Part shown: positions 1 through 62,760 of the stretch, piece by piece
Position numbering within the stretch: the stretch's first letter is position 1
Layout of the letters: each line of letters starts with the position of its first letter
Virus record (IMG/VR): IMGVR_UViG_3300044707_000497
Span: 1-62,760 of that record
DNA: 62,760 nt
Strand: one strand, 5' to 3'
Source of the DNA: a virus
Lineage: Duplodnaviria; Caudoviricetes
Notes under the pieces: generated by a model
Database searches by the model: none
What the model saw: the letters and a program-made list of their open reading frames with translations, nothing else
Told to the model about the DNA's origin: nothing
Position numbers and translations under genes: made by a program

Positions 1-1834
1 GTGCGTTGAGGTGCGTTGAGGCGTGGATGAAATGGTTTTCGCCTGGGCTTGTCGGAATTGGGCTGCCGGAAGACATCGTGGCGTTCTCCAGCACCGCGAT
101 CTTGAAATCCAACGGCGGGCGAAGGCTCGTCTGCGGAGGGGGCAAGTAACGATCTACGACTTCCTGCCCGAAGCGGCACGCGATGCGATCACGCAGAAGG
201 TTGACGCGGCCCTGCTCATCGAGGCTCCCAAGGATTTGCATAGTCTCATCGACCGCTGCCATACGCATAGAGGGGCTTCCGTAGCCGATGGCGCGGACAG
301 GATCGACCTGTTTGACCTTGAGAATCGCTTCGATTGGGACGCCGCGCTTAACGCAGCGTTTGCGGAACTCCACAGCCTCTTTCCCGCCTGGCTCTAGGGC
401 GGTGTAATCGCGGCGGGCAAGGCGGCGATACACTTCGGTCAGAAGCCGCTTCCACGGGTGGTAAAAAAGATTGATGCTCGCTGAAGAGAGGGTCGCTTCT
501 TTCTGTAACTGCGAACGGACTTCGTATGCCGTGCGGGCTTGGCCGTCAGCGGTCGTGGCGCGGGTCTGGTAGGAACCCGTGTTGTTCTGCATCTGCATCG
601 CCATGTCGGAGATGACGGGGATAATGTTTTGTTGTAAATTTGGGACTGCTTTTTCAACAATCTTGAGCCCTGGCGGGAAGAGTGCGTAGGGGCCGTAGTA
701 GGTGAGCGTCAGGTCATCAAGCGCCCTAGAGGAACTGTCGCTTGGCTGCACAATCAGTGAAGAGGAAAGGAGCGCCCCGTCCACCATGCCGCACCGCAAG
801 CGGTTCAAAACTTGGATGTGCGGATAGATTTTAAAGCCCAGCCCACGGATGCCGTGGTAAGTGCCGTTCCCGACTCCGTAGCAGAAGGTCACGAAGCAAT
901 TCGTAGGTGAGTCGAAGCGGTTCTCCCGCTTGAAAAGAAAGCCTTCTCCTTTATCGAGCGGAGCATCAAGAGGCTCTTGAAGGAAAATCAAATGCGACAC
1001 TTTGCCAGAAAACTCGCGCACCCACATGTGGACAACCTTCACAACCTTGCTCTTGGCTTGCCCGTAAAGGAGGTCGTTGTTTTTCAGCTCGACTTCCAGC
1101 TTCTCCCAGTCGGCGAGGGTCACGGTGGTTTGGTTGGCGTAGCACGCCCGCTGGATGGCGGCGCGGGTTGTCTTCACATCCCACCCCAGTTCCGCTGCGA
1201 CTTCGGGATCGCGGATAAAGGAGTAAAGTTCGTCAGCGCGGTATTCACGGTCAGCGGTTGCTACCTCGATCTCCGATTCATTGGCGCGGGTTGCCCTAGG
1301 GATTCGGAACTCCGAAAGTCCTGCCACGCGGTAGCGCCAGTCCACCTCGTCCTCGAAAAAGGTGATGCCTACTCCGTGCGAAACGAAATAGTCTGAAAGC
1401 CTCTGGTGGTTGAACTCAAACTCACGCCACTCGCGCAGCGTGTGGTGAAACTCCTCGCTGATAATCTCACTCCACTCCGAAGCCTGCTCCGGCGTGCCGT
1501 GGGCGGTCTGCACACGGGCCAGCTTGTCCACAGAGCTTGTGAGGTCGTAGTAGCCTGCAAGAGCCTGCTCCTTGATTGCCGCCGCATCTCCGAAGTCAAG
1601 GTTGGTTCGGTCTGCCTGCCCCATCTCAATTAGATCGTTCGCATTGAATGGGGGGTTCCCGTTGAACATGCCGTCGATCAAAGCGCGGTTGCGGCTGCTG
1701 CCCTCATCGGATTTCTTGATCGCGAGATAGACGGATCGGGCGGCGTCCACCTTCTCAATGCGGCACTTAGGCGCGGCCCCCGTTACAGGGTCTAAGCCTT
1801 TAATGTCGAGTGGGGATTGGCTACTTTCCGGCAT
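1..1834 (-). CDS. Portal (head-tail connector) protein, truncated by the left window edge; absent from the ORF track
   Basis: ATG at 1834 opens a stop-free frame to the edge (~611 codons: MPESSQSPLDIKGLDP...RNRALIDGMFNGNPP...HGIRGLGFKIY...RTAYEV). The RTAxEV motif, size and position in the terL operon fit podovirus portals. Confidence 0.75.
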   Translation of the reverse strand, partial: MPESSQSPLDIKGLDPVTGAAPKCRIEKVDAARSVYLAIKKSDEGSSRNRALIDGMFNGNPPFNANDLIEMGQADRTNLDFGDAAAIKEQALAGYYDLTSSVDKLARVQTAHGTPEQASEWSEIISEEFHHTLREWREFEFNHQRLSDYFVSHGVGITFFEDEVDWRYRVAGLSEFRIPRATRANESEIEVATADREYRADELYSFIRDPEVAAELGWDVKTTRAAIQRACYANQTTVTLADWEKLEVELKNNDLLYGQAKSKVVKVVHMWVREFSGKVSHLIFLQEPLDAPLDKGEGFLFKRENRFDSPTNCFVTFCYGVGNGTYHGIRGLGFKIYPHIQVLNRLRCGMVDGALLSSSLIVQPSDSSSRALDDLTLTYYGPYALFPPGLKIVEKAVPNLQQNIIPVISDMAMQMQNNTGSYQTRATTADGQARTAYEVRSQLQKEATLSSASINLFYHPWKRLLTEVYRRLARRDYTALEPGGKEAVEFRKRCVKRGVPIEAILKVKQVDPVRAIGYGSPSMRMAAVDETMQILGSLDEQGRVNLLRDRIACRFGQEVVDRYLPPPQTSLRPPLDFKIAVLENATMSSGSPIPTSPGENHFIHASTHLNA

Positions 1835-2507
1835 TGTCTTTCTCCTTTTTTGCGGGCTTGTTCATCCATTCAAGTTCCTCAATCACATCCACATTTGCGT
1901 AAACTGCGATCTTCGGGGTCACAGGAACCTTGCCGCCGTGTTGAATAAACTCACTTTGAGTAGCCTCGGGGCGCATCTCGAATCGCATGAGCGAGTGCCA
2001 CGGCTCCCCACCGACGCGGTAGGAAAGCTGACGTATTAAAAGGCTGCGGTGCCACAGGTCAGGCGGGTAAACGCTTGCTCCAAGAAGGCGGGGCGGCTCC
2101 TCTTCCCACTTGCGAGTGCCAGGGTTCCACCCAGGGACAGTCTGGGTCGCGCCCAAGTAAGGCATCTGCTTGGTGCCGTATTCCTGCGCGATTTCCGAAA
2201 GCCAAGAAGACTTTACTGGCACGCTGTCGGCAAACCAATAAAAAGGCTCGTCGTTACCAACGGAATCCAGCCACCGCACGGTATCGGCAAAAAGTTTGTT
2301 CGCGCTGGTGTATTCGTCATCCCCTGTAAAAATATCAGCGTGCGCGAAAGCTCCTTTTAAGATATTTAGAGCCCCCTCCATTTCATAGACTTGGGTGTGC
2401 GGGCCAGCGAGCAAAACATCGTGTCGAGCGCCCCCTTTCAAGGCCAGAATGTGTTTGTAGAGAGGGAGGTGCTTTGGGTTGTAAGGTATAACGAGAAGCA
2501 TCGGCAT
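1821..2507 (-). CDS. Hypothetical protein, possibly glycosyltransferase-like
   Basis: 228 aa, overlaps the portal start. FYWFADSVP...WLSEIAQEY...YLGA...GASVYP loosely recalls GT-A-like phage proteins; function uncertain. Confidence 0.6.
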   Translation of the reverse strand: MPMLLVIPYNPKHLPLYKHILALKGGARHDVLLAGPHTQVYEMEGALNILKGAFAHADIFTGDDEYTSANKLFADTVRWLDSVGNDEPFYWFADSVPVKSSWLSEIAQEYGTKQMPYLGATQTVPGWNPGTRKWEEEPPRLLGASVYPPDLWHRSLLIRQLSYRVGGEPWHSLMRFEMRPEATQSEFIQHGGKVPVTPKIAVYANVDVIEELEWMNKPAKKEKDNAGK

Positions 2508-2509
2508 GG

Positions 2510-2827
2510 TTAGGTTACGCGGTTATTAAGTTTTCGCAATGGTTTTTTCTTAGCTTTTTTTCTGGCGCTCTCCGCGTGCATCTTTCGATGGCAGTTGGAG
2601 CAAAGGACAACGCATTTTTCAATCTCGTCGAGCATAGCCAAAATCCCTGAAGAGCGAACCATAGAAGACAACGGAAGTAACTTTGTGTTAGGGTTTATAT
2701 GATGAAAGTCAAGCGCATCTGGCGAACTATTTTCGCCGCACAAGCGGCAGCCGGACCTTTGCTTGTAGCGGCGAAGGAACTCCAACACCTTCGACCTCGA
2801 TTTTTTCTTACGGTCGCTAGATAGCAC
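2510..2827 (-). CDS. HNH endonuclease
   Basis: CRLCG...LDFHH...EIEKCVVLCSNCHRKMH zinc/HNH signature. Confidence 0.9.
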   Translation of the reverse strand: MLSSDRKKKSRSKVLEFLRRYKQRSGCRLCGENSSPDALDFHHINPNTKLLPLSSMVRSSGILAMLDEIEKCVVLCSNCHRKMHAESARKKAKKKPLRKLNNRVT

Positions 2828-2832
2828 GGTTA

Positions 2833-3417
2833 TTATGTTCTAGGGCGACAAGCCTCGAAGTGCATGGCATCATAGCCCCAGAACGCTCCGGCACTCTGCC
2901 AGCCCTCTTTGGCAAACTCTTCCATAACGGCAAACGGCATGTCTGCGACGAGGGGCCAAGGGTCTTTGAAAGTGTTGTCGTCAGCGTCCAAGTCAATCGC
3001 AGCGCCCCATGCGTGAACGGACAAACTTGTTCCGCCGCGCTTGTTTCTGAAATTGTAAACCCCGCCGTAGTCCTCGGCGGCTTCCATGACTTCGCGGGTG
3101 CCTGCGTGCCGTTGCCCTATAGCGGTTAGGATACGGAGCAACGAAGCGGCGACTTTTTTATGGCAGCGCGTCTTTGTAACTCTCTGCCCTCCATAGAACA
3201 TAGGGAACGGGAACTCGATTGAAACCAAATTGCTTTCGTCTCCTGGTTCACCGTAAAAATCACGCAACCCTTCACGAGTTCCGAACGGCCAAGGGTTCGG
3301 CGTCGGCATGAGGCTCTTGAGGTGGTCTTTGCAACGCTGGATTGATTTTGGCCCCCAGAACCCATCAGGGTTTACCCCGATAATGCGTTGGATTTTTTGA
3401 ATTTGTTCGGGTGTCAT
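2833..3417 (-). CDS. Endolysin: peptidoglycan-binding N-terminus plus M15 (L-Ala-D-Glu) peptidase
   Basis: IQRIIGVNPDGFWGPKS binding motif; SVHAWGAAIDLD and DAMHFE zinc ligands. Confidence 0.9.
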   Translation of the reverse strand: MTPEQIQKIQRIIGVNPDGFWGPKSIQRCKDHLKSLMPTPNPWPFGTREGLRDFYGEPGDESNLVSIEFPFPMFYGGQRVTKTRCHKKVAASLLRILTAIGQRHAGTREVMEAAEDYGGVYNFRNKRGGTSLSVHAWGAAIDLDADDNTFKDPWPLVADMPFAVMEEFAKEGWQSAGAFWGYDAMHFEACRPRT

Positions 3418-3494
3418 CGTGTAATAAATGCGAGCCCTAGGAGGATGAACGAAACGAGGATCATCAATATAGCTATTATATTTGGGTTTATCAT
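3414..3494 (-). CDS. 26-aa single-TM peptide in the lysis cassette
   Basis: MINPNIIAILMILVSFILLGLAFITR; ATGA overlaps with both the holin stop and the endolysin start. Confidence 0.7.
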   Translation of the reverse strand: MINPNIIAILMILVSFILLGLAFITR

Positions 3495-3898
3495 TTTGCG
3501 GCGACCGATTTAATTTTTTCGAGTGTTCTGAGAGTTCCCAAACCTAACATCCCTAACAATGTGGTCATCAACATTTCTGTTGGAAGCTCCACCACAGGAG
3601 CGGGTTGTTTTGTTGTCAGCACATAAATCCACGAAAACAAAGGTTGCCCAAAGCAAATCCACGCGAAGCTGAACCCGCACACCCATCCCACGAAAGGACG
3701 CCACCCCGAAATAAATAACGATGAATGAGAGGCTTCTACTGTATTTGTTGCGGATTGTTGAGTGGCTTCCTGTGCCGCGATTTCGAGAACGCGAAGTTGC
3801 CATGCCTCTTTCGCTCGGTTTTTTGCGTCGGTGTCGGGAATGAATTTGTCGATGAGATCGACGCCCGATTTTATCATTGCTGGTATGTCCCAAGTCAT
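3491..3898 (-). CDS. Holin, 3-TM (GTA-holin-like)
   Basis: SLFISGWRPFVGWVCG and LLGMLGLGTLRTLEK motifs; next to the endolysin. Confidence 0.88.
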   Translation of the reverse strand: MTWDIPAMIKSGVDLIDKFIPDTDAKNRAKEAWQLRVLEIAAQEATQQSATNTVEASHSSLFISGWRPFVGWVCGFSFAWICFGQPLFSWIYVLTTKQPAPVVELPTEMLMTTLLGMLGLGTLRTLEKIKSVAAK

Positions 3899-4098
3899 TT
3901 TCGTTCAATAGTTCGGATGCGAGTTTCTTCAGCGCGGCACTCTTCCTCCGTGTCGCAGATGACCATGGTGTGCGGGGAGGAGGTGCGCCCACTGCATTGC
4001 TGTGGCGGTATTACGAGGGTGAGCGTGGATGTGTCATAAACGAACCACCACTCGTCTGCTGTGGTTTCTACTTCGCTGGGTTGTGTGATGCTTCGCAT
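3895..4098 (-). CDS. Small hypothetical protein (67 aa), possible fibre accessory
   Basis: ATG at 4098, just after the 670-aa gene stop; coupled to the holin. The longer start in the ORF track overlaps the upstream gene. Confidence 0.65.
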   Translation of the reverse strand: MRSITQPSEVETTADEWWFVYDTSTLTLVIPPQQCSGRTSSPHTMVICDTEEECRAEETRIRTIERK

Positions 4099-4102
4099 AA
4101 AA

Positions 4103-6115
4103 TTAGTTGGTAGTGACAGTCCAGCCACGGCTTTCAAGGGTGGCTTTGTCGGTGATCCCTTGACCTGTCGGGGCTGCATTCCCCGTCCCGCCGAGGTTGA
4201 GCGTGCAGGTGTTTGTAGCTGTCTTGACGCGCCCTGCGGCGACAAATGCGGCGAGGATGGCGTCCACTGCGGCTGCGGGGAGTTGATTGCTGTCTGCCCA
4301 AAAATCGCCGAGTGTCGCGGATACCGTGCCGCCTGCGAATCCTGTGAGTTTGGTCGTGCCACGCTGTCCAGAAACGCGGAATACGGCGAGGGCGGTGTTG
4401 GAAGAAAGATTCGGAATGTTTCCAGTGTGTAAACACCCAGTACACCAGAAATTCGTCAGCGTCGGTCGCACGCTTAAATCCTGTATAGGGCCAGTAACAT
4501 CGTTGTTGGAATACGCAAGGCTAGTGCAAGCAGGGTGATCCGTGAGGAGTGGAGGAGTCCCCGTGAAGCGCGTAATCCTTTGGCCTAAATTTATGGTAAT
4601 AAGTTTCGAGTTTGCGCCAGTGGGAAGAATAGGGAACGCGCCGGACAGTAGGTTGGCGTGGATAGATAAACTCGTAAGATTCGTCAGCGCGGAGAGATTC
4701 AGATTGCTGCCCGTCAATGAGGAGTTGTTGATATTGACTGTTACCAGAGTTGTAATAGCCGAGAGGTCTGGGAATGCTCCTGTCCAATTTATGTATTGGT
4801 TGGCTATGGTGGCCGCAAAATTCAAAGTGCGCAGCCCCGGCTTGTTGGAAAGAGTCTCAAAGCCAACTTGATTGAGTTCGTTGTTACTTAAATTTATCTC
4901 AATCAGATTTGTAAGCGATCCGTAACCCTGAAATTTTGTGATTCCATTACCCGCACAAGTGATGCTGGTGAGATTCGGGAATGACGAAACATCTATCGTG
5001 CCGCCCAGCTTGGGTGAGCTTGTGCCGCAAGTGATGCTGGTGACGCTGGATGGCGAGAAAAGCGATAGAGTCGGCGTGCTGGAGGAGGGGCTGTGGTTGC
5101 TGGAGGCATTACTGGTGAGGGCCGTGGATGTATTGCCGAGGAGGAGGTTTACGGCCCCCGTAAAGACGGCACGGAAGCCAGTGATCGTGCCAGACAAGCC
5201 GGAGGCAAAAGTCCACAACGCTTTCTCCAGAGGGCTTACAGACACAACATTTCCGTAGTTATCGTATTCGATTTGTGTGCTGAAAGAGCTTCCATCGCTG
5301 CGGGTTTGAGAAATCTTGGATGGGCCGAAGAACGGCTTGTTTTCCACCGCTTGAGAATACCCGACCTCAACGCCAAAAGCTCTGCTTGATGCCGTGGGGA
5401 GCTTACCTTCGACTGGAGTGAGCAACCTCTGAGTTAAAAACGTCTGAGTGTCGTCGCTCTCAGTCTTGACCTCGTTCTTAAAGACGGTTAGGAGCGTCTG
5501 CGTCTCATTAAATTCATCTTGGAGGGTCGTTTGCGTATCGTCGCTCTCGTCTTTGACTTCCTTTTTGAAACCAGTCAGGAGTGTCTGCGTCTCGTTAAAC
5601 TCAGTCTGAAGGAGCGTCTGCGTCTCATCACTTTCAGTCTTTATCAACTCATCCAAATACACCCCATCGTCATAAAATACCGCCACCTCATCCGTGTCGT
5701 TATGAGGATCGCAGTCTTTAAAGGGTGCGAAGCGAATCGTCGTGGATTTATTTACATCTATGACGAGTCGAGTTCCGCCGCTTGTATTTACAATCCCCGA
5801 TCTATACCCTGAACCTGACGATACTACAGTTGCAACGCCGCCAGTTATATCTAAAACCCCGCCTTTGTCGATTCCGTCTTGGAAGATGCTATACAACCCA
5901 CTAAAAGACGCGATGGAATCATACTGGGATGCTGAAATAATCGAGCTAGAAATAACAACCTGCGCTGGGTCATCCGCGTAGAAATTATGGTAAACATGCC
6001 CCACCGTCGCGTTGTAGGCCAGCATCACTTGGTCAGAGGTCAATTCGATCCCATGCAACACGATCTCCCTAGCGGCCACATTGAGAGTCAGAGAGCCTTT
6101 AAACTGCTGTTTCAT
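4103..6115 (-). CDS. Tail/receptor-binding protein with C-terminal leucine-rich repeats
   Basis: N-terminus paralogous to 11999..12691. LRR units: FPNLTSITCAGNGIT, LTNLIEINLSNNEL, LTNLTSLSIHANLLSGAFP, TSLAYSNNDVTGPI. Confidence 0.75.
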   Translation of the reverse strand: MKQQFKGSLTLNVAAREIVLHGIELTSDQVMLAYNATVGHVYHNFYADDPAQVVISSSIISASQYDSIASFSGLYSIFQDGIDKGGVLDITGGVATVVSSGSGYRSGIVNTSGGTRLVIDVNKSTTIRFAPFKDCDPHNDTDEVAVFYDDGVYLDELIKTESDETQTLLQTEFNETQTLLTGFKKEVKDESDDTQTTLQDEFNETQTLLTVFKNEVKTESDDTQTFLTQRLLTPVEGKLPTASSRAFGVEVGYSQAVENKPFFGPSKISQTRSDGSSFSTQIEYDNYGNVVSVSPLEKALWTFASGLSGTITGFRAVFTGAVNLLLGNTSTALTSNASSNHSPSSSTPTLSLFSPSSVTSITCGTSSPKLGGTIDVSSFPNLTSITCAGNGITKFQGYGSLTNLIEINLSNNELNQVGFETLSNKPGLRTLNFAATIANQYINWTGAFPDLSAITTLVTVNINNSSLTGSNLNLSALTNLTSLSIHANLLSGAFPILPTGANSKLITINLGQRITRFTGTPPLLTDHPACTSLAYSNNDVTGPIQDLSVRPTLTNFWCTGCLHTGNIPNLSSNTALAVFRVSGQRGTTKLTGFAGGTVSATLGDFWADSNQLPAAAVDAILAAFVAAGRVKTATNTCTLNLGGTGNAAPTGQGITDKATLESRGWTVTTN

Positions 6116-6357
6116 TTGGTGCGCTCCAAATTGCGAATCCGGTGTTCGTGGTCGTTGAGGATATTATCGTGCCTAGCGTCCGTTACGGCGTTCTGCTCCA
6201 TACGGATAAGAACGGCTTCGATTTTCTCGATGCGAGAGTTCGCCGCCGTAAACTCCTCCTTCGTAACAAACTTGGTGCCGAGGAGGGCCACGGCGAGGAG
6301 GGCGACCGTCGTGGCGATTTTGAGGCCGAAGTCAAAATGTTTTCCGAGGTCGCTCAT
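6112..6357 (-). CDS. TM plus coiled-coil protein (spanin/holin-accessory-like)
   Basis: MSDLGKHFDFGLKIATTVALLAVALLG then heptads ending DHEHRIRNLE; ATG at 6357. Confidence 0.65.
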   Translation of the reverse strand: MSDLGKHFDFGLKIATTVALLAVALLGTKFVTKEEFTAANSRIEKIEAVLIRMEQNAVTDARHDNILNDHEHRIRNLERTK

Positions 6358-6524
6358 TGCGGCTCCTCCGGTTTGGGTTGGATTTTCGAGTAGTCTAATT
6401 CGCTTCGCCGCACGGCGTATGTGCCTTCTGGAAGAGGCCAAGTTTCGGTATTCCCGTCCCACCTAATGACCATCTCGATCCAGTTGTGTTCCTGATTGAT
6501 GATTGCCCAGTCGTCGATTTCCAT
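6354..6524 (-). CDS. Small hypothetical protein (56 aa), possible fibre chaperone
   Basis: MEIDDWAIINQEHNWIEMVIRWDG...; fills the gap with an ATGA overlap; not in the ORF track. Confidence 0.65.
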   Translation of the reverse strand: MEIDDWAIINQEHNWIEMVIRWDGNTETWPLPEGTYAVRRSELDYSKIQPKPEEPQ

Positions 6525-6527
6525 TGG

Positions 6528-7685
6528 TTAGAAATAAGTTGTAATTAGCATTGCTCCCGGCGCACCGTTGCCCCCGTTGCTGCGCTCGCCGGAACCGATG
6601 GTTGATCCCCCGCCTCCGCCGCCACAGCCATGTCCAGTTCCGTTTGCCCCATTTCCTCCAGAACCAGTTGCAAACGAGCAAGCCCCACCACCACCGCCAC
6701 CGCATCCGTTAATTAAAAGTGATGATAATGTCCTTGGAGCAGTTGATGTTGCTGAACCTCCATTTGCTGTTGCGCTTGCAACGCCTCCATTGCTTATCAA
6801 ACCGACAGTGTGGTTTGTCCCGCCAGTCCCGCCATTAAATACACCTGTGGAACTCCCAACAACTGCCGCCGCAGTTATACCGCCGCCAGCACCGCCACTT
6901 GATGCCGCAAAATTGTTTCCACCACCAACACCTCCGGTTCCAGTTATGTTTGCCGCACCTCCACCATTTCCTGATGGCGCACCAGCACCACCTGATGTCG
7001 GCTGGACTGTGCCTCCATTTCCAGCAACAGTTCCACCAGCAGATGCTCTAACGAGTGTTCCTTGAGTGACGCCAGAAAAAGCAGTCAATGTTCCGAGAGT
7101 AGCGCTTGTTAAAGTGGCTCCAATTCCTCCATTGCCTCCGCTACCAATCGTTATTGTGTAACTAGAATCGGTAAGTTGCGATGCGTCGATTGTTGCGCGG
7201 GCATACCCGCCAGAACCTCCGCCCGCTCCTCCAAAAACTGCCGTTCCAGCAGACTGCTTTCCCCCAAACCCACCACCACTTCCGCCAGATACGCATTCAA
7301 CTACAACGAGCGTTGCTCCTGCGGGCTTTGTCCAAGTCGTCGATGCGGCATAGAAGTTAATCTGCGGGGACTTCGCCCCCAGAGCGTCTCGCGCCGCTGC
7401 GGCAGTCGTTTCTCCCGTGCCGCCTTTGGAAATCGGGAGCGTGGTGATGGTCGGCTCTGCGCCAATATCCGCAGGCGTGAGCGCATCCGCTCCACCTGTG
7501 GCATGGGTGGATTTGTGCGAGGTGCTTGCCGCGACCTGCACAACTGCGCCGGAGCCAGGATGCTTGCCGTAGATTTTTTTGTCGGCGTAATTAACCGCCA
7601 ACTCGCCGACCGCCATGGCGGAAGCTGCGGGGATAACCCCCACAGCTTCACTTTTTAGAATCGAGATTCTATTTGCCTTTGCCAT
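6528..7685 (-). CDS. Glycine-rich tail fibre protein
   Basis: GELAVNYADKKIY N-terminal adaptor, HKSTHATGGADALTP linker, TWTKPAGA...GGGGG glycine-rich domain. Confidence 0.85.
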   Translation of the reverse strand: MAKANRISILKSEAVGVIPAASAMAVGELAVNYADKKIYGKHPGSGAVVQVAASTSHKSTHATGGADALTPADIGAEPTITTLPISKGGTGETTAAAARDALGAKSPQINFYAASTTWTKPAGATLVVVECVSGGSGGGFGGKQSAGTAVFGGAGGGSGGYARATIDASQLTDSSYTITIGSGGNGGIGATLTSATLGTLTAFSGVTQGTLVRASAGGTVAGNGGTVQPTSGGAGAPSGNGGGAANITGTGGVGGGNNFAASSGGAGGGITAAAVVGSSTGVFNGGTGGTNHTVGLISNGGVASATANGGSATSTAPRTLSSLLINGCGGGGGGACSFATGSGGNGANGTGHGCGGGGGGSTIGSGERSNGGNGAPGAMLITTYF

Positions 7686-7691
7686 TACGGA

Positions 7692-8717
7692 TCAGAATGT
7701 TCCGGCGTCGATGATGCAGTCTTGGATTTCGGTCAAACCATCACCCACAATGTTGCCATTGAAGGTCACGTCGCCGGAGGCCGAAACTGTGCTGAACGCA
7801 CCTGCGGCGGGAGTCGTGCCGCCGATTGCCATGCCATTGATGGTGCCGCCCGTGAGGGTAGCGCCGGAACTGGCGAAGGTGTTCAGGGTAGCGGTCGAGG
7901 AAGCCGTGAGCGTGGTGAACGCGCCAGCCGCCGCAGTCGTTCCGCCGATTGCAGTGCCGTTGACCGTGCCGCCTGTGATGGCGACCGAGTCGGCTGCCTG
8001 AGTGGCAATCGAGCCGAGACCTAGGTTGGTGCGGGAAGTGGCCGCGTTAGCGAGGTCGGAAAGGTTGCTGGCCTTGGCGAGCTTACCGTCCACCGAAGTC
8101 TTAAACTCGGCGGCGATAGCTACCGTATAGCCAGTGTCAGCGGAGCCTGAAACCGAGATTTCACTGGCCGTTCCGGCAACCGAGCTATCGGTGTTGTCGA
8201 TCTTGTCGATGCCCGAGGAAAGGTTGAAAACGAGCCCGTCATTGGCATTGGCGTAGAACGCAGCAGCAGGGGCAAGGACAAAAAAGCCAGCAGCGGCCAC
8301 TTTGTAGTAATCGCCCGCGTCTTTTTGGGTGAGTGAGGCGAGGTTTGTCGCAGCGCCGGAGGTAGCCCCACCGGAGACGGTGCCAACATAGTTGAAGGCG
8401 CTCCCTAGGGCGTCGATGCGAAGGCCGAGCGCGGTGACTTCGGTGTCTAGGTCGGTCTTACGAACGACATCGGTCGTGCCGGAAGGGGCTGTGGAGACGG
8501 TGGCAGTGGTGAAGTTCTTCTTACCTGTCACCGATTGCTCGGAGCCTTTGTCCACGAACTCGCCCTTGCCCGCCACGGGGATTGCGGAAGTGCCGTTGTG
8601 GATGTAAACTTTTTCATCAACGGAATTTATTGCGATTTGTCCCGCTACCATATCGGAAGGGGCACCTGCCGCGCCGCTCAAACGGCGACGGACTACTTTG
8701 AGATTTGCATTAGGCAT
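7692..8717 (-). CDS. Tail fibre protein
   Basis: GQIAINSVDEKVY adaptor, NLSDLANAATSRTNLGLG, ITGGTVNGTAIGGTT repeats, C-terminal IDAGTF. Confidence 0.85.
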   Translation of the reverse strand: MPNANLKVVRRRLSGAAGAPSDMVAGQIAINSVDEKVYIHNGTSAIPVAGKGEFVDKGSEQSVTGKKNFTTATVSTAPSGTTDVVRKTDLDTEVTALGLRIDALGSAFNYVGTVSGGATSGAATNLASLTQKDAGDYYKVAAAGFFVLAPAAAFYANANDGLVFNLSSGIDKIDNTDSSVAGTASEISVSGSADTGYTVAIAAEFKTSVDGKLAKASNLSDLANAATSRTNLGLGSIATQAADSVAITGGTVNGTAIGGTTAAAGAFTTLTASSTATLNTFASSGATLTGGTINGMAIGGTTPAAGAFSTVSASGDVTFNGNIVGDGLTEIQDCIIDAGTF

Positions 8718-8767
8718 ATTGTTTTATTATTTTGTTATACGGTTATTACTACTTATTCTAGGGAAAG

Positions 8768-9106
8768 TCAAAAAGTTCCAGCATCAAAGTCCAAAGTGGA
8801 TGAAGCCACACCACTCTCCACATACACAAACCCCGTGCCAGAAGGGGCAGGGCCAGCCGGACCTTGAAGACCTACTGCCCCAGCCGCCCCAGGAGGACCT
8901 GCGGGGCCAGGTAAACCCACGCCTGCATTGCCTTGCGGCCCCTGCGGACCCACGGGCCCCTGCGGCCCTACCGGACCCACTGCCCCAGGGGGGCCTGCCG
9001 CGCCAGTAGTGGGAACCGCCGCCCAGAAAGACCCGTTCCATTGCCACACACGGTCGCCCACATTAAAGGTCTGACCGATGCTAGGGCTGTTGGGAAAGTC
9101 AATCAT
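8768..9106 (-). CDS. Short collagen-like fibre protein
   Basis: [11 protein letters not shown]...WQWNGSFW head, Gly-X-Y run, C-terminal FDAGTF. Confidence 0.85.
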
Positions 9107-9519
9107 TTGGTTATTAAAATTTCAGGCCGTATTTTACTAAGCTCAAAAAGATCATCTGGCAATGGAGTCAAAGTCACGTCACGCAGTTTTTGTTTTCTCT
9201 CCGCGATTTCTTTTTTTAACTCGACATCGCCGCGCTCGTCAGCCCGCAAATACTCTAAATCCAACCTCTTCAAAATAGGCTCCCTCGCGTCACGAAATTT
9301 GCCCAAGGTTATTTCTTTAGCTTTCTCCACATCGACGATAAGTTTCCCATCCTCAAATGAATAGACGGAAATAAAACTTGTTTCGACATCTTCAGAATTT
9401 AGCACTAAATACTCGCACCCAGATGGAACTAAATTTTTAACCCCCTCATCAACAGTTACTTCTTGATGAAGTTCATATCTTTGAATGTTGCCGTTTTGTT
9501 TGACCCAAATATACTTCAT
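9103..9519 (-). CDS. Tail fibre assembly chaperone
   Basis: [12 protein letters not shown]...KQKLRDVT motif; ATG at 9519 overlaps the fibre stop. Confidence 0.75.
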
Positions 9520-12002
9520 AAAACAATACACGAAGCTCGCACACTGTAACTAAAAGTGCTACCGTCCTCTCGAAAAGCTGTAATTCTATCAAAATTGGCT
9601 AGTTCAAACATGCAGGACCCTACAAAAAAGCCTGATGTAGCATATGCCCCCCAAGCATACATAGAATATCTATTAGTAGTTCCATATTTAATAAAAGTAG
9701 CGTTAAAACTTACAAAGTCCGTAGCAGAATTGCTGCTAGCGATATACCCATTCTCAGCGCTGAAATTAGCAACACTGTTACCATTAAACCTAGCGCCGGA
9801 GCTAACGTAACTTGTCAAATTTGCCGTGCTGGAGCCGACCCTGAAATAAATAATAGAGCTTTGATCGGAGCCGGTTAGAGTGACTGCAAAACGAAGATTG
9901 ATAATGTTGGCGTTCGATACCGGAAATATATGGGTATGAGAGCCAGTAACGCCAGTAAAGCCCGAGGAAACGGCGTTGTTTTCATGAACTCTAGGCAATA
10001 AGTTTGTTATTTCTGTATGCGTATGCCCAAGTTGGCTGTAACGAGCGTCTTGTTGTGCTTCCGTCAGACGCATAATTGCCCATGGCGTCCAACCATTTGA
10101 ATGATTTCTATGGCGGACATAAACAGCGTTGCTAGAATTTGAAGGGCCATTCAAATCTAAGTGGCTGTATAGTGTTTGTCTAAGCCAACTACTATTATGG
10201 CCCTGAACAAACCCAATCCAACTTGTATTGTTATTCTGCGCGGGAGGGGAATTTGAAGCGTTAAGCCCAGTATAAAACCCTTGCTGCGTAGCATTGTCCC
10301 AGTTGCTAGTTAAATTATCTTGACTTTCATCCGACAAACGGGTGAGGAGATCGTAAGGAAGTGGGGTTCCGATTGTAATGTCCGAACTGCCGTCAAAAGA
10401 AACGCCATTGATGCTTCTGGCGGTTGTGAGCTTGCCAGCGGTAGTTGCACTGGTTGCGGTTCCAGTCAAATCCGCTGTGATTGTTCCTGCCGAAAAGTTC
10501 CCTAGGGCATCCCTTGCTACAATGGCGCTGACAGTATTGGCGCTGGCCGCTGTGGTGGCAGAGTTCAGCACTTTCCCTGATGTCGAAATCGTGGCGAGCT
10601 TGGTGTCGGCAATCGCAGCGGTGGCATTGATGTCCGCGTCCACAATCACCCCTGCTGTAATTTGAACAGGGATTGTTAAGTTAGCGCCGCCATCGAAAGT
10701 TTGCGCGGTTCCAGTGAGATCGCCGGAGACATTAACATTGCGTGCCGTTTCGAGCTTGGTCGCCGTTGCAGCATTTCCCGTACATGAAGTAGAGGAGCCT
10801 GTCAGGCTTGCGGTGATCGTGCCTGCCGAGAAGTTGCCCGAGGCGTCGCGTTGAACGAGGCTGCTGACTGTGTTAGTCGAGCCATAGGCAACAGGAGTTG
10901 CCAGTAGGCCGTTGCTTACCACGACCGCGCCTGTTCCGGCTGGGGCGGGGCCAGCGGGGCCTTGACCGCCCGTATCGCCCTTGTCGCCCTTGTCGCCTTT
11001 GACGCCTTGCGGGACAGTGAATTTAAGAACTGCGGCGGACGCGGTACCTGTGTTTTCAACAAGAGCGCTCGTTCCTGCCGCTCCAGTTACAGTCTGCCCT
11101 ACAGAAATAGTGGCTAGCGGGCCTTGCGGGCCTCGTATTGGCCCTGTATTTGTCCAAGCAGTGCCGCTCCAGACATACCCATCCCCCGTATCTGAAACCA
11201 CCCATAGGTCGCCTTGAGTGCGGTTGGCGGCAGGAAGTGCGCTAAAAGTAGCAACTGCGCCTTTCAATACGACGCTCGTGCCGTCTTTTCCCGCCACGCC
11301 CTGAATACCTTGCGGGATGGTGAAATTCAGAACGGCGGCAGAGGTCGTGCCGGAGTTTGAGACTGCGGCGTTTGTTCCTGCTGCTCCCGTCGTAGTCGTT
11401 CCGACTGCAATGGTCGCTGCGGTGCCAGTATCGCCCTTGGGGACTGTGAAATTCAGAACGGCGGCAGAGGTCGTGCCGGAGTTTGAGACTGCCGCGTTTG
11501 TTCCTGCCGCGCCTGTCGTAGTTGTTCCGACTGCGAGCGTCGCTGCATCGCCTTTGACACCTTGAGGGATGGTGAAGTTTAAAACGGCGGCGGAAGTTGT
11601 GCCGGAGTTTGAGACTGCGGCATTCGTGCCTGCCGCGCCTGTCGTAGTCGTTCCGACTGCAACCGTGGCTGCTGTTCCGGTATCTCCTTTAGGAACTGTA
11701 AAGTTTAAAACAGCGGCAGAGGTCGTGCCGGAGTTTGCGACTGCTGCGCTTGTCCCTGCCGCGCCTGTCGTGGTCGTGCCGACTGCTACCGTCGCTGCGT
11801 CTCCTTTGTCGCCCTGTTTTCCGGCAGGACCAACTCCGACTTCGACCCACTGCCCGTTGATGTAAAGATACTCGCGCAGGGTTTGAGTATTGGCCCACCG
11901 CGTCCCGAAAGGCGGGTTCACTGGGGCTGTCGCCGCGTAGATCGTATCCCTCGGAGGAGCGGCGTTGAGTTGATTTGTTACAGGGTTAAATAAAAATCTC
12001 AT
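9516..12002 (-). CDS. Long tail fibre with collagen-spaced repeats
   Basis: Repeats AATxAVGTTTTGAAGTxAAVxNSGTTSAAVLNFTxP, ATKLETARN-type fibre motifs, AT-richer C-terminal tip. Confidence 0.88.
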   Translation of the reverse strand: MRFLFNPVTNQLNAAPPRDTIYAATAPVNPPFGTRWANTQTLREYLYINGQWVEVGVGPAGKQGDKGDAATVAVGTTTTGAAGTSAAVANSGTTSAAVLNFTVPKGDTGTAATVAVGTTTTGAAGTNAAVSNSGTTSAAVLNFTIPQGVKGDAATLAVGTTTTGAAGTNAAVSNSGTTSAAVLNFTVPKGDTGTAATIAVGTTTTGAAGTNAAVSNSGTTSAAVLNFTIPQGIQGVAGKDGTSVVLKGAVATFSALPAANRTQGDLWVVSDTGDGYVWSGTAWTNTGPIRGPQGPLATISVGQTVTGAAGTSALVENTGTASAAVLKFTVPQGVKGDKGDKGDTGGQGPAGPAPAGTGAVVVSNGLLATPVAYGSTNTVSSLVQRDASGNFSAGTITASLTGSSTSCTGNAATATKLETARNVNVSGDLTGTAQTFDGGANLTIPVQITAGVIVDADINATAAIADTKLATISTSGKVLNSATTAASANTVSAIVARDALGNFSAGTITADLTGTATSATTAGKLTTARSINGVSFDGSSDITIGTPLPYDLLTRLSDESQDNLTSNWDNATQQGFYTGLNASNSPPAQNNNTSWIGFVQGHNSSWLRQTLYSHLDLNGPSNSSNAVYVRHRNHSNGWTPWAIMRLTEAQQDARYSQLGHTHTEITNLLPRVHENNAVSSGFTGVTGSHTHIFPVSNANIINLRFAVTLTGSDQSSIIYFRVGSSTANLTSYVSSGARFNGNSVANFSAENGYIASSNSATDFVSFNATFIKYGTTNRYSMYAWGAYATSGFFVGSCMFELANFDRITAFREDGSTFSYSVRASCIVL
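11310..11812 (-). repeat. Four tandem ~120-nt coding repeats in the tail fibre gene (diverged copies near 11010-11125 and 13100-13225)
   Basis: Near-identical gtgccggagttt/gcgcctgtcgt blocks repeated at about 120-130 nt spacing. Confidence 0.9.
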
Positions 12003-12691
12003 ACCGGGGTAATAAAAGTTACCTGCCCGTTTGCGTCATACGACAAGGCTACCCGCAAGGCGTTCACGCCGCCGCGTGTGTAGGTGATTAAAGTGGGGCC
12101 GTATTGCCCGTTGACGACAGACATTGAATACCCGTTGGCGGGGCTGTAGGCGTCGAAGTTTAAAACTGGGTATTTGCCGTCCACTAAGGCAGGCAGTTTG
12201 TTATTGAGGAGCGTCTGTGTTTCGTCGCTTTCGGTTTTGACCTCGGTCTTGAATGCGGTCAGGAGCGTCTGCGTCTCGTTAAATTCGTTTTGGAGGAGCG
12301 TCTGTGTCGCATCGCTTTCATCTTTGACCTCGGTCTTAAATGCGGTGAGGAGTGTCTGCGTCTCGTTAAACTCAGTCTGAAGGAGCGTCTGCGTCTCATC
12401 ACTCTCGTCTTTGATGAGCTTCCCTAAGTCAACCCCGTCTTCGTAGAAAACTGCAACCTTGTCGGTGTCGCGGTGAACATCGCAGTCCTTGAAATCTGTA
12501 AAATGGATGACCGTATTTCCAGCAACCACGGAAATCTCTGCGGGGTCGTCTATCGAAAAATTGTGGTAAACAAAACCCACCGTCGCATTGACGACGAGCA
12601 GAACGCGCTCGGCGCTCAGTTCAATGCCGACCAGAGTGACCGTGCGGGCGGCGACATCCAGATTAACAGTGCCTTTGAATTGCTGTTTCAT
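11999..12691 (-). CDS. Tail-associated protein, paralog of the N-terminus of 4103..6115
   Basis: Shared MKQQFKG...NATVGxVYHNF start and [21 protein letters not shown] heptad repeats. Confidence 0.8.
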
Positions 12692-13275
12692 ACTCCTCCT
12701 AGGGCAATCGCCAGTGCCATGACCGATGCTTTGCTTACTTCCCCCTGCCGCCCCATAGGGCCAGCGGGGCCGACGCTGCCACGAGGGCCAGCTAACCCGC
12801 GAGGGCCTTCAGGGCCGAACGGGCCAGGAATGCCTTGCGGGCCTGGGGGGCCAAAATCACCAGGAATGCCTTGAAACCCGCGCTCGCCGCGATCTCCTTG
12901 CAACCCCCTAGGGCCGGGCAAGCCGCGCTCGCCTTGTAACCCGCGAGGGCCTTCGGGGCCTTCGGGGCCTTCGGGGCCGATTGGTCCCCTCGGCCCAACA
13001 ACAGTATCCCCCTTTAGCCCTTGCAAACCGCGTTCTCCCTGCAACCCGCGAAGTCCATCAGGGCCGCGAGGGCCTTCTGGCCCCCTAGGGCCCGCAACGC
13101 CTGATGGAATGGTAAAATTTAAAATCCGGTTGCTCGCCGTGCCGGACTGCGTCACGGAAGCGGTTCCGCCAGCGGTTCCGGTGGTGACGACGCCAACAGT
13201 AATTGTGGCAGCGTCTCCCTTGGGGCCTTGTGGCCCTGTCAAGCCGGAGCCGATGATTTCAATAATGTCGCTCAT
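12688..13275 (-). CDS. Collagen triple-helix repeat protein
   Basis: Long Gly-X-Y tract; C-terminal [10 protein letters not shown] typical of phage fibre anchors. Confidence 0.9.
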
Positions 13276-13613
13276 ACTGTCACCTCCGCGACAACTACCA
13301 CCGTTCCACGAATGAGCTTCCGAACCACTGAACCAAAAGAAACCTCCAGGTCGTAAACAAAATTCCCTGCGGGGATGGATGCGGTCTCCTGCGGGGTCAA
13401 CTCTAGAGAAACGATACCCGTGCTGCCGCCGAGAAGGATGCGGCTGTTCGTATTTGAAAGCTCAAAAACAACTGGAGTTGAGTAACTTCTACGCAACTGC
13501 ATCTTGGCAGTAGCTCCAGTCAAATTCATAATAGCCCCATCCACCTTCCAGCGAAATTGCGTCTGGAACGTCGAACCCTGCTCAATAGTTAGCGGATATT
13601 CAGTGGCCTCCAT
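13272..13613 (-). CDS. Virion structural/fibre adaptor protein
   Basis: LTIEQGSTF...[12 protein letters not shown]...YDLEV...KLIRGTV, an Ig-like adaptor pattern common before fibre genes. Confidence 0.75.
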
Positions 13614-13637
13614 TATTAACCTTATAGGTTAATACAC

Positions 13638-15416
13638 CTAACTCGACAAAAGACAAGGGGAATTTCGCCTTGGGGCAAACTTTTTATCCATCATCCGCCG
13701 CCATGTCGTCCCTGCCCTGTTGCCCGCACCGCCCTCCTGGGGCGGTCGGATGCCGAGCCGTTCCCGAACCACTTCCAGCAAAACAAACGCCGCGTCCGCC
13801 ACGTCAGGCGAGCGACCCATGCGGGCTTTCATATCCGCCTTTGGCTCGACACACAATTTCATGCCCCCTGATTTGCGGGTCTCGAAGTTGCGGGCGGTCA
13901 TCTCCTGCGCGAGGTCGGGGCAGATTCCGCGAAGTTGTCCATTTTGAAGATACTCCTTCGCGCCGAACCAAAGTTCGGTGACTCGGTTGGTGTATTTGTC
14001 TTTCGCCAGAGTCGAGTCGTAGGCCGACAAAGAACGCTCAGTCGGCGAGCCCCCGAAATGCACCCGCAGAAATTCATTGCTCCCTAGGACCCGCGAGAGC
14101 GCATCGCAGAACGGCACGCCGCCGCCCGTGACATCGACGCCGACATATTGAAACCGCACGCGCTCCCGCTCCAGAATAGCGGCAATCTTCTGCGCCACCT
14201 GGAACGTGCGGGGTTCTCGGGAACTGGCCTCGTCCTCGATGTAATGGAAGGTATCAAATGATACTTGCTCATTGCCATCACGGTTCAACCCGTAGGAGCC
14301 GATATAAAGAACGCAGCGGTCGCCACCAGAAACGAAAGATGGATCAATGCCCGCGATGCGAGTCGTAGCGCCTTGCCAGACGGGCGGCTGGTCGCCCTTA
14401 AATTTGATAATCTCGGACTCGGAGTAGATCGCTTTGGAAATTCCTTGAGGCGGCCAGAACCCACGGAAGTCACGCCAGAACATCGGTGAGTCCTCACCTA
14501 GGCGTTCGACGGCATCGTCAATCTTTTCAAATTTTTGGATCGGCCAGAGATTTTCACGGGCGATGTAGTTCGGGTTCCGCAGCGCGTCAAAGTGCAGGCA
14601 AACCCCTCCCAGCTTGGTTTCCCAGCGGTCGTCGTTCACCGAAATCGAAGTCCACCCATCTAGCGGTTCCACAAATTTTCCGAAGGGATCGTAGTAGGAA
14701 ACCGGATTCGCTGCCGCGCAAATATGCAGCACCGCATTGTTGCTCAAGTTCGAGATCGCAGTGTCGAGAAGCGAGTGCGACAATTCACTCAACTCATCCG
14801 CTGCCAGAAAGACTCGCGGAGCTTTCATGCCTCGCATTTTTCCGGTGACTTCGGAGGTTTTTTTAGCCTCAGCGGGGATCAAATAAATCCCAGCCTGCTC
14901 CATGCGGACGCCATCGCGGAGGACGTAGATCGCCGGAGTGGGAGTGTCAGTGAGCTTCGCGGGGCTCACAGGCTTGATCGCGGGCCAATAGCGTTGCACT
15001 GCGCCCCAAACGCGCTTCTTAGAATCGCGGATGGAAGTCGAGGTCAACAGCCCCAGCGTGTGAAAGGGAGCCGCGAGCCAGTTGAGCAAAATCCAAACCG
15101 CCATGAAATCCGACTTACCCGAAGAACCGCAGCCAGCGAACCCGACGAACTGATTCGTGCAACACTCATGCAGCATCTCCTCGGCCCACGGATGCCAAAC
15201 AAAAGGCTCTGTGCTTTTAGAAAAAAACATTTGAGCGGCGCGGCGAAAATTATCTTCGCGAGGTGTGCCGTCCGGTGCCACACTTCGGTAAGCGTGCAAC
15301 TCAATCGTCCAATCCGCCGTCGATTCAGGGTAAACAAACCCATACCGAACTTTGCTTCCTTTAGGGACGGGCGTCTTACCGTCATCGACAAAAATTCCCG
15401 CGCTCTGCTTGAACAT
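13638..15416 (-). CDS. terL: Terminase large subunit
   Basis: Walker A GCGSSGKS, Walker B FLAADE, nuclease GIDPS...GVD...SPDVADA. ATG at 15416 preferred over TTG at 15437. Confidence 0.92.
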   Translation of the reverse strand: MFKQSAGIFVDDGKTPVPKGSKVRYGFVYPESTADWTIELHAYRSVAPDGTPREDNFRRAAQMFFSKSTEPFVWHPWAEEMLHECCTNQFVGFAGCGSSGKSDFMAVWILLNWLAAPFHTLGLLTSTSIRDSKKRVWGAVQRYWPAIKPVSPAKLTDTPTPAIYVLRDGVRMEQAGIYLIPAEAKKTSEVTGKMRGMKAPRVFLAADELSELSHSLLDTAISNLSNNAVLHICAAANPVSYYDPFGKFVEPLDGWTSISVNDDRWETKLGGVCLHFDALRNPNYIARENLWPIQKFEKIDDAVERLGEDSPMFWRDFRGFWPPQGISKAIYSESEIIKFKGDQPPVWQGATTRIAGIDPSFVSGGDRCVLYIGSYGLNRDGNEQVSFDTFHYIEDEASSREPRTFQVAQKIAAILERERVRFQYVGVDVTGGGVPFCDALSRVLGSNEFLRVHFGGSPTERSLSAYDSTLAKDKYTNRVTELWFGAKEYLQNGQLRGICPDLAQEMTARNFETRKSGGMKLCVEPKADMKARMGRSPDVADAAFVLLEVVRERLGIRPPQEGGAGNRAGTTWRRMMDKKFAPRRNSPCLLSS

Positions 15417-15418
15417 TT

Positions 15419-15668
15419 CTGGACAAAGTCTGTCCAACTCTGGACAAAGTCAATACCGACTTTGTGAAAACATATAGCCTATAAGAGTTTATACAAAACC
15501 GTAAACGAATTCGAGCCCCGTAGGCTCCGCTCTTTTTTGTCCAAATTTTTTCTGGACAAAAATTCGGTTCTCCTACGCAAGACTACGGGTTTTCCGTTTG
15601 CGGTTGTATAAAAAGTGTAATAGGTTATTACACCTGAAACACGTTTTGTCCAGACTTTCTGGACAAAA
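15419..15668. mobile_element. attP: tRNA-3'-end core (15510-15530) flanked by TGGACAAA arm-type repeats
   Basis: TTCGAGC-CCCGT-AGGCTCC-G-C reads as T-loop, T-stem, acceptor strand and G discriminator (tRNA-Asp-like). Seven TGGACA/TGTCCA copies, including the IR TTTTGTCCAGA-CTT-TCTGGACAAAA at 15644-15668; directly upstream of the integrase. Confidence 0.85.
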
Positions 15669-15682
15669 TCACAAACCAAAAA

Positions 15683-16882
15683 ATGAAAATCCAAACTCAA
15701 AACCCTGACGAAAAAACAACCGTTCTGCGCTGCGGACACGCCAACGTGCGCGTGCAAAAATTAGAGCGCGGGCGCTACACCACCTTCCGACTCTTTTGGA
15801 AAGTGGGACGCAAGACCTACACGCGAGCCTACAATGACGAAGTATCCGCTCTGGCAGAAGCGGAGCGGGTGATACGGCATCTGGCGACATGCGACGGAAA
15901 CGCTACCGCGCTGCGCGGCGAGGATGTGAGCTACTTCAACGAGTGCAAGGAGCGGCTTGGCTCAATCCCCATGCACGCTGCCGTGGAGTTCTATTTGAAG
16001 TTTCACGAGAAGACTTCGCAGAACCCGCAAACTTTCGCGGAGGTGTGGGATTTGTTTTATCAAAAAGTTCAGGAACGCCAACTCTCCAACCGTTACTACC
16101 AGACGCTTCGCCATCATCGCAACGTGTGGGCTCCCGAGTTTGGAAAAAGATTCATCGACACAATTTCCAACGAAGAATACTTGACCTTTTTGCGCGGGCT
16201 CAAATACCAGCCCCGCACGAAACACAATTTATTTGGATCGCTTGTTGCGCTCCTGCGCTTCGCTCGCAAACAGCGTTTCATCAGTCAAGACAAGTTGGAG
16301 ATCGAAGCGGATTTTCCTGCCATCGGTGATGAGACCCCCGAGTTCTACAGCCCGAAAGAACTTCTCGCGGTGTTCGCAGCAACCGACAAGCGATACCTCG
16401 CCTACACGGCGCTGATGGCGTTTGGCGGGTCGCGCCGCTCGGAAGCGGGTAGCCGAAAACTCAAGATGTCAAACATTCTTTTTGAGGAAAAAATGATTCG
16501 CCTCTCGCCCGAGATCACGAAGACACGCACCGGACGCACGCTGGACATCACGCCGAACCTTGAAGCCTGGCTCAAAGAGTTTGGGCCGGAGGATGGGCCG
16601 CTTGTTGCCACACACAAAATCCACCCGCCTGACGCCGACTTGCTCAAGACGCTCGGAGTCCAAACAAAAGACAACGCTCTGCGTCACTCGTTCTGCTCCT
16701 ATCATCTCGCGCTCCATCGCAACTCAGCCATGACCGCCGAGGTCGCTGGAAACTCCCCCACCATGTTAGCCAAGCATTACAAGGCGCTCGTCTCGCGAGC
16801 AGCAGCCGAGGAGTGGTTTGGCATAACCCCTGACAGTGTGAGAAAGTTTGCACTCGAAAAAGGTATTCGGTTAGAGTGGTAA
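15683..16882 (+). CDS. int: Tyrosine recombinase/integrase
   Basis: GSRRSE (R), TKT (K), NALRHSF (xxRH), GNS, KHY (Y). Confidence 0.93.
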   Translation: MKIQTQNPDEKTTVLRCGHANVRVQKLERGRYTTFRLFWKVGRKTYTRAYNDEVSALAEAERVIRHLATCDGNATALRGEDVSYFNECKERLGSIPMHAAVEFYLKFHEKTSQNPQTFAEVWDLFYQKVQERQLSNRYYQTLRHHRNVWAPEFGKRFIDTISNEEYLTFLRGLKYQPRTKHNLFGSLVALLRFARKQRFISQDKLEIEADFPAIGDETPEFYSPKELLAVFAATDKRYLAYTALMAFGGSRRSEAGSRKLKMSNILFEEKMIRLSPEITKTRTGRTLDITPNLEAWLKEFGPEDGPLVATHKIHPPDADLLKTLGVQTKDNALRHSFCSYHLALHRNSAMTAEVAGNSPTMLAKHYKALVSRAAAEEWFGITPDSVRKFALEKGIRLEW

Positions 16883-16940
16883 TAAGTTAGACGGAGACGC
16901 GGAGGTTTTTTGCAAAGTTTTTGAAAAAAAAAAAATAAAT

Positions 16941-16968
16941 TTGAACACTTGCGTAACCTCCGCGTCTA
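16941..16968 (+). promoter_or_regulatory. Candidate ECF-type promoter TTGAAC-N17-GTCTA
   Basis: Same bipartite motif at 21007, 26366 and 42203; upstream A-tract; overlapped by one arm of a 13-bp IR (16895-16907/16955-16967). Confidence 0.6.
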
Positions 16969-17046
16969 ATCTCACAACCCGCCTGCCTACGCAGATGTCG
17001 GACAGAAAATGCGGTGACAAACAATCAACCAACAAAAGAAAAAAAA

Positions 17047-17331
17047 ATGCCTAATAAACTCAAAGAAGGAACACTTCGCGTGTCCTATGTAGAAAGCCAG
17101 ATCAACAACAAAGCCGTCGCGTTGCTTGCTGGACTCAAAAGCGTGACCATATCCGCCGTTATTCGAGAGGCAGTGATTAAGCTCCTAGAAGTAGAAGACC
17201 CAAGCGGCGAAATTCGCGCTACCGCAAAAGACTTGATCCAGCGCCAAAGTGACAGCGCGGATGAACGCCTCCAAACTAGACTAGACGACAAAATTCTTGA
17301 ACGACTCAAGAAACTTGCAACCCTTAGATAG
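17047..17331 (+). CDS. Ribbon-helix-helix-like regulator
   Basis: RVSYVES...ALLAGLKSVTISAVIREAVIKLL pattern. Confidence 0.65.
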   Translation: MPNKLKEGTLRVSYVESQINNKAVALLAGLKSVTISAVIREAVIKLLEVEDPSGEIRATAKDLIQRQSDSADERLQTRLDDKILERLKKLATLR

Positions 17332-17417
17332 TGTTGTATTAAAATTTTCCCCTAGAGCCCCTAAATAGAGTTGGGCAAACTCTACAACCCGAAAGTAAAT
17401 AACCGTTCCGAATAACT

Positions 17418-17576
17418 ATGCAACTAACACTGGCCGTCAACGAAACCACCGCAACGCACCTCAAAGCTCTTGCCGAAGCCTCGGGGGATACCCCTGAATC
17501 ACTGGCTGAGTTTTTATTGAACGATGCCGTGTTATCCGCCGCAGAAGACCCAGAACTAATTGGCGTGGATGAATAA
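17418..17576 (+). CDS. Small RHH-like protein (52 aa)
   Basis: MQLTLAVNETTATHLKALAEASGDTPESLAEFLLNDAV; not in the ORF track. Confidence 0.6.
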   Translation: MQLTLAVNETTATHLKALAEASGDTPESLAEFLLNDAVLSAAEDPELIGVDE

Positions 17577-17703
17577 AAAACTCATTCGCTCTTTTCCCTC
17601 GACTCCAACCATTGAAAAGTGGTTGGAGGCCGAGCGGAAAGCCACCGGAAAATCCATATCAGAAATCGTGCGAGAAGCCCTTCGCGCTTGGTTCAAACAA
17701 TGA
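17569..17703 (+). CDS. CopG/Arc-like RHH protein (44 aa)
   Basis: MNKKLIRSFPSTPTIEKWLEAERKATGKSISEIVREALRAWFKQ; coupled to both neighbours. Confidence 0.7.
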   Translation: MNKKLIRSFPSTPTIEKWLEAERKATGKSISEIVREALRAWFKQ

Positions 17704-17996
17704 CAACACTAATTTTTGAGTGCCGTTCTTTCACTGCGACTCCACTGGAGGACGGGAAGATGCGGCTAGAGATAGCAGGCGCTATCCAAAAAGCCAAAGA
17801 CGCCGAAGCCTCTTACGAAGCGGACGGCGCAATGGAGCGCCTGGGAGAGCTTCTGAACCGCAAGGTCACACGAAGTAAGCTCGCGTATTGGCGGGATAAC
17901 ATGAACCTGCCCTATCGTAAGCTGGGGCTTAAAAAATTCGTTTACCGCGAGGCTGATTTGGTCAAGTGGGCCAAGGGTCAAGTTGCAATAGGTTAA
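17700..17996 (+). CDS. Excisionase-like winged-HTH protein
   Basis: VTRSKLAYWRDNMNLPYRKLGLKKFVYREADLVKW; close to the integrase. Confidence 0.7.
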   Translation: MTTLIFECRSFTATPLEDGKMRLEIAGAIQKAKDAEASYEADGAMERLGELLNRKVTRSKLAYWRDNMNLPYRKLGLKKFVYREADLVKWAKGQVAIG

Positions 17997-18015
17997 TAAC
18001 CGTGTATTAGAACAG

Positions 18016-18357
18016 ATGGCAAAAATCAATTCACGCGCCAAGGGCGCACGCGGCGAGCGAGAGCTGGCCGCTTTTCTTTCCGACCAGGGGTTCCCCGCGA
18101 AGCGTGGGGTTCAATTCTCGCAAGGGCGCTTCGGTCTGACCGAGAGCGATGTGGTCTGCGACTCTCTTCCGCTTCACATTGAAGTGAAACGAGTGGAGGC
18201 GGGGAACCCTTACAACTGGCTCGCACAAGCCGTGCGAGACGCCAAGGAGGGAAAAATCCCAGCCGTTTTTCACAAGCGCAACGACCACGAATGGATCGTC
18301 GTGATCCGCGCTGAAGATTTCATTTCGATCCTCCGAGAATCCTCACTAATAAAATGA
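18016..18357 (+). CDS. Holliday junction resolvase (Hjc-like PD-(D/E)XK)
   Basis: SRAKGARGERE...D...HIEVKR. Confidence 0.85.
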   Translation: MAKINSRAKGARGERELAAFLSDQGFPAKRGVQFSQGRFGLTESDVVCDSLPLHIEVKRVEAGNPYNWLAQAVRDAKEGKIPAVFHKRNDHEWIVVIRAEDFISILRESSLIK

Positions 18358-18638
18358 CTGAAAGCATCCTCGAAACGGCAATTAAGGTCACGACCGGAGA
18401 CCGCCGCCGAGACTACGACAAAGCCTCCTCGAACCATGAAAGAATCGCAGACGGTTGGAACTGGTATCTAGCGGCTCGAAAAGACCCGTCCGCCCCCATT
18501 TCCGCTCTGGATGCGGCTCACATGATGATCGTGTTGAAGCTGGCGCGTGCCTGCTACACGCCGACCAAGGACACCTATGTTGACATCGCGGGCTACGCAA
18601 AATGCGCCTCGCAAATTTCTGGTTTCGAGGTCGAGTGA
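18354..18638 (+). CDS. DUF6378-like phage protein
   Basis: GDRRRDY...IADGW...MMIVLKLAR...DTYVDIAGYA. Confidence 0.75.
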   Translation: MTESILETAIKVTTGDRRRDYDKASSNHERIADGWNWYLAARKDPSAPISALDAAHMMIVLKLARACYTPTKDTYVDIAGYAKCASQISGFEVE

Positions 18639-21010
18639 AATACGAACTCTACCAATTCCAGCAAGACGCCGTAGAGGCGAATTTAAAAAGTCTTGACAGC
18701 AACGGAGCCTCGCTGGAGGCCACTGGATGCGGAGGCGGCAAGACAATCATTGCCTGCGAAGTGGCGAAGCGTTACGCACTACCAGTCGGAGTTGTGTGTC
18801 CAAAGAGCGTCAAAGCCAAGTGGCAAGCCACTCTGGAGGCGTTTGGGATTTCTCCAGTGTTCGTCGAGAACCCCGAAAAACTTCGCACAGGCAACACTCC
18901 TTGGATCAAAAAAGCAGGTAAGAATTTCAAATGGGTTCCCGAATCGCTCCTTCTCATCGTGGATGAAGTTCACATGTGCGCGGGGATGAAAAGCCAGAAC
19001 GGCCAAATGCTCGAAGACGCTCCCTACCGCGTGCTGATGCTCAGTGCCACAGCGGCAGAAAGCCCGCTGCGAATGAAAAGCATTGGAGCCAAGCTGGGGC
19101 TCTTTCATCCGCGCCAGTTCTGGAGTTGGGCGCGAAAGATGGGTGCTGAAAACGGGCAATGGGGTGGTCTGCAATGGGACCCGAAAACAGCCGACAACAA
19201 AGACCGCATGGAGCATTTGCACCATTCGATTTTCACCGCTCGCGGCAACCGGACGCCTGACGCGGTTCTGAGCGAACAACTCCCCGACCTCCTCCTCTCG
19301 GACGAGCCCATTTTCATTTCCCCGACCGATAAGACGGAGATTCAAAAGCTCTACGGCGAAATGGTTGATCCGAACGATCCAGGTGCGGTCAAGAACCTGC
19401 GGCAACGGCAAGCTATCGAACTCATCAAGGTTCCCTACCTCGTCGAGCGGGCCACGCAGATCGTGGAAGACGGCGGCAGTGCGGTCGTGTTTCTCAATTT
19501 CCATGAATCTATCGACGCGGCTTCCAAGCTGCTCGGCGAGATGAGCGAGACGATTGACGGGCGGGTTAAGCAAGAACATCGGCAACAAAGCCGCGACAAG
19601 TTTCAAGCAAACATTCTCCGCTGCCTTGTCGTGCAAATCGGCGCTGGGGGCCAATCCATCGACCTTCACGATGTCCACGGCAACGCGCCTCGCACGGCGC
19701 TCATCTGCCCGCAATTTAGCGGCACGGCGGAAGAGCAAGCTATCGGGCGCATCCGACGCTTTGGCGGCAAGAACCGCGCTCTCGCGCTCCGGCTCTACGC
19801 TCCAGGCACGGTCGAGCAAGCGGCTCTCCACCTCACGCGCCACAAACGCGAAAACCAAAACTTGTTTAACGAAGGAAAAATTATGACAGACGAACAACCA
19901 CGCGATGTGAAAGAAGTTTCACTCGCCGTAGTAGAACACAGCGAGAGAGAACACGCGGAGCATTCCCCGTCCTCTCTGAAAGAAAAAGCGAAATGCCCAG
20001 GCTTTCGTAATGACAACACCCGCGACACAACCGCAGCAGATCGAGGAACCCTAGGGCACCTCGCCGTTGAAAAGGAAAACCTCGATGTCATCCCCGCTGA
20101 TGATGAGTTTCTCCGCAAATGTGCGGGGCTTTGCTTGCAGTATCTCCGCACGTTGCGAGCCAAGTGCGAAGCGCCTATTGAGGATATTCGTGAGAGGCGC
20201 TACAAAGTCCTCGATCAGTTCGGGCACATAGACCACATCATGCTCCACGGAACGAGCGCCGAAATGGTGGACTACAAATTTGCTTGGGGGAAATATGAAG
20301 CAGATTCGCCTCAATTTTGGGCCTATGCCGTTGGAATATGGGACGCGCACCCCAAGATAAACAAGCTTTCTGTTCATGTGCTGCTTCCGTTCCAAGGCGT
20401 CATTGATGTCGTGGAGTGGACCCGCGAGGGGGATTACGACCGCCTCGTAGCTCAAGTTGCCGCCATCATCGAAGCCGCCAAGCGCAACGACCCTGCCTCA
20501 TATCTCACAGGCGGGCATTGTGCATGGTGCGACCACCGCGCCGAGTGTCACAAGCTCAACTCACTCGCGCTCACCATCGCCAGCAAATATCAGCCTGAAG
20601 AACTCGCGCTTCCACCGGAATACGACCCTGCGCTCATCACCGACCCAGAGAAGATGGCGTTGGCGAAACGCCTCTCGCCGATTCTCAAAGGATGGGCTGA
20701 AAAGGTGGACGCCCGCGCCCTAGAGTTGCGTTTGTCGGGAGTAGAAATCCCAGGTTACGAACTCGGAGAGCGAGCAAGCGCGTTTGAAATCACCGACGCG
20801 CAAGCCGCTTGGGAAGTCGTCAAAAACAAGATCACGCCGGAGGCTTTTGCTGCCTGCGCGAAATTGAAAATCGGCGAACTTGAAAAAGCAATCGCTCGCA
20901 CCGCAGAGCGAGGCCAGATGGCAAAGGCCAAACTTGCGCTTCGGGACTCATTGATTGACGCCAACGCGGCAAAAATTGAGGGCACTGTAAAATTCTTAAA
21001 AAAGATTTGA
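18635..21010 (+). CDS. SF2 helicase fused to a Cas4/DUF2800-like PD-(D/E)XK nuclease
   Basis: TGCGGGKT, DEVH, SAT, QAIGRIRR in the N-half; KCPG, GHID...VDYK, CAWCDHRAEC in the C-half; GTG at 18635. Confidence 0.85.
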   Translation: MKYELYQFQQDAVEANLKSLDSNGASLEATGCGGGKTIIACEVAKRYALPVGVVCPKSVKAKWQATLEAFGISPVFVENPEKLRTGNTPWIKKAGKNFKWVPESLLLIVDEVHMCAGMKSQNGQMLEDAPYRVLMLSATAAESPLRMKSIGAKLGLFHPRQFWSWARKMGAENGQWGGLQWDPKTADNKDRMEHLHHSIFTARGNRTPDAVLSEQLPDLLLSDEPIFISPTDKTEIQKLYGEMVDPNDPGAVKNLRQRQAIELIKVPYLVERATQIVEDGGSAVVFLNFHESIDAASKLLGEMSETIDGRVKQEHRQQSRDKFQANILRCLVVQIGAGGQSIDLHDVHGNAPRTALICPQFSGTAEEQAIGRIRRFGGKNRALALRLYAPGTVEQAALHLTRHKRENQNLFNEGKIMTDEQPRDVKEVSLAVVEHSEREHAEHSPSSLKEKAKCPGFRNDNTRDTTAADRGTLGHLAVEKENLDVIPADDEFLRKCAGLCLQYLRTLRAKCEAPIEDIRERRYKVLDQFGHIDHIMLHGTSAEMVDYKFAWGKYEADSPQFWAYAVGIWDAHPKINKLSVHVLLPFQGVIDVVEWTREGDYDRLVAQVAAIIEAAKRNDPASYLTGGHCAWCDHRAECHKLNSLALTIASKYQPEELALPPEYDPALITDPEKMALAKRLSPILKGWAEKVDARALELRLSGVEIPGYELGERASAFEITDAQAAWEVVKNKITPEAFAACAKLKIGELEKAIARTAERGQMAKAKLALRDSLIDANAAKIEGTVKFLKKI

Positions 21011-21034
21011 ACGGTGTAATAACCGTGCTGTCTA
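21007..21034 (+). promoter_or_regulatory. Candidate ECF-type promoter with TAATAACCGT box in the spacer
   Basis: TTGAAC-ggtgTAATAACCGTgct-GTCTA. Confidence 0.6.
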
Positions 21035-21076
21035 TTCCCACAACCCAGAACACAACAACAAACTAAAAATCCAAAA

Positions 21077-21838
21077 ATGGCTACAATATCATTCAGCGAA
21101 ATCGAAACCACCACCACCGAGTCCAAAGCACTCACCACAACAGAGCCTAACACGCTCGCCAACATCGCAACCCCCAACACTCTTGCAGACAAGGGGCTCG
21201 TCGGGGATTGGGACAGCAGCGACACACGCCTGCCACGCATCAACCTTGTCAATAAGACAGGTGTCTTGGCCGACCAGTTCAGTCCTGGCACTTGGGTCCT
21301 AGACAAGCAGCACCAAATCTCAAAGCTCGACCCGAAGGACAAAAAGAAGGGGCTCCCCGTCCGCGTGATCGCGCTTCAGATGATGAAGCAGTATCAAGAA
21401 AACATTCCTTACGACGACAGGGAACAAAACCCTGCTCGCATGTTCTCAACGGCGGCGCAGGTGCGTGAGGCAGGCGGTCAAGTTCATTGGACACGCGGCA
21501 TCGGGTTCTTCTCGGAGATGGCAACGGTCGAGTTTCTGATTCAGGCAATCGACGGACTCTCAGAGGACAGCGAGAGCTTGTTCTACAACGTCGCGAGCGA
21601 CGGCACAAAATACACCCGCGCTGTGGCAACATTCGCCAGCACTTCCTACAGCGGAATCGCCGTGCCACTCGCAACAAGTCTCCGCACTCACCTCGCTGCC
21701 GTGGGGCTCAAAGGCGGGCAGTGGGACTTGGGCAGCGTGATTGTGACCAAGGCCGACAAATCGTGGTGGACACCAACGATTCGGACGGCTGGGCTCGTCA
21801 CCGAGGCTCAGAAGGAACTTATCGCTAACCTCGCTTAA
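21077..21838 (+). CDS. Probable single-stranded DNA-binding protein
   Basis: DTRLPRINLV motif; position between nuclease and Pol A; followed by a terminator. Confidence 0.55.
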   Translation: MATISFSEIETTTTESKALTTTEPNTLANIATPNTLADKGLVGDWDSSDTRLPRINLVNKTGVLADQFSPGTWVLDKQHQISKLDPKDKKKGLPVRVIALQMMKQYQENIPYDDREQNPARMFSTAAQVREAGGQVHWTRGIGFFSEMATVEFLIQAIDGLSEDSESLFYNVASDGTKYTRAVATFASTSYSGIAVPLATSLRTHLAAVGLKGGQWDLGSVIVTKADKSWWTPTIRTAGLVTEAQKELIANLA

Positions 21839-21844
21839 CAAATT

Positions 21845-21905
21845 GGGTTGCAGGGGAGTAACCGTCGCTTGGGTATCTATGTAGCCCCTGCAACCCACCC
21901 TTTTT
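21845..21905 (+). terminator. Hairpin terminator with a large loop
   Basis: GGGTTGCAGGGG...CCCCTGCAACCC followed by a T-run. Confidence 0.65.
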
Positions 21906-23654
21906 ATGATCTGTGCTATCGACTTTGAATCTTACTACGACAATGACCTATCCGTCTCCACGATGGGAGCTTGGCACTACGCTAGAGCCACCGATATTTA
22001 TCTTGTATCAATGGCTTCCGATACTGGACTCAGATTTGTCGGGCACCCGAAAGATGCTCCGTGGGAACAGGTTCACGGGGAGACTTGGATCATGCACAAT
22101 GCGGCGTTCGATTTGACGCTCCTCGACGCACTAATTGAGAAAGCCATTGTCCCTTTCTCGTATGCACATCATGTCTTTGACACCGCTGACATGACCGCCT
22201 ACTTCGGATACCCTCGCTCGCTTAAAGAGGCGAGTCATCACCTTCTCGGAGTCGAAATGTCGAAAGATGTTCGCGACAAGATGAAAAAGAAGCAGTGGGC
22301 GACCATGACGCCCGAATTTCAAGAGGAAGTTTGCAAATATGCCCTTGGAGACGCTGAAAACACACTAAATTTGTGGTTGAAACACGGGGAAAAGTGGCCG
22401 GAGAAGGAGAGGGAAATATCACGCCTCACTCGCGATATGACAATGCGAGGAGTTCCAGTCAACCGCGAAAAACTCCGAGTCGCCGAAGAAATTTTAGAAC
22501 GCGCCTCGCGGTTTACCCTCGGTTTCCTGCCGTGGCACCCTTCGAGGCCCGCTCTAAGCCTTCATGCTGTGCGCGACGAGTGCAAAAAATGCGGGATTTG
22601 GGCTCCAGACAGCTTCGCGGAGAAGGAAGAGCAAGCTCAGAAGTGGGAAGATGAGTTTGCAGACAAGTTTCAATGGGTTAAAGCGATGCGGGAACACCGC
22701 AAAGCCAACAAACACCTAAAAACCGTAAAAACTATGCTCACCCGCGCCCGTCCAGACGGTCGAATGGGCTACGATCTCAAGTATTTCGGCGCTACCACTG
22801 GACGAGACTCAGGTTCAGGCGGCTGGAACGCTCAAAACCTGCCGCGTGATGTCGTCGCTGGGGTCAATATCCGCTCCTTAATTGAAGCGCCAGAAGGAAA
22901 AACGCTCGTCGTCTGCGATCTTTCACAAATCGAGGCGCGTTGCATACTTTATCTCGCCAAAGATCAAGCCACGCTTGATGTTCTCCGCACCGGAGTCGAT
23001 GTTTACGAAGCTCATGCGAGGGCGACAATGGGCTACACAGACCCCCGCCCCCTCAAAGATGTCGATAAAGCATTACGCCAACTGGCAAAAGCTCGCGTTC
23101 TAGGGCTGGGATTCGGCTGCGGAGCAAAAAAATTTCAGTTAGTCGCGAAAATGATGGCAGGGTTAGAGATTTCAGAGGATGAAGCCGAGCGCATCGTGGC
23201 TGATTATCGGGCGTCCAACCCTGCAATCGTCCGGCTGTGGCTGAGACTTGAACAAAAGCTCAGGGAATCCCGAGGGTCACACTTAGAGGTAGAGCTTCCC
23301 AATCTCCGCAGGCTCATTTACCGAGATGTTCAGGGCGGCTTTGATTCAAGTGGCACCGTCCCGCGTAACGGTAAAATGATGCGCTGCAAACTTTACGGCG
23401 GGCTGTTAGCTGAGAATCTTACTCAGGCTTTCGCCCGCGACATCTTCATGGATCGCGTAGTCGCTCTCAATACTAAAGGTTACGAGGTCATCATGCGGGT
23501 TCACGACGAAGCGGTCTGTTTAGTCGAGGAGGATGAGGCATCTGCGGAAGAATCGCGTAAGGACATCGAAGCTATTATGTCCACGCCGCCTGAATGGTGC
23601 AAGAACCTCCCAATGGGCGCGGAAGCCACGGTCATGCGATACTATGCCAAATAA
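21906..23654 (+). CDS. polA: DNA polymerase family A with 3'-5' exonuclease
   Basis: IDFES, HNAAFD, YALGD; DLSQIEAR, RQLAKARVLGLGFG, VHDE. Confidence 0.95.
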   Translation: MICAIDFESYYDNDLSVSTMGAWHYARATDIYLVSMASDTGLRFVGHPKDAPWEQVHGETWIMHNAAFDLTLLDALIEKAIVPFSYAHHVFDTADMTAYFGYPRSLKEASHHLLGVEMSKDVRDKMKKKQWATMTPEFQEEVCKYALGDAENTLNLWLKHGEKWPEKEREISRLTRDMTMRGVPVNREKLRVAEEILERASRFTLGFLPWHPSRPALSLHAVRDECKKCGIWAPDSFAEKEEQAQKWEDEFADKFQWVKAMREHRKANKHLKTVKTMLTRARPDGRMGYDLKYFGATTGRDSGSGGWNAQNLPRDVVAGVNIRSLIEAPEGKTLVVCDLSQIEARCILYLAKDQATLDVLRTGVDVYEAHARATMGYTDPRPLKDVDKALRQLAKARVLGLGFGCGAKKFQLVAKMMAGLEISEDEAERIVADYRASNPAIVRLWLRLEQKLRESRGSHLEVELPNLRRLIYRDVQGGFDSSGTVPRNGKMMRCKLYGGLLAENLTQAFARDIFMDRVVALNTKGYEVIMRVHDEAVCLVEEDEASAEESRKDIEAIMSTPPEWCKNLPMGAEATVMRYYAK

Positions 23655-23967
23655 TAGCCATGAAGAGTTGGACATGCTCGGCGTTCGCTCAGTTCTGTGC
23701 GCGATCATTGAGCAATCCATTGTTCAGGCGAGATCGCGGAGCGCCGTAATCCGAGGCGAGGCGCTAAGTTTTTTGCATAGCAAGACCTATGAGGGTATTT
23801 GCTACGCGCTAGATTTACCCGCAGACAATTTAAGACAAGCAGCTTATGACACAAGACATAATAAGAGTAAGAAACGGAAAAGGAGACAAGCCCCGCAAGG
23901 GGGTCAATTACGGGAAGTATCGAGAAAACTACGACCTGATATTCAAGAAGAAGGATACGAACAATGA
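23644..23967 (+). CDS. Hypothetical protein
   Basis: ATG at 23644 overlaps the pol end and the stop overlaps the primase start. Confidence 0.6.
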   Translation: MPNNSHEELDMLGVRSVLCAIIEQSIVQARSRSAVIRGEALSFLHSKTYEGICYALDLPADNLRQAAYDTRHNKSKKRKRRQAPQGGQLREVSRKLRPDIQEEGYEQ

Positions 23968-24887
23968 CGCTCAAAAGCCCAAGTGAGTTCGGGATCGCAG
24001 AATGCCCCGAGGCGGGCGAGGGTTGCCACCGCTGGCTCATGTCGGCAGTGAACGCCCTGATCCGAAACGAGATCGAAGAAGACGAAATCATCGACCTCGT
24101 TACAGAGTGGATGACGCGCCCACCGCAGCCTAGCGAGATTGAGAACACGATCAGGAGGGCAACGCAGGGTGCAGCCCCAAGTGGAGAATACATACCCAAA
24201 TTCCTACCTGACCCAACCGGAATCGAGCGGCTTACCGCCAAAGGCCCAACCAGCTTTGAGGAGATCAAGGCTCTGAGCCCGATTGACCCCGACTGGATTT
24301 CGACCACCGGAGCCCTCCGTGCCCTCTACGGGGCTAACGAAAAAACTATTATCTTCACGAACGAGCGCAGTCAAGGGCAGATCGTTTGGAACCATGCAAC
24401 ACCGCAGGAGTATCTTGACCGCCTACTCCAGCACAACCAAAACGGCGCTTGGTTCCTTATGAACCCTGTGACCGGACTATACCAGAAAAACGAACGACTT
24501 GGAAAAGCCTCCCGCCGCTCCGAAGAAAACACAACCTCATTCAAATACCTGCTCGTTGAGAGCGACAACACTGAAATAAACCTATGGCTCACGATCCTGA
24601 AGCAACTCCCACTCCGAATCTCGTCTATAACCTTGTCGGGGAACTCGTCGGCGCATGCCCTAGTTCAAGTGGGAGCGGCGACAAAGGAGGAGTGGACGAG
24701 GTGTGCGAGGGACATAGCAGCGATGGTAGTCCCACTGGGAGCGTGCCCAGGGAGCCTGACAGCAGTGAGGTTGACGAGGTTGCCCAAGGTGACGAGGAAG
24801 GACAACGGGAAGGAACAGAGCCTCATCTATCTGAACCCGAAGCCCTCGCTGCTGCCGCTAGAGCTTTTACCCAAGCGAACGGCATAG
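23964..24887 (+). CDS. Primase (AEP/RepB'-like)
   Basis: YLLVESD, SGNSSAHAL and RLTRLP motifs. Confidence 0.8.
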   Translation: MTLKSPSEFGIAECPEAGEGCHRWLMSAVNALIRNEIEEDEIIDLVTEWMTRPPQPSEIENTIRRATQGAAPSGEYIPKFLPDPTGIERLTAKGPTSFEEIKALSPIDPDWISTTGALRALYGANEKTIIFTNERSQGQIVWNHATPQEYLDRLLQHNQNGAWFLMNPVTGLYQKNERLGKASRRSEENTTSFKYLLVESDNTEINLWLTILKQLPLRISSITLSGNSSAHALVQVGAATKEEWTRCARDIAAMVVPLGACPGSLTAVRLTRLPKVTRKDNGKEQSLIYLNPKPSLLPLELLPKRTA

Positions 24888-26236
24888 GCTCGGTTCTCGA
24901 CCCCGCCAGCTTTCAAGACTTCGCATTCGACGGCAAGAACTTCTACGACAAGGCCGAGGACGGCTGGTGGAGGCCCCTTGCATCCAGCATGGTTCATGTG
25001 GAACTCAAGGGTCGAGGTCTAAGCGCCAAAGCAGCAAAGGGTCAAGTCGCCTCGCAGATTGACATCGCGCTGCGGACGATCCTGAAAAGTCGCCGCGTTG
25101 ATGGCGCGGCTCCGTTCCTCTACCACAAGGAAGACATTGTGGATAAAAGCGGTCGCAAGTTTCTCAACATGAGCATGGTAAAAGCCATGCTGCCCGCCGA
25201 AAGCGCAGGGGCTTGGGGAGAAAAATTCCCGATCATCGCGCAGGTTTACGATAATGTCTTTGCGTCAGACCTATACAGAAACTTGTTTCTAGCTTGGTTC
25301 AAACGCTTCTACTCCACGGCACTTGCCGGAGACCCCGCCCTAGGACAAATTTTAGCTCTTGTTGGGCCGGTTCACTGCTACAAAAGTTGGACGATCCATA
25401 AGGTTCTCAAGCCTGCGATGGGCGGGTTTGCCGACATGAGCAATATGGCTGCGGGACAGTCAGGCGGGTTCAATGCCGAGGTGTTCAGAGCGCCACTGGC
25501 AGTAATCGACGACAGCCAAGGGGCAAGCTCCGAGGACAAGCGCCTCGCCTACGCCAGTGCCCTCAAGAAGCTCGTCGCTCACGGCAGCCACATGTATCAC
25601 GAAAAATACCTGACACCTACAGAAGTCGAGTGGAAGGGACGAGTGGTGCTGGCGCTTAACGACGACCCCGTCTCAATCCGCCTCATGCCGACGATGGAAC
25701 TCTCCAACGCGGACAAAATCGTAGGCGTTTACTTGAAAACATGGGCCGATCACCCGCCTTCCGATGTCTTTGACAACCTTGAAAATACGGAACTCCCGCA
25801 CTTCCTTGCATGGTTACTCAACTGGGAGCCGCCAGAGGATGTTGTTGATAGACGCGGGCGCTATGGAATCCGCGCCATTGTCGCCGATGAGATCAAGGAA
25901 AAGCAGTTCCAGTCCTCCACCACAGGGGCTACCCATGAAAAACTCAACGAGTGGTGGGCGCGTAGAACTGCCGACGATAGAGCAAAACCCTTTATAGGAA
26001 CAGCTTCGGCTTTGCTTGATGAACTCGGGGCGTGTTTCCGAAACAGCCCAGAACAACTTCGCGGGCTCACGCAAATCATACTCTCATCAAAGCTGCGTGA
26101 ACTCGCGGCCAAGGGAGACATGGGGGTAGAGGTCGTTCCGAAGTCCCCACTCTCAAAGAAATCTCTCAAATTTAAAATCTTCATGCCTTGGGTCGATGCA
26201 CCTGAGCCTGTGGTATTTGCTCCTATGAAAGAGTAA
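24584..26236 (+). CDS. Primase-associated helicase (SF3/DUF5906-like NTPase)
   Basis: LVGPVHCYKS (variant Walker A), FNAEV...AVIDD, VLALND; start uncertain (ATG 24584 or GTG 24701). Confidence 0.78.
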   Translation: MAHDPEATPTPNLVYNLVGELVGACPSSSGSGDKGGVDEVCEGHSSDGSPTGSVPREPDSSEVDEVAQGDEEGQREGTEPHLSEPEALAAAARAFTQANGIGSVLDPASFQDFAFDGKNFYDKAEDGWWRPLASSMVHVELKGRGLSAKAAKGQVASQIDIALRTILKSRRVDGAAPFLYHKEDIVDKSGRKFLNMSMVKAMLPAESAGAWGEKFPIIAQVYDNVFASDLYRNLFLAWFKRFYSTALAGDPALGQILALVGPVHCYKSWTIHKVLKPAMGGFADMSNMAAGQSGGFNAEVFRAPLAVIDDSQGASSEDKRLAYASALKKLVAHGSHMYHEKYLTPTEVEWKGRVVLALNDDPVSIRLMPTMELSNADKIVGVYLKTWADHPPSDVFDNLENTELPHFLAWLLNWEPPEDVVDRRGRYGIRAIVADEIKEKQFQSSTTGATHEKLNEWWARRTADDRAKPFIGTASALLDELGACFRNSPEQLRGLTQIILSSKLRELAAKGDMGVEVVPKSPLSKKSLKFKIFMPWVDAPEPVVFAPMKE

Positions 26237-26253
26237 TAACCGTGAAATTTGGA

Positions 26254-26357
26254 TAAGCCGTGAGTGTCCTGGTCAAGGTGCAGTCGTTTGGTTTGGTTGG
26301 CTGATACCTTTTTCATCACGCAAGCCCGCCGCGTGTGGCCTAACCACGGAAGGCGGG
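26254..26357 (+). ncRNA. Pseudoknotted structured RNA motif, copy 1
   Basis: TAAGCCGTGAGTG...CACGC-aa-GCCCGCC-GCGTG...AACCACGGAAGGCGGGC; homologous to 44443-44522 with stem covariation. Confidence 0.65.
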
Positions 26358-26365
26358 CACCTTTT

Positions 26366-26393
26366 TTGAACATCCACAACCCCACATTGTCAG
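26366..26393 (+). promoter_or_regulatory. Candidate ECF-type promoter upstream of the operon containing the sigma gene
   Basis: TTGAAC-N17-GTCAG followed by TAATAACCTC. Confidence 0.5.
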
Positions 26394-26410
26394 TAATAAC
26401 CTCGCAACCT

Positions 26411-26680
26411 ATGCAACAAGAACAACTCGAACTCTTCAACGGCTCAGACTACGAACCGTGCCGAGACAGCGTAAGGCTTTCAGCCCAGCACAATAGAATT
26501 AAAAACCTCATGCTCGACGGGCAAGCCCGCACGCTCGGGCAGATCGCCGAAGTCACCGGAGACCCCGAAGCAAGCATCTCGGCTCAACTGCGACACATGA
26601 GAAAAGAACGCTTCGGGGCTTACACCGTAAGCAAAAACCATTTAGGAAACGGACTTTATACTTACAAAGTAACAAAATGA
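26411..26680 (+). CDS. Winged-HTH protein
   Basis: RTLGQIAEVTGDPEASISAQLRHMRK; ATG at 26411. Confidence 0.75.
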   Translation: MQQEQLELFNGSDYEPCRDSVRLSAQHNRIKNLMLDGQARTLGQIAEVTGDPEASISAQLRHMRKERFGAYTVSKNHLGNGLYTYKVTK

Positions 26681-26925
26681 GACCTATAACTGAAGCAATG
26701 CAGGAGAGCGAAAGAACAATAATCGTAGAGAAGCGGTTGCTCACCCAGCTGCAAAAATTAGCAGCCAAGAACATGAGAGTTAGGCGTCTCGCTAAAAGGA
26801 TAACAATGCGAGGGGCTGCTAAGATGCTTGGGATCAGTGCTTCACACTACTCGGACATCGAGAACGGACACCGCAACCTGAGCGTCAAACTCGCAATCAA
26901 GGCCGACAAATCATTCTGGGTATGA
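26677..26925 (+). CDS. XRE/Cro-like HTH regulator
   Basis: RRLAKRITMRGAAKMLGISASHYSDIENG. Confidence 0.85.
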   Translation: MRPITEAMQESERTIIVEKRLLTQLQKLAAKNMRVRRLAKRITMRGAAKMLGISASHYSDIENGHRNLSVKLAIKADKSFWV

Positions 26926-27110
26926 ATAAAGACTACCCCAACTGGGCATGCTGGGACTGCGGAACCAAGCACGGCGCGAACAAGAAACAAGACCGCGTAT
27001 CAACTTGGCACTACGGCAAATGTGATGTCTGTGACGAGAACAAGAACGTAACTGAACCTAGGGACTACGGGCACTTCCCTAACTGGTTCAAGGAGAAAGG
27101 AAATAAATGA
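26922..27110 (+). CDS. Small zinc-finger protein
   Basis: CWDC...CDVC. Confidence 0.7.
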   Translation: MNKDYPNWACWDCGTKHGANKKQDRVSTWHYGKCDVCDENKNVTEPRDYGHFPNWFKEKGNK

Positions 27111-27529
27111 AAATTGAAGTAACCAACGGCGTTGAAACCCCCGTAACGAAGTTTTTTTCCACTACGCCACAGACAGATGCCGCCATCAAAGCTCAAGCGG
27201 AATGGAGAAGGCCATTTATATCCTACACAATGAATGGCGTTACATGGGATGGGCCGGTTGCTGATTTGTGTCGAAGACTGGAACGCGAGCGCGACGAGTG
27301 GCGCAATAAATTTGATCTATCTGTTGATGCCGTCGAAATAGCTGCATGTTTAGCGCGAGCCGAAAGCGAGCGCGACGAAGCGCGTAAGCACTGCGAGTCC
27401 ATTGTCGATAAAGCCAAGGAACTCATCGCCCGATGGGACCAGCCATCATGGAAAGACACCGCTCCGACTGCAAGGTTCATTAACGCTTTGCGTATTGCCG
27501 TGAGAGCCTACGAGGAGAGACTGAAATGA
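27107..27529 (+). CDS. Hypothetical coiled-coil protein
   Basis: LERERDE repeats; coupled overlaps. Confidence 0.65.
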   Translation: MKIEVTNGVETPVTKFFSTTPQTDAAIKAQAEWRRPFISYTMNGVTWDGPVADLCRRLERERDEWRNKFDLSVDAVEIAACLARAESERDEARKHCESIVDKAKELIARWDQPSWKDTAPTARFINALRIAVRAYEERLK

Positions 27530-27780
27530 AAATATACCTATTATCCAGCGGCCTAATTGGTAACGGGAGCGCCGCGCCTGAAGCCGCCTTCACAACCAAA
27601 AAGGCGATGCTGGCCTACATCAAGAAAGAATACCCCGACGCGAGGGGCACAAACCGAATGGAGAAGGACGAACTTTACTGGGAATACGAATTGGGCTGGG
27701 TCATGGCAGAAAAAATACCCTTCTTTTCTGACATACAAGAGAAAATTGAAGCAATGAATCAAAGACTCAGGGAGCCATGA
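27526..27780 (+). CDS. Hypothetical protein
   Basis: ATGA overlaps on both sides. Confidence 0.65.
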   Translation: MKIYLLSSGLIGNGSAAPEAAFTTKKAMLAYIKKEYPDARGTNRMEKDELYWEYELGWVMAEKIPFFSDIQEKIEAMNQRLREP

Positions 27781-27974
27781 AGCTACCAGAGTCGTGTCAG
27801 AGGAAAAAGCGGTATTCCGAACTCTTAACCGCCCGAAGACAAGCTACGAAGGCATGGGTTTTCGATGGGACACCGCTTTGGCCTTACCGCTGTAGGTTTT
27901 GCATGGAATGGCATCTCACCTCGCAGTCCCCCGACAAGCAACTTAAGAACGGCTACAACACGATACTGAAATGA
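27777..27974 (+). CDS. Small zinc-binding protein
   Basis: CQRKKRY...YRCRFCMEWHLTS. Confidence 0.7.
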   Translation: MKLPESCQRKKRYSELLTARRQATKAWVFDGTPLWPYRCRFCMEWHLTSQSPDKQLKNGYNTILK

Positions 27975-28465
27975 CAGAGGAAGAATTTAACCAAGCCGTC
28001 GCCGACAATTTTGCGAAGCTGGTGAGGACCGCCGAGGCAGTCCTAGGGTGCCACGATTCCGCCAAGGATTCGGTGCAGCAAGCGGTCATCCGAGTTTGGA
28101 AGAATATCGCCACTTTTGATCCGAAGAAGGGAGCCTTTGTAACACTGCTGCATGTCGCGGTGAAGCGCCAAGCCATAAGCCATCAAATCTCGCGCAAGCG
28201 TAGGCTTACGGCTATGGAACGCTTCTGGGTAGATATTATCCCCGAGCGCCCGAGGAAGGCCGACCCACGCTTGCAAGGTTTGATGGACGCCTTGGACGAG
28301 TTGCCCGAGAAGAAACAGGCGCTCCTTCGGGAACACTTCTTCGAGGGCAAGACCGTAGCGGAAATCGCCGAAGAGATGGGGCTGTCGCGAGCCGCCACGG
28401 GCGCACGGATCAAGACTCTCAAAGGGGCGCTGAAGCGGCAGTATAGAAAAAAGATACGCACATAA
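27971..28465 (+). CDS. ECF-type RNA polymerase sigma factor
   Basis: Region 2 (AKDSVQQAVIRVWKNIATFD...F) and region 4 (LDELPEKKQ...EGKTVAEIAEEMGLS). Confidence 0.88.
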   Translation: MTEEEFNQAVADNFAKLVRTAEAVLGCHDSAKDSVQQAVIRVWKNIATFDPKKGAFVTLLHVAVKRQAISHQISRKRRLTAMERFWVDIIPERPRKADPRLQGLMDALDELPEKKQALLREHFFEGKTVAEIAEEMGLSRAATGARIKTLKGALKRQYRKKIRT

Positions 28466-28494
28466 CGGCGCTACGCCAGATATGCGTATAGAAT

Positions 28495-28524
28495 AACCCT
28501 CGGTAGTGGTGCCGAGGGTTTTTT
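28495..28524 (+). terminator. Rho-independent terminator
   Basis: AACCCTCGGTA-GTGG-TGCCGAGGGTT followed by TTTT. Confidence 0.85.
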
Positions 28525-28529
28525 CTTGC

Positions 28530-29000
28530 CCCGAGGGTGGGGGGTCTGGGGGGAGTTATTAACTTTCACCAAAAAATAAGTAACTCCGAGTGATGACATT
28601 ACATCAAAATGGGGGGAAGGGGGGGGGGGGGGGGTGGGAGAAATAAAAATAAAAAAAACTACGGCGACGAGAAAAAACCCCTAATATATTATATTTTTTT
28701 AAACGGTAGAATAGGACAAACCCCCTTTCCCCCCGAGAGGGGTTAAAAGCCTCCACTCGTATCGGTTAGTGTGGGGGGTTTGAGAAAAAACTGACCCCCC
28801 GAGACCCCCCGTTTTTTACAAACCCCCCGCTTGCGCTCGGCCCCTCCACTCGGCCTAAAAATAAATATGCGTATGAATGTATATTTCCAAAAATCGACAA
28901 AAAATTTATTTGGGGTCAAATGATAGTCGCCACCGGCGATAGCCGGTGATAGCCCCCTACCCTGGTGGGGTGGGTGGTGGGGTCGAATTTCCGTCCATAA
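28530..29000. other. Low-complexity non-coding G/C- and A/T-tract region (candidate genome terminus/pac site or origin)
   Basis: G16 run at 28619-28634, many G/C runs and IRs, no credible ORF; lies between the end of the middle genes and the early region. Confidence 0.45.
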
Positions 29001-29271
29001 GTGCCTCTACGGGTTTTCAACCCGTATCCCCTGAATCCATAAACCATTGATTCACAGCAAGTTAGCACATCTGCCGCTTTGCTTTGTCCAGCATTGCACA
29101 GCATTTCCAGCGTAGAAAGCCCGTTTTTGCAAAGTTTTCATTGCCCTAGGGCACAAGGGTTTATGGCTACTTTGTTCAAAAGTTAATAACTGGCAATTTT
29201 TGCAGAAAAGCCGTAGATTGGCAAGGCAAAGCCTTGAAAATGAGTAGCTTGCAAAGATTCCGTATAGAGAA

Positions 29272-29929
29272 GTGTCGGAGACGACATTAAACATCAGTCG
29301 GGGCTGGCTCGCCAGTCCTCGCAAGTGATCTTTTTAGTTTGCGGGAATGACCTACGGATGAGGATGGAAGCCCTCACATTGGTTCAAGTCGGAACGGGCT
29401 TTAGCTCATAAGTTTCTGACGGACTTCAGTCCAACTGAACCAAAGTAGAATGCTGCCTGCATCAATGCTGAATTGATTTTCGGTCTTTGACATTTTGACG
29501 GAGTGAATCTCCAAGTGGCGGTTGGTTGAGACGCGGCGGTATATCGGGCAGTCCGAATCCGCTGAAGCGGTAAACCTATAAAGGCTTCAGGGCAATAATC
29601 TGGAAACGGGTTGAACCTCATTTCGGGGCGTGTTCGGGGCGCATTGTGGCGGATTTATCCGCTGGCGGCTACTCCCTCGCAACTCTCTCGCAATGATCCG
29701 TAGCATCCAATTATTGAAAATTTTAGTTTAGGAGAGCCCTTGCGCTATGCAAGCAAGGGGAAGCGGCCAAAGGCCGACGCGGCGGCGATGCCTCACCGCG
29801 TTAGTTCAACTTAAACGGCGACAATAGAAGCCAACCCGAATCTGATCAACGGCAATGTCTAACAGTGTTGCCACCAGTAGCGCGGTTCGATCAGTGAAGG
29901 CAATCACTCTTCAGGCGGTGGAAGAGTGA
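29272..29929 (+). ncRNA. Large multi-hairpin structured RNA / early leader
   Basis: More than 15 hairpins with G-U pairs on the + strand, a long-range helix CTACGGAT(29352)/ATCCGTAG(29696), no credible ORF. Confidence 0.7.
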
Positions 29930-29997
29930 GGTTAATGCAACCAAGAATCCATGTGGATTCTTGCCAGTCACAAGTCTGGAGAGAATGCAGAGTGACC
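29930..29997 (+). ncRNA. Twister ribozyme (type P1)
   Basis: P1 GGT/ACC, TAA, P2 TGCA/TGCA, AC pairing with loop GT, P3 CAAGAATCC/GGATTCTTG, P4 CCAG-TCACAAGT-CTGG, GAGTG; predicted cleavage U29933/A29934. Confidence 0.88.
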
Positions 29998-30025
29998 AAC
30001 CCGCAGTAAAATAGAAAGTAAAACC

Positions 30026-30457
30026 ATGCAAGTTATTGAAACACAAATCACAGCCCCAGCCGTCGCAGCAGCAGTCACCCGCGACATTGTCACATCCAAG
30101 GGCAAAGTCACTGGGACTGAATTCATCTTCGAGATGGGCGATACCAAAGCCCTCAAAGAAGCGATCAAATCGGCTCATCCAGATTGGGGCAACAAGCGGA
30201 TCAGCCGTGAGGTTGCTGTCCTCCGTGCCGACAAGATGGCGGCAAGCCGCCTCCAAGCGGATGCCTTCGTCGGAATGCAGTTCGCCAAAGGCCGCACGGC
30301 TGTCCTCGGTAAGGATCGCAACAGCGGCAAGTCTTCCCTCCACTTCGAGGATTGCAATGTCGAGGCTGATGGCACTGCCATCCTCAAGGCTGCCGCTCAA
30401 AAGCTGGCCGACAAGATGGGCTGGACATTGGAGGCTGCCATCGAAGCTCTCAAGTAA
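30026..30457 (+). CDS. First early gene, hypothetical protein (143 aa), flanked by ribozymes
   Basis: aaaaccATG context, strongly biased codon usage. Confidence 0.85.
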   Translation: MQVIETQITAPAVAAAVTRDIVTSKGKVTGTEFIFEMGDTKALKEAIKSAHPDWGNKRISREVAVLRADKMAASRLQADAFVGMQFAKGRTAVLGKDRNSGKSSLHFEDCNVEADGTAILKAAAQKLADKMGWTLEAAIEALK

Positions 30458-30512
30458 GGTCGAAACACCCCGCAAGGGGTGTCTGTCCGTAATGCGGACA
30501 CTGATGATGACC
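30458..30512 (+). ncRNA. Hammerhead ribozyme (type II)
   Basis: GGTC-GAAAC-ACCCC-GCAA-GGGGT-GTC^-TGTCCG-TAATG-CGGACA-CTGATGA-T-GACC; predicted cleavage after C30483. Confidence 0.92.
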
Positions 30513-30541
30513 ATCTGCAAAACCTTAACAAGAAAGAAGAT

Positions 30542-30757
30542 ATGACAGAAATTATCGCAATCGCTTTAGACAATCTCAAGGATGCCCGTGACAATGGGCA
30601 ATCCCAATTCCCAAGCAATGATATTCTCGCCGCTTGCATCACCATCGCCAAGTCAAAGGCTTCTCAAGTAGAAGAAGACTTATATGGAATCATATGCCGT
30701 GGAAACACTGGCGAATTCCGTTTCACTGATCACTCCTTTCGGTTTTTCCCTCTCTAA
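30542..30757 (+). CDS. Hypothetical early protein
   Basis: ATG at 30542 downstream of the hammerhead; the longer track start runs through the ribozyme. Confidence 0.65.
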   Translation: MTEIIAIALDNLKDARDNGQSQFPSNDILAACITIAKSKASQVEEDLYGIICRGNTGEFRFTDHSFRFFPL

Positions 30758-30759
30758 TT

Positions 30760-31284
30760 ATGACATCCAACTTCCAACAAATCCGCGAGCATGGAATCCT
30801 GAAGGCTGATCCAATGCTCGACCGCAAGGATTGGTCTTTCGACCATCGCGGCGAGATCATCGCCAGGTATAAAAACAAGGTGGCGGGCAACAAGACATCC
30901 AAGTATAAGGAAATCCGCAAGCCTCTCCCGACTCCCCTCGAAACAAGGCTTGCCCTCCAGTCTCGGCTTCTCATTGCCGCCCAAGAGCGGGGCAATGTGC
31001 CACTGAATCATGCACCAAAGAAGCCTGCACCAGTGCATTTCGTTCTCATTGTAGAGAATAAGACTTTCTTCCCTGAAGTAGAGAAGGATGGAGAAACCGT
31101 AAGAATGCCCCTCCGTGTTGTGAAGGGCACGATTATCGGCACGAATAAATTCCGCGAGGAGTTTTCCATCGTGAAGCGGTCTTGCAACCTGAAGGTTGCC
31201 AAGATCAGGGCAAGAGTTGCCCGAGTTTGCGGCGACGCTGCCGCCAAAGAATTAGATCAGTGCATCATCAACCTATACAAATAA
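30760..31284 (+). CDS. Hypothetical basic early protein
   Basis: 174 aa, tightly packed with neighbours. Confidence 0.7.
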   Translation: MTSNFQQIREHGILKADPMLDRKDWSFDHRGEIIARYKNKVAGNKTSKYKEIRKPLPTPLETRLALQSRLLIAAQERGNVPLNHAPKKPAPVHFVLIVENKTFFPEVEKDGETVRMPLRVVKGTIIGTNKFREEFSIVKRSCNLKVAKIRARVARVCGDAAAKELDQCIINLYK

Positions 31285-31691
31285 TGAAAGACCTCGTTAT
31301 GACACAATACTGCAAAATAAATCCTATGTTAATCGAAGCAACGCTGTTTCAAATCACCCACACTCATAATCGGTATAACGACCGCCATAATTGGTCATGG
31401 CCCCGACAACGCACCAGCACCTTTGTTCTTAGGGACAAGCCAAAAACCTCTTGGCAAGATGTAGCCGAAGAGTGTTTCCACATCACCAATGCGCCCGAGG
31501 AAATGCTTTCAGAGTCGCAGATGCAGCTTGCTGCATCGCACAAGAAAGCATCTTTGTCAGTCGGCGACATCGTTCAGGTGACGCATCCATGCGGCACTGA
31601 GTTCTTCATGTGCCTTTCTTCGGGGTGGAAGAGGGCTGAAGCCGACGAGCTTTCGCAGTTCTTTGGCTGCCTCGTCACAACAGAAAAATAA
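31284..31691 (+). CDS. YodL-like domain protein
   Basis: SLSVGDIVQV...FFMCLSSGW. Confidence 0.6.
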   Translation: MKDLVMTQYCKINPMLIEATLFQITHTHNRYNDRHNWSWPRQRTSTFVLRDKPKTSWQDVAEECFHITNAPEEMLSESQMQLAASHKKASLSVGDIVQVTHPCGTEFFMCLSSGWKRAEADELSQFFGCLVTTEK

Positions 31692-31702
31692 TTCCTATCA
31701 TA

Positions 31703-31870
31703 ATGAAAATTATATCCATCCTGCTCATCATCGCATGGTGTTTGGCTTTCCCGACGGCGTTCTTCGTCGTCTGGGCTTGCAACATGTCAGTTGGCGAAGC
31801 CCTCCCACTCCTTTCTGCGACGAGTGCCCTTGGCCTCATCGCTGGAATCATCCACGAAAAATACGCTTGA
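31703..31870 (+). CDS. Small two-TM membrane protein (55 aa)
   Basis: MKIISILLIIAWCLAFPTAFFVVWAC...LPLLSATSALGLIAGII; not in the ORF track. Confidence 0.6.
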   Translation: MKIISILLIIAWCLAFPTAFFVVWACNMSVGEALPLLSATSALGLIAGIIHEKYA

Positions 31871-31912
31871 AGTTAATAACCGTTTCACTAAAACCACAAC
31901 CAAACAACCAGA

Positions 31913-32485
31913 ATGAACCCGAACCTTGACCCTGACGACGACGAGCGGCCTGCACGCTCATTCCGCCGTGACCCCGACGACCAACCAACGAGTGAAGACT
32001 TGTTGAAAGAAGCGCGAGAATTCCATGATGAGTGGTCTCGCCGCAACCCTAACCGAGTCTATGGCTACTCATACCCCGACTGAACCAATGAATCAAAGAA
32101 CCACTGATCCATTGAACGAGTGGCGTCTTGGCAAGCGTATTGCCGAGGCGCTAGGGCTCAAGCCCGTCGGAGAAAACAAATACAAAACCCAGTGGGGCGT
32201 GAAGAACCCCATCGCATTAACCAAGGCGCTCCGCGCCATTCTCAAATGAACGAAGACATCACACTTCCTTGGTATGGCGGCGTGCCGTGCCTCATCTCGC
32301 AGTATCGAATCGTCGCCAGCAACACCGGCTTCGGCTGGTTTGCTGTCGAGAGGTGGGACTTCGGCTTAGGGCAGTATGCCCCGCTGACATCGTTCCGCGA
32401 CTTTGACCAGGCCAGAGAGTTCATCCGTCTGGAGTCTTTTAGAGAGAAGTCCCTTTCCCCAGAACAACAAACCACAAACCAATAG
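31913..32485 (+). other. Three small hypothetical CDSs (31913-32083, 32088-32249, 32246-32485)
   Basis: Tightly packed ORFs with A-rich start contexts. Confidence 0.55.
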
Positions 32486-32497
32486 AAAACCAAAACC

Positions 32498-32944
32498 ATG
32501 TCATGCTTCATTGTTAGCAACGAAACAATCGGTCGCGTCGCCCTAGCCACAGATGCCAAGGGTAAATACAACGAACGACTCAGCACAGCGTTCGAGGAAA
32601 TTGGCTACGACCTTTTTGATGTCGAGCGCCTTGCCCGAGACCTATTCGACCTCAATGTGGATGCGTTCTGTGAACGCTACCCCGCCGACGAAGATGCCCC
32701 AGAGGGTCAGCGCACCCGATACCCCGAGGACATCCCCGAGTTCGAGTTTATCCCATTCACAGGCAAGTTGGATCGGGCAGCACTGATCCAAGCCCACAAG
32801 TCGGCATGTTGCCTACACTACCAGTGCAGTGAAGGGGATGTTCCCGAGCGCCCACTATACAAGGCTCTCAAGAAGTTCATCCGCGACCTCGAAAGAGACC
32901 TCGTCACCAACACCCCCGAATGGGAAGAAGCCCTTTGGGGGTGA
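32498..32944 (+). CDS. Hypothetical early protein
   Basis: 148 aa, CLHYQCSEG motif. Confidence 0.75.
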   Translation: MSCFIVSNETIGRVALATDAKGKYNERLSTAFEEIGYDLFDVERLARDLFDLNVDAFCERYPADEDAPEGQRTRYPEDIPEFEFIPFTGKLDRAALIQAHKSACCLHYQCSEGDVPERPLYKALKKFIRDLERDLVTNTPEWEEALWG

Positions 32945-32950
32945 AGTCAT

Positions 32951-32975
32951 AACCGTTCCCCTCAGAACACAACCA
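32951..32975 (+). repeat. 25-bp intergenic direct repeat (second copy 37466-37490)
   Basis: AACCGTTCCCCTCAGAACACAACCA is identical at both sites. Confidence 0.9.
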
Positions 32976-32993
32976 TCAACCAATAGAAAAGAA

Positions 32994-33626
32994 ATGACAA
33001 CTACAACAGCACCAGCAATTAAGAAAATAAACCTCGGAGGCATTGCCACCAAGAAAGAGGGCAGCAAGACAAGCTACCCCACTCTGCCTGATCCATGCGG
33101 CGATGTCGCCAAGTTGACGAGCGACATTGTCAATGAAACCCGAGAGATTGAAGCCATAGAGGCCAGCATCGGCATCAAGACAAGGGAGTTGAAGGCTCTT
33201 GCTCAAGACTTCTACTTCAACCACCACCACAACAAGCATGATGTTCCATCAAGCGTGGAGGCTGTCGGAGTGAACAGTGAGAAAGTGCTTATCAGTATCC
33301 AAAACCGATACGCAACTCTGGCCGACGAAACTCCTATCATAGAGGTGCTTGGCGAGGAGCGCACGGCGCAGTTCTTCCGGCAGTCCTTCGAGCTAAAGAT
33401 TGACGGCGACAAGATTCCCGCCGACAGCGCCGAGTCGCTTATTATGGCGGTGCAAGCATTGTTCGCTGAATACAATGCAACCGAAGCGTTGACAGCCAAG
33501 GCCGTCATCAAGCCGACATCGGAGTTCCACGCCGCACGCCACACGGCGCTGTCGGTAGAGGAGAACATGGCCGTCGAACGGGTTTGCCCCGCTCGCATTG
33601 CACTCAGCACGAAAGGACGGAAATGA
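32994..33626 (+). CDS. Hypothetical protein
   Basis: ATG at 32994; 210 aa. Confidence 0.75.
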   Translation: MTTTTAPAIKKINLGGIATKKEGSKTSYPTLPDPCGDVAKLTSDIVNETREIEAIEASIGIKTRELKALAQDFYFNHHHNKHDVPSSVEAVGVNSEKVLISIQNRYATLADETPIIEVLGEERTAQFFRQSFELKIDGDKIPADSAESLIMAVQALFAEYNATEALTAKAVIKPTSEFHAARHTALSVEENMAVERVCPARIALSTKGRK

Positions 33627-33865
33627 AACTCATTAAGTTCACACAAGTTGTAAAAAGCCGTGAAGAGTATCCCGTTTACATAAACCCAGATACCGTGTCC
33701 AGAGTCCGAATCTTGACTCGCCATGAGAAACTATCGGCGGCCCCCGAGGCGACCACCTACCTCGTTATGGGCAGTGCCAGTATTCATCTCAGCGAGAGCT
33801 TAGAGGAAGTCATTGCCGCGCTCACATCACCCACCTTAGCAACCCGATTAGCATCAAAACTATGA
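33623..33865 (+). CDS. Hypothetical protein (FlbD-like pattern)
   Basis: MKLIKFT...VYINPDTV...LSESLEEV. Confidence 0.6.
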   Translation: MKLIKFTQVVKSREEYPVYINPDTVSRVRILTRHEKLSAAPEATTYLVMGSASIHLSESLEEVIAALTSPTLATRLASKL

Positions 33866-34003
33866 ACGACGACGACGGTTACGACCTGAGCAGCGAGATT
33901 GAGGAGGAGCGCCGAGAGCGTTACTTCCACAAATGCGCCATGCGCGACATGGATCAAGGCATCCGCCCTACTTACTGGGATGAACCGGAAAAGGAGGAAG
34001 ACA

Positions 34004-34192
34004 ATGAAGATGTATGAAGTTGACATCCTCGTTACGGGAACGCGCCGAGAGATTTACCACATCCTCGCCGAGTCTCAAGAATCCGCTGTCAATCAAGCCG
34101 TGGAGGGTTTGGTGCATGCGTATAATGAAAATTATGAGCCTCAAGACCATAGCCGCGAACTCTACGCAGTAGAGGAGATCGAGTCTAAATGA
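34004..34192 (+). CDS. DpnD/PcfM-like small protein
   Basis: MKMYEVDI...YHILAESQESA. Confidence 0.55.
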   Translation: MKMYEVDILVTGTRREIYHILAESQESAVNQAVEGLVHAYNENYEPQDHSRELYAVEEIESK

Positions 34193-34806
34193 AGCCTCCA
34201 TCCTACCCGCTGCGTCCGATCAACGGCGGTCCTCTCCCTAGGGCGAGGATCAAGCCGGGGGTCTGGAGCTATGAACCAAAGATTAACGGATGGCGTGCAG
34301 TAGTGAACACGCAAACCGGAGAAATGTGGAACCGCAAAGGCGAGCGCCTGTCAATAGAGAAGGAGTTCGCCGAGGTTCTTGACACCCTGCGATCTGCAAG
34401 TCTGCCCGAGTCGATGACTTGGTTGGACTGCGAGGCGCTAGAGCGTCGCCACAATGTCGGTCGCGGTAGCCTTGTCGTTCTCGACTATATGCCGACGAGA
34501 TACGACAAGACTACCTACTTGCAGCGCCGTGAGGTTATCCGCCTGGCGCTGTGCAACACCCCCGCCTGGGAAGCCTGGCGTGTGGAGGACTGCCCTAGGG
34601 AGAACAAGCTAATGTTCCTTGACTGCTGTTATGACGACGGCGGCAAGGCTGCGGCTTGGGATCACTTGCAGCGCCTCAACACCCGCTTCCATGCGGAACT
34701 CTTTGAGGGGTTGGTCGCAAAACGCACCGACTCCCTCTATCCCCCACAACTCCGATCACCCAGCTTGGAGTTTCCGCTGTGGGTTAAACACCGCTGGGAA
34801 TTTTAG
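34189..34806 (+). CDS. ATP-dependent ligase-family nucleotidyltransferase, adenylation domain only
   Basis: EPKINGWR (motif I), LDCE (III), VLD (IIIa), EGLVAK (IV), WVKHR (V); no OB domain. Confidence 0.8.
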   Translation: MKPPSYPLRPINGGPLPRARIKPGVWSYEPKINGWRAVVNTQTGEMWNRKGERLSIEKEFAEVLDTLRSASLPESMTWLDCEALERRHNVGRGSLVVLDYMPTRYDKTTYLQRREVIRLALCNTPAWEAWRVEDCPRENKLMFLDCCYDDGGKAAAWDHLQRLNTRFHAELFEGLVAKRTDSLYPPQLRSPSLEFPLWVKHRWEF

Positions 34807-34818
34807 AAAGAAAACCGA

Positions 34819-35362
34819 ATGAAAAAGCTATCTAAAGAATACTACTGGGAGCTTGCCCAGTTCTGCATGGATTACCACGGAGGCCAATGGTCTCGCGGAT
34901 ACCGCCTGCTTTGCAGGCTCTCCCCCTCAAACTGGCCCTCTTCCCTCTCCGAAGAGTTAAGAGAGTCGGAGGCATATCAATGGCTCGTGGATAACTACGC
35001 CAACAAGGTATGAGCGCCGACCTCCACGACCTCTACACAGTCACTTGTGAAGAACTCCCACACCCTGAACCCCTAGCGTATTACGACGGGGCTCTCGGTT
35101 ACGAAGCTTATGTGTGTCGCAAGTGCGGCACATATTTCGACCACTACGGTCAACAGAAACCCGACGATTGGAGCCTACGCTTCATCGGCAAAACAAAACC
35201 ATGAACACAGCAGAAGCAGAAGCAGCCGCCCTCGCCACGCTCAACAAAGCCGCCGAACAATTATACAACATTGAAGGCGATCAATGGCAGGAGGCTTATG
35301 AAATGATTGAAGCCGTAATAAATAAACTAAACCCAACCAATGAAAACCAAAAAGACACCTAA
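34819..35362 (+). other. Three small hypothetical CDSs (34819-35013, 35010-35204 with CxxC, 35201-35362)
   Basis: ATGA-coupled chain. Confidence 0.6.
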
Positions 35363-35750
35363 CCCCGCGTCGGTTGCACGCCGCGCCATGCTAACAGAAC
35401 TCGCTAACCAAGCGTCAGCTATGACACCGGAGGAACTCAAAGCATTCCTCCCTGTGGATGTGATGACTATTGAGAAGAAACCACTCAGCCCCAAGAACAC
35501 CTACCTCGTCCTCAACCAGTTGAAGACCGCTACCATAGTCGGCGGCTATGACCAATGGAAGAACGCTGGGCGTTTTGTTCGCAAGGGTGCCAAGTCCCTC
35601 GGAATCTGGGTTCCCTTGAAGCCAAGAACCAGTGCAACAACCCCTGATCCCACCCCTGATGAGAAGAAACCAACCTTTCGGTTCACTTTCGCGAGTGTCT
35701 TTGACATCTCACAAACTGAACCAGTGCAGCAAGAAGCAAAGAACAACTGA
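35340..35750 (+). CDS. ArdC-N-like ssDNA-binding/antirestriction domain protein
   Basis: GGYDQWKNAGRFVRKGAKSLGIWVP...VFDISQTE. Confidence 0.82.
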   Translation: MKTKKTPNPASVARRAMLTELANQASAMTPEELKAFLPVDVMTIEKKPLSPKNTYLVLNQLKTATIVGGYDQWKNAGRFVRKGAKSLGIWVPLKPRTSATTPDPTPDEKKPTFRFTFASVFDISQTEPVQQEAKNN

Positions 35751-35751
35751 T

Positions 35752-35943
35752 ATGAGATACACCGTCATCATTGCCGATAGCGACTTTGAATTCGACTCAG
35801 CCATTCAAGCCGTTTGGATATTCGATACAGTCGAAGCCGCCAATCAATACGCGGCGGAATGGAACCGAGCAGAGCGCACCAAAGCGTTCTCTGAAGACCG
35901 CGACCAGACTGCTTTTGCGAATATATTTGTAGCTAACAATTAA
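35752..35943 (+). CDS. Hypothetical protein
   Basis: ATG at 35752. Confidence 0.55.
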   Translation: MRYTVIIADSDFEFDSAIQAVWIFDTVEAANQYAAEWNRAERTKAFSEDRDQTAFANIFVANN

Positions 35944-35980
35944 CCCCAGAACACAAAACCACAACCATAGAAACAAAACC

Positions 35981-37453
35981 ATGCCAACAACATCACTAAC
36001 ACCAACAGAAATCGACGGCCTCAACTACGACGCCGCCAAGAAAGAGGTCTATGCCTGCGGATTCAAGGGCACATGGATCGCTAACGCCAACAGCGCAACG
36101 CTCAGGTCTCTTCTCAAGGGAGAGGTTGACCCCATCGAAGCTGCAACCATCACCCTCAACGCGATGGCAACCAAGAGCGGAGGGACGCCAGCGCCTATCA
36201 TCAGTGCTGCTGCTCCTACGCCGCCGCCCGCTCCTGCCCCAGCGGCTCCTGTCTCACTCGACGGGATGTTCGGTGCAGCCATCGGCGCTGCGGTTGACGC
36301 CCACCTCAAGGGTATCCACGACCGACTCGACGAGATCAGCGACGCCGTCGGCTCCACGCCGCCTGACATCGAGGATCGCTTGCAGAAAGTGCAAGACACC
36401 GTCTTGAGTCAGTGCAGCGTGATTGACAGTTCGCTCGAAACCTTGAAGACAAAGATCGCTGACGCGCTCGCCACAGGTGGCGCTGCTGCTGCGCGTGTCA
36501 TCGCTCCCATCCTCGGGGTCGCCGCGAGCGGCACGCTCGACCCAATCAAGCGTGCCCTAGAGTATTACTGCGCCCCAGGCGCATCGCTCAAACCAGTCCT
36601 GGTCAAAGGCGGCCCTGGCTCTGGTAAAACCTACGCCGCTCGCGAGCATGGCAAGTCCTTCGACCGCTATGTTGAGATCGGCGTTTACCCTGAGACTCAG
36701 TCCAGCGACTTGATCGGCTACATGACTCCTGTGGAGCCTTGGGTTGACGGCCCGCTCACCGACGCGTTCCGCGCTGCGGCTGCGGGTCAGCGTGTCTTGC
36801 TTGTCATCGACGAGCTTTACCGCGCCAGCGGCCCCGCCCGTCAGTGCTTGCTCACGCCGCTTGTCCCAGCGGTAATTGATGACAAGTCCTACTACCGCCT
36901 CCGCACAGGCAAGCCTGTTGTTGACTCGGTCACGGGTGCCACGACAAGCGAGGTGCTTCTTGCTCCGCAAGAAAACCTTGCCATCGTTGCCACGACCAAT
37001 GTCGGCGGCAAGTTCGATGTCAGCCCTGCTGATCCGGCTGAGAAGGAACGCTTTGTTCCTGTCCATGTTGAGGTGCAAGAGTCCAAGCTGCGCGGTATCC
37101 TCGATTCGTGGACTACTGCGAAGGGTTTCAACCCCTTTGTCACTGATGCGGTCGTCAAGTTCTGGAAGGCGTGCAAGGTTCTTGTCGCTGACAACTTCCT
37201 TGAGCAGTGCCCTTCCACTCGCATCCTCTCCGAGGCGTTGAAATACAGTAGGGACGAGGCTGATGTTCCAAACCGCATCCTCGACATGGGCTTGCACATC
37301 TGGGTTGCCGAGACCCTCGACGGTCTGCCCGAGCCCGAGCAGTGCAAGCGCGTAGTCGATGCGTTGCGGGGTGCATTCCCTGCCTTCAAGCCCGAACCCA
37401 CCGGAGACCCTGCAATCGACGCAATAATCCTGCCGACTCCATCTCCATTCTGA
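35981..37453 (+). CDS. MoxR/CbbQ/CobS-like AAA+ ATPase
   Basis: GGPGSGKT, WVDGPLT, LVIDE, ATTN, ERF, STR. Confidence 0.9.
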   Translation: MPTTSLTPTEIDGLNYDAAKKEVYACGFKGTWIANANSATLRSLLKGEVDPIEAATITLNAMATKSGGTPAPIISAAAPTPPPAPAPAAPVSLDGMFGAAIGAAVDAHLKGIHDRLDEISDAVGSTPPDIEDRLQKVQDTVLSQCSVIDSSLETLKTKIADALATGGAAAARVIAPILGVAASGTLDPIKRALEYYCAPGASLKPVLVKGGPGSGKTYAAREHGKSFDRYVEIGVYPETQSSDLIGYMTPVEPWVDGPLTDAFRAAAAGQRVLLVIDELYRASGPARQCLLTPLVPAVIDDKSYYRLRTGKPVVDSVTGATTSEVLLAPQENLAIVATTNVGGKFDVSPADPAEKERFVPVHVEVQESKLRGILDSWTTAKGFNPFVTDAVVKFWKACKVLVADNFLEQCPSTRILSEALKYSRDEADVPNRILDMGLHIWVAETLDGLPEPEQCKRVVDALRGAFPAFKPEPTGDPAIDAIILPTPSPF

Positions 37454-37501
37454 TTCAGGTGTAAGAACCGTTCCCCTCAGAACACAACCAAAACCATAAC
37501 C

Positions 37502-37705
37502 ATGTATTACGGAAAAAATAATAGCCAACCTTCAGACAACGGCAGCACACGCCGTTACGACCCCTCAAGAGCGCAACTAGAAGACAGCTTGCATTGGGCG
37601 CGGAAAAAAGAAGAGCGCGTTTGGGGGAGTGGAGAACACGAAGCCGCCCGCGCCGAAGTTCAACGCCTTGAAGCAGCCATCTTAAAAACAACCAACAAGA
37701 AATAA
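37502..37705 (+). CDS. Hypothetical protein
   Basis: 67 aa between the AAA and vWA genes. Confidence 0.55.
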   Translation: MYYGKNNSQPSDNGSTRRYDPSRAQLEDSLHWARKKEERVWGSGEHEAARAEVQRLEAAILKTTNKK

Positions 37706-37723
37706 ACCAACAAGAAATAAACC

Positions 37724-39286
37724 ATGCCAACTGCAACATTAAGAATACGACGCGAAGTTGATGACCACCACATCGGCTACCGCACCAAGGGCACACTGCC
37801 CGAAACCTACGACTTGCGCTGGGACAAAGCATCTCAGACGGGTTGCTGGCGCTACGACCACGCATCCAAGCGCCATGTCATATCAATTAGCCCTGATGCC
37901 TACAATGTCATTGCTGACAAGGGTCTGACCCGATGCCAGACCGAGCTATACAAGAACATCTACGAGCATGAGGCATCGCACTCGCTCTACACCACCAAGC
38001 ATCTCAAAGACCTTGGCGACACGCTCAAGGCCGAGAAGATTCCGTGGCGGTTGATGAACCTCTTCGAGGATGTCCGCATCGAGCGTCTGTGGTGGGTTCA
38101 CCAGCGATCCAAGAAACACTGGCGCTGGACTCGCTGGACCAAACATCCCGCCGACATCATGACGGTGACTCCGACCCAGTTGCTTTTCCGTTTCAAGTGC
38201 GGCGATGTGGGGCGCAGACCCCCTAGGGCGCTGATGTCGTATCGTGCGCTCCCGTTCTTTGACAAGGTCTGGAACTACTTCAACCGTATCGTGTGCCTTG
38301 CCCGTATCAAATGCACCACAAACGAGTTGCTACCTGTCCTCAAAGACTGGCTCAAGGATTTCCCTGAGACTGGTGACGACACCATTGAGGCAGAGGGCGG
38401 CGATGGAACTGGTGATCTGGCCGAGGCTGTCGCCAAGGATGGCGGCAAGGTCGAGGACGTCAAGGGCGGTGCCCCAGCCCCCGCGCCTGCCCCTGTTGAC
38501 GACCCCTCTCACGCCAAGGGTGGCGCTACTGACGAAGGTGTCGCACCGAAGTCTATGATCCGCAACGAGCCCGTTGTTGCGCGTCAGGTTGCGAAGATGC
38601 TCGCCAGTGCGTTCCGCGCCTTCGGCCCGACCAAGGCACCCACATCCAACCCGTCAAAGCGACTCAACCTCAAAGGTCTGTTGCGCGGTGACTGGAGCCT
38701 CCCGTTTGTTGGCAAGACGATTGCCGACAACGGTGCCCCATACATCTCGCTGATCTTTGACGGCAGCGGCTCGATGTCCGGTCAGTTGGCTTACCTCGAC
38801 CGCGAGAGGCGCAACGAGTGCCGCGCCGCCGATGCTGGCCGCGTCTTGGTTCGCGCCCTATCCGACCTCGCATCCAAGGGTCACATCCAAGGCAAGGTTT
38901 ACTTGTCCGGCTGTCTCGGAGTCATGGCCGAGTTCCCACTTCCTGTTAAGGATGTGAAGAACTTCGCTGTCCTCTGGGGCAACGATTGCAGTGAGGGCAT
39001 CGGCATCACGTTGAGCCCAACTGCTACGACGGGGTATAAGTCAGCGTTCCACGAGATCACCTCGAAGTCCAAGCTCGCTATCGTTTACACCGACGGCGAG
39101 ATCACCGACGCGCCGGTCAATCGCGCTGCGCTCAAAGCCAAGGGGCTTTACACCCTAGGGATTTGCTGCGCCTCCCGCGACAAAACTCCGTGTCTCAGGA
39201 AGCACTTCGATTCCTTCATCAGCCGCGACTCGCTCTTCGGTCTTGCCGATGCGCTTGTCCGGTTCCTCCGCAGCCGCAAATTCTAA
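37724..39286 (+). CDS. HExxH metallopeptidase-like plus vWA domain protein (CobT-like partner)
   Basis: HEASH, NLFEDVRIE, MIDAS DGSGS, YTDG. Confidence 0.88.
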   Translation: MPTATLRIRREVDDHHIGYRTKGTLPETYDLRWDKASQTGCWRYDHASKRHVISISPDAYNVIADKGLTRCQTELYKNIYEHEASHSLYTTKHLKDLGDTLKAEKIPWRLMNLFEDVRIERLWWVHQRSKKHWRWTRWTKHPADIMTVTPTQLLFRFKCGDVGRRPPRALMSYRALPFFDKVWNYFNRIVCLARIKCTTNELLPVLKDWLKDFPETGDDTIEAEGGDGTGDLAEAVAKDGGKVEDVKGGAPAPAPAPVDDPSHAKGGATDEGVAPKSMIRNEPVVARQVAKMLASAFRAFGPTKAPTSNPSKRLNLKGLLRGDWSLPFVGKTIADNGAPYISLIFDGSGSMSGQLAYLDRERRNECRAADAGRVLVRALSDLASKGHIQGKVYLSGCLGVMAEFPLPVKDVKNFAVLWGNDCSEGIGITLSPTATTGYKSAFHEITSKSKLAIVYTDGEITDAPVNRAALKAKGLYTLGICCASRDKTPCLRKHFDSFISRDSLFGLADALVRFLRSRKF

Positions 39287-39291
39287 CCAAT

Positions 39292-39346
39292 TACGCATGG
39301 TCCCCTGTCGCCGTGAACAAGTGATTCACGGGGCAGGGGTTGCGTG
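39292..39346 (+). promoter_or_regulatory. Long intergenic hairpin (RNase III-like processing site or terminator)
   Basis: TACGCA..CCCCTGTC.CCGTGAA / TTCACGG.GGCAGGGG.TGCGTG; no U-tail. Confidence 0.55.
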
Positions 39347-39356
39347 AACCTTTAAC

Positions 39357-42180
39357 ATGAAAACTTACCTAGTCACCATTAAATCCCAAGTCATCAAGAC
39401 AATAAAAGTCGAAGCCCCCTCCAGCGAGGAAGCCGAGATCGTAGCCCACGAGTTGTTCCACCATCACCCCGAGAACTCTGAGAAATACAACCAAGAAACA
39501 ATCAGCATCAACACATTATGAAAATAGAAGAAGCAATCGCACAACTAATTCAAGAGAAAAACAACGGAACCAAGAGCATCATCTTGGCCTATTGGAAGGC
39601 CGACCTGTTCGACCGACAGGACGACTATGAATGGGAGTCCGACACCGAGTTAGTAGAGAATGAGATGGATTGGTCGAAAGCGCACGACCAAATGGACGAC
39701 CTGATCGGAAGCCTCAATGAAGAAGACTAAACCTATGAAAAATAAAAAATACGCAGTCATCGTCCACGCCGCAGCAGTCAACGAGTGGACATACGAAGTC
39801 CTCGCCACCTCGCAAAAGGAGGCCGAGAAAATCATCCGCGAAGGGTTGAAAGGCGACCGAGAGTTGCCCGACCCCACCAACTACGAACAGGGCAACGAGG
39901 TCGATGGCGAACTCGTAGTCGCTGACTCCTACGAAATCTAAAAACCTAAACAACAAAATAATATGAAAAATTGGAAAATATCCTTCGGAAAAATTGTCGA
40001 TCAAGACGATAAAGTTATCTGCGGCTTGCCCAAACGGGAAAACAACGATGCCGCCCACCTCATCGCCAGCGCCCCCGAGTTGCTGGATTCGCTGAAGGAC
40101 TTGGAAAATATCCTGTCCTGCAAACCATACGATAGGGACGAGCAAAAACTTTTGGTTATTGCCCGTGCCGCCATCGCCAAAGCGAAAGGAGAAATCAAAT
40201 GAACGCCCAACACACACCTGGCCCTTGGGCTGTCGCAGGCGAATCCTATAACGACCACGAAGCCTATGTTATTGAGGCGGGGGGCCGGACGATCTGTTGG
40301 ACTGCCAGCAGTTTAGACGATGCAGGTATCGAAGTTATCACCGCCGAAGACGATGCTAACGCCGATCTCATTGCTGCTGCTCCCGAGTTGCTTATCGCAC
40401 TAAAACAAATTGCAGATTGGGACCCCAGCGCAGCGCCAAGCGAACCAAAAGGCCTGTCGATTATCGACGCAATCGACATTGCCCGCGCTGCAATCGCCAA
40501 AGCGAAAGGAGAATCCAAATGACAACAATCCAAGGCGGCTTTCCCTATGAGGAAATCCGGCGACCAGATGGAGATTACTTCCAAAGTTGGAAGGAAGCTA
40601 AAGACGCAGGCTTTGACGACGACCAGATATGGTCAGTTACAACATCCGATGGTGACGATGGTTCCGAGTGGATTATTACCGGCCCGCCGCACCACTTCTG
40701 CAACCACATAGGTCATATCGCAACCCTAGAGCGACATGACCACAACACCTATTACGAAGAATGCTGGCTCACCGCAGAAGAAGCCGCAGAAAACGATGAA
40801 GACTAAATTATGAAACCATTAGAAACAATACAAACCGCTCTTGAAGCCTATGTTCAAGAGTGCCCATCCGAAGCAAAGTCCATCGACAAGGCGTGGGGCA
40901 AGGTAACACTTACCCTGCGCTGCGCCCTCGCCGACCTCGAAGGCATCATGCCCGAGTTCGATCCGAGCGGAGACAGAGAACACCCCGCTTGGAAAACCAT
41001 TAAAGACCTTAGAAAGCTAGGTGTTACCCTTCTCGGGAACCTTAAACAACAATGAAGACAATACAACACACACCTACTATGAAATTCAAATTTCACGCCA
41101 CTTACGAAGAATACCTCTCACTCGAAGTCGAAGCCGAGTCCTTAGAAGCTGCCCAAGAAATCGCCGAGAAAAGCGATGGCGGCGATTGGAAACATGAAGA
41201 CAGCAGCGATTGGGTAATAGAACACGACCTTACCGAGAACTTAGATACCCAAGTGCAGCGGGCATGGTTAATAGACTTCAAAGCAGAGTTCATGCGCCGA
41301 ACTGGAATCACTTGGGAAGACGCAGGCAATACAGATCAAGACGCACTTGATCGGTATTTCGAGGTCGGGCGTGAGCGGGTCGCAGAAGAAGCGGTCTCAC
41401 AATACATAGAAAAATACGACCTCAACGACATTACCTTATGACAACAGACATCATTGGAGAATACCGGTTCGACCTAGGGCAAATCTTTGTCACCCCAGGT
41501 GTGGAAGAACTCATCGACAAAGGACTCTTGCTTGACCTCTACATCGACCGCCACTGGCGGGGCGATTGGGGCAATCTTGACGACGAAGACAAACAAACCA
41601 ACGAAGACGCGGTTCTCCACGGAGACCGCATCCTATCATCATATCAGTCACCAGTCGGGAAGTTTTGGATCATCACCGAAGCCGACCGCTCAACCACCAC
41701 AGCAATCACACCAGACGAATACTGACGCTTGACAGCTACCAAAAAACCAATCAAACAAAATCAAATGCGACACATGTATCCACCAAACCCCGAAAAACTC
41801 GCAGCAGCCGCCCCTGAATTGTTGGCTTTGCTCTACGAAGCAAATCTCACAATGAGCCACATGGCGCTTCTAATCCCCAAAGGGGTAGGCGACGAAGATC
41901 ATTACGAAAAGCTTTACAAAGAAATCCAGCAAGCAATCTCGAAAGTTTACGACAAATGAAACCACACGACGACCTTTTAGACATGCTACGCCGCCACGGC
42001 GCAGCTGAATTAGCCGACCGCGTTGATGAGTGTGAACGCGGAACCGTTGGATTAGAAGCCCACGAATGGCGCGACGATCTCGGACAGTCCGTTATTAGCA
42101 GACACAACATCCACGCCGACATGATCGAGGATTTTGAATCCGCCCAGATTGACGGGTTGGATTTTATTATCCGACCATAA
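39357..42180 (+). other. Cluster of ~11 small early CDSs (39357-39521, 39518-39730, 39717-39941, 39963-40202, 40199-40522, 40519-40806, 40810-41055, 41052-41441, 41438-41725, 41765-41959, 41956-42180)
   Basis: Coupled start/stop overlaps. Includes DpnD/PcfM-like paralogs, LIAAAPELL paralogs and an RHWRGDWG...WIITEADRS protein. Confidence 0.7.
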
Positions 42181-42202
42181 CAAAAAATTCTAAAAAAAAA
42201 GT

Positions 42203-42231
42203 TTGAACAAGTAATAACCGTTCACTGTCTA
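42203..42231 (+). promoter_or_regulatory. Candidate ECF-type promoter with TAATAACCGT box
   Basis: A-tract then TTGAAC-aagTAATAACCGTtcact-GTCTA (N18). Confidence 0.55.
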
Positions 42232-42241
42232 AATAACCGCC

Positions 42242-42721
42242 ATGACATCCACATGCCTACCACCAGCAGCCTACTACCATATCAACCGCAACACTGAATC
42301 AGTGAAGCCAAGATTCAAAGAACCAGTTGACCCTGAGATACAAACAGCCCTTGATGGTCTGGGCGTATGGGTCGGAACCTCCCATGAATGGGAGGCGGCA
42401 TACCGCCTTGTGTTCGGGGAGAAATCCTTTGAAGAGGATTACTCCTGCATCGACTGGGTTGACCCGCTTTCTTGGTCGCACGACGCAGGGCAGTTTCGAG
42501 ACGCTTTCATCATGGCTGATGAGTTTGTCTTTAATATCATGCACCGCCTGTTTCCTTTCCAGCAAAAAGAACTTATCCCCGCGCTCACCTATGTTTTGAT
42601 CGCGAGTAGTTGGAGCCGCAGGAGCCCGCTACCCCGCAACATCGAGGAGCAAGACGCCATAACCCTTTTGAACCGTTTCAGCTATGACAACATGGCTGAC
42701 TGGCTCAAACAACAACACTAA
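42242..42721 (+). CDS. Hypothetical protein
   Basis: 159 aa downstream of the promoter motif. Confidence 0.65.
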   Translation: MTSTCLPPAAYYHINRNTESVKPRFKEPVDPEIQTALDGLGVWVGTSHEWEAAYRLVFGEKSFEEDYSCIDWVDPLSWSHDAGQFRDAFIMADEFVFNIMHRLFPFQQKELIPALTYVLIASSWSRRSPLPRNIEEQDAITLLNRFSYDNMADWLKQQH

Positions 42722-42732
42722 ACACAAACACA

Positions 42733-42861
42733 ATGAAAAGACTAATCATACTAGCAATCGCTCTTGTAGCAGCAGCTAACTACGACCCTAAACCCGCAAA
42801 GAAAGACACCCCGAAAAAGGTTGTCACCACCAAACAAGGCCCAACTAAATTCACATTCTAA
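42733..42861 (+). CDS. Small signal-peptide/basic protein (42 aa)
   Basis: MKRLIILAIALVAAANYDPKPAKK... Confidence 0.5.
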   Translation: MKRLIILAIALVAAANYDPKPAKKDTPKKVVTTKQGPTKFTF

Positions 42862-42864
42862 ATT

Positions 42865-43131
42865 ATGGAAAATAACCTAAATGAGTTTACCTCACTTGCA
42901 GAAGAAGCAGAAGCTACGCCTTTTGAAGGTTGGGCGGATATACTCACCGTCGGAAAACTGATCGAACTACTTCACGCGCATGACGTAAATACGCCTGTTG
43001 GTTTTACTAATTGGGAAGACGGGGAATGCCACTTCATTACTGGTTTAGAAATCCGACAAGTTGAACCCGACGGGGGAATACTTACGCGAGACATGGAAGG
43101 TGCCTCTCCTAAAGTTCTTGTATTGTGGTAG
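42865..43131 (+). CDS. Hypothetical protein
   Basis: LTVGKLIELL...PVGF pattern common in phages. Confidence 0.65.
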   Translation: MENNLNEFTSLAEEAEATPFEGWADILTVGKLIELLHAHDVNTPVGFTNWEDGECHFITGLEIRQVEPDGGILTRDMEGASPKVLVLW

Positions 43132-43172
43132 AGTGCCCTTGCCATTACTTAATAACCGTGTAACCATGAAGC

Positions 43173-43436
43173 ATGGCTACATGGAAAGGTAAACAAGTGA
43201 CGCTGAACTCCCCCCGCAAAATAGCGGGGGTGACGCCAGCAGGTAAAAAGAAATCAGTGTTCGTGAAATCCGATAAAGGAAATGTCAAAGTGGTTCACTT
43301 CGGCGACTCCTCTATGTCGGATTTCACGCAGCACCACAACGAGAAGCGCAGAAAGAACTTTCACGCCCGTCACAACTGCGCTGACAAAAAAGACAAAACC
43401 AAAGCTGGTTACTGGGCGTGTAAAAATCTCTGGTGA
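43173..43436 (+). CDS. Basic viral protein (DUF5754-like)
   Basis: KVVHFGD...DFTQH...RRKNFHARH...AGYWA..LW. Confidence 0.7.
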   Translation: MATWKGKQVTLNSPRKIAGVTPAGKKKSVFVKSDKGNVKVVHFGDSSMSDFTQHHNEKRRKNFHARHNCADKKDKTKAGYWACKNLW

Positions 43437-43615
43437 AATACATTAACCAAAAAAACTGCCGTGAATTTACACTCGAAGCTGCTCACACTCACCGCCCTGC
43501 TCATCCTTTTGATCGTGTCAGTCGAGAATTTCTTGAGCAACTTGATCGAGAAGTTCGCAACCTCATTATTCAGAAAGTGAAAGCCCTCCCGAGCGTCGGG
43601 AAAACAATCAAATGA
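43433..43615 (+). CDS. Putative histone-fold protein
   Basis: RVSREFLEQLDREVRNLIIQKVKALPSVGKTIK resembles the L1-alpha2-L2 of prokaryotic histones. Confidence 0.55.
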   Translation: MKYINQKNCREFTLEAAHTHRPAHPFDRVSREFLEQLDREVRNLIIQKVKALPSVGKTIK

Positions 43616-43869
43616 AAAGCTACCTACTTGAAGCAATCGCCAAGCATCTCGGCGAACATGACGCCGCACTCGAATACGACAGTGAAGACCGCAAATACCT
43701 GCGGCAACTCTTCGTGCAGCACGCATTCATCTTGAACGCCATCGAGTCGGAGCCCGAGTGTCAGGCCCTCGTTGAAAAAGTGATGACTTCGTTCATAGAA
43801 GCGCAGCGGGTCGAGTTGAAACCTGCCGATGACGAGAGTCCCAAGATCATAACCCCCGACAGGTTTTAA
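43612..43869 (+). CDS. Hypothetical protein
   Basis: 85 aa, coupled. Confidence 0.65.
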   Translation: MKSYLLEAIAKHLGEHDAALEYDSEDRKYLRQLFVQHAFILNAIESEPECQALVEKVMTSFIEAQRVELKPADDESPKIITPDRF

Positions 43870-43870
43870 T

Positions 43871-44425
43871 ATGGGAATGGCTAAACTCAGCCCCGAGGTC
43901 AAGAAGGCCAGGGCAGAAAGAAAGAAACGCAAAGCCCCGCGAGTGGCCGACTGGGTTGCGATCCGCGCCCTCTATTTGGGCGGTATGAAGTCTGAGGAGA
44001 TCGGGCAGAAGTTCGGCGTGACTGGCAACTTGATTCGCGCCCGTGCCCATGACGAGCGGTGGTTTGAGGTCGCCCTAGAACAGACCCCGAGGATGGTTGT
44101 GGACAAGATTATGAAGCAGGAAGCCGAGGCGACCGGAGCCATGCTTACTGAGATATGGGCCGAGCGGGGGAAATTGATTCGGGAAAAAGAATTTCGCATT
44201 GCCGAGAAGGCCGCGACCCACGCGGAGATGATGGATGACACGACGCTCCTCAACAAGATCGACAAGGTCAAAGTTGCTATCGACATGGGCCGTCGCTCCA
44301 CGGGGCTTGATAAAGTCGAAGCCAACCCGAACGCCGTGAACATCGCCGTGCTTGGCGACATCGGGATGTTTGAGAATGAGGCGAACGCCTTTAAAAAGGT
44401 AAAGCCCGTTCAACCCCCAGAGTAG
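43871..44425 (+). CDS. Probable terminase small subunit
   Basis: DWVAIRALYLGG...IGQKFGVTGNLIRARAHDERW N-terminal HTH followed by a helical body. Confidence 0.6.
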   Translation: MGMAKLSPEVKKARAERKKRKAPRVADWVAIRALYLGGMKSEEIGQKFGVTGNLIRARAHDERWFEVALEQTPRMVVDKIMKQEAEATGAMLTEIWAERGKLIREKEFRIAEKAATHAEMMDDTTLLNKIDKVKVAIDMGRRSTGLDKVEANPNAVNIAVLGDIGMFENEANAFKKVKPVQPPE

Positions 44426-44442
44426 TCAATTTGGTAAACTGG

Positions 44443-44522
44443 TAAGCCGTGAGTGCCACCGAGGACGTTCGGCAATACATCTATGCTACCCCGCCAAGCA
44501 TACCTCAAACCACGGAGGCGGG
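44443..44522 (+). ncRNA. Pseudoknotted structured RNA motif, copy 2
   Basis: TAAGCCGTGAGTG...TATGCT-ac-CCCGCC-a-AGCATA...AACCACGGAGGCGGG. Confidence 0.65.
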
Positions 44523-44567
44523 AATCCCCCCATTTGCTACACCTCAAAAAGGTGATTTGTTTTAACT

Positions 44568-44981
44568 ATGAAACTACCCACTCTACTCTTCGTTCTCTCA
44601 GCATCCGCTCTCCTCGCTTGGGAGGATGACTGCCTCCTCGACCCCGTCGTGACGAAGGTTGGCGACAACACTTTCTTTTCCACTGGCGGCTCGGCGCTCA
44701 ATGTCGGGCGCAACACTTTCTTCTCCGATGGCGAGTCCGCTACGACCGTAGGGAAAAATACTTTTTTCTCAGACGGCGTGACTGCGACCAAGATCGGGAA
44801 GAACACCTTCTTCTCTGACGGCGATGTTGCGACGACCATCGGCAAAAATACTTTTTTCTCAGACGGGGCGGTTGCAACAAAGATTGGCAAGAACACCTTT
44901 GTTGACGGCGGGGACTGCGCTGAACAGGAACTTGTCATCAAAGCCATCGCGATCCCTGACCTTCTCGGGGAAGACGAATAG
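44568..44981 (+). CDS. Secreted protein with six 15-aa beta repeats
   Basis: Signal peptide MKLPTLLFVLSASALLA; repeats xATxIGKNTFFSDGx; two flanking Cys. Confidence 0.8.
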   Translation: MKLPTLLFVLSASALLAWEDDCLLDPVVTKVGDNTFFSTGGSALNVGRNTFFSDGESATTVGKNTFFSDGVTATKIGKNTFFSDGDVATTIGKNTFFSDGAVATKIGKNTFVDGGDCAEQELVIKAIAIPDLLGEDE

Positions 44982-44985
44982 AACA

Positions 44986-45040
44986 TACGACTTTGCAGAG
45001 TTGCCTTACGACTTTGCAGAGTTGCCTTACGACTTACGAC
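44986..45040. repeat. 21-bp tandem repeat (2 copies plus TACGAC remnants) at the convergence of the two arms
   Basis: TACGACTTTGCAGAGTTGCCT x2, then TACGACT, TACGAC. Confidence 0.9.
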
Positions 45041-45064
45041 GCAGCATGCGACATATCGCTTTGC

Positions 45065-45292
45065 TTAGACTTCTTCCCAGCCATCGAACTCCTCTGGAGC
45101 CTTCAGGATAATCTGTTCCTGAATGTCCTCTTCGACTCGGTCTTCGCGTCCGAGGTAGTTGACCTCTCGGTGAAGTTTGACCTTCGCGGCGAGGTCTTGA
45201 AGCGATGAACCCCTGAAGCGAAAACCCGTGGAGGGTTCTTCAAAGTTCCATCCTCCAGGGGGCCATTGATTCGGATTCTTGAGGCGTCTCAT
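45065..45292 (-). CDS. Hypothetical protein
   Basis: PPGGWNF motif; ATGA overlap with the giant gene. Confidence 0.65.
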   Translation of the reverse strand: MRRLKNPNQWPPGGWNFEEPSTGFRFRGSSLQDLAAKVKLHREVNYLGREDRVEEDIQEQIILKAPEEFDGWEEV

Positions 45293-48200
45293 AGCGGAGT
45301 GTCCTTGGCTCGTTTGACGGCGGCGTCGGCTGCTTTGATGCGATCCTTGGGAGCGATCTTCTTCGCGGCATCGCTCGGCTCGTATTTCTTGTAGCGCCCG
45401 CTACGAATCATCGCGATGTCCTCCTTGCCGATGCGATTGGCTTTAAGAATTTCCTCGGCCTTCTTCGGAGAGATTTTGCCCAGCCCGATAGCCGCCAGCA
45501 CATCGTCGCGGAAATCAGCGGTGAGGCGGTAGGTCGCGTCGTTGGCTCGTTCGTAGGCATCGGCAATCTGGTCGGGCGAGCGAGTGCCCTTGGAGTTAAA
45601 CTCGCGGGTGAAGAGGGATGAGGCATCGCGGATGTCGCGGCTGAACTTTGAAGCCTTGAATCCAAGAGCCGCTTCGACATCGACCTCGGTGATGCGTTGC
45701 CCTGCTGCCAAGCCGAGGAGTTCGTTGGCGAGATTGTAGGCGCGTCCGCTGTCGCTCACAGCCCCCGCTCCTGCCTTAATGATTCGGCCTGCGGTGTCAA
45801 ATGCCCCAGGGCTGAAAGCCTTCCAAATCCGCTCGGTGGTTTTCGCTGCAATGTTTGCTCCGGTGTCCTGCGGGTTGTAAATCGGGCGTCCGGTGGCGTC
45901 TTGGTTGCGGAGGACATCGACAATCGCTCCGCTGACCAACTGCTCGCTCTTGAATGGACGGATCAATTCGCTTGCCGCCTCCATTGCGCCTCGGGTAATG
46001 CGCTCCATTGCTTCCGCGTCGTCGCGGGCTGTGAGCGAACGCACAAAAGCGCCAGATGCTTTTTTCCAGTAGTCGTAAGGATCGAGGAAACTCACATCCA
46101 CATAGCTCACCTTGCCGTCCTTGTTTTTAGTCAAGAGAAGCTGCGAGTTCTTCTGCCAGTTAGGCAGGAAGCGGCGAAGGCGCTCTTCGTCGTCTCGTCC
46201 AATGCCCGCCAGCGCCATCATGCCAGTTGCCACTGCTCCAGGGCCGAATGCCGCAAACACCATCCCGCGAGCCCTTTTCCAGCCGATAGCCTGTAGCTCT
46301 TTATTGCCTGTTCGATTACCCTCGGTGATCTCGTAGCGGGCGAGCTTCATCAGGTTGATCGAGGTGCGAATGACTTCGGTAGTGAAAGTGATGAATGGAG
46401 CTACAAACGGGAACGCCTTGACCTTATCAAGTGCGGCGGGAGAGAGGCTGTAGGTCGGGCGGATGTCGCGAACGATCTTTGCCGCATGATCTTTGACCTG
46501 TTCGGGGCTCCAGCCTGGCATCGCTTTCGTGTATTTATCGACCTCGGCCATGTAGCCCATGACCTTCCAGAAGTCGTCACTTGAAGCGTAGGCTTTCTGT
46601 GCGGTATCCCATACTGCTCCGGCTGATTTTTGCAGCTTTCCAATCAAGTGATTTGAGAACTGCTCTTCAGTCTTGGAGAAGCGTTTTGCCTCCATGAGTT
46701 GACCAAGCATGTTTCCTACAATCGACTCGCCGATGACACCACGGCGAACGAGTTCCTGCATCTCGTTCATCATCGCCTTTCGGAAATCCGCTTCTTTTGG
46801 GTAGGCGTTAAAGGCGCTGCGGAAGCTCATGTTGAAGGCTGTGCCCATGCGGTCTTTGAGCTTCGGAATGTCGGAGAACCCGAAGTTTCCTGCTGCCACA
46901 TCAAAGAGAATGTTGCCGAGGTTGTTTCGGACTTGCGCGACGGGGGACAGCACGGTCTTCGCCGCCATCGACCAACCCGTGACCTTCGAGAGCGCCCGCA
47001 CCCAAGCGTAATTGTCGGAGACTCCGTTCTGTGGAAACATCTGGTAGAGCGCCTCGACGAGGAGCTTGTCGCCGTGAAGCCCTGCAAGGGGAGCCAGTGA
47101 TTTATTGTTGTCAGAGGAAATTTTCAGGTAGCCCCTAGGGCGGTCTGCTTCAGGGCCGTTGTAGAGCCAGCCTTCTTTTAGGCCCAACCCGCGAAGATCG
47201 GAGAGGAACTGGTGGTTGGCTACGAGAGAGGACATCTTCATCACGCTCTTGGCGTAGTTGATCGTAGGGTCTTCATAGCGGCCCCAGAGGGCTTGAATCT
47301 CGGGGGAGATGTTGCCGCGAGTGTCGAAAATCGAGAGGTCTTTTTGCCCAGGGATGCGCCCGCGCAAGATCACGCTGCCCATGCCGTCTTCGCCGATAGC
47401 GAGGAGGTCGTCTATGGCTTTGTCGATCTGCTCCTGCTTGGCTGTGCCCTTGGTCTGCGCCTGCGCGTCGGCCTTGGAAATAAACCCGCCTTCGCTCTCG
47501 GTCTGGCGGATGAGTTCGGCGGCGTTGCGTTGCTCGATGTTGCGCTTGATAAGACGCTCGGCGGCCTGCATGACCTTGGTGTTTTCCCGCACCTGCTTGG
47601 CCCACTTTTCATTGTCGAAGATTTCGTAGGAGCGGTGGAGGTAGATGCCGAGATTAGCTTCCACGGTCGCAGCCATGCTGGGATCAAGGATGCCCGAATC
47701 TTTGAGCATCGCTGAGTAGTAGGCGATATGTTCGTTCATCTCGCTGACCGCATCGGCTACATTGGCTGGGAGCGCGGCGAGCGCGGCCCGTTGCTTGACC
47801 TTGAATGCCTCGCGGTTCTTGGCGAGGTGGGCGGCTTCCAATGTGTTTGCCTCCTCCTCGTCGATCTCGCGCATCCGGCGCACTTCGGAACGCTGGGCTT
47901 GGGTGAGCGGGTTGTCGAGGTTGCCGAGTGCCGTATTCATTGTCTCGGTTGAGACTTCGACCCCTGACTTCTTGGCGGCTTTGACGGCGCTAACGAGGCG
48001 CGTCGAAAGAGTGTCGATCACGCGGGCGGCGGCTGTGATCTGCTGGCGCGATGCCCGCCACTTGTCGCCCGCCTGTTTGTCGAGCTTGCCATCGGGCGAA
48101 AGCGCCCCGCCTGCCGTGTAAGTCCCGCCGTTAAATGTCGTCTTCGACTCCGCTCCCGTGAGCTTGGCGATCATCTTCATCGCCTCGCCTGCGGGTGACA

Positions 48201-51200
48201 TCGGCGCTTTTGTCATAGCCCATGGCTCGACAAGGATAGCGTCTTCCGGCGCGATATTTTCGGTTGAATACGGCTCAACCGCTTTTCGTTGATCCTCTGT
48301 AAATTCTATTCTTGCCTCTACATCACGGGACTCAATTTCTCCTGCTATTTTTTTGTAAATTTCAAAATTGGCATTCTTGTTCATTACCCACCCAGCACCA
48401 TATTTTTTCTCAGCTTCAAAAACATGTTTGGCGATTGGGTTCTCTATGGTCTCCTTACTTACCCCATATTTTTTGTAGAGGCCGTCTAGTTGTTTTTTTA
48501 AACTATCTACGAGTGACTTTTGACGTGTAACTTCTGCGGCATCTACTTCACGCCCGAAAACGATAAACTTTTTCTTTTTAGGGGTCTCAGCGATAATTTT
48601 TTCTGCTTTTTCAAGCCATGAACTGAGCTGTGTTTTTTCAGCTAACAATTCTGCTATCCTGCGGGAGTTTTGTTTCATCTCCATAGGGACGACTGTTGAA
48701 GGACTGCCCCCCTGCGCAAAGCCCTCGCGGTCTTGTATCCAATGTTGAACTTCGTGCAATAAAGTCGCTAACGAGTCTTTGCTGATTTGGTCGTTTTGAT
48801 CTAATATGACTGAAGAAGATATAACATCTCCGACCCGCAGAGTGCCGTCCGCCAGCCGCTCAAGGGCGACCTTAAACTTTCTCCCCGACTGAATGTTGCC
48901 CCCGATTGGAAAAAATGGAATCTCTTTGGCTTCTGGATAAGCATCGTAGAGAGCCTTGTGGTTAAGGACATCTGCGAGTTTTAAATAACCCCCGCTGCCT
49001 ATTCTCTCCGTAACACTGTCAAGAGAAACACTGCCAAATACTTCTCCGCCAAAAGCTCGTTTAGCTTTTTTCCGGTAATCGTCCATAGAGACAAACCCCG
49101 CCTTGTCGTCAGGTATCTCCCACCGCATCTTGCCATCATACTTTCCAGGGAACCAACCCGTCACTGCGCGAATCTCCTCAGATGTTTTCCCGTCTGCCGC
49201 CATTGCCCTAGCGGCCTCCAAACTGTCGCGCTTAAATTGCGGCATATCCGCTTTCTCTCCTCCGTAAGTCGCACGAGGCGCGGGCACGCCGATCATTTGC
49301 TCCACGGCGCGTTGCACCCCAGCTTCGGTTTGCGGGGTTTGGATGAACGCGAGGACATTGTCGAGCCCTTGGGTGAGGAGGCTGTCGCCGCTTACATCGA
49401 AGCCGTAGATGATGTCTTTGAAGTAGGCGAAAATTTGATCGAGGAGATTGCGGATGTAGCCGCCCTTCTTCGGCAGACCTTGCATTGGCGCGGCTTGCTG
49501 AAGGAAGATTTGAAACTCTGGATTCGTGAGAATCTCGGTGATGAACTCATCCATGTTGGTGAGCCCGTAGAACAAGTCGCCTGGGGCACGGCGAGCTTTA
49601 GCCTGGCTGAGTGTTTGACCTGCTCTCGTGTATCGCCCTAGAGCGAGTCGCTCGGCATGCTTAAAGATTTTCTCCATATCGCGGAAAGCGGCTCGCTCGA
49701 CACGGTTGAGCGGATACCCCTTCTGCGTTTTCCAGAAAAAGACATGGTGCAAGGCTTCGTGAACAATCGTCTGAGCAATGCCGCCTTCGTGGGGGCTGTC
49801 CAAGTTGACGCTAATTCTTCCGCTCTTTGCTTGAGTGCCTGGCTCGTAGAGTCCAGCATATTTTTCAGTGGTCTCCGTGAAGCGCACCTTCGAGAAATCA
49901 AACCCGAGATCAAGGAGCATCTGTGCCACATGGCGAAGTGGCGCGGGAACAGTGTCGTCGCCCGCAATGTTCGAGAGCATCTTTGGCACATCCTGCATGT
50001 AACCCATCTCGATCTCATTCGGTGTCAGGATTCCTTCGTCAATGAGCTTGTCGTAATCTTCTTCAGTGATTCCGTTGTAGAAAAGAATGTCCGATACGTT
50101 AGCGGCACGAAGATCAGCTTGGTCTTGATCGGCTTGATCTTGGTTTTTAGCTCTGATGATTCGCGGCTTTGCTGCTGGGCTCTGAACTTTTTGAAACTCT
50201 ACCGCATTTCCGTTTTCGTCCGTGTCGAACGAATAAACGGGGTAGCGGTTAATCAACTCCGAAAGCTCTTCGCGGATAGCGTCATCTTCTGTAATCGAAG
50301 GTTTAACTTCTGTTTCAAAGTCTGTTCCTCGAAAATAGGCTCTTTCAGCTTGATCTCTTTTTTGTTCTGCGGCTTTTAATTCTTGTCCCAGTTCTTGAGA
50401 TACCCTTCCAGTGTCGGCTCCTTGTTCATTGACTCGCGACAAGACCGCTCGATAATTAGATTTAGCCTGGTCCCAGTCGCTTTCTAATTTTGTCACCCGC
50501 TCAAGTGACCTGTCTATATCTTCTTGGGTGACGCCAGGTTGTCCATACCCATCTCTATCGACTAAAATTTCTACGATACGAGGCTTTGACTCTTTTGAAA
50601 TGGTCCCTTCATTGCTGTTATACCCTTTAGACTTATACTCAACTGATTGAGGTTCTATAACTAGAGTAATGCCCCCCGCACCGATTGATTGATTTGGCTT
50701 AGTGCTGTCAATAGTGATGTTGGTTCCGTTACGAATCCCATTCAAAATTTTAGGGATGTCTTCGGCGTCTCTTACAGTATGAAGAACGTGGGGCGTCTTA
50801 AACGCTGCGGGGCTCTGTGGCGCGTCCTCCGATTCCATCTTGCTTTCTTGTTCCAATAACTTCTCAAACGCCGCTTTCTCTGCCGCTATCTCTTCTTCAG
50901 TCTTCGGAAGCTCGGTTGCTTCGCGCATCTCGCGGTTTGTCGGGCGGCCTGCTTTTGCACGCTTTGCTTTTTTAGCCGTGGGCTTGGTTACTTGGTTATT
51001 ACCTTCTGGCTTAACTTCTGCCTCGCCCTGGGGCGCGGGAATCGAACTTTTATCACTCTGGCTTTTCGCAGCCTTGGCTGCGGTCTTTGGCTCCGCTTTG
51101 GCTTCAGCCACTCCACGAACGGCTTTTAGAAGCTCACTCGGGGCAGCTTTATACTTGGTGCCACGGAAGGTGAAGTTCCATGAATCCATGAAGGCTTTTC

Positions 51201-54200
51201 CAAGCTCCGAGGAAGGATTGATGTTTACTCCAATGAGCTTGAGGATCGCGTTGAAGGCATCGCGGATCATGCCGTTGAAAGTGCGCTTGTCGGCGTTGAC
51301 CGCTCCGAAACCAAGCTGGGAAAGAAGTTTAACGAAGTCGGGGCTTCCCGTCATCTCAACAATAAACTCGTCGAGGTTCTGGAGTCCGTTGTATCGGCGG
51401 GAGCCTTCCTCGCCGCTTGCGATCATAGCCTTCAGAGCCTTCTCGTAATTAGCGAGGCGGGCTTCCGGCGTGGTCGCTCCGGCCTTGTCGGCTGCTGCCT
51501 TCATCGCGGGGCTGGCGTTGCCTGCCTTGAGAATGGCAGCACGGCGCATCCGTTCTAGGTCTTTGATGATGCGGTCTTCCTGCGCGGTGGTCTTTACCTT
51601 GCCGTGGACTTTTGCAAAAGTAGCGACGTGGGCGAGTTCATGTAGCACAGTCTGCAAAGGAGTCTCGCGGTCGTGGGCTTGATCGAGATTGATGTAAACG
51701 CCGAACGCACTGTAATCGGCATTCCGCCCTAGAAGACCGCCCCAGACTGCACGATCCTTGGTTCCAGTCTTGAGGAAGTTCGCGGCTTGGACTTCGATGT
51801 TGTCGAGCTTGAGCCCGCGCTTTTCCATTTCAAGAAAAGCCTTGGCGCGAACCTGCATGTCGCGTGGTGCTTTGTTCTTTGGATCGGCGAGGCGGGTCAG
51901 GAGTTCACGGGTGGATTCAAACGCTCCGAACCGGACGAGTTCGTTGAAGTTCAGGTCGCGGAGTTTGCCGTAGTCGCCTTCCTTTTCAGCGGCGAGGATT
52001 GCATCGGCGTAAGCCCCGACGAGTTCCTGGTCGCCCAATTCAACGAGGCGTTCGATGCCTGGAGCCACGGAAACCACGGCGTCCTGTGCGGCTGCGGCTT
52101 TGTTCTCGTCGGCTCGGGAGTTGTAAGCGAGGTAGGCGCGATCCACTTCGGCATTGCTCATGCCGACCATTTGCTCGTCGCTCAACCCAACCTTGGCCTG
52201 CAAGAAGCGGCGCTTGATGCGCTGGAGCTTGGGGCTGCTCGGCTTGCGCCCTGGGGCACCTTTGATTTCTTTGGCTGCTCCCTTGGCTTTGCCTGGGGAC
52301 TGTGGGCTCCTTCTCTGGTAGGCTGCGGAAATCAGTTCTGTCGTTTTTTGTTTTACTTTGTTTTCCGCTATTTTTTTAGCCGTTGGCTGATCTATCCCTC
52401 GCTCAATAATTTTTGCTTGAGCCTCTTCGATTCGCGGTTTTTCAAACGCGTCCAACATGCCTTGTTGCTTTTCAGCATCAGGCTCATTTAAATAATCGTC
52501 GGCGAACTTCTCGTCTGGGGTCAGTGCTACTTGCTCTACAGCCGCTTCTGCTTCTGCGACTGGAGTTGCGGTCGCCGCTTTGAAAGTTTTGGTCTCTTGG
52601 TCATAGACCGTTTTTGTTTTTTTAGGCTCCGCTGTTTTAGTTTCCGCTTTGGGGGCTTTTGCCGCCGCATTGTTTAGCGCAAAAAGCTGAACGACTTGCT
52701 GTGAGGCGTCATCATCGGAAAGCGCGGCAATCTCATCTTCCGAAAGCCCTTCTGACTTCAGGATGTTTTGACGGTCTTGAAAAGACAGCTTGGCGTTCTG
52801 TTCTTTGGCAGCGGCTATGTTTTCGGCTGAGATTGCAACGCGGCTTTTCGGTTCTGCTCTTCTCGGGATAGCGTCATCAGCCTTGACACCAGCAACTTCT
52901 TCTGCCAACTCAGCGGCTCGTCGTTCAACGGAAGCGAGAAGTTGCTTGAAGGTTCTTCTGTCTCGGAGGAAGAGGAGTTGTTCTTCGACTGTTCGTTTGA
53001 GTTCATATTGGGATGTTCTATCTGGGGCGTTGAGGTAATCAAGCGCAAGGAGTTCAAGTTTAGTAAGCGATTTTTTCCATTCTTCAAGTTTTTCGAGGAA
53101 CCCTGACTCAAGCGCAGTCTTTGCCAGCTTGTCGGCTTCGACCATTGTTTCCAGTTCTTCAACCGACAATTTGCCTGGGGCTGCTAGTTCTACCTTACTC
53201 GCTCCTTTTTTCCCTTGTTTTGAGTCTTGAATGAGTTGACTCGCGGTAAGATTGTCTCCTTGAGCATCTTCTCCATCCTCTTTTTTAGCGTCCATCGAGA
53301 CATCATCTGGCCGTAAACTAGCGAATTTTAAAGCCTCAGTTTTAACTTGTTCGAGCGCGGCGATATGTTTACTAGGCGACGCAAAAATACTAAGCTCGCC
53401 GCCTAATGCTGTTACCGTTCGGTTTACAAGTTTGGTTTCTTCAGTGTTCTGTGGCCGCCCTTCGAGAACCAATTTCGGTATTTCAGACGCATTCGTGCCT
53501 GAAACAAAAAGCTCGGCGGTTTTAGCAACCAATCCCGCTGCCCCTTTGACCTCGGCACCTTTCTTAGGCTCCAAAGATATTTTAGACAGCGCATTTTGAA
53601 TTTTATTAGCTGCGAGCTTTCGGTATTCTTCCTGCCCTTGGAGTCCCAACCCACTTAAACTATCGCTGGCAATTTGTGACTCTACGCTTTTGAACCACGG
53701 TTTTGAGATCACCGAAAACAGCATCTCGATTAGCGGAGAAGCCCCTTGAATTCTTTTAGCTGCTTTGGTTGTAGCGTCGGTGCCAGCTTTTTCTCGGCTC
53801 GCTCTGTTTTGGTTCGAGGCGTCAACCTTGATGTTCTTGATGGCTTGGTTCTTTTTGTAGGCGTTCTCAAACGAACCTTGAGGGTCTGTGGCGTTGAACG
53901 TCCCGACATTTATCCCATTTTCTTCATACTCGGCTGTGACCACTATAGAGTAGTCCTTACCCTCGACGGGTCGAACCGTCATCCAAGCTGGGGCAGGGGT
54001 ATTATTTGGAACCCGAACCTCGACTCCTTGGTTCATAACCCGAAGAACATTGAGTTTTTCTGCCTGCTGCGTTCTTTCCGCGTTCTGCGGCCTCACCTTT
54101 TTCGGCGCGTATGTGAAGAAAGAGCGGTTTACCGTCGTCCCATCTTTTTTCCTAAAGAGTTTTGTGGATACCGTGAAAGGTTTACCCAGTCCGTCTTTGC

Positions 54201-56727
54201 GTTTGTCTTCGAGAATCTCCCCGCCGTCCTCATCGGTTTCTCCAGTTGGCTTAAACCCAGCGGCACCTAAATCGTTTGTCTCCTCTAGGACTGCAATTTT
54301 AGCTTTTTCTTGGGTCGGCTCGGGGTCGGTAGCTGTGGCGGTAGTGACATTCTGCACGGTCGCGGGGGACATCTTCTGTTTTTTCCCCTTCTGCGCTACT
54401 ACGATCCCGCCGTCTTCAGTTTTTTCGACGAACTCGCCAGTCGTCACCCCGTTTGTGATAACCTGCCCCTGGGTCAAACTATCTACAATGGCTTGTTGCT
54501 GCTCCGGCGTGCGGCTTTCTAAAAGTTTCCGCTGCTCTTCCTTATCCGCTTCGATCTTAGCTTTATGTTCAGCTTGAAGTTGTTCGAGTTTTGTATCAAC
54601 CGCGTCAGGCTCTTCGTCTTCGTCGCTACCCTCCTCGTATTCATCTTCATCTACTACAGCGTTTTCTTCCTCGTTAAGCTCTGCAATTTCTGATTGCGTT
54701 TCGGTCACTTCGGGGGTAGCAGGAGCGGGAGTTGAACCCGCATCTTCAGGATATGAGCCTGATGACGTAGCCGTTTGTCCATCCTGCGGTGTGATTTCGT
54801 CAGAAACTTGTGTTTTTACAGATTCAACCTTGGTCTTAGCCTCCTCAAGCTGCTTGATTGAATCTTCAAGTGCTTTGTCCCCCTCTGCACCAAAAGTTGT
54901 TGTTTCGAGGAGGTCACGACGGGAAGCAATCTCTTTGTCAATCTCCTCGATGGGTGTGCTGTCCGTAAGTATGGGCGCGGGGGGAGGAGGAATTTGAGAT
55001 TGTTTTTTAGCGGCAGCCGTTGCTTTAGCCGCCTCGACGATGTTCTCGTCATCAACCCCGTCGTTCCGCAAATCTTCAATCAGTTCGTCCACCGCATCAG
55101 CCGGAATGCCTGCTTCGACGACCTTCTTCTTGGTCTCGTTCTGCTTTTTAGCCTGAATCACTGATTCATTGCCGCTAAGATCAAGAATTTCAAGGTCGCT
55201 ATCATCAGTCTTTCCCTGCTCTCGGTCATCAATGCCGTCTCCGTCTTCATCAACGATCTCACCTCGGGCTTTGGCAGCAGCAGTTTCCGCACGGTCAAAT
55301 AAGCTCGCACCTTCTTGGGTGTTTGGGAAAACAAACAGCTTGCCGTCTTGGACGATGCCGCCGCGAGCGTTAGCGAGCTTGTCAAAAATCTCTTGCTTCG
55401 CGTTCTCTACGACCCAGCCAGTATCGCCAGTTTCCGCGACGTTCCACCGACGCATGACAAGGCCGCCATCGAGGGTCACGGAATCTTTGTCGTAAACAAT
55501 GTCGCCAGAGGGCGCTGCCGCTCCCGCATCTGGAACTTCAGGGTCTTCAAGTGGCTTTTGAACGAGCCCCTTGAGCGCGTTGGCTGTGACTGGGGCAAGG
55601 CGCTCCACCACGCCCCCCGCACCGCCGATGGCGCTGCCGACAAGCGAGCCCGCCGCCATTGCGTTGAGGCGCTCGCGTTTTGCTTCCTCGGAGTTGATGT
55701 CGAAATTCGGGTCGTTTTCAGCACGGGCCATCTGCTCAAGGTAAGTCTGCGGCAACTCTTCGGCAGGGCCTTCAAGCGCGAGACCTTTTGCAACGCCCTT
55801 GCCGACTTCTTTAAGCAGGGAGCCTTCGGCGGTGTTCTTGGCAACATTAACCCCGAAAGCACGGCGGATGAAAGGCGATCCGATGAGCGTATCCGTGAAG
55901 CCTTCGATAGCTCCAGCAGGGATACCGTATTTCAGCGCCAGCCCTGCATCTTCAGTGTCCCCGTAAATTGATCCAGTCTCCATGCCGACACCCGTCGCCA
56001 GGTTTCCAGCAGCAGCCCCGGCTATCGGAGCGATACGAGCTGTTGCTACTTGCCCTAGAGCGCCCTCGGCGGCTTCCCTGGTTAGCCCGCCTTCCATCAG
56101 ACGCTTGGCGGCATATTTCATTCCGCCGCGAGATGCGACTGCGTTAGCTACGGTAACGGCAGCAGCTTTTTCAGTAAGACCGTTAGCAACGGCTTTTTGA
56201 ACTGCGCTTTGAACGACGCCTTTTGCAAATTGTTTTCCCGCAAGACCGCCTGCTCCACCGAGAGCAATAGTAGGGATAAGTTGGGGAGCCTGCTCAAGAA
56301 GCGTTCCGTAGGCCCACTTCGCCGCGTCTCCAACGCCTTCAATGTCTGTGAAGTCCACCATCCCCGCTTCCTCGCGGGCTATGGCTGCCTCCCTCATGTT
56401 ATCGTTGAAGCCTTCGAGCCCCAACTTCTTGACGCTCTCAACCCCCGCCAAGTCTCCAGCGAGTCCAACCACGCCCATGCCAAGCCCTTGAAGTTGATCG
56501 ACGCCCGCGCCGAACATCTTGCCAGTGAACTCTCCGAGGGTTACTGGCGGCTTGCGGTAAACATCGAGGTTCTTTATGACGTTACCTTCGCTATCACGGC
56601 TTACGATTTCAAATTGATCCTCCCAGCCTCCCTCCGGCGGTTTTTCTTCTTTTGGCGATTCTGGCTCTGGTTTATCCCACCCCAACTCTTCCCGTGTAAC
56701 CGGAACCCAGTTTTTATCAGATAGCAT
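45289..56727 (-). CDS. Giant polyvalent internal virion (ejection) protein, 3812 aa
   Basis: Gly/Ala-rich N-terminal region; two paralogous zincin-like domains (HELAH 51628-51642, HEALH 49747-49761); LPD23-like domain (GWF...DGKMRWEIPD, LLHEVQHWIQDREGFAQGGSP); LPD38-like C-terminus. Confidence 0.85.
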   Translation of the reverse strand: MLSDKNWVPVTREELGWDKPEPESPKEEKPPEGGWEDQFEIVSRDSEGNVIKNLDVYRKPPVTLGEFTGKMFGAGVDQLQGLGMGVVGLAGDLAGVESVKKLGLEGFNDNMREAAIAREEAGMVDFTDIEGVGDAAKWAYGTLLEQAPQLIPTIALGGAGGLAGKQFAKGVVQSAVQKAVANGLTEKAAAVTVANAVASRGGMKYAAKRLMEGGLTREAAEGALGQVATARIAPIAGAAAGNLATGVGMETGSIYGDTEDAGLALKYGIPAGAIEGFTDTLIGSPFIRRAFGVNVAKNTAEGSLLKEVGKGVAKGLALEGPAEELPQTYLEQMARAENDPNFDINSEEAKRERLNAMAAGSLVGSAIGGAGGVVERLAPVTANALKGLVQKPLEDPEVPDAGAAAPSGDIVYDKDSVTLDGGLVMRRWNVAETGDTGWVVENAKQEIFDKLANARGGIVQDGKLFVFPNTQEGASLFDRAETAAAKARGEIVDEDGDGIDDREQGKTDDSDLEILDLSGNESVIQAKKQNETKKKVVEAGIPADAVDELIEDLRNDGVDDENIVEAAKATAAAKKQSQIPPPPAPILTDSTPIEEIDKEIASRRDLLETTTFGAEGDKALEDSIKQLEEAKTKVESVKTQVSDEITPQDGQTATSSGSYPEDAGSTPAPATPEVTETQSEIAELNEEENAVVDEDEYEEGSDEDEEPDAVDTKLEQLQAEHKAKIEADKEEQRKLLESRTPEQQQAIVDSLTQGQVITNGVTTGEFVEKTEDGGIVVAQKGKKQKMSPATVQNVTTATATDPEPTQEKAKIAVLEETNDLGAAGFKPTGETDEDGGEILEDKRKDGLGKPFTVSTKLFRKKDGTTVNRSFFTYAPKKVRPQNAERTQQAEKLNVLRVMNQGVEVRVPNNTPAPAWMTVRPVEGKDYSIVVTAEYEENGINVGTFNATDPQGSFENAYKKNQAIKNIKVDASNQNRASREKAGTDATTKAAKRIQGASPLIEMLFSVISKPWFKSVESQIASDSLSGLGLQGQEEYRKLAANKIQNALSKISLEPKKGAEVKGAAGLVAKTAELFVSGTNASEIPKLVLEGRPQNTEETKLVNRTVTALGGELSIFASPSKHIAALEQVKTEALKFASLRPDDVSMDAKKEDGEDAQGDNLTASQLIQDSKQGKKGASKVELAAPGKLSVEELETMVEADKLAKTALESGFLEKLEEWKKSLTKLELLALDYLNAPDRTSQYELKRTVEEQLLFLRDRRTFKQLLASVERRAAELAEEVAGVKADDAIPRRAEPKSRVAISAENIAAAKEQNAKLSFQDRQNILKSEGLSEDEIAALSDDDASQQVVQLFALNNAAAKAPKAETKTAEPKKTKTVYDQETKTFKAATATPVAEAEAAVEQVALTPDEKFADDYLNEPDAEKQQGMLDAFEKPRIEEAQAKIIERGIDQPTAKKIAENKVKQKTTELISAAYQRRSPQSPGKAKGAAKEIKGAPGRKPSSPKLQRIKRRFLQAKVGLSDEQMVGMSNAEVDRAYLAYNSRADENKAAAAQDAVVSVAPGIERLVELGDQELVGAYADAILAAEKEGDYGKLRDLNFNELVRFGAFESTRELLTRLADPKNKAPRDMQVRAKAFLEMEKRGLKLDNIEVQAANFLKTGTKDRAVWGGLLGRNADYSAFGVYINLDQAHDRETPLQTVLHELAHVATFAKVHGKVKTTAQEDRIIKDLERMRRAAILKAGNASPAMKAAADKAGATTPEARLANYEKALKAMIASGEEGSRRYNGLQNLDEFIVEMTGSPDFVKLLSQLGFGAVNADKRTFNGMIRDAFNAILKLIGVNINPSSELGKAFMDSWNFTFRGTKYKAAPSELLKAVRGVAEAKAEPKTAAKAAKSQSDKSSIPAPQGEAEVKPEGNNQVTKPTAKKAKRAKAGRPTNREMREATELPKTEEEIAAEKAAFEKLLEQESKMESEDAPQSPAAFKTPHVLHTVRDAEDIPKILNGIRNGTNITIDSTKPNQSIGAGGITLVIEPQSVEYKSKGYNSNEGTISKESKPRIVEILVDRDGYGQPGVTQEDIDRSLERVTKLESDWDQAKSNYRAVLSRVNEQGADTGRVSQELGQELKAAEQKRDQAERAYFRGTDFETEVKPSITEDDAIREELSELINRYPVYSFDTDENGNAVEFQKVQSPAAKPRIIRAKNQDQADQDQADLRAANVSDILFYNGITEEDYDKLIDEGILTPNEIEMGYMQDVPKMLSNIAGDDTVPAPLRHVAQMLLDLGFDFSKVRFTETTEKYAGLYEPGTQAKSGRISVNLDSPHEGGIAQTIVHEALHHVFFWKTQKGYPLNRVERAAFRDMEKIFKHAERLALGRYTRAGQTLSQAKARRAPGDLFYGLTNMDEFITEILTNPEFQIFLQQAAPMQGLPKKGGYIRNLLDQIFAYFKDIIYGFDVSGDSLLTQGLDNVLAFIQTPQTEAGVQRAVEQMIGVPAPRATYGGEKADMPQFKRDSLEAARAMAADGKTSEEIRAVTGWFPGKYDGKMRWEIPDDKAGFVSMDDYRKKAKRAFGGEVFGSVSLDSVTERIGSGGYLKLADVLNHKALYDAYPEAKEIPFFPIGGNIQSGRKFKVALERLADGTLRVGDVISSSVILDQNDQISKDSLATLLHEVQHWIQDREGFAQGGSPSTVVPMEMKQNSRRIAELLAEKTQLSSWLEKAEKIIAETPKKKKFIVFGREVDAAEVTRQKSLVDSLKKQLDGLYKKYGVSKETIENPIAKHVFEAEKKYGAGWVMNKNANFEIYKKIAGEIESRDVEARIEFTEDQRKAVEPYSTENIAPEDAILVEPWAMTKAPMSPAGEAMKMIAKLTGAESKTTFNGGTYTAGGALSPDGKLDKQAGDKWRASRQQITAAARVIDTLSTRLVSAVKAAKKSGVEVSTETMNTALGNLDNPLTQAQRSEVRRMREIDEEEANTLEAAHLAKNREAFKVKQRAALAALPANVADAVSEMNEHIAYYSAMLKDSGILDPSMAATVEANLGIYLHRSYEIFDNEKWAKQVRENTKVMQAAERLIKRNIEQRNAAELIRQTESEGGFISKADAQAQTKGTAKQEQIDKAIDDLLAIGEDGMGSVILRGRIPGQKDLSIFDTRGNISPEIQALWGRYEDPTINYAKSVMKMSSLVANHQFLSDLRGLGLKEGWLYNGPEADRPRGYLKISSDNNKSLAPLAGLHGDKLLVEALYQMFPQNGVSDNYAWVRALSKVTGWSMAAKTVLSPVAQVRNNLGNILFDVAAGNFGFSDIPKLKDRMGTAFNMSFRSAFNAYPKEADFRKAMMNEMQELVRRGVIGESIVGNMLGQLMEAKRFSKTEEQFSNHLIGKLQKSAGAVWDTAQKAYASSDDFWKVMGYMAEVDKYTKAMPGWSPEQVKDHAAKIVRDIRPTYSLSPAALDKVKAFPFVAPFITFTTEVIRTSINLMKLARYEITEGNRTGNKELQAIGWKRARGMVFAAFGPGAVATGMMALAGIGRDDEERLRRFLPNWQKNSQLLLTKNKDGKVSYVDVSFLDPYDYWKKASGAFVRSLTARDDAEAMERITRGAMEAASELIRPFKSEQLVSGAIVDVLRNQDATGRPIYNPQDTGANIAAKTTERIWKAFSPGAFDTAGRIIKAGAGAVSDSGRAYNLANELLGLAAGQRITEVDVEAALGFKASKFSRDIRDASSLFTREFNSKGTRSPDQIADAYERANDATYRLTADFRDDVLAAIGLGKISPKKAEEILKANRIGKEDIAMIRSGRYKKYEPSDAAKKIAPKDRIKAADAAVKRAKDTPL
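54717..54788 (-). tRNA. tRNA-Met(CAU), initiator-like, embedded in frame on the sense strand of the giant gene
   Basis: C-GCAGGA TG GAC-AAACGGCTAC-GTC A TCAGG-CTCATAT-CCTGA AGAT GCGGG-TTCAACT-CCCGC TCCTGC-T A; all four stems pair. Confidence 0.8.
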
Positions 56728-56729
56728 AG

Positions 56730-58610
56730 TTATTTATTAAGAAAACCAACATTTCCCATGCCCCTAATGTTTTGAGAGCGGGGTCTCAGGATGTCCCCCC
56801 AAGGGTTCGACTCATCGTTCGGCGCTATTTTGGCGGCAGGAGTGGATTGCTTGGAAGGGAGACCTCTCATAACAAGCCCAACATTTTCCATACCTTTAAC
56901 GCTTTGGGTGCGGGGGCTCGTAATGCCCTCCCAGTTTTGAAGGAGTGGGTTTGTTTCATCCGCCGCTTCGACTGGGGCAGGTTGAGGCGCAGCAGATTGC
57001 TTGGCAGCGGGCTTCCCTAGCCCCAAAAGTTCTTTCCCTAATCTATGCCCTAGGGGGATTTGTTTACGAAGCTCTTTTATTTGTTTAAGCCGTTCTTTGT
57101 TGAGGCTGGCGTCACCCCTAAAATTAGGATACCCCGTGTCTCGGACTTCTTGCTCCAGCTTGCGAATCTGAGCATAAACCGGAGCTAGATTCTCGTTTAA
57201 TTCTTCTTTAGTCGCAGCGTATTCTTCTCGTTGAGCTTTATCGGGGCTTACCGCATACCCACCTGTCCACATCTTGTCTAATTTTTCTTTGGCAGAAGAC
57301 GCAGTGGTTAAGTTAGCTTTAATTTCTTCTGAGACTGAAACTTTTGAGGTGTCAGTTTTTTGGGCAGCCTTCGACTCGGCAGGCTTTTCAGGTTCTTGCG
57401 TTTTCTGGACTAAGCTATGAGTGATCCACTGGGGGCCTTGTTTACCATTAGCAACATAGGAGGTGACAACATTAGGGTCTTCCGTAGCGTAAACAACTGT
57501 CGGCTTGCCCCCGATAGCCATCTTGAACGGTAGATTTTTTGTTTCTTTGTTCCGTAACCAAGCATCCCGCTCTGCGCTGTCTTTGAATGAGGGGGCATTC
57601 TTAATCGCTATGGCCTGAATCCTGTTCATATTTTCAGCAATCCGCGTGTCAAACTGATCTGCTGTCACTCCATCATAGGTATCCAGCCCCATATTTTTAG
57701 CTTCTTCAAGCTCTTGGTTTTGTCTAAAGTAGCGATTTAGCTGAGCCCCAAGTTTGCTCGCCCCTTGCGGAAGTTGCATCGCCGCGTCTCTTTCCGCTCC
57801 TAATTTCTGCAACGCCATTTCATCTTCGTCAGTTCGATTTTCTTTCTTGGAAATGGCGTCGATCAAACTTTGTGCTTTTGTAGCCCTTTCAATCGAGTCA
57901 TCTTCCTTGGTCTTAGCGGCTTTAACCGACGACGCCCAAACTAGCTTATCCGCTTCAAAGGCTTGGTCCCAGTCCATGTCTTTTGGCAGGGTAATTTCCT
58001 GACCGTCAACTTTTATGGTGGCTCCCTCTCGTCGGATTCGGTCAACGCGGTCGATTTCTTCCGCCGTGCGATACCCGCCTCCAGGGCGCGTTCCGAGCCT
58101 TTCCACGAGGTTGCGATCCAAGTTCCGTTCTTCAAATAGATCACCCATTCGGGAATAAACCATTCCAATAAACTGTTCATCAAGGGCTTTTTCTCTTGCT
58201 ACTTCCCTTGCGTTAGCGCCGGTTCTTCCGTTTTTTAACCCTTTCACTTGGCTTATGATCCCATACCCTTCAGAAATAATTTCCCCTAGGGTGAGTTCTT
58301 TTGGGGGTTCTTGCTGTTCTTGCGGCGCAGGGGTTTTTTTCGGAGGTTCAAAGCTGTCGAATACATTCCCAGTCTCCTCGGCCTTTAATTGCCGTGAAGT
58401 AGAGTTTAATTCCGACCGTGTTCTAGGGTCTTCGAGCGGGGCTATTTTTGAGTCCGGCACAAACGAGCCTTCAGCGGACGTATTTAATTTTCCGGCGTCT
58501 GTCTTTAACATCTCATCTCTGCGAAGTTGAGAGGTTTGAGCGGGTAGATTGTCAAAAACCGATCCCCTTTCGAGGTCGGTATTAAATTGGTCAGCGAGAT
58601 TCCAAGCCAT
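56730..58610 (-). CDS. Probable internal virion/ejection protein
   Basis: 626 aa, charged and helical; immediately upstream of the giant gene. Confidence 0.6.
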   Translation of the reverse strand: MAWNLADQFNTDLERGSVFDNLPAQTSQLRRDEMLKTDAGKLNTSAEGSFVPDSKIAPLEDPRTRSELNSTSRQLKAEETGNVFDSFEPPKKTPAPQEQQEPPKELTLGEIISEGYGIISQVKGLKNGRTGANAREVAREKALDEQFIGMVYSRMGDLFEERNLDRNLVERLGTRPGGGYRTAEEIDRVDRIRREGATIKVDGQEITLPKDMDWDQAFEADKLVWASSVKAAKTKEDDSIERATKAQSLIDAISKKENRTDEDEMALQKLGAERDAAMQLPQGASKLGAQLNRYFRQNQELEEAKNMGLDTYDGVTADQFDTRIAENMNRIQAIAIKNAPSFKDSAERDAWLRNKETKNLPFKMAIGGKPTVVYATEDPNVVTSYVANGKQGPQWITHSLVQKTQEPEKPAESKAAQKTDTSKVSVSEEIKANLTTASSAKEKLDKMWTGGYAVSPDKAQREEYAATKEELNENLAPVYAQIRKLEQEVRDTGYPNFRGDASLNKERLKQIKELRKQIPLGHRLGKELLGLGKPAAKQSAAPQPAPVEAADETNPLLQNWEGITSPRTQSVKGMENVGLVMRGLPSKQSTPAAKIAPNDESNPWGDILRPRSQNIRGMGNVGFLNK

Positions 58611-58616
58611 AATTAG

Positions 58617-59102
58617 TTACCAGTTTAAAAAATTACTAGTAGAGTTTAATGAAGAGGGGTTAGAGGAGTTAGAGGAGTTAGAGGGGGCTACGGGCCGCGC
58701 CGATCCACCCGCAAAAATAGGGGAGTTGTAATACTCAGGGAATCTCTCCTTAAACATAGCAGCGGCATAGTCGCTACCCGTCAATGACCTTGAATCATAC
58801 ATACCCTTCAGCCGCTCGGCGTTGGCGTTGTTTTCATTGATCTCGGACTGTAGTTTTATGAGGGACAATTCGGCGGCCTTCTTCTTCGTGGGGAAGAGAA
58901 TTTTTTCCAACTCAAACTCCTCTTGCTCGCGGGCTTCTTCCGCTTGCTTGCGACTCTCCTCTTGGTTGCCCTTCATCATGCCATAGGTGGTCTTTGCAGC
59001 GTTCATGCCATCGCTGAAAGGCTTCCAATCCCACTGGGCGAAGTTTGCTCCGTATTGGCTTGCTCCTGTTGACGGGTCGATTATTTGAACTCCTGTTGCC
59101 AT
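58617..59102 (-). CDS. Probable virion protein
   Basis: Short coiled coil; lies in the ejection-protein block. Confidence 0.55.
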   Translation of the reverse strand: MATGVQIIDPSTGASQYGANFAQWDWKPFSDGMNAAKTTYGMMKGNQEESRKQAEEAREQEEFELEKILFPTKKKAAELSLIKLQSEINENNANAERLKGMYDSRSLTGSDYAAAMFKERFPEYYNSPIFAGGSARPVAPSNSSNSSNPSSLNSTSNFLNW

Positions 59103-59105
59103 AAA

Positions 59106-60476
59106 TTATGCGTTGTAATACCACCCGCCAGGTGTTCCGCCCATTCCGAGGAAGCCGCCGGATGATTTTTGGTATGAAAGTTGGTTTGGTGCTACCCCAT
59201 GGGCATTTGCTGCCGTTACTTGGTTGCCATAAAATCCAGCCGAGTTAATCCCACCACCACCTCCTCCACCACCCCCGCCCATGGACCCCATACCCATTCC
59301 CATGATCCCCCCGCCGATCTGCGAGGAGGCGTTGCTTACGAGTTGTGCGTTGGCAAGGCCACTCGCGAGCGAGCGGTTGGCGTTGGCGTAAGCTCCGGCG
59401 AGGCCCTGTCCTTGGATTCCAAGTTTCTGATTCGTGCGAGCCTCTGCGGCGGCAGCTTCGAGCGCGGCAGCTTGACGGGCTGTATCTGACTCCTGCCCGT
59501 AAATGTTCGTATTCATCGTGTTGAGGAAGCTGGCGCGGTTTGTGGCCGCGTCGAAGCGTTTATCCAGCGTCGTGTTGAGGCCGACCATCGTGTAGTTAAG
59601 AGGCACTTTCTGAGCCTCAAAGAGTCCGGCGCTGTTTTGGTTATTGACATCAATGACCTTGTTCACATTCAGCCCCATGAAGTTGTAAACATCGTTCACC
59701 CCCATCTGGGTTCCGGCGACAAGTGTGTTGTAGTCCTGAAGTTGACGGTCTTGGAAATTTTTCTGCCCTTGCTGGATTCCTGCATAGGAGGAGAGCCCGA
59801 GGTCTCGCATTGAGAGGTTAGTTCTAAGATCGCTGCCTAATCCTATTCCCGAGCCTAGGGCGCGTTGGGCGCTGGATCGCTCGATCTCCGCTTTCACCGA
59901 TGCGGGGACGATGCCCTGCGTAAGCTGCAAATCATTCAGCGCCATCTGAGAGCGCGTTTCGTCAAAAAGCGGTGTCGCCGCCCTCGCCAAGTCCAAACGG
60001 ATTTGCTGGTTCTTTTGACTCATCCGCTCGGCAAAATTTGCAAAGTCGTCGAACCGCGAAAGGTTGTAATCGTAGGTCTGGTCAGCGGACTTTTCGATAA
60101 CCTCATTGTTCCGCTTTTCAAGATCGGCGACATTTTTGTTCGCCTGATCGACGACCTTATTAACGCCTTCGTTATAGCTTGGAGCCTTCCCGATTGCTTT
60201 GTCTATCGTTTTACTGTAATCATCGACCGTTTTGGTTGTATTCTTTTGATATGTCGATGACAGCCCCCCTTGAGCAGATCGAAGCCCGCTTGTGATTCCT
60301 AGGACAGTCTCAAACCCGCGCTCGGACTCAGCCGCCGCGAGCTTCATGTATTTTTTCGTAGCCGCACTGCTTTGCGCGTTTGCGCGCCTTGTTGAGTCAG
60401 ACTGCATGGCCCCTGCCGCCACGGCTCCGCCTGCTATGATTGTGGCTCCTACGGCTACTGCTGCTATCGCTCCCAT
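59106..60476 (-). CDS. Ejection/DNA-transfer (pilot-like) protein
   Basis: Hydrophobic Ala/Gly N-terminus, Q/N/A-rich helical body, Gly-rich tail. Confidence 0.7.
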   Translation of the reverse strand: MGAIAAVAVGATIIAGGAVAAGAMQSDSTRRANAQSSAATKKYMKLAAAESERGFETVLGITSGLRSAQGGLSSTYQKNTTKTVDDYSKTIDKAIGKAPSYNEGVNKVVDQANKNVADLEKRNNEVIEKSADQTYDYNLSRFDDFANFAERMSQKNQQIRLDLARAATPLFDETRSQMALNDLQLTQGIVPASVKAEIERSSAQRALGSGIGLGSDLRTNLSMRDLGLSSYAGIQQGQKNFQDRQLQDYNTLVAGTQMGVNDVYNFMGLNVNKVIDVNNQNSAGLFEAQKVPLNYTMVGLNTTLDKRFDAATNRASFLNTMNTNIYGQESDTARQAAALEAAAAEARTNQKLGIQGQGLAGAYANANRSLASGLANAQLVSNASSQIGGGIMGMGMGSMGGGGGGGGGGINSAGFYGNQVTAANAHGVAPNQLSYQKSSGGFLGMGGTPGGWYYNA

Positions 60477-60477
60477 G

Positions 60478-61572
60478 CTAGGCTACTCCTTTCAGATAAA
60501 CTTGTGTCCAAGAAAGCAACCTCCCTTGGAGGAAAAGAAACCCCGCGCAATTTGCAGGGATGCCGAGCGCGATTGCAGCGGCAGCGGTATAGATAGAAGG
60601 GTTTGGCATAATGTTTTTGCCTGCGGCGTGGAGGAACTGGGTGATCTCTTGGATTTTTGTGTGAAGGTCCGAGCGGTGTTTCGCGAGCCAGCCGTCCACT
60701 TTTACCCAGAGCGGGTCGGGCTCACCTCTATGAAATGAATTTCCCCAGCCTGGGATTCTCAAACCGTCTTCAAACATGAGCTTGACGCCTTGCAGCGAGT
60801 GGCTTGACGCAAGTATCTCGTAGGATTGTTCCAGTGGCGCGTGCGTTCCCCCTAGGGTTAGCAGACCAGAGGCGATACTGTTTGTCCACGAGCCGTTGCC
60901 CGCCGAGCAAGCTGCGACAGCGTTGGAAGAAATGTTCCCACGGAAGGCGCTTTCAGCGTGCGCTTCTAAAACCAACTGCAACAACTCTTCCTCCCGCTCG
61001 CTCAGAGGGGAAACGCGCCCTGGGATAGCCGCCCCACCGCGTAGTGCCCCGTGGATGAACTGAGGCTCCATCTGCACGTTGAGGCTGCGGAGAACTTCAA
61101 ATTGTTCTTTTGGAAACTCAACGCCGCCAAGGCAATGATGCCAGATTTTTTCAACCACCTCGGACTTGTCCAAGTTTTTGAAGTTCACTACAAGCGCGAG
61201 CCCTTTAAGCTCCTCCAAGGCTTCAAGTGTGCGATCTACAAATTCATCAAGCGGAAGCTCTTCCACGGTCTTGCCGGACACTTTTGCAAACGACTCTAAA
61301 ACAGAATCTTGGTCGCGCTCCACAATGACCACACGGAGGCTCGGCATCAACTCAAGCAACTCTTTTGCTTTCAACGCCGCGCCGCAATCCGAATTGCCTA
61401 CATACTTTGCCCCAGCGGACATAACCTCGGCCATGCCTTTCGCGTCCAACCCTCTATTGCTAAGTTCATGGTGGCAAAGTGAATCTCCCCTCGTAAAGAG
61501 GTTTGCCAACCAAGCCGTGCGGGAGCGGGGTAGCCCCAGGATTAGAAAATTTCGCTCGGATTGGATTAGCAT
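60478..61572 (-). CDS. Sulfotransferase-like P-loop domain fused to a degenerate citrate-synthase/citryl-CoA-lyase-fold domain
   Basis: FLILGLPRSRTAWLANLF N-terminus; HAE..GNISS, LGGTHAP, RIPGWGN, PDP, IMPN, LFLQGR..W in the C-terminus; ATG at 61572. Confidence 0.75.
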   Translation of the reverse strand: MLIQSERNFLILGLPRSRTAWLANLFTRGDSLCHHELSNRGLDAKGMAEVMSAGAKYVGNSDCGAALKAKELLELMPSLRVVIVERDQDSVLESFAKVSGKTVEELPLDEFVDRTLEALEELKGLALVVNFKNLDKSEVVEKIWHHCLGGVEFPKEQFEVLRSLNVQMEPQFIHGALRGGAAIPGRVSPLSEREEELLQLVLEAHAESAFRGNISSNAVAACSAGNGSWTNSIASGLLTLGGTHAPLEQSYEILASSHSLQGVKLMFEDGLRIPGWGNSFHRGEPDPLWVKVDGWLAKHRSDLHTKIQEITQFLHAAGKNIMPNPSIYTAAAAIALGIPANCAGFLFLQGRLLSWTQVYLKGVA

Positions 61573-61597
61573 AACCGTGTATTTATTACACCATACC

Positions 61598-62760
61598 CTA
61601 GCGCATGGCAAGGATTGATCTGTTGTGAACGCCAAAAACTTGTGACTTGAAGTATTGCTGCGTCATCTGGTCGGCGAGCAATTTCTTGCCTGCGTCAAAC
61701 GAGCCTGCCTTACCTTGGGTAAGGATAGCCAGAGCGGCCTGCGACACGGCTTCGTAGTTGTTCAGATACATGGAGTCTGTATCCGCCAGATGCGGCACGA
61801 ATCGGCGCTTGGCGAGGTAACGAACAAGGGTCTCCTTGTTTTCTTGCGGCACTGAAACAAAGTATCTGCGCTTCGTGATTCCGTCATCAGGATCGACAGC
61901 CTCTCCTCGGTCGCTGAACCCGCTGCGCCAAGGCTCCTCAGTAGTCTTGATGCCTGTCCCTCCACGCATGTATTCAGCGAAGCGGTCGTGGACTGGACGG
62001 GGATCACCGTCGAAGGTCACAAACAAGACTGTCTCGACCTCGCGGGGCAGGAATACCTCGCCGGATTGCTCCAGGGTAAAAGAGTAGTCTGCGACTGTGC
62101 CGACCCACTTGCCGCTGTTCATCAAGGCTTCCTCGGCGCTCGTCACAGCGCGTTTGATTGCGTTGTTTGAGAAAGTCAACGCCCCATCGAACCCCAATCC
62201 AATGCGCCCCCAGTAGTAGCCAAAGCTGTTCGGAGAGCCAAGCGAAAGCTCCATGCGAAGGGTGCGTCGGAAAGTTTCGTCGTTTGCCACGACATCGCGC
62301 TCGATTAAATCCAACGCGGATTTCTTGAGCCCTAGGGAAAGTTCCGACTGTCCTTCCAGAGCGGCCAGGTAACTTTCCACCAAGAGACGCTTTTGCTCGT
62401 AGGTTGCTGGCGGGGTTGGAATGTCATCGTCATCGCTACGAGCCACAAATTTTTGATGTGAGATCGCGTCGCTCACCGCTTGGTTTAGCAGCTTCGTCAT
62501 GCGCGAAGTCGGAACCTTGAGCCCCGTGGGGAGTTCATTGTGCAACCGCCCGACCTCCCCGATTACGGCTTTGCGGGACTTTCCTACCACAGCGATAATA
62601 TCTCTTTCAATCAAGTCCAGCGCCTCTTTTTTGAGCGCCATGGCAGGCTCAACTGCCGCTTGGGCTGTGGCGATGTAGCTCTCAACGAGTTTCTTCTTTA
62701 CCTCAAAAGAGACTGTCAGGCTCGGCCCGTCCAACTCCTCCCGCCTTTGTAAAAACTCCA
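61598..62760 (-). CDS. Tail (tubular/adaptor-like) structural protein, 5'-truncated by the window edge
   Basis: Frame stays open to 62760; internal duplication KKKLVESY...LKKEALDLIERD / KRLLVESY...LKKSALDLIERD. Confidence 0.6.
   Translation of the reverse strand, partial: EFLQRREELDGPSLTVSFEVKKKLVESYIATAQAAVEPAMALKKEALDLIERDIIAVVGKSRKAVIGEVGRLHNELPTGLKVPTSRMTKLLNQAVSDAISHQKFVARSDDDDIPTPPATYEQKRLLVESYLAALEGQSELSLGLKKSALDLIERDVVANDETFRRTLRMELSLGSPNSFGYYWGRIGLGFDGALTFSNNAIKRAVTSAEEALMNSGKWVGTVADYSFTLEQSGEVFLPREVETVLFVTFDGDPRPVHDRFAEYMRGGTGIKTTEEPWRSGFSDRGEAVDPDDGITKRRYFVSVPQENKETLVRYLAKRRFVPHLADTDSMYLNNYEAVSQAALAILTQGKAGSFDAGKKLLADQMTQQYFKSQVFGVHNRSILAMR

Follow-up and report, generated by a model that had tools for sequence, protein, structure and literature searches.

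We called 76 open reading frames (ORFs), covering 92.5% of the window, which is the whole 62,760-nt stretch of DNA analyzed here and a complete virus record. Scattered through its genes is an eight-letter palindrome, CCCTAGGG, that a sequence-only reading of this DNA had spotted by eye at 16 places or more. An exact search found 16 copies at precisely those positions (Table 1), or 0.25 per kb, and a count of all 8-mers ranked the word first. As that reading also held, nearly all copies are in genes and every module has them: 15 of the 16 fall inside called ORFs, with no intergenic preference, and all three gene blocks carry the word at 0.21–0.32 per kb. The half-sites CCCTAG (35 copies) and CTAGGG (28 copies) account for a further 19 + 12 = 31 occurrences outside the full palindrome, close to the 30 or so estimated by eye.

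Table 1. Copies of CCCTAGGG in the window, with the enclosing ORF (strand in parentheses), reading frame, and state in aligned relatives.
Position	Location	Frame	State in relatives
1294..1301	ORF 2-1834(-)	Pro-Arg, ATC CCT AGG GCA	kept in G411, G412, G002 (3/3 aligned)
8403..8410	ORF 7692-8717(-)	Leu-Gly, GCC CTA GGG	kept in G001
10500..10507	tail-fibre-like ORF 9516-12002(-)	Leu-Gly	G001 = GCCGTTTG
12906..12913	collagen-like tail-fibre ORF 12688-13275(-)	Pro-Arg	
13083..13090	collagen-like tail-fibre ORF 12688-13275(-)	Pro-Arg	
20049..20056	helicase-nuclease ORF 18602-21010(+)	Leu-Gly, ACC CTA GGG	kept in G001 and, of 11 aligned close relatives, in 9 (other 2 = TCCTAGGG); motif-less G004 = CCCTCGGC, G005 = CTCTCGGT
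29144..29151	1.5-kb stretch 28466-30035 without convincing ORF		
34236..34243	ORF 34189-34806(+)	Pro-Arg	
34593..34600	ORF 34189-34806(+)	Pro-Arg	
38221..38228	ORF 37724-39286(+)	Pro-Arg	
39153..39160	ORF 37724-39286(+)	Leu-Gly	G001 = CCCTCGGC, synonymous
47133..47140	3812-aa virion-protein ORF 45289-56727(-), sole copy	Pro-Arg	
57048..57055	ORF 56730-58610(-)	Leu-Gly	
58284..58291	ORF 56730-58610(-)	Leu-Gly	
60850..60857	ORF 60478-61635(-)	Leu-Gly	G001 = GCCCAGAG
62330..62337	ORF 61598-62734(-)	Leu-Gly	kept in G411 and G001

Base composition predicts 1.20 copies (order-0 Markov model), in agreement with the single copy estimated earlier, and models of order 1, 2, and 3 predict 0.51, 0.45, and 0.42. 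The excess over the second-order model, which was not split by reading frame, is about 35-fold. None of 100 dinucleotide-preserving shuffles of the window reached 16 copies (mean 0.46, maximum 2). The expectation climbs to 3.0 at order 4 and to 13–15 at orders 5 and 6, because the 6- and 7-mers of the latter models are mostly fragments of CCCTAGGG itself. The tetranucleotide CTAG is under-represented, with 92 copies observed against 243, 136, and 126 expected at orders 0, 1, and 2; 16 of the 92 sit within the full palindrome. CTAGG and CCTAG occur 41 and 49 times against 32–36 expected, 16 of each inside CCCTAGGG, and outside it neither is above expectation. Two near-miss words are also raised, namely CCCTAGAG (7 copies) and CCCTAGCG (4 copies).

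A word this common in genes might arise from chance or from codon, dicodon, or peptide composition. The high-order Markov expectations would fit such an origin, as would the two sites within one collagen-like gene. However, those models are made of pieces of the word, and orders 0–3 give at most 1.2 copies. Synonymous-codon shuffling within genes (1000 runs) gave a mean of 0.66 copies and a maximum of 4, against 15 observed in ORFs, and codon-order shuffling (1000 runs) gave a mean of 0.34 and a maximum of 3. For the Leu-Gly frame, a dicodon Markov chain predicts 2.2 copies against 8 observed. The enrichment thus withstands correction for oligomer, codon, and dicodon composition, which the sequence-only reading had named as the test that could refute it. 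Eight of the in-ORF sites are read as NCC-CTA-GGG (Leu-Gly) and seven as NNC-CCT-AGG-G (Pro-Arg). It had also been proposed to look for sites in all three frames; both stop-free frames are indeed used, but the third is closed to the word by a TAG stop. The codons involved are rare in the window (CTA, 8.3% of Leu; AGG, 10.4% of Arg), and CCCTAGGG encodes 8 of the 33 [SPTA]-Leu-Gly tripeptides and 7 of the 23 x-Pro-Arg-[VADEG] motifs. Furthermore, all 32 relatives, each assembled independently, show the enrichment again. The excess is not a product of base, oligomer, codon, or dipeptide composition, and the exact count, Markov models, shuffles, and recurrence across the clade together refute a coding artefact, whose probability we regard as negligible.

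Sequences flanking the 16 copies show no relation to one another, save for a C that follows the word in 9 of them, and CCCTAGGG is not part of a longer repeat. We rejected a dispersed repeat element of the MITE or REP type, as there is no conservation beyond the core and motif-less relatives differ by substitutions, not insertions. The word arises via point substitutions, synonymous and amino-acid-changing alike; at 60850, the state in G001 means that an amino-acid change is involved. A packaging signal, as once suggested, is not supported: a pac or cos site would be expected singly or in a cluster near the terminase, and the 16 sites are spread evenly over the gene blocks, with a spacing in the window indistinguishable from random.

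We graded relatives by terminase identity into 32 loci at ≥74%, 15 at 70–72%, and 22 at 35–43%. CCCTAGGG is present in all 32 loci of the closest group, with 108 copies in 443 kb against 3.4 expected (order 3), and in 0 of the 15 and 0 of the 22 loci of the other two. As for whole records, G001 carries 28 copies in 72.9 kb, G002 carries 12, and G003 carries 14; neither G004 nor G005, both complete sister genomes, has any. The density is 0.24–0.83 per kb in nine relatives and just 0.05 in G415, and the word is the top dispersed 8-mer in the window, G411, G002, G973, G001, and G003. It marks one clade: every sampled member has it, while no sampled member of the sister clades does. Tail-fibre genes g6–g14 are present in motif-bearing loci only (0 of 37 motif-less loci), and a second family motif, GGTTATTA, is common to the motif-bearing genomes and motif-less G005. 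Therefore, CCCTAGGG tracks the host-range module and not the core phage machinery. Because the motif split follows phylogeny, this agreement with the tail-fibre module does not count as an independent line of evidence.

Conservation in related phages, a check that had been proposed alongside the palindrome, was assessed in nine genome pairs by comparing retention of CCCTAGGG with the baseline for all 8-mers of the same alignments. Sites were retained in 4 of 5 cases between G411 and G002 (baseline 0.12), 8 of 9 between G001 and G003 (0.40), 3 of 7 between the window and G001 (0.12), and 2 of 2 between the window and G002 (0.12). Retention was above baseline at p < 0.05 in 7 of the 9 pairs, with few sites per pair and pairs that are non-independent, and was not significant for G001 and G414 (6 of 9 vs 0.49) or for G003 and the window (1 of 5 vs 0.13). 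Within those limits of few sites and non-independent pairs, diverged relatives retain CCCTAGGG sites at a higher rate than they retain 8-mers on average.

The same phage has shed most other palindromes. In the window, 33 of the 64 palindromic hexamers are missing, with 189 copies observed against 990 expected overall, an extreme form of the restriction-site avoidance known from phages. GTAC occurs 3 times against 243 expected, and GATC is normal (209 vs 243). Only five hexamer palindromes, CCTAGG among them, are still at or above expectation. Avoidance can explain tolerance of the word at most, but not its 35-fold excess or its conservation. Avoidance profiles vary widely across the motif-bearing genomes (GTAC, 3 copies in the window, 75 in G002, and 55 in G973), and the hosts of these phages are therefore not uniform.

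Outside this clade, the word is iterated in a few Hymenobacteraceae. G495 has 3302 copies in 5.6 Mb (0.59 per kb), and G419, which contains a locus (L148) recorded as Hymenobacter bucti CGMCC 1.15795, has 943 copies in 6.2 Mb. Most of the 151 Hymenobacteraceae genomes sampled have 0–30 copies, a lineage-specific pattern among related species. In 200 kb of G495, CCCTAGGG is the top 8-mer (105 observed vs 3.8 expected); 72 copies are in ORFs against 2.3 under synonymous shuffling, and the other 33 are intergenic, more than expected from the 10% of the DNA that ORFs leave uncovered. The only bacteria found at a HIP-level density are nearly without GATC (24 and 1 copies vs about 700 expected), and given the normal GATC count of the window, they are unlikely hosts of its phage. 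An unrelated provirus, G971, resembles the motif-rich Hymenobacteraceae genomes in its GC of 0.61 and its lack of GATC, and carries 16 copies in 44.8 kb (0.36 per kb) as its top dispersed 8-mer. In two methylase families tested, G495 and G419 have none in common: PF00145 was matched in G419 but not in G495, and PF01555 in G495 but not in G419. The Vsr model (PF03852) had no match in either genome; both it and the C5-methylase model PF00145, which had no match in G495, were matched in control genomes. No cyanobacterium in three sets (401 genomes, 151 overlapping the first set, and 48) reaches the phage density, the maximum being 446 copies in 3.3 Mb (0.135 per kb). Additionally, the unrelated complete phage G969 has cyanobacterial HIP1 24 times against 0.1–0.5 expected, which shows that phages carry HIP-type words.

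HIP1 is GCGATCGC, with variants GGGATCCC, CAGGCCTG, and TCGATCGA in cyanobacterial genomes (PMC5861425, PMC4390886). Xu et al. 2018 (PMC5861425) set HIP1-type words apart by enrichment of >16-fold and about 0.2 copies per kb or more, with a Markov model of second order split by reading frame. On their measures for octamer palindromes, CCCTAGGG behaves in the same way: its density in the window is 0.25 per kb, its enrichment is about 35-fold with a model not split by frame, it is enriched in both frames without TAG (8 + 7 sites) and is not explained by codon preference, and its sites are conserved in 7 of 9 pairs, though with few sites and non-independent pairs. Like HIP1, it is an eight-letter palindrome that is rich in GC and has an AT step at its center, is found at 0.25–0.8 per kb inside genes in every permitted frame, is held between relatives above background, and is lineage-specific, separate lineages having separate words. 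The label of a HIP1-like dispersed signal given to it earlier is apt. However, the word differs and does not occur in the main text of PMC5861425 or PMC4390886; one frame is closed to it by TAG; and its carriers are a phage lineage with genomes of 63–73 kb and, as a separate case, a few Hymenobacteraceae, not a cyanobacterial chromosome. HIP1 has a reported kb-scale periodicity, and the spacing of CCCTAGGG is indistinguishable from random, with 16–28 sites too few to assess such a period. Unlike HIP1 as treated by Elhai 2015 (PMC4390886), CCCTAGGG has no cognate methylase among the 76 proteins of the window (Pfam, PHROGs), and a PF00145 and PF01555 search gave no methylase shared by G495 and G419. 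In short, CCCTAGGG is a genuine iterated palindrome of HIP type at the level of DNA, and one lineage of uncultured freshwater lake phages maintains it.

What maintains it could be intrinsic to the phage. CCCTAGGG would then be bound by a dimeric protein of the phage's own, serving for example to organize the genome, in replication, in recombination, or to protect phage DNA, and word and protein would have co-evolved in the lineage without regard to the host. The phage density (0.25–0.83 per kb) tops every sampled bacterial genome except G495, and the word persists over sub-clades with differing restriction-avoidance profiles, presumably in differing host strains. Two transition variants, CCCCAGGG and CCCTGGGG, are enriched over synonymous shuffling in the G001 sub-clade (23 vs 5.2 and 12 vs 1.9), and 8 of 21 CCCCAGGG copies in G001 lie in the frame where TAG would be a stop, a pattern that would suit a reader accepting CCCYRGGG. 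The window also encodes candidate DNA-handling proteins, including the helicase-nuclease (18602-21010), a PD-(D/E)XK/RusA-like protein (18016-18357), and an HTH protein (26677-26925). However, conservation of the CA/TG variants does not exceed baseline (8/17, 8/16, and 2/10), and apart from the tail-fibre genes, no gene was found in all motif-bearing and no motif-less relatives: ORFs g2, g21, and g23 have homologues in 4, 10, and 29 motif-less loci, and the HTH and sigma genes are absent even from G001. Furthermore, the word is iterated in bacterial chromosomes and provirus G971 that have no protein detectably shared with this phage. We hold a phage-encoded reader to be doubtful. A neutral origin is improbable in our view. 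Here, biased repair or damage would make the word without selection, through deamination of 5mC in CCWGG-type sites, correction of the very-short-patch kind, or some other context bias. One C-to-T substitution, at the inner C of CCWGG, turns either CCCCAGGG or CCCTGGGG into CCCTAGGG, and aligned sites of the G001 sub-clade show five cases in which these three forms replace one another. The one-off words CCCTAGAG and CCCTAGCG are raised in the window; a methyl-directed repair ratchet has been proposed for HIP1 (Elhai 2015, PMC4390886). Yet the supposed precursors are not enriched in the window (2 + 2 copies), CCCTAGGG sites are retained above baseline while CA/TG forms are not, and several sites need amino-acid changes; half are read as Leu-Gly, for which the precursor would have to undergo a Pro-to-Leu change. 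The deamination scar offered by the sequence-only reading is not supported, given these points as well as the lack of a flank-independent CTAGG/CCTAG excess, of a methylase among the proteins of the window, and of a PF00145 or PF03852 match in G495, the richest genome.

Alternatively, the word could be a host DNA-uptake or recombination-hotspot sequence spread by biased uptake or repair and acquired by a temperate phage as a prophage. The Neisseria DUS, the USS of Haemophilus and other Pasteurellaceae, and Chi are short, lineage-specific words that occur hundreds to thousands of times per genome, inside genes and in resident prophages too. DUS and USS densities span a range that takes in the 0.59 per kb of G495. 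The lineage-specific distribution among related species, the intergenic excess in G495, the presence of the word in provirus G971, and a tyrosine-recombinase-like protein in the window (15683-16882; PHROG integrase, E = 1.8e-18) fit as well. However, only PHROGs yielded the integrase call, Pfam giving no match at E ≤ 0.001, and searches of contigs of the sampled genomes and of five motif-rich genomes turned up no prophage of this phage family. To our knowledge, known uptake sequences and Chi sites are all asymmetric, and orientation bias, the usual test, is inapplicable to a palindrome. DUS, USS, and Chi are tied to known machinery (ComP, RecBCD/AddAB), but nothing ties CCCTAGGG to competence or end-processing, and we consider such a drive quite unlikely.

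The best reading, to which we assign a probability of about 45%, is that CCCTAGGG serves as a signal in DNA, similar to HIP, that is linked to a system of the host cell. A dimeric, sequence-specific host-cell factor would read the word, with a methylation-linked repair or a "handling/self" system as leading candidates. Because such a factor would read it, DNA living in cells that have the factor would gain and keep the word, through selection or biased repair. CCTAGG may be the one GC-rich hexamer palindrome that goes unpunished by the hosts' restriction systems, and the phage could afford CCCTAGGG because those systems leave CCTAGG alone. More tentatively, HIP-type palindromes may not be peculiar to cyanobacterial chromosomes, and this freshwater phage lineage may possibly keep CCCTAGGG by selection during infection, the word being a mark of "handling" or "self" that some machine of the cell or the phage reads.

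The role of highly iterated palindromes has been an open question since HIP1 was described. The present analysis provides an octamer other than HIP1 with the same statistical behavior, a phage lineage that holds this word while shedding nearly all other palindromes, and carriers outside the cyanobacteria, one of them the genome with the Hymenobacter bucti CGMCC 1.15795 record, whose close relatives are without it. The contrasts between carrier and non-carrier species, and between motif-bearing and motif-less sister phages, could expose the gene responsible. If the word is a signal kept by selection, a 70-kb genome with 16–28 sites would be the smallest natural system for a recoding test of palindrome function, and if it is imposed by the host, it would be a new host-prediction marker for uncultured phages.

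All 16 copies of the 8-letter palindrome CCCTAGGG counted in a sequence-only reading of the window were present where it had placed them, and the word is the most frequent 8-mer of the window. Markov models of orders 0, 1, 2, 3, and 4 predict 1.2, 0.51, 0.45, 0.42, and 3.0 copies, respectively, and 100 dinucleotide shuffles of the window gave a mean of 0.46 and a maximum of 2. That orders 5 and 6 predict 13–15 copies reflects only the 6- and 7-mers they use, most of which are pieces of CCCTAGGG itself. The inner hexamer, CCTAGG, is preceded by C in 19 of 27 cases and followed by G in 21 of 27. The 16 copies have unrelated flanking sequence, except for a C directly 3′ of the word in nine of them, and CCCTAGGG is therefore not part of a longer repeat. 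There is no regular spacing of the word in the window or in its 72.9-kb complete relative G001 (coefficients of variation of 0.79 and 0.84), nor any departure from random placement. CTAG, noted earlier as usually depleted in bacteria, is depleted in the window as well, with 92 occurrences against 126–243 expected.

Fifteen of the 16 copies lie within ORFs, in agreement with the coding density of the window, and are read as NCC-CTA-GGG (eight copies) or NNC-CCT-AGG-G (seven copies); the third frame is closed to the word because TAG would be read there. CTA makes up 8.3% of leucine codons and AGG 10.4% of arginine codons in the window ORFs. Of the 33 [SPTA]-Leu-Gly and 23 x-Pro-Arg-[VADEG] peptides, the word accounts for 8 and 7, respectively. 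When synonymous codons were permuted gene by gene (1000 runs), the mean was 0.66 copies and the highest count 4; with codon order permuted instead, the mean was 0.34 and the highest count 3. A dicodon chain predicts 2.2 copies for the Leu-Gly frame. The sequence-only reading had allowed that the enrichment might disappear after correction for oligomer and dicodon composition; as the codon-shuffle and dicodon controls fall far below the observed count, the enrichment persists.

The likeness to HIP1, the highly iterated palindrome of cyanobacteria, was also borne out, as CCCTAGGG agrees with HIP1 in abundance, enrichment, frame usage, and conservation as laid out in the main text of Xu et al. 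2018 (PMC5861425). Unlike HIP1 as described in the main text of Elhai 2015 (PMC4390886), no methylase association was found for it, and its carrier here is a phage rather than a cyanobacterial chromosome. CCCTAGGG is absent from the main texts of both papers; the tables that supplement Xu et al. 2018 (PMC5861425) cover all octamer palindromes per genome and may include counts for it. Literature searches found no use of the word as a genome signal (primers, oligonucleotides, and other uses made up the best-ranked matches), no mention of it among the matches listed when it was combined with palindrome, genome, and methyltransferase, nothing related by title for CCTAGG with Hymenobacter, and no report of phage-borne HIP-type words by title or abstract opening. 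Within that scope, neither CCCTAGGG as a signal in genomes nor phage-borne HIP-type words turned up in earlier reports.

The window spans a full IMG/VR virus record (62,760 bases) of the linear class with a CheckV completeness of 89%. In our working model of the genes, 76 ORFs form three strand blocks and take up 92.5% of the DNA. Proteins were named using PHROGs and Pfam, and neither identified a DNA methyltransferase among the 76. Megablast with 20 kb of the window found no cultured relatives; in tblastn searches for cultured relatives, the terminase gave two weak matches, the polymerase reached only 25–28% identity, and ORF g1 had no match. Judged from these comparisons, the phage has no close cultured relatives. 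Sequencing runs containing at least 0.2 of a 9-kb stretch of the window are labeled lake water or plain metagenome. A tRNA-Met (CAT) called by both ARAGORN and Rfam (55 bits) at 54715–54788 (−) sits within the uninterrupted 3812-aa ORF on the same strand; tRNA-Met occurs elsewhere in the sister genomes G004 and G005 and is lacking in the relatives G001, G002, and G003. The 1.5-kb stretch 28466–30035, which follows the sigma-like gene, lacks any ORF over 90 aa, gave no Rfam hit reaching the gathering score, and contains one copy of the word.

Table. Features named in the window.
Feature	Position	Strand	Basis
Large terminase	13638-15437	-	PHROGs/Pfam
Tyrosine-recombinase-like protein	15683-16882		PHROGs/Pfam
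RusA/PD-(D/E)XK-like nuclease	18016-18357		PHROGs/Pfam
Helicase-nuclease	18602-21010		PHROGs/Pfam
Family-A DNA polymerase	21906-23654		PHROGs/Pfam
Primase region	window		PHROGs/Pfam
Sigma-70-like protein	27971-28465		PHROGs/Pfam
ArdC-N-like protein	35340-35750		PHROGs/Pfam
Collagen-like tail fibres	window		PHROGs/Pfam
Endolysin	window		PHROGs/Pfam
HNH protein	window		PHROGs/Pfam
Virion protein, 3812 aa	45289-56727		PHROGs/Pfam

Short palindromes are otherwise purged from this genome to an extreme degree. Of the 64 palindromic hexamers, 33 are absent from the window, and the total is 189 against 990 expected. Among tetramers, there are 3 GTAC and 29 ACGT (243 expected each), and 105 CCGG (243–309 expected). 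The only hexamer palindromes at or above expectation are AAATTT, TTGCAA, TTTAAA, TCGCGA, and CCTAGG; CCTAGG is the sole GC-rich one tolerated, and is thus the core on which the word is built. The purged set differs among relatives: G001 has no ACGT or GTAC, yet 64 CGATCG and 43 CCGCGG, and CGCG and GCGC are scarce in family member G973.

Searching IMG/VR with the terminase yielded 69 related loci. All 32 loci with at least 74% terminase identity carry CCCTAGGG, with 108 copies in 443 kb against 3.4 expected (order 3), and it occurs in none of the 15 loci at 70–72% identity or the 22 at 35–43%. Whole records tell the same story, with 28 copies in G001, 12 in G002, 14 in G003, and none in G004 and G005, two complete sister genomes. 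Further family records have 10–15 copies each, G415 having only 2, and G973, among the matches listed in a paired-motif scan of IMG/VR, has 15 in 18 kb. CCCTAGGG is the top dispersed 8-mer in the window, G411, G002, G973, G001, and G003. In the sister clades, the top alternative palindromes are merely two- to threefold enriched. One candidate, TTTCCAAG of G005, proved to be a tandem collagen-like repeat within a single gene. G004 (L078–L081) has its own dispersed asymmetric 8-mer, GTCCCAGA, with 25 copies on both strands against ~2 expected; these are intragenic and in both orientations.

Aligned relatives show that substitutions create the sites: position 20049 carries the word in G001, CCCTCGGC in G004, and CTCTCGGT in G005. 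Of the 11 close relatives that align there, 9 have an identical site, and at other sites amino-acid changes are involved. Between diverged genomes, the word is retained more often than 8-mers in general in the same alignments (for example, 4/5 against 0.12, 8/9 against 0.40, and 3/7 against 0.12), with p < 0.05 in seven of nine genome pairs and not in the other two, the pairs being non-independent and the numbers small. The description of CCCTAGGG as a genuine iterated palindrome at the DNA level, specific to its lineage and retained, is well supported, with a probability of about 0.9.

In a sub-clade of G001, G003, G413, and G414 (L074–077, L211–213, L219–222), two transition variants, CCCCAGGG and CCCTGGGG, also occur in excess, with 22 and 14 copies in G001 against 2 and 2 in the window, whose own sub-clade is without them. 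Under synonymous shuffling of G001, 23 CCCCAGGG were seen against 5.2 expected and 12 CCCTGGGG against 1.9. CCCCAGGG often lies in the frame in which TAG would stop translation (8 of 21 in G001), and a collagen-like gene accounts for some of these copies. They swap with the TA form at aligned sites in five cases; conservation above the 8-mer baseline was not found for them.

The second most over-represented dispersed 8-mer of the family, GGTTATTA, occurs in the window, G001, G002, G003, and motif-less G005 (both strands: 13 in the window, 24 in G001, and 16 in G005, for ~1 expected), and G004 carries the variant GGTTATGA. In G001 it is mostly intergenic, often downstream of TTGGTTGTT, and it probably serves the phage as a promoter or regulatory element. 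Another word of the window, GTCTTTGA, was rejected as a promoter since it is mostly intragenic without common downstream sequence. The tail-fibre genes g6–g14 are confined to motif-bearing loci (5–25 of 32, against none of the 37 motif-less ones). No other gene is both widespread in motif-bearing genomes and absent from those without the motif. Because GGTTATTA is shared with motif-less G005 and the tail-fibre genes are confined to motif-bearing genomes, CCCTAGGG may follow the host-range module rather than the core machinery. As this division runs along phylogenetic lines, the association is suggestive only.

We surveyed bacterial genomes by pattern, in samples of the collection: 401 cyanobacterial genomes of the phylum around G009, 151 of one order, and 48 of another, as well as 401 genomes of the phylum of G419 (Hymenobacter bucti, locus L148) and 151 of its family. 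Only two genomes stood out, both Hymenobacteraceae: G495, with 3302 copies (0.59 per kb over 5.6 Mb), and G419, with 943. The maximum elsewhere in the 401-genome sample of that phylum was 69, most of the 151 family members had 0–30, and cyanobacterial samples reached at most 0.135 per kb. True alternative HIPs appeared in the samples, such as GGGATCCC in G282 (4099 copies in 3.0 Mb), so the survey was able to detect such genomes; CGGCGCCG in G132 (54 copies in 43 kb) is another alternative iterated palindrome from the survey. In G495:C1:1-200000 (L237–L246), CCCTAGGG is the commonest 8-mer (105 against 3.8 expected); 72 copies fall within ORFs, where synonymous shuffling gives 2.3, and 33 lie in the non-coding 10% of the DNA. 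G419:C1:1-200000 (L247–L256) behaves similarly. CCTAGG occurs 259 times in the G495 stretch and ~260 times per 200 kb in both genomes; GATC is nearly absent (24 in the 200 kb of G495, for about 718 expected, and 1 in that of G419, for about 700). G495 had no match to the Vsr or C5-methylase families, the two genomes have no methylase in common in the two families searched (C5 and N6/N4), and no shared Vsr candidate was found.

A search of genome contigs for a host by paired motifs gave at most 4 copies per 8 kb among the matches listed. The cyanobacterial matches are not a dispersed word; they belong to a hairpin-type repeat common to filamentous cyanobacterial MAGs (L091, L099, L104, L105, L112, L113, L126, L128, L141), in which two copies of CCCTAGGG lie 28–29 bases apart, each at the center of a longer palindrome. 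No prophage of the family was found by terminase in genome contigs or in five motif-rich Hymenobacteraceae genomes.

The paired-motif scan of IMG/VR returned, among the matches listed, two viruses unrelated to the family. In G971, classed as a provirus (GC 0.61, no GATC), CCCTAGGG is the top dispersed 8-mer, with 16 copies over 44.8 kb, and short stretches of the record are near-identical to G495. G969 (L389–L391), a complete 43-kb phage, has HIP1 as its top dispersed 8-mer (24 copies against 0.1–0.5 expected) and a modest excess of CCCTAGGG (12 against 2.7–3.4). G969 also lacks AATT (0 for 114 expected), contains very few CGCG and GCGC, shows marked excesses of CCCGGG (73), CCTAGG (57), GGTACC (53), and CCATGG (40), and contains a word around CTCCAGGGTCT with 30–35 occurrences.

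As to mechanism, we tentatively favor, at somewhat under even odds, that a system of the host cell would read the word, because it behaves identically in some bacterial chromosomes and a resident provirus, because it tracks the tail-fibre module, and because a phage-specific reader was not found among the genes compared. No shared methylase emerged from G495 and G419, which speaks against such a system, as does the density of the word in the phages, higher than in nearly all sampled genomes. That density would instead fit a protein encoded by the phage as the reader, which we consider unlikely. Neutral biased repair or deamination producing the word is more doubtful still, an uptake- or Chi-type drive slightly more so again, and an artefact is hardly credible.

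Bacteria of the G495 and G419 type are unlikely hosts of this phage, since these, the only HIP-level bacteria in the samples, avoid GATC and the phage does not. Reading by the host cell nevertheless remains our preferred explanation, and the findings in G971 and G969 show that viruses do carry iterated palindromes typical of particular hosts.

Follow-up and report, generated by a model that had tools for sequence, protein, structure and literature searches.

The window analysed here, the whole 62,760-nt stretch of a Caudoviricetes record in IMG/VR, carries two look-alike copies of an RNA element on its + strand, one at 26251-26367 behind a gene for a DUF5906 primase-like protein and the other at 44440-44522 behind an ORF of 184 amino acids. 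An earlier note, made from the letters alone, had described this pair, and its sequences and coordinates match ours, as does its remark that each copy begins after a stop codon (TAA TAA at 26234-26239 for copy 1, TAG at 44423-44425 for copy 2); in both copies the ORF stop codon lies 14 nt from the first paired base, counting for copy 1 from the stop at 26234-26236. The features of the two copies are as follows.

26234..26239, + strand: TAA TAA stops of the DUF5906 primase-like gene (ORF 24584-26236), upstream of copy 1
26251..26269, + strand: copy 1, hairpin P1x, GGA (26251-53) with UCC (26267-69), read from the sequence and from covariation in the family
26254-66, + strand: copy 1, P1x loop of 13 nt, UAAGCCGUGAGUG
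26258-62, + strand: copy 1, CCGUG, the 5' strand of pseudoknot PK1
26271..26340, + strand: copy 1, middle domain, closed by P2x, GGUC (26271-74) with GGCC (26337-40), from the family test of P2x
26275-26310, + strand: copy 1, variable hairpin P2a, inside the middle domain
26317-21 with 26331-35, + strand: copy 1, hairpin P3x, CACGC with GCGUG, inside the middle domain
26322-30, + strand: copy 1, P3x loop, including CCCGCC (26325-30)
26341..26349, + strand: copy 1, junction U-A-A-C, then CACGG (26345-49), the 3' strand of PK1
26352..26367, + strand: copy 1, GGCGGG (26352-57), the 3' strand of PK2, which pairs with 26325-30, followed by the tail, CACC and then U6 (26362-67)
44423..44425, + strand: TAG stop of the 184-aa ORF (43871-44425), upstream of copy 2
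44440..44458, + strand: copy 2, hairpin P1x, UGG (44440-42) with CCA (44456-58)
44443-55, + strand: copy 2, P1x loop, again UAAGCCGUGAGUG, with CCGUG at 44447-51
44461..44506, + strand: copy 2, middle domain, closed by P2x, GAGG (44461-64) with CCUC (44503-06)
44482-87 with 44497-502, + strand: copy 2, hairpin P3x, UAUGCU with AGCAUA
44488-96, + strand: copy 2, P3x loop, including CCCGCC (44490-95)
44507..44522, + strand: copy 2, junction AAA-C, CACGG (44511-15, the 3' strand of PK1), A, then GGCGGG (44517-22, the 3' strand of PK2)
44540..44564, + strand: terminator-like hairpin and T-rich tail, 18 nt 3' of copy 2

Only two perfect matches to the 13-mer TAAGCCGTGAGTG exist in the window, the remaining 15 of its 17 listed matches having 2-3 mismatches, and the combined pattern CCGTG..CCCGCC..CACGG has a chance expectation of 0.03 in the window. 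With a covariance model derived from copies in other phages, the two sites score 36.1 and 27.9 bits and the next-best match in the window 13.0; the model finds no further copies there. The minimum-free-energy folds of the two copies are unremarkable (z -1.60 and -0.75), as is expected because the elements are pseudoknots.

Fold and covariation of the element

The earlier note had proposed that CCGUG and CACGG form a stem closing a multiloop, that the loop CCCGCC pairs with a 3' GGCGGG, and that the stem enclosing this loop differs completely in sequence between the copies. The complementarities are present, namely CCGUG with CACGG (26258-62 with 26345-49; 44447-51 with 44511-15) and CCCGCC with GGCGGG (26325-30 with 26352-57; 44490-95 with 44517-22), as is the differing stem (CACGC/GCGUG versus UAUGCU/AGCAUA). 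Both long-range pairings are real and covary, but two helices, P1x and P2x, had been overlooked. The bases that flank the conserved block pair with one another (GGA/UCC in copy 1, UGG/CCA in copy 2), so the block is the loop of a hairpin, P1x; CCGUG/CACGG is therefore a pseudoknot, the multiloop reading being wrong, and the core is of the H type. The second overlooked helix, P2x, closes the variable middle (GGUC/GGCC in copy 1, GAGG/CCUC in copy 2). In general form, the P1x loop reads (G)YAAG-YCGUG-AGUG, its YCGUG pairs with a downstream AAC-CACGR to make PK1, and the P2x-closed variable domain sits between the two sides of PK1. Long forms, which include both window copies, add PK2, the pairing of the P3x loop with 5-7 nt 3' of CCACGR, which is absent from the short forms.

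Covariation in homologues is found both in family tests and in a formal pair count. Across 139 unique instances, 113 have a P1x of 3 bp or more, compared with 22% after swapping the flanks among instances, and P1x is built from 51 stem types; P2x has at least 4 bp in 86, against 23% swapped. PK2 reaches at least 6 bp in 85 of the 104 long forms (35% swapped), with 56 distinct 3' strands. The first pair of PK1 is C-G in 81 and U-A in 58 of the 139 instances, and a pattern allowing the C.A mismatch retrieves just 6 loci, 1 of them plausible, while alternative PK1 sequences do not occur among the viral loci collected by motif pattern, a set biased toward that pattern. The formal count, over 65 sequences, finds 90.4% of cells paired against 76.2% after shuffling, with a covariation score of 0.370 against 0.114, a value attained in 0 of 500 shuffles. 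N-A-A stands in front of the helix strand in all members, and the unpaired first A of its 'AA' is near-invariant, since a pattern replacing it gives 18 loci with 1 plausible. A likeness of the P1x loop to group II intron domain 5 and to part of 16S rRNA was set aside, being short and having no partner strand.

Family, neighbours and transcript setting

The window copies belong to a large family of phage RNA elements that lie between genes, on the sense strand, and are absent from Rfam. In IMG/VR, the C-G pattern retrieves 57 + 43 loci (99 distinct) and the U-A pattern 79, the carriers being hundreds of unrelated uncultured phages, most with a single copy at no fixed genomic position. The element measures 55-110 nt, of which about 20 bases are fixed, and the same fixed bases recur in contigs (phages, MAGs or prophages) assigned to Terrimicrobiaceae, Phycisphaerae, Pirellulales, Bifidobacterium, Rhodocyclaceae and Uliginosibacterium, including a prophage of a cultured strain, Uliginosibacterium gangwonense DSM 18521. 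By reading, about 100 of the 121 matches listed in a scan of genome contigs are chance matches inside coding sequence, so that scan tells little about prevalence. A search for divergent second copies (model R1, 100 sources) gave none that convinced, the weak matches L031 and L066 being judged non-members, and blastn of four motif-bearing regions against a phage collection returned nothing or one unrelated helicase match.

As the earlier note had supposed, the motif has no match in Rfam 15 among 12 copies, searched at E up to 10 for the two window copies and up to 5 for 10 other loci; at these thresholds the models for twister (types P1, P3 and P5), pistol, hatchet, HDV and hammerhead are silent. 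The window, at gathering score, yields only one tRNA, which leaves the note's phrase 'a genome that uses ribozymes' without support. Literal motif sequences bring up only primers and unrelated matches in the literature. In the accessible parts of the work on phage structured RNAs, ribozyme classes and antitermination RNAs the motif is undescribed, although the supplements of PMC10690425, a catalogue of structured RNAs from IMG/VR, may list it; the Minerva preprint, in its available part, is unrelated.

The neighbouring genes bear on the first of several functional readings. The 73 upstream and 70 downstream proteins share no common family; those represented include primase, DNA polymerase, SSB, terminase, portal and protease, and many have no family. 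A riboswitch or antitoxin-like sRNA, as the earlier note proposed, would suit a compact pseudoknot with conserved loop bases and a downstream terminator at a minority of copies, but this mixture of flanking genes, together with terminators that, at the copies that have them, stay clear of the element's 3' strand, speaks against a riboswitch, and the absence of tandem repeats speaks against an antitoxin. Among the 10 proteins flanking the window copies there is no toxin or defence family, two HTH-type models having matched one protein. We regard either role as highly improbable. A type III (ToxI-like) antitoxin RNA, which would consist of tandem repeats beside a gene for an endoribonuclease toxin, was considered in its own right and rejected, the units being single, usually one per genome, with no toxin family beside the window copies.

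The breadth of hosts would suit a different role, namely that of a binding RNA, whose conserved pseudoknot would be recognised specifically, as a binding site or aptamer, by some universally conserved part of the host's machinery (RNA polymerase, the ribosome or a ribonuclease) or by a small molecule. It would work in cis, in the manner of a processive antiterminator, or in trans once processed from the message. Identical fixed bases across contigs assigned to very different bacteria fit this, as do the usually single copy and its unfixed position, the terminators frequent just downstream, as expected for an antiterminator or small RNA gene, and one gut-phage lineage in which about 160 nt separate the element from a 10-tRNA array downstream and the element sits amid other RNA genes. 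A hairpin loop that pairs with an A-preceded 3' strand also recalls small H-type aptamers. Against it, the gene association typical of riboswitches is missing and the terminators leave the element's 3' strand free, and we think this role unlikely. The known RNA antiterminator, put of phage HK022, is a poor precedent: in the available part of PMC9378689, put RNA measures about 70 nt, folds into two long stem-loops, has a triplex but no pseudoknot, and is known only from a few lambdoid phages, where it is located after early promoters. Like put, the element is a cis RNA some 70 nt long that occurs in phage operons, with two copies in the window and terminators often downstream, but it is a pseudoknot and usually single-copy; put was rejected as an identity on this difference of fold and because no sigma-70-like promoter was called upstream of either copy.

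A third reading starts from the ends of transcripts. All 22 sequencing runs listed for the window are recorded as DNA. The element mostly follows soon after the upstream stop codon, and in 36 of 86 unique copies (about 40%) it is itself followed by a U-run or a terminator-like hairpin, with at least four U within 30 nt in 24 and a hairpin within 90 nt in 12, compared with 2 of 225 control windows; these counts point to a role in transcription or at the transcript 3' end and weigh against a ribozyme. Copy 1 ends GGCGGG-CACC-U6, a hairpin and a T-rich tail follow copy 2, and in one lineage (L279) the element is the last feature ahead of a convergent giant gene. Behind 65%-identical primases (L238-L241), orthologous copies keep P1x, PK1, P2x, P3x, PK2 and the U-run but lose most of the conserved loop bases, so the fold can persist without the presumed active-site bases, a second observation that tells against a ribozyme. 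The element may be a non-catalytic transcript-end module, a double pseudoknot that would fold once the ribosome leaves the nearby stop codon and that would aid termination, block 3'-to-5' exonucleases, or both, giving the upstream message a stable 3' end; within the primase lineage of the window, the PK2 helix and U-run would together serve as an unusual terminator.

We hold this to be doubtful. About 58% of copies have neither a U-run nor a terminator nearby, some lie between normally co-transcribed genes (TerL-portal, MuF-protease), and the stop-to-hairpin distance ranges from -15 to 106 nt in 45 scorable cases, with no fixed spacing seen among them. Neither termination nor the blocking of an exonuclease calls for fixed unpaired bases, but very dissimilar phages retain both the loop block and the A of 'AA'. 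A Rho-loading tail (C-rich, G-poor) was not seen, C exceeding G in 67 of 136 downstream windows. Copy 1 and 24 of 86 family members do recall an intrinsic (Rho-independent) terminator in having the GC-rich PK2 helix near a U-run, but here the helix is a pseudoknot with a 4-nt spacer ahead of the U-run, most members have no U-run, the element has fixed unpaired bases, and a consensus terminator scan does not call copy 1.

A candidate ribozyme and its relation to known systems

Our best guess, and a tentative one, is that the element is a small self-cleaving ribozyme. We count as ribozyme-like its small fixed unpaired core with freely varying outer helices, the lack of a shared neighbour gene family and the one copy in most genomes. 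It would be a minimal form, possibly either the first natural twister-type core to lack P3 and P4 or a new class. The twister self-cleaving ribozyme was reportedly described by Roth et al. in 2014 and has the Rfam entries RF03160, RF03154 and RF02684. Read from 5' to 3', the element runs from the P1x 5' strand through YAA-GC-CGUG-AGUG, the P1x 3' strand and the P2x helix to N-AA-C-CACG-G, an order that appears to mirror the twister core in its type-P3 order with hairpins P3 and P4 deleted; P1x would correspond to T1, PK1 to T2 plus P2, and P2x to a closed P1. If twister-like, the element is predicted to be cut just 5' of the near-invariant A in N^AACCACGG, that is at U26341^A26342 in copy 1 and A44507^A44508 in copy 2. 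Such a ribozyme would cut a polycistronic phage message once, so that the upstream product would keep the folded element and the downstream product would carry a short leader.

A phage RNA with about 20 fixed bases, four strongly covarying helices and very different hosts, but no Rfam entry, is a rare find. If self-cleaving, it would give ribozymes a new architecture, or the twister fold a new connectivity, and would make a cleavage cassette that is very small and modular; if not, it is a conserved phage RNA in single copy that must have a partner common to nearly all bacteria, and that would be equally worth finding. The U. gangwonense prophage copy offers a possible in vivo system.

The earlier note could fit the motif to none of the known self-cleaving ribozymes that it considered, a judgement that holds for hammerhead, pistol, hatchet and HDV but needs qualifying for twister, since the order of the strands is like that of a twister core from which P3 and P4 are missing. 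An HDV-like ribozyme (nested double pseudoknot P1/P1.1/P2/P3/P4, 5'-end cleavage) was rejected because there is no Rfam match and the helix order misfits. Pistol (Rfam RF02679), as presented in the available part of PMC6154101, shares an association with phages, an A-rich linker and a hairpin whose loop pairs with a strand further 3' in a pseudoknot of 5-6 bp, but the element lacks the P2/P3 substrate helices and a G-U site in the pistol arrangement, and its pseudoknot sequence is conserved while its hairpin stem varies; with no Rfam match and no P3 hairpin between the pseudoknot strand and the closing P2 strand, pistol was also rejected.

The comparison with twister is the closest and cuts both ways. 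The mapping used the Osa-1-4 sequence, which is only partly confirmed, by numbered residues in the accessible part of PMC5113685; there T2 consists of G13-C31 and C14-G30, G13 of Osa-1-4 tolerates no substitution and P1 is dispensable. In the available part of PMC6154101, L4 forms both T1 and T2 and the helices stack in the order P1-T1-P2-T2, while PMC10085705, as far as its accessible text goes, reports a dedicated search for non-circular twister permutations that found none. The element differs from twister in having no P3/P4 hairpins, its AAGC strand running straight into the P2 3' strand, and the helices equated with T1 and T2, which in twister arise from the terminal loop L4 of P4, would be connected otherwise. 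T1 is conserved in sequence in twister (a C-rich L4 strand and a G-rich L1 strand) whereas P1x varies freely, and P2 is variable in twister but conserved in the element. The equivalent of G13-C31 alternates between C-G and U-A, that of C14-G30 is G with C in 75 and G with A in 52 of 139 instances, and the linkers are 1-2 nt longer; that short forms lack PK2 also weighs against the ribozyme reading. What the two have in common is a three-strand double-pseudoknot core, in which 'AA-GC' lies directly 5' of a helix strand, as in L4, and a short T1-like helix joins the strand 5' of AA to one a few nt 3' of the P2 3' strand; a P1-like helix follows directly after it and directly ahead of N-A-A, which precedes the other P2 strand much as the U^AA site does. 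Like twister, moreover, the element is phage-borne, intergenic and independent of its neighbouring genes.

Fold of the two window copies

The window, which spans an entire IMG/VR virus record (62,760 bases), encodes a family-A DNA polymerase, a helicase, a DUF5906 primase-like gene, a sigma factor and a 3,812-aa polyvalent protein, and carries two copies of a pseudoknotted RNA element:

26251-26367, + strand: copy 1, 3' of the DUF5906 primase-like gene
44440-44522, + strand: copy 2, 3' of a 184-aa ORF

The sequences reported for both stretches in an earlier note agree exactly with the window, and each copy lies, as described there, just after a stop codon, 14 nt 3' of that of the upstream ORF. 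The 13-mer TAAGCCGTGAGTG occurs twice in the window without mismatch, the remaining matches listed all having two or three mismatches, and the composite pattern CCGTG..CCCGCC..CACGG has a chance expectation of 0.03. The covariance-model check upholds both sites, as R1, a model trained only on copies from other phages, scores them at 36.1 and 27.9 bits, the next-best window match reaching 13.0. Copy 1 ends in GGCGGG-CACC-U6, and a hairpin and a T-rich tail lie downstream of copy 2.

When copies are compared side by side, the bases flanking the conserved (G)YAAG-CCGUG-AGUG block pair and covary (GGA/UCC, UGG/CCA, ACUCC/GGAGU, GUCUC/GAGAC and others), which makes the block a hairpin loop; the hairpin is termed P1x. 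The CCGUG/CACGG pairing, initially described as a stem closing a multiloop, is instead a pseudoknot (PK1), since its 5' strand lies in the P1x loop. A second helix, P2x, lies 3' of P1x and encloses everything up to N-AA-CCACGG. Short forms have 38-50 nt between the conserved blocks, occupied by one simple hairpin; long forms, both window copies included, hold an optional variable hairpin (P2a) and an inner hairpin, P3x, whose loop pairs with the 5-7 nt after CCACGG. This second pseudoknot, PK2, is seen across long forms and corresponds to the CCCGCC/GGCGGG pairing already proposed for the window. An A directly follows PK2 in 74 of 101 cases, and CCACGG-CAG is frequent in short forms.

Many short forms (L078, L068, L071, L080, L082, L098, L039, L106, L076 and L086) also carry a second covarying module within the 60-90 nt that follow CCACGG. 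Its order is CAG, 5-bp helix, G, a hairpin whose loop contains UCCUUU, UGA and helix partner, often with an intrinsic terminator next; G-rich terminator or SD sequences are possible pairing partners of the UCCUUU loop. Copies of the primase lineage have a tail 3' of PK2 (GCACCUU-U run; window 26357-26367) that repeats, by eye, the 3' strand of P2a (26275-26310) and might replace it in pairing with the 5' strand of that hairpin. The relation recurs, also by eye, with other sequences in L011 (GUGGG/CCCAC) and L243 (AGAGGG/CCCUCU), parallels that suggest a possible two-state arrangement beside the U-run.

Covariation and constancy of the conserved bases

The covariation originally claimed from two copies is borne out by swap controls in 139 unique viral instances, 81 with C-G and 58 with U-A as the first PK1 pair, and by shuffles of 65 aligned sequences.

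Helix pairing within instances and after parts were swapped between instances
P1x, at least 3 contiguous pairs: own 113 of 139; swapped 22% of 2,767; 51 stem types
P2x, at least 4 pairs: own 86 of 139; swapped 23%
PK2, at least 6 pairs, 104 long forms: own 85 of 104; swapped 35% of 3,002, a control raised by related sequences; 56 different 3' strands

In the Infernal alignment of the 65 sequences, 90.4% of P1x and PK1 cells are paired against 76.2% after shuffling, and their covariation score is 0.370 against 0.114, with none of 500 shuffles as high and all slid registers far lower. A U..A pattern, in which the first PK1 pair is altered on both sides, found 79 loci in IMG/VR (47 unique), nearly all with P1x, P2x and PK2; the one-sided C..A change found six, of which one (L343) is member-like.

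As loci were fetched by fixed patterns, the constancy of both blocks is partly imposed. Three views are less affected by this bias. The first scan left the A before GCC and the AA free, and both are present in all six true matches. Replacing the first A of AA in the pattern yielded 18 loci, among which L348 at most is a real member. Copies 3' of homologous primases were reached via the protein and not via the RNA pattern. Here a canonical element is found in L243, the three closest primase relatives (81-92% identity) are contigs with canonical copies, and the loop of L253 carries a 1-nt insertion. At 65% primase identity, L238-L241 hold stripped orthologues of copy 1, about 30-150 nt after the primase stop, in which the loop is AGUCGUGA only, PK1 is compensated to UCGUGA/UCACGA, and the other helices (P2x, P2a, P3x and PK2 among them) and the U-run are retained; the primase stop UGA falls within the PK1 strand. 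At 14 more distant primase loci, no element was seen within 330 nt past the aligned part. The spacer 3' of copy 1 (window 26368-26410; TTGAAC ... CAGTAATAACC ... ATG) is kept in L238-L243, down to 59-65% primase identity, and may contain promoter or leader sequence for the gene block that follows, where an HTH protein and the sigma factor are encoded.

Spread, novelty and genomic setting

The family is real and large, and it is absent from Rfam 15, which was silent on the element in the 12 copies examined. Literature searches turned up no description of it, and literal searches of 8.4 million papers and preprints for its conserved strings gave unrelated matches only. The HK022 put RNA differs from this pseudoknot in consisting of two long stem-loops without one, according to PMC9378689.

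IMG/VR scans that left the gap between the conserved 5' and 3' blocks unconstrained gave 57 and 43 loci, 99 of them distinct; a stricter first pattern gave 14, six with the full plan by reading. R1 matched 24 of 25 full virus records, 22 once and two twice (one second match being weak), the sole unmatched record being a contig with the U-A form; it matched all 10 records that are at least 90% complete. Because nearly all full records are matched once, two copies per genome, as in the window, are unusual. A 90-kb phage (L022) has two (272-338 and 857-928), 585 nt apart, either side of a single 122-aa ORF.

MAG and prophage contigs with real copies are assigned to Terrimicrobiaceae (L134, a near relative of copy 2), Phycisphaerae, Pirellulales, Bifidobacterium, Rhodocyclaceae and the cultured Uliginosibacterium gangwonense DSM 18521. 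Of the 121 genome-contig matches listed, roughly 100 are, by reading, chance matches within coding sequence. The U. gangwonense provirus copy (L074/L168) has a 12-nt loop, CAGCCGUGAGUG, with one A fewer, and lies 3' of a head-module structural gene with a long hairpin next.

Copies lie on the coding strand, nearly always intergenic and mostly shortly 3' of a stop codon, at a broad range of spacings; in some, the upstream gene ends at the UAA or UGA of the loop. In one large lineage (e.g. L279) no other feature lies between the element and a convergent giant gene, a setting much like that of copy 2. A U-run of at least 4 lies within 30 nt in 24 of 86 unique copies, and a terminator-like hairpin within 90 nt in 12 of 86, compared with 2 of 225 control windows. 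We regard a non-catalytic transcript-end or terminator module as unlikely, at odds slightly below those of self-cleavage.

Flanking proteins either have no family or belong to unrelated ones (primase, DNA polymerase, SSB, recombination genes, terminase, portal, MuF and protease), which counts against a riboswitch; the lack of tandem repeats, and of toxin or defence families among 10 proteins flanking the window copies apart from HTH-type matches on one, likewise counts against a type III antitoxin. Of the earlier proposal, then, the observation of a covarying pseudoknot RNA stands and is extended, and the interpretation is supported in part, its riboswitch and antitoxin-like sRNA readings having fared poorly. 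By our estimate, the element is rather unlikely to be an RNA that binds a universal host machine or a ligand, and other roles share what probability remains.

A gut-phage lineage (L083:760-2214) has the short form in a noncoding, structured-looking stretch of ~300 nt, ~160 nt upstream of a 10-tRNA-gene array. The window itself has a tRNA-Met (CAU) at 54715-54788 (- strand; 55 bits in Rfam, also called by ARAGORN) within the unbroken 3,812-aa ORF 45289-56727 on the same strand, which may be two genes with the tRNA between them or may translate a tRNA-like stretch.

Comparison with the twister ribozyme

The element combines a small fixed unpaired core, freely varying outer helices and independence from neighbouring genes, a pattern that is the look of small self-cleaving phage ribozymes. 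Judged from sequence, self-cleavage is a tentative possibility, of which a twister-like mode, by analogy, takes perhaps two thirds.

The comparison draws on PMC6154101, PMC5408937 and PMC5113685 and on the Osa-1-4 sequence. The twister core is a coaxial stack, P1-T1-P2-T2, of three strands. Strand 1 runs P1 5' strand - U^AA - P2 5' strand - GC, strand 2 (L4) runs T1 strand - AA - GC, and strand 3 runs P2 3' strand - GA - T1 strand - P1 3' strand. The element, in the order (P1x 5')-YAA-GC-CGUG-AGUG-(P1x 3')-(P2x 5')...(P2x 3')-N-AA-C-CACG-G(C), would present twister strands 2, 3 and 1 in type-P3 order and would depart from twister in three respects: its L4-type GC is fused directly to the P2 3' strand, a junction that is geometrically natural because both segments adjoin on one side of the P2-T2 helix; its P1 counterpart is closed by the variable domain; and P3 and P4 are missing.

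Several features speak against this correspondence. The T1 counterpart lacks sequence conservation, the pair matching G13-C31 varies, whereas G13 in Osa-1-4 is intolerant of change, and only 75 of 139 instances have G with C at the pair matching C14-G30; moreover, the linkers exceed those of twister in length, PK2 is missing from short forms, and L238-type orthologues hold the fold without the loop bases. The Rfam twister models give no match to the element, and a hunt for missing twister permutations by Eckert et al. gave no promising candidate, according to PMC10085705. Under the twister-like reading, the near-invariant A would have the predicted cut on its 5' side, at U26341^A26342 in copy 1 and A44507^A44508 in copy 2, the counterpart of U^AA in twister strand 1.

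What the first reader, a model, noticed from the sequence alone, without database searches (positions are those of the whole stretch)
29272..29933. ~660-nt highly structured RNA whose 3' end would be cut by a twister ribozyme
Dense nested helices: GUGUCG-GAGA-CGACAU; UUGGUUCA(29379)/UGAACCAA(29436) enclosing GUCGGAAC/GUUUCUGAC and GGAC/GUCC; CUACGGAU/AUCCGUAG spanning ~350 nt; CUGAAGC/GCUUCAG; CCCUUGC/GCAAGGG; ACGCGG/CCGCGU; CUGAUC/GAUCAG; UCACUCUUC/GAAGAGUGA. There is no ORF. It is probably the first transcript made on infection and would be released as a discrete large ncRNA (size class of GOLLD/ROOL/MISL; identity not established), possibly a decoy or scaffold against host defence.
Basis: partly seen in the sequence, partly recalled or inferred. 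Interest (0 to 1): 0.8.

Follow-up and report, generated by a model that had tools for sequence, protein, structure and literature searches.

The report
Ribozyme-cut non-coding leader in a lake phage
A 660-base stretch without genes in an uncultured lake phage is probably the first piece of a transcript that two self-cutting RNA motifs chop into separate units, but nothing yet shows that it is an unusually well-folded RNA of a known large class.

Summary
Partly confirmed. 29272-29933 lies in the largest ORF-free gap of a 62.8-kb lake phage contig (28466-30025). A type-P1 twister sits at 29929-29998 (48.9 bits, below Rfam's cut-off of 67.2, E 2.4e-9).

That 143-aa gene is therefore bracketed by two ribozymes, and the 660 nt is the first unit of a ribozyme-processed transcript.

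"Highly structured" is not supported:
- Plus-strand MFE z is -1.33 (17 of 150 shuffles fold as well).
- Local windows fold like the flanking genes.
- There is no Rfam match.
- No homologous DNA could be fetched for covariation.

One element has comparative support: a long hairpin (29593-29716). Its stem loses both paired arms together in one relative, and its tip is replaced in two others.

A syntenic relative (L010) keeps the upstream block up to 29276 and keeps the hammerhead. It replaces leader plus gene with an unrelated 675-nt ORF-poor leader and a gene alike only at its C-terminus, with no twister. Both leaders are unusually G-over-C rich.

Function is unproven. No evidence supports "first transcript" or "decoy".

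The parts
28495..28520 (+). Intrinsic terminator-like hairpin behind the ECF-type sigma gene (27971-28465)
   Evidence: 11-bp stem with 6 GC pairs, then TTTTTTCTT. Sigma70_r2 and r4 domains.
28521..28860 (.). Origin-like region: G6/C6 runs in inverted pairs around an A+T-rich core, with a 26-nt G-rich run at 28611-28636
   Evidence: It aligns with L010. L003 has an iteron plus A+T-rich region at the corresponding place. The function is inferred. Assemblies break here.
29187..29276 (+). Conserved promoter/operator-like block that ends where similarity to L010 stops
   Evidence: almost invariant between window and L010, against about 70-80% further upstream. 29249-29276 is 28 of 28 identical. 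The promoter type is not identified.
29272..29933 (+). ORF-free leader RNA, the first unit of the transcript (the finding)
   Evidence: GC skew +0.097 against -0.047+-0.063 in the plus-strand gene block.
29272..29287 (+). 5'-proximal hairpin GUGUCG-GAGA-CGACAU
   Evidence: pair probabilities 0.75-0.93. The 120-nt window starting at 29220 has z -3.13.
29593..29716 (+). Long irregular hairpin. The stem carries an 11-nt duplication on both arms (29622-29643 and 29673-29694). The tip 29621-29693 is hypervariable.
   Evidence: X5 lacks 12 nt at 29620 and 11 nt at 29684, X3 replaces 29621-29693 with 69 other letters, and X8 diverges after 29620.
29904..29929 (+). 9-bp hairpin abutting the twister
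   Evidence: Probably not kept in X8, judging from the loose end before 29930.
29929..29998 (+). Type-P1 twister ribozyme; predicted cut between U29933 and A29934
   Evidence: The U-A cleavage step and the T1/T2 pairings follow passages of PMC5408937.
30026..30457 (+). Gene P0001 (143 aa, function unknown), bracketed by the two ribozymes
   Evidence: 11 relatives at 52-79% identity besides the window's own protein. Codon score 0.417 bits/codon. No family or fold match.
30458..30520 (+). Type II hammerhead ribozyme; predicted cut after GUC at 30483/30484
   Evidence: 30.6 bits against a cut-off of 37, E 7.5e-6. Almost identical to L010 4807-4871, which scores 33.9 bits. The cut site is inferred from the recalled hammerhead consensus.

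Best explanation
29272-29933 is the untranslated first segment of a plus-strand transcription unit. The unit starts at or just after a conserved promoter-like block ending at 29276. It is cut by two self-cleaving ribozymes into three pieces.
1. A leader of about 660 nt ending in a 2',3'-cyclic phosphate at U29933.
2. A monocistronic mRNA of about 550 nt for the 143-aa protein P0001. It begins with a 5'-OH and the folded twister, and ends in hammerhead stem III at about 30483.
3. The downstream polycistronic mRNA, which begins with hammerhead stem I.

The main job of the ribozymes is mRNA processing: they uncouple P0001 from its long leader and from its neighbours and give it defined, protected ends. 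The leader is truly non-coding and carries some real local structure, chiefly the long hairpin 29593-29716 with its variable tip. It has not been shown to be an ornate large ncRNA.

Leader plus P0001 behave as one exchangeable cassette between the conserved promoter block and the conserved hammerhead.

Shown: the motifs, the absence of coding potential, the synteny break, and the paired indels. Inferred: transcription, cleavage, and the chemistry of the ends.
For: - Twister, E 2.4e-9, with its U-A step at 29933/29934. Its three departures from the Rfam consensus are matched changes in the T1 and T2 tertiary pairs (alignment read). The same core occurs in P5-type twisters that pass Rfam's cut-off in L004 and L005.
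- Hammerhead II at 30458-30520, one base after the P0001 stop codon.
- Searches with the Hammerhead_3, Hammerhead_1 and Twister-P5 models add no further ribozyme in the window.
- No plus-strand terminator-like site between 28521 and 30500, so one transcript can span all the parts.
- In two unrelated phage contigs, 7 of 8 twister or hammerhead hits lie 4-40 nt upstream of a plus-strand ORF start. Here the twister ends 27 nt before the ATG.
- Processing of polycistronic mRNAs is the role proposed for bacterial and phage hammerheads and twisters (PMC6765202, passages).
- Non-coding status. Indels of 1, 5, 11 and 12 nt in relatives.
- Cassette: the window aligns with L010 up to 29276 and again from 30457, with nothing in between. 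L010 has a 675-nt ORF-poor leader, a gene alike only in its last 26 aa, and the same hammerhead.
- Both leaders have GC skew of about +0.10. Only 1 of 236 windows in this contig's plus-strand gene block, and 1 of 122 in L010, reach that value.
Against: - No RNA data exist, so transcription, the start near 29272 and both cuts are all inferred.
- Both ribozymes score below Rfam's gathering cut-offs (48.9 against 67.2; 30.6 against 37). The hammerhead has an extra U between CUGAUGA and stem II compared with L010.
- No promoter of a recognised type was found in the conserved block.
- L010 has no recognisable ribozyme between its leader and its gene, so cutting off the leader is not a conserved need of this slot.
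- A by-product leader does not explain why about 660-675 nt of untranslated sequence is kept in two unrelated versions in a compact genome.
Confidence: 0.55

Rival explanations
1. One reading: the leader is a trans-acting, elaborately folded large ncRNA. The twister exists to release it, and it works as a decoy, scaffold or similar once free.
For: - It is the largest non-coding stretch of a compact genome.
- The twister gives it a defined 3' end.
- The two arms of one helix are lost together in X5, by about one helical turn. The window carries the matching 11-nt duplication on both arms (9 of 11 identical in each arm). The tip is swapped in X3 and X8.
- The G.U pairs of that helix work only on the plus strand.
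- Some sub-domains chosen after the fact fold well: 29376-29446 z -3.45, 29726-29816 z -2.50.
- G-over-C bias is shared by the two unrelated leaders.
- The L010 leader folds better than shuffles: z -2.80, 1 of 60 as good.
- A hypervariable locus behind a fixed promoter is what an arms race would give.
Against: - Global z is -1.33 on the plus strand, and the minus strand does better at -2.52.
- Local windows are unexceptional.
- No Rfam match.
- The L010 leader shows no detectable similarity: global alignment z 0.95, local z 0.11. A conserved fold therefore cannot be claimed across the only distant relative.
- The hairpin next to the twister seems absent in X8.
- Paired indels in an inverted repeat can also arise by template switching during DNA replication, without any selection on the RNA.
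- There are too few sequences for covariation statistics.
Confidence: 0.22
2. The stretch has no function as RNA. It is spacer or junk DNA at a recombination hot spot, or a DNA-level element belonging to the neighbouring origin-like region. It is carried along with the exchangeable P0001 cassette.
For: - The whole segment 29277-30456 is swapped between relatives with sharp borders at conserved blocks.
- P0001 is itself mosaic in X3.
- An origin-like region lies 400 nt upstream.
- Folding energy is at chance level.
Against: - Two unrelated versions keep the same length class (657 and 675 nt) and the same unusual plus-strand G-over-C bias. Neutral spacer would not be expected to do this.
- Phage genomes rarely keep 0.7 kb of neutral DNA. 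Every other gap here is 316 nt or less.
- The helix with paired indels depends on G.U pairs, which would be mismatches in DNA or on the other strand.
Confidence: 0.15
3. The stretch hides protein-coding sequence: small proteins, minus-strand genes (29052-29324, 29406-29621), or a recoded stop codon.
For: Minus-strand ORFs of 90 and 71 aa exist. The minus strand folds relatively better.
Against: - Codon scores are typical of wrong frames.
- No Pfam hit.
- The 71-aa ORF (29406-29621) has no relative in the 5.8-billion-protein collection. The 90-aa ORF was not searched there.
- A 1-nt deletion at 29579 in all three relatives that cover the site (X3, X5, X8), and indels of 5, 11 and 12 nt.
- No long frame opens under any single stop reassignment.
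- The rest of the contig is densely coding under the standard code.
Confidence: 0.03

Closest known systems
Self-cleaving ribozymes (twister, hammerhead) between genes of phage and bacterial operons, proposed to process polycistronic mRNAs
   Same: Both ribozymes point the same way as the genes and sit in short spacers right next to a start or stop codon. The same layout is seen in L004 and L005, and the role is proposed in PMC6765202.
   Different: Here the first unit cut off is about 660 nt with no ORF, not a gene. One small gene is bracketed by two different ribozyme classes. The unit is an exchangeable cassette.
Large ornate bacterial and phage ncRNAs (GOLLD, ROOL, raiA, OLE, HEARO)
   Same: The size class matches (ROOL averages 581 nt; PMC5737381). 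Phage or lake origin. No ORF.
   Different: No covariance-model match. No tRNA neighbour. Folding energy at chance level. No conserved multistem architecture could be shown. Those RNAs are not described as ending in a ribozyme (recalled).
Engineered ribozyme insulators and ribozyme-flanked RNAs (RiboJ-type 5' trimming; twister-flanked 'Tornado' circular RNAs)
   Same: A ribozyme directly upstream of a coding region removes the variable leader. An RNA flanked by two ribozymes gets a 5'-OH and a 2',3'-cyclic phosphate. Both points are recalled, not from any call.
   Different: Those are synthetic designs. Nothing here shows ligation or circularisation, and no RtcB was found among the proteins scanned.
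glmS-type 5'-UTR ribozyme control
   Same: A ribozyme in a 5' untranslated region alters the fate of the downstream mRNA (PMC6765202).
   Different: No ligand-sensing domain is recognised. The twister is a constitutive class. The leader is ten times longer.

Membership tests
Twister ribozyme, type P1 (RF03160) | Covariance-model score at or above the gathering cut-off (67.2 bits) | tested here: not met
   48.9 bits. The E-value is 2.4e-9 in a 2-kb search and 7.4e-8 in the whole window, and all 68 model positions are matched.
Twister ribozyme, type P1 (RF03160) | Stems P1, P2 and P4 with the termini in P1 | tested here: met
   alignment: P1 GGU/ACC (3 bp, with the outer A-A unpaired), P2 UGCA/UGCA, P3 9 bp, P4 CCA/UGG. 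The fold gives the same stems.
Twister ribozyme, type P1 (RF03160) | Pseudoknots T1 (L4 with L1) and T2 (L4 with the GC of L2) | tested here: met
   Read from the alignment against the description in PMC5408937. L1 GAGUG pairs with L4 CAC, and L2 AC pairs with L4 GU. Each differs from the consensus by a matched pair of changes. The mapping of which bases pair is my inference.
Twister ribozyme, type P1 (RF03160) | N-A cleavage step with the conserved A next to P1 | tested here: met
   U29933-A29934.
Twister ribozyme, type P1 (RF03160) | Self-cleavage activity | not testable with these tools
   Needs an in vitro transcript. No RNA run holds the stretch.
Hammerhead ribozyme, type II (RF02276) | Score at or above the cut-off (37 bits); core CUGAUGA, GAAA, and a GUC triplet between stems III and I | tested here: inconclusive
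   30.6 bits, E 7.5e-6. The three core elements and three stems are visible, with an extra U before stem II. The L010 copy scores 33.9 bits.
GOLLD / ROOL / other curated large ncRNAs (Rfam 15) | Match to the family's covariance model | tested here: not met
   No hit in 29240-29940 at E up to 10 apart from two chance-level rows. Searches agree.
Structured ncRNA in general | Folding energy lower than shuffled sequence on the transcribed strand | tested here: not met
   z -1.33, with 17 of 150 shuffles as good. The minus strand gives z -2.52. Sliding windows.
Structured ncRNA in general | Base pairs kept through compensatory change in relatives | tested here: inconclusive
   Only one event is known: the paired loss or gain of both arms of helix 29620-30/29685-94. 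The three shared substitutions (29435, 29523, 29734) fall at unpaired MFE positions. No homologous DNA could be fetched.
Structured ncRNA in general | No coding potential | tested here: met
   Indels in relatives are not multiples of three.

The most novel reading that the evidence does not exclude
The slot behind the fixed promoter block holds a fast-evolving, exchangeable non-coding RNA module. At least two unrelated versions of 660-675 nt exist, both G-over-C rich. The window's version is released by a twister and acts in trans, for example by titrating a host defence or RNA-binding factor, with the swappable hairpin tip (29621-29693) as its specificity element. A linked possibility is that the P0001 mRNA, which would carry a 5'-OH and a 2',3'-cyclic phosphate after the two cuts, is joined by a host RtcB-type ligase into a circular mRNA.
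Probability: 0.2. Interest if true: 0.8.

Novelty: new variant of a known kind. Interest (0 to 1): 0.5.

Why it matters
The biological role of most genome-encoded twisters and hammerheads is still open (PMC6765202). This locus is a compact natural case for testing it:
- Two different ribozyme classes bracket one small gene.
- They set free a long untranslated RNA.
- A close relative has the same promoter block and hammerhead but a different leader and no twister. That is a ready-made comparison for asking what the cut and the leader do.

If the leader proved functional, it would add a ribozyme-terminated, hypervariable RNA to the few large phage ncRNAs known. If not, the locus still shows that ribozymes mark the borders of exchangeable gene cassettes.

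Tried and rejected
- Homologous DNA. There was no match for the gap in cultured phages, none for P0001 there, and only distant DNA polymerase hits.
- IMG/VR scans. P0001 gave nothing. The sigma protein gave L002, whose contig ends 77 nt into the gap, and L003, which has a different downstream region. The P0001 alignment gave nothing. Two 20-mers from the leader gave nothing. The twister core gave only the unrelated L004 and L005. The promoter block gave only L010's contig again.
- JGI metagenome contigs. The alignment and a twister pattern both gave nothing.
- GTDB genomes. The alignment gave nothing. A 20-mer gave four hits with no extension, so they are chance matches.
- Covariation statistics were therefore impossible.
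- RNA evidence. No RNA holder was listed among the 24 runs, so there is no information on expression or transcript ends.
- Parts of the stretch without contig cover in X2 or X8 were not interpreted.
- P0001 function. No PHROG or Pfam family. The AlphaFold model has mean pLDDT 67.4. No BFVD match at E 0.001 or better. The Atlas gives only viral hypothetical clusters.
- Promoter search. No sigma-70-like plus-strand site. No exact TAnnTTTG in the gap. ECF-like AAC...CGT spacings do not fit (by eye). A bipartite-word search found a motif in other gaps but not here.
- Antisense targets of the leader elsewhere in the contig: nothing beyond a 15-nt word shared with 16907.
- Substitution density. Substitutions seen in two or more runs number 3 in 29272-29933 and 12 in 28853-29271. 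The table is truncated (141 rows hidden), and X5's overall divergence is similar in both parts, so I do not count this as evidence.
- Paper supplements were not consulted. The supplement of PMC11662667, known to me from the search listing only, may list tested twisters like this one.

Full report
**Setting.** The window is a complete IMG/VR virus record of 62,760 bp. It is linear and estimated 89% complete. Near-identical or related DNA occurs in lake and freshwater metagenome runs. Genes on the plus strand fill about 15.7-44.4 kb. They include a helicase, a family A DNA polymerase, a DUF5906 primase-like protein and an AAA_5 ATPase, and an ArdC-N-like protein with a weak ligase-like domain nearby. 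No cultured phage is close. The finding lies in the largest ORF-free gap of the contig, 28466-30025. The gap sits between an ECF-type sigma factor gene (27971-28465) and a 143-aa gene of unknown function, P0001 (30026-30457).

The gap does not code for protein:
- Its minus-strand ORFs score like wrong frames (-0.14 to -0.48 bits per codon, against 0.29+-0.13 for real genes).
- They match no Pfam family.
- The 71-aa ORF has no relative among 5.8 billion proteins.
- No long frame opens if one stop codon is read as sense.
- Relatives carry indels of 1, 5, 11 and 12 nt.

A type-P1 twister is at 29929-29998. It scores 48.9 bits, below Rfam's cut-off of 67.2, but the whole model is matched at E 2.4e-9 (7.4e-8 in the whole window). 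Read against the published description of the fold (PMC5408937, passages), its three departures from the consensus are matched changes that keep tertiary pairs T1 and T2. The same core is present in P5-type twisters of two unrelated phage contigs that do pass the cut-off.

**Is it highly structured?** The evidence says no more than chance.
- With 150 dinucleotide shuffles the plus strand gives z -1.33, and 17 shuffles fold as well. The minus strand gives z -2.52.
- Sliding 120-nt windows inside the stretch range from +0.31 to -1.48, like the neighbouring genes. Only the windows holding the 5' hairpins (z -3.13) and the twister (z -2.48) stand out.
- Sub-domains picked after the fact reach z -2 to -3.5, but that choice is biased.
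- No Rfam family, including GOLLD, ROOL, HEARO, OLE and raiA, matches the body at E up to 10.

**Relatives.** I could not fetch homologous DNA of the leader from any collection.

Contigs of four runs laid on the stretch show close relatives:
- X2 is identical over 28706-29488.
- X8 has 3 differences in 29448-29620.
- X5 has 93 differences and 38 gap positions over 28853-30457.
- X3 is more distant.

The informative result concerns one element. X5 lacks 12 nt at 29620 and 11 nt at 29684. These are the two strands of one predicted helix (29620-29630 with 29685-29694, pair probabilities 0.5-0.9). The window carries an 11-nt tandem duplication on each arm, with 9 of 11 positions identical in each. 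The helix therefore differs by about one turn on both strands at once.

X3 replaces 29621-29693 with 69 unlike letters, and X8 diverges right after 29620. The long hairpin 29593-29716 thus has a conserved base and a hypervariable tip. Several of its pairs are G.U, which favours plus-strand RNA. This is one event, and template switching in an inverted repeat could produce it without selection. The three substitutions shared by two or more runs (29435, 29523, 29734) fall at unpaired positions. They neither support nor contradict the fold.

**The syntenic relative changes the picture.** L010 is an IMG/VR contig whose AAA_5 protein is 86% identical to the window's.
- It aligns with the window from the sigma gene through the origin-like region to 29276, at 78% over 1343 nt.
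- The last 90 nt of that stretch are almost invariant, and 29249-29276 is identical.
- Similarity stops at 29276/29277 and resumes at 30457, at 91.6%.
- The resumed block is a type II hammerhead: L010 4807-4871 at 33.9 bits, and window 30458-30520 at 30.6 bits, E 7.5e-6. CUGAUGA, GAAA and GUC are in place, and it starts one base after the P0001 stop codon.

Between the two conserved blocks L010 has:
- a 675-nt stretch with no convincing ORF (codon scores -0.43 to 0.02);
- no alignment to the window's leader better than shuffles (z 0.95 global, 0.11 local);
- no ribozyme that Rfam recognises;
- then a 137-aa gene that resembles P0001 only in its last 26 residues.

Searches with three further ribozyme models (Hammerhead_3, Hammerhead_1, Twister-P5) add nothing in the window.

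Both leaders share an unusual plus-strand excess of G over C: +0.097 and +0.099, against -0.047+-0.063 for the gene block. Only 1 of 236 windows here and 1 of 122 in L010 reach that value. The L010 leader folds somewhat better than shuffles (z -2.80, 1 of 60).

**What it most likely is.** A transcription unit starts at or just after the conserved block that ends at 29276. No plus-strand terminator-like site follows before 30500. The transcript would be cut at 29933/29934 and at about 30483/30484. That gives the leader, a monocistronic P0001 mRNA bracketed by ribozyme folds, and the downstream mRNA.

This matches the layout in the unrelated contigs L004 and L005. There, 7 of 8 ribozyme hits lie 4-40 nt before a plus-strand ORF start. 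It also matches the role suggested in the literature, the processing of polycistronic transcripts (PMC6765202, passages).

I put this at 0.55. It leaves open whether the released leader does anything. Its support is the size of the gap, the paired indels, the variable tip and the shared base bias of two unrelated leaders. The rest goes to a functionless spacer at a recombination hot spot (0.15) and to hidden coding sequence (0.03).

'First transcript on infection' has no support. The unit lies behind the replication genes and a phage sigma factor gene, and no host-type promoter was recognised.

**Comparison and novelty.** The ribozymes are new members of known classes in a known kind of place. 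Three things are unusual: the first unit cut off is a long non-coding RNA, one gene is bracketed by two ribozyme classes, and leader plus gene form an exchangeable cassette bounded by a fixed promoter block and a fixed hammerhead. I rate this a new variant of a known kind. The stretch is not a member of any curated large ncRNA family.

**Limits.** All statements about transcription and cleavage are inferences. Both ribozymes are below Rfam's cut-offs.

Noticed in passing
window 30458-30520 (+): Sub-threshold type II hammerhead directly after the P0001 stop codon. It is nearly identical to one in L010 (4807-4871). P0001 is therefore bracketed by a twister and a hammerhead.
   Followed up: yes
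window 28521-28860: Origin-like region. G6/C6 runs form nested inverted repeats around an A+T-rich core, with a 26-nt G-rich run at 28611-28636 that attracts huge contig depth and breaks assemblies. It is conserved in L010. L003 has a TAGGGAAC-type iteron field around an A+T-rich core at the same relative place (7900-8230).
   Followed up: partly
window 54715-54788 (-): A tRNA-Met (CAT) gene, 55 bits, lies inside the 3812-aa ORF 45289-56727 on the same strand. It reads through in frame as an acidic low-complexity stretch. Either the giant ORF is really two genes or a tRNA is embedded in coding sequence.
   Followed up: partly
window 16936-16979, 21003-21045, 35922-35966 (+), 15627 (-): Four intergenic regions share TAACC-N15-ACAACC. 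Two of them have an exact TAnnTTTG (a Bacteroidota-type -7 box, recalled) about 10 nt upstream, and a third has the near-match AGATTTG. Only 13 of 77 predicted genes have a Shine-Dalgarno-like word. Together these hint at a Bacteroidota host.
   Followed up: partly
window 15438-15682: Several copies of the palindromic pair TTTGTCCA...TGGACAAA lie in the divergent region between the two gene blocks. They look like operator sites.
   Followed up: no
L004 2555-5156; L005 1868-4124: Two unrelated IMG/VR phage contigs carry arrays of 3 and 5 twister or hammerhead hits. Four are above Rfam's cut-off. Almost all lie just upstream of small plus-strand ORFs.
   Followed up: partly
window 34189-34806 and 35340-35750 (+): The same operon holds a 205-aa protein with a weak ATP-dependent ligase domain (E 2e-5, below the cut-off) and a 136-aa protein with an ArdC N-terminal (anti-restriction) domain.
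   Followed up: no
window 29124-29138 and 16907-16921: An exact 15-nt word, TTTTTGCAAAGTTTT, is shared by two intergenic regions. A third TTGCAAAG lies in the conserved block at 29249. It may be a regulator site. The 29124 copy is not conserved in X5.
   Followed up: partly
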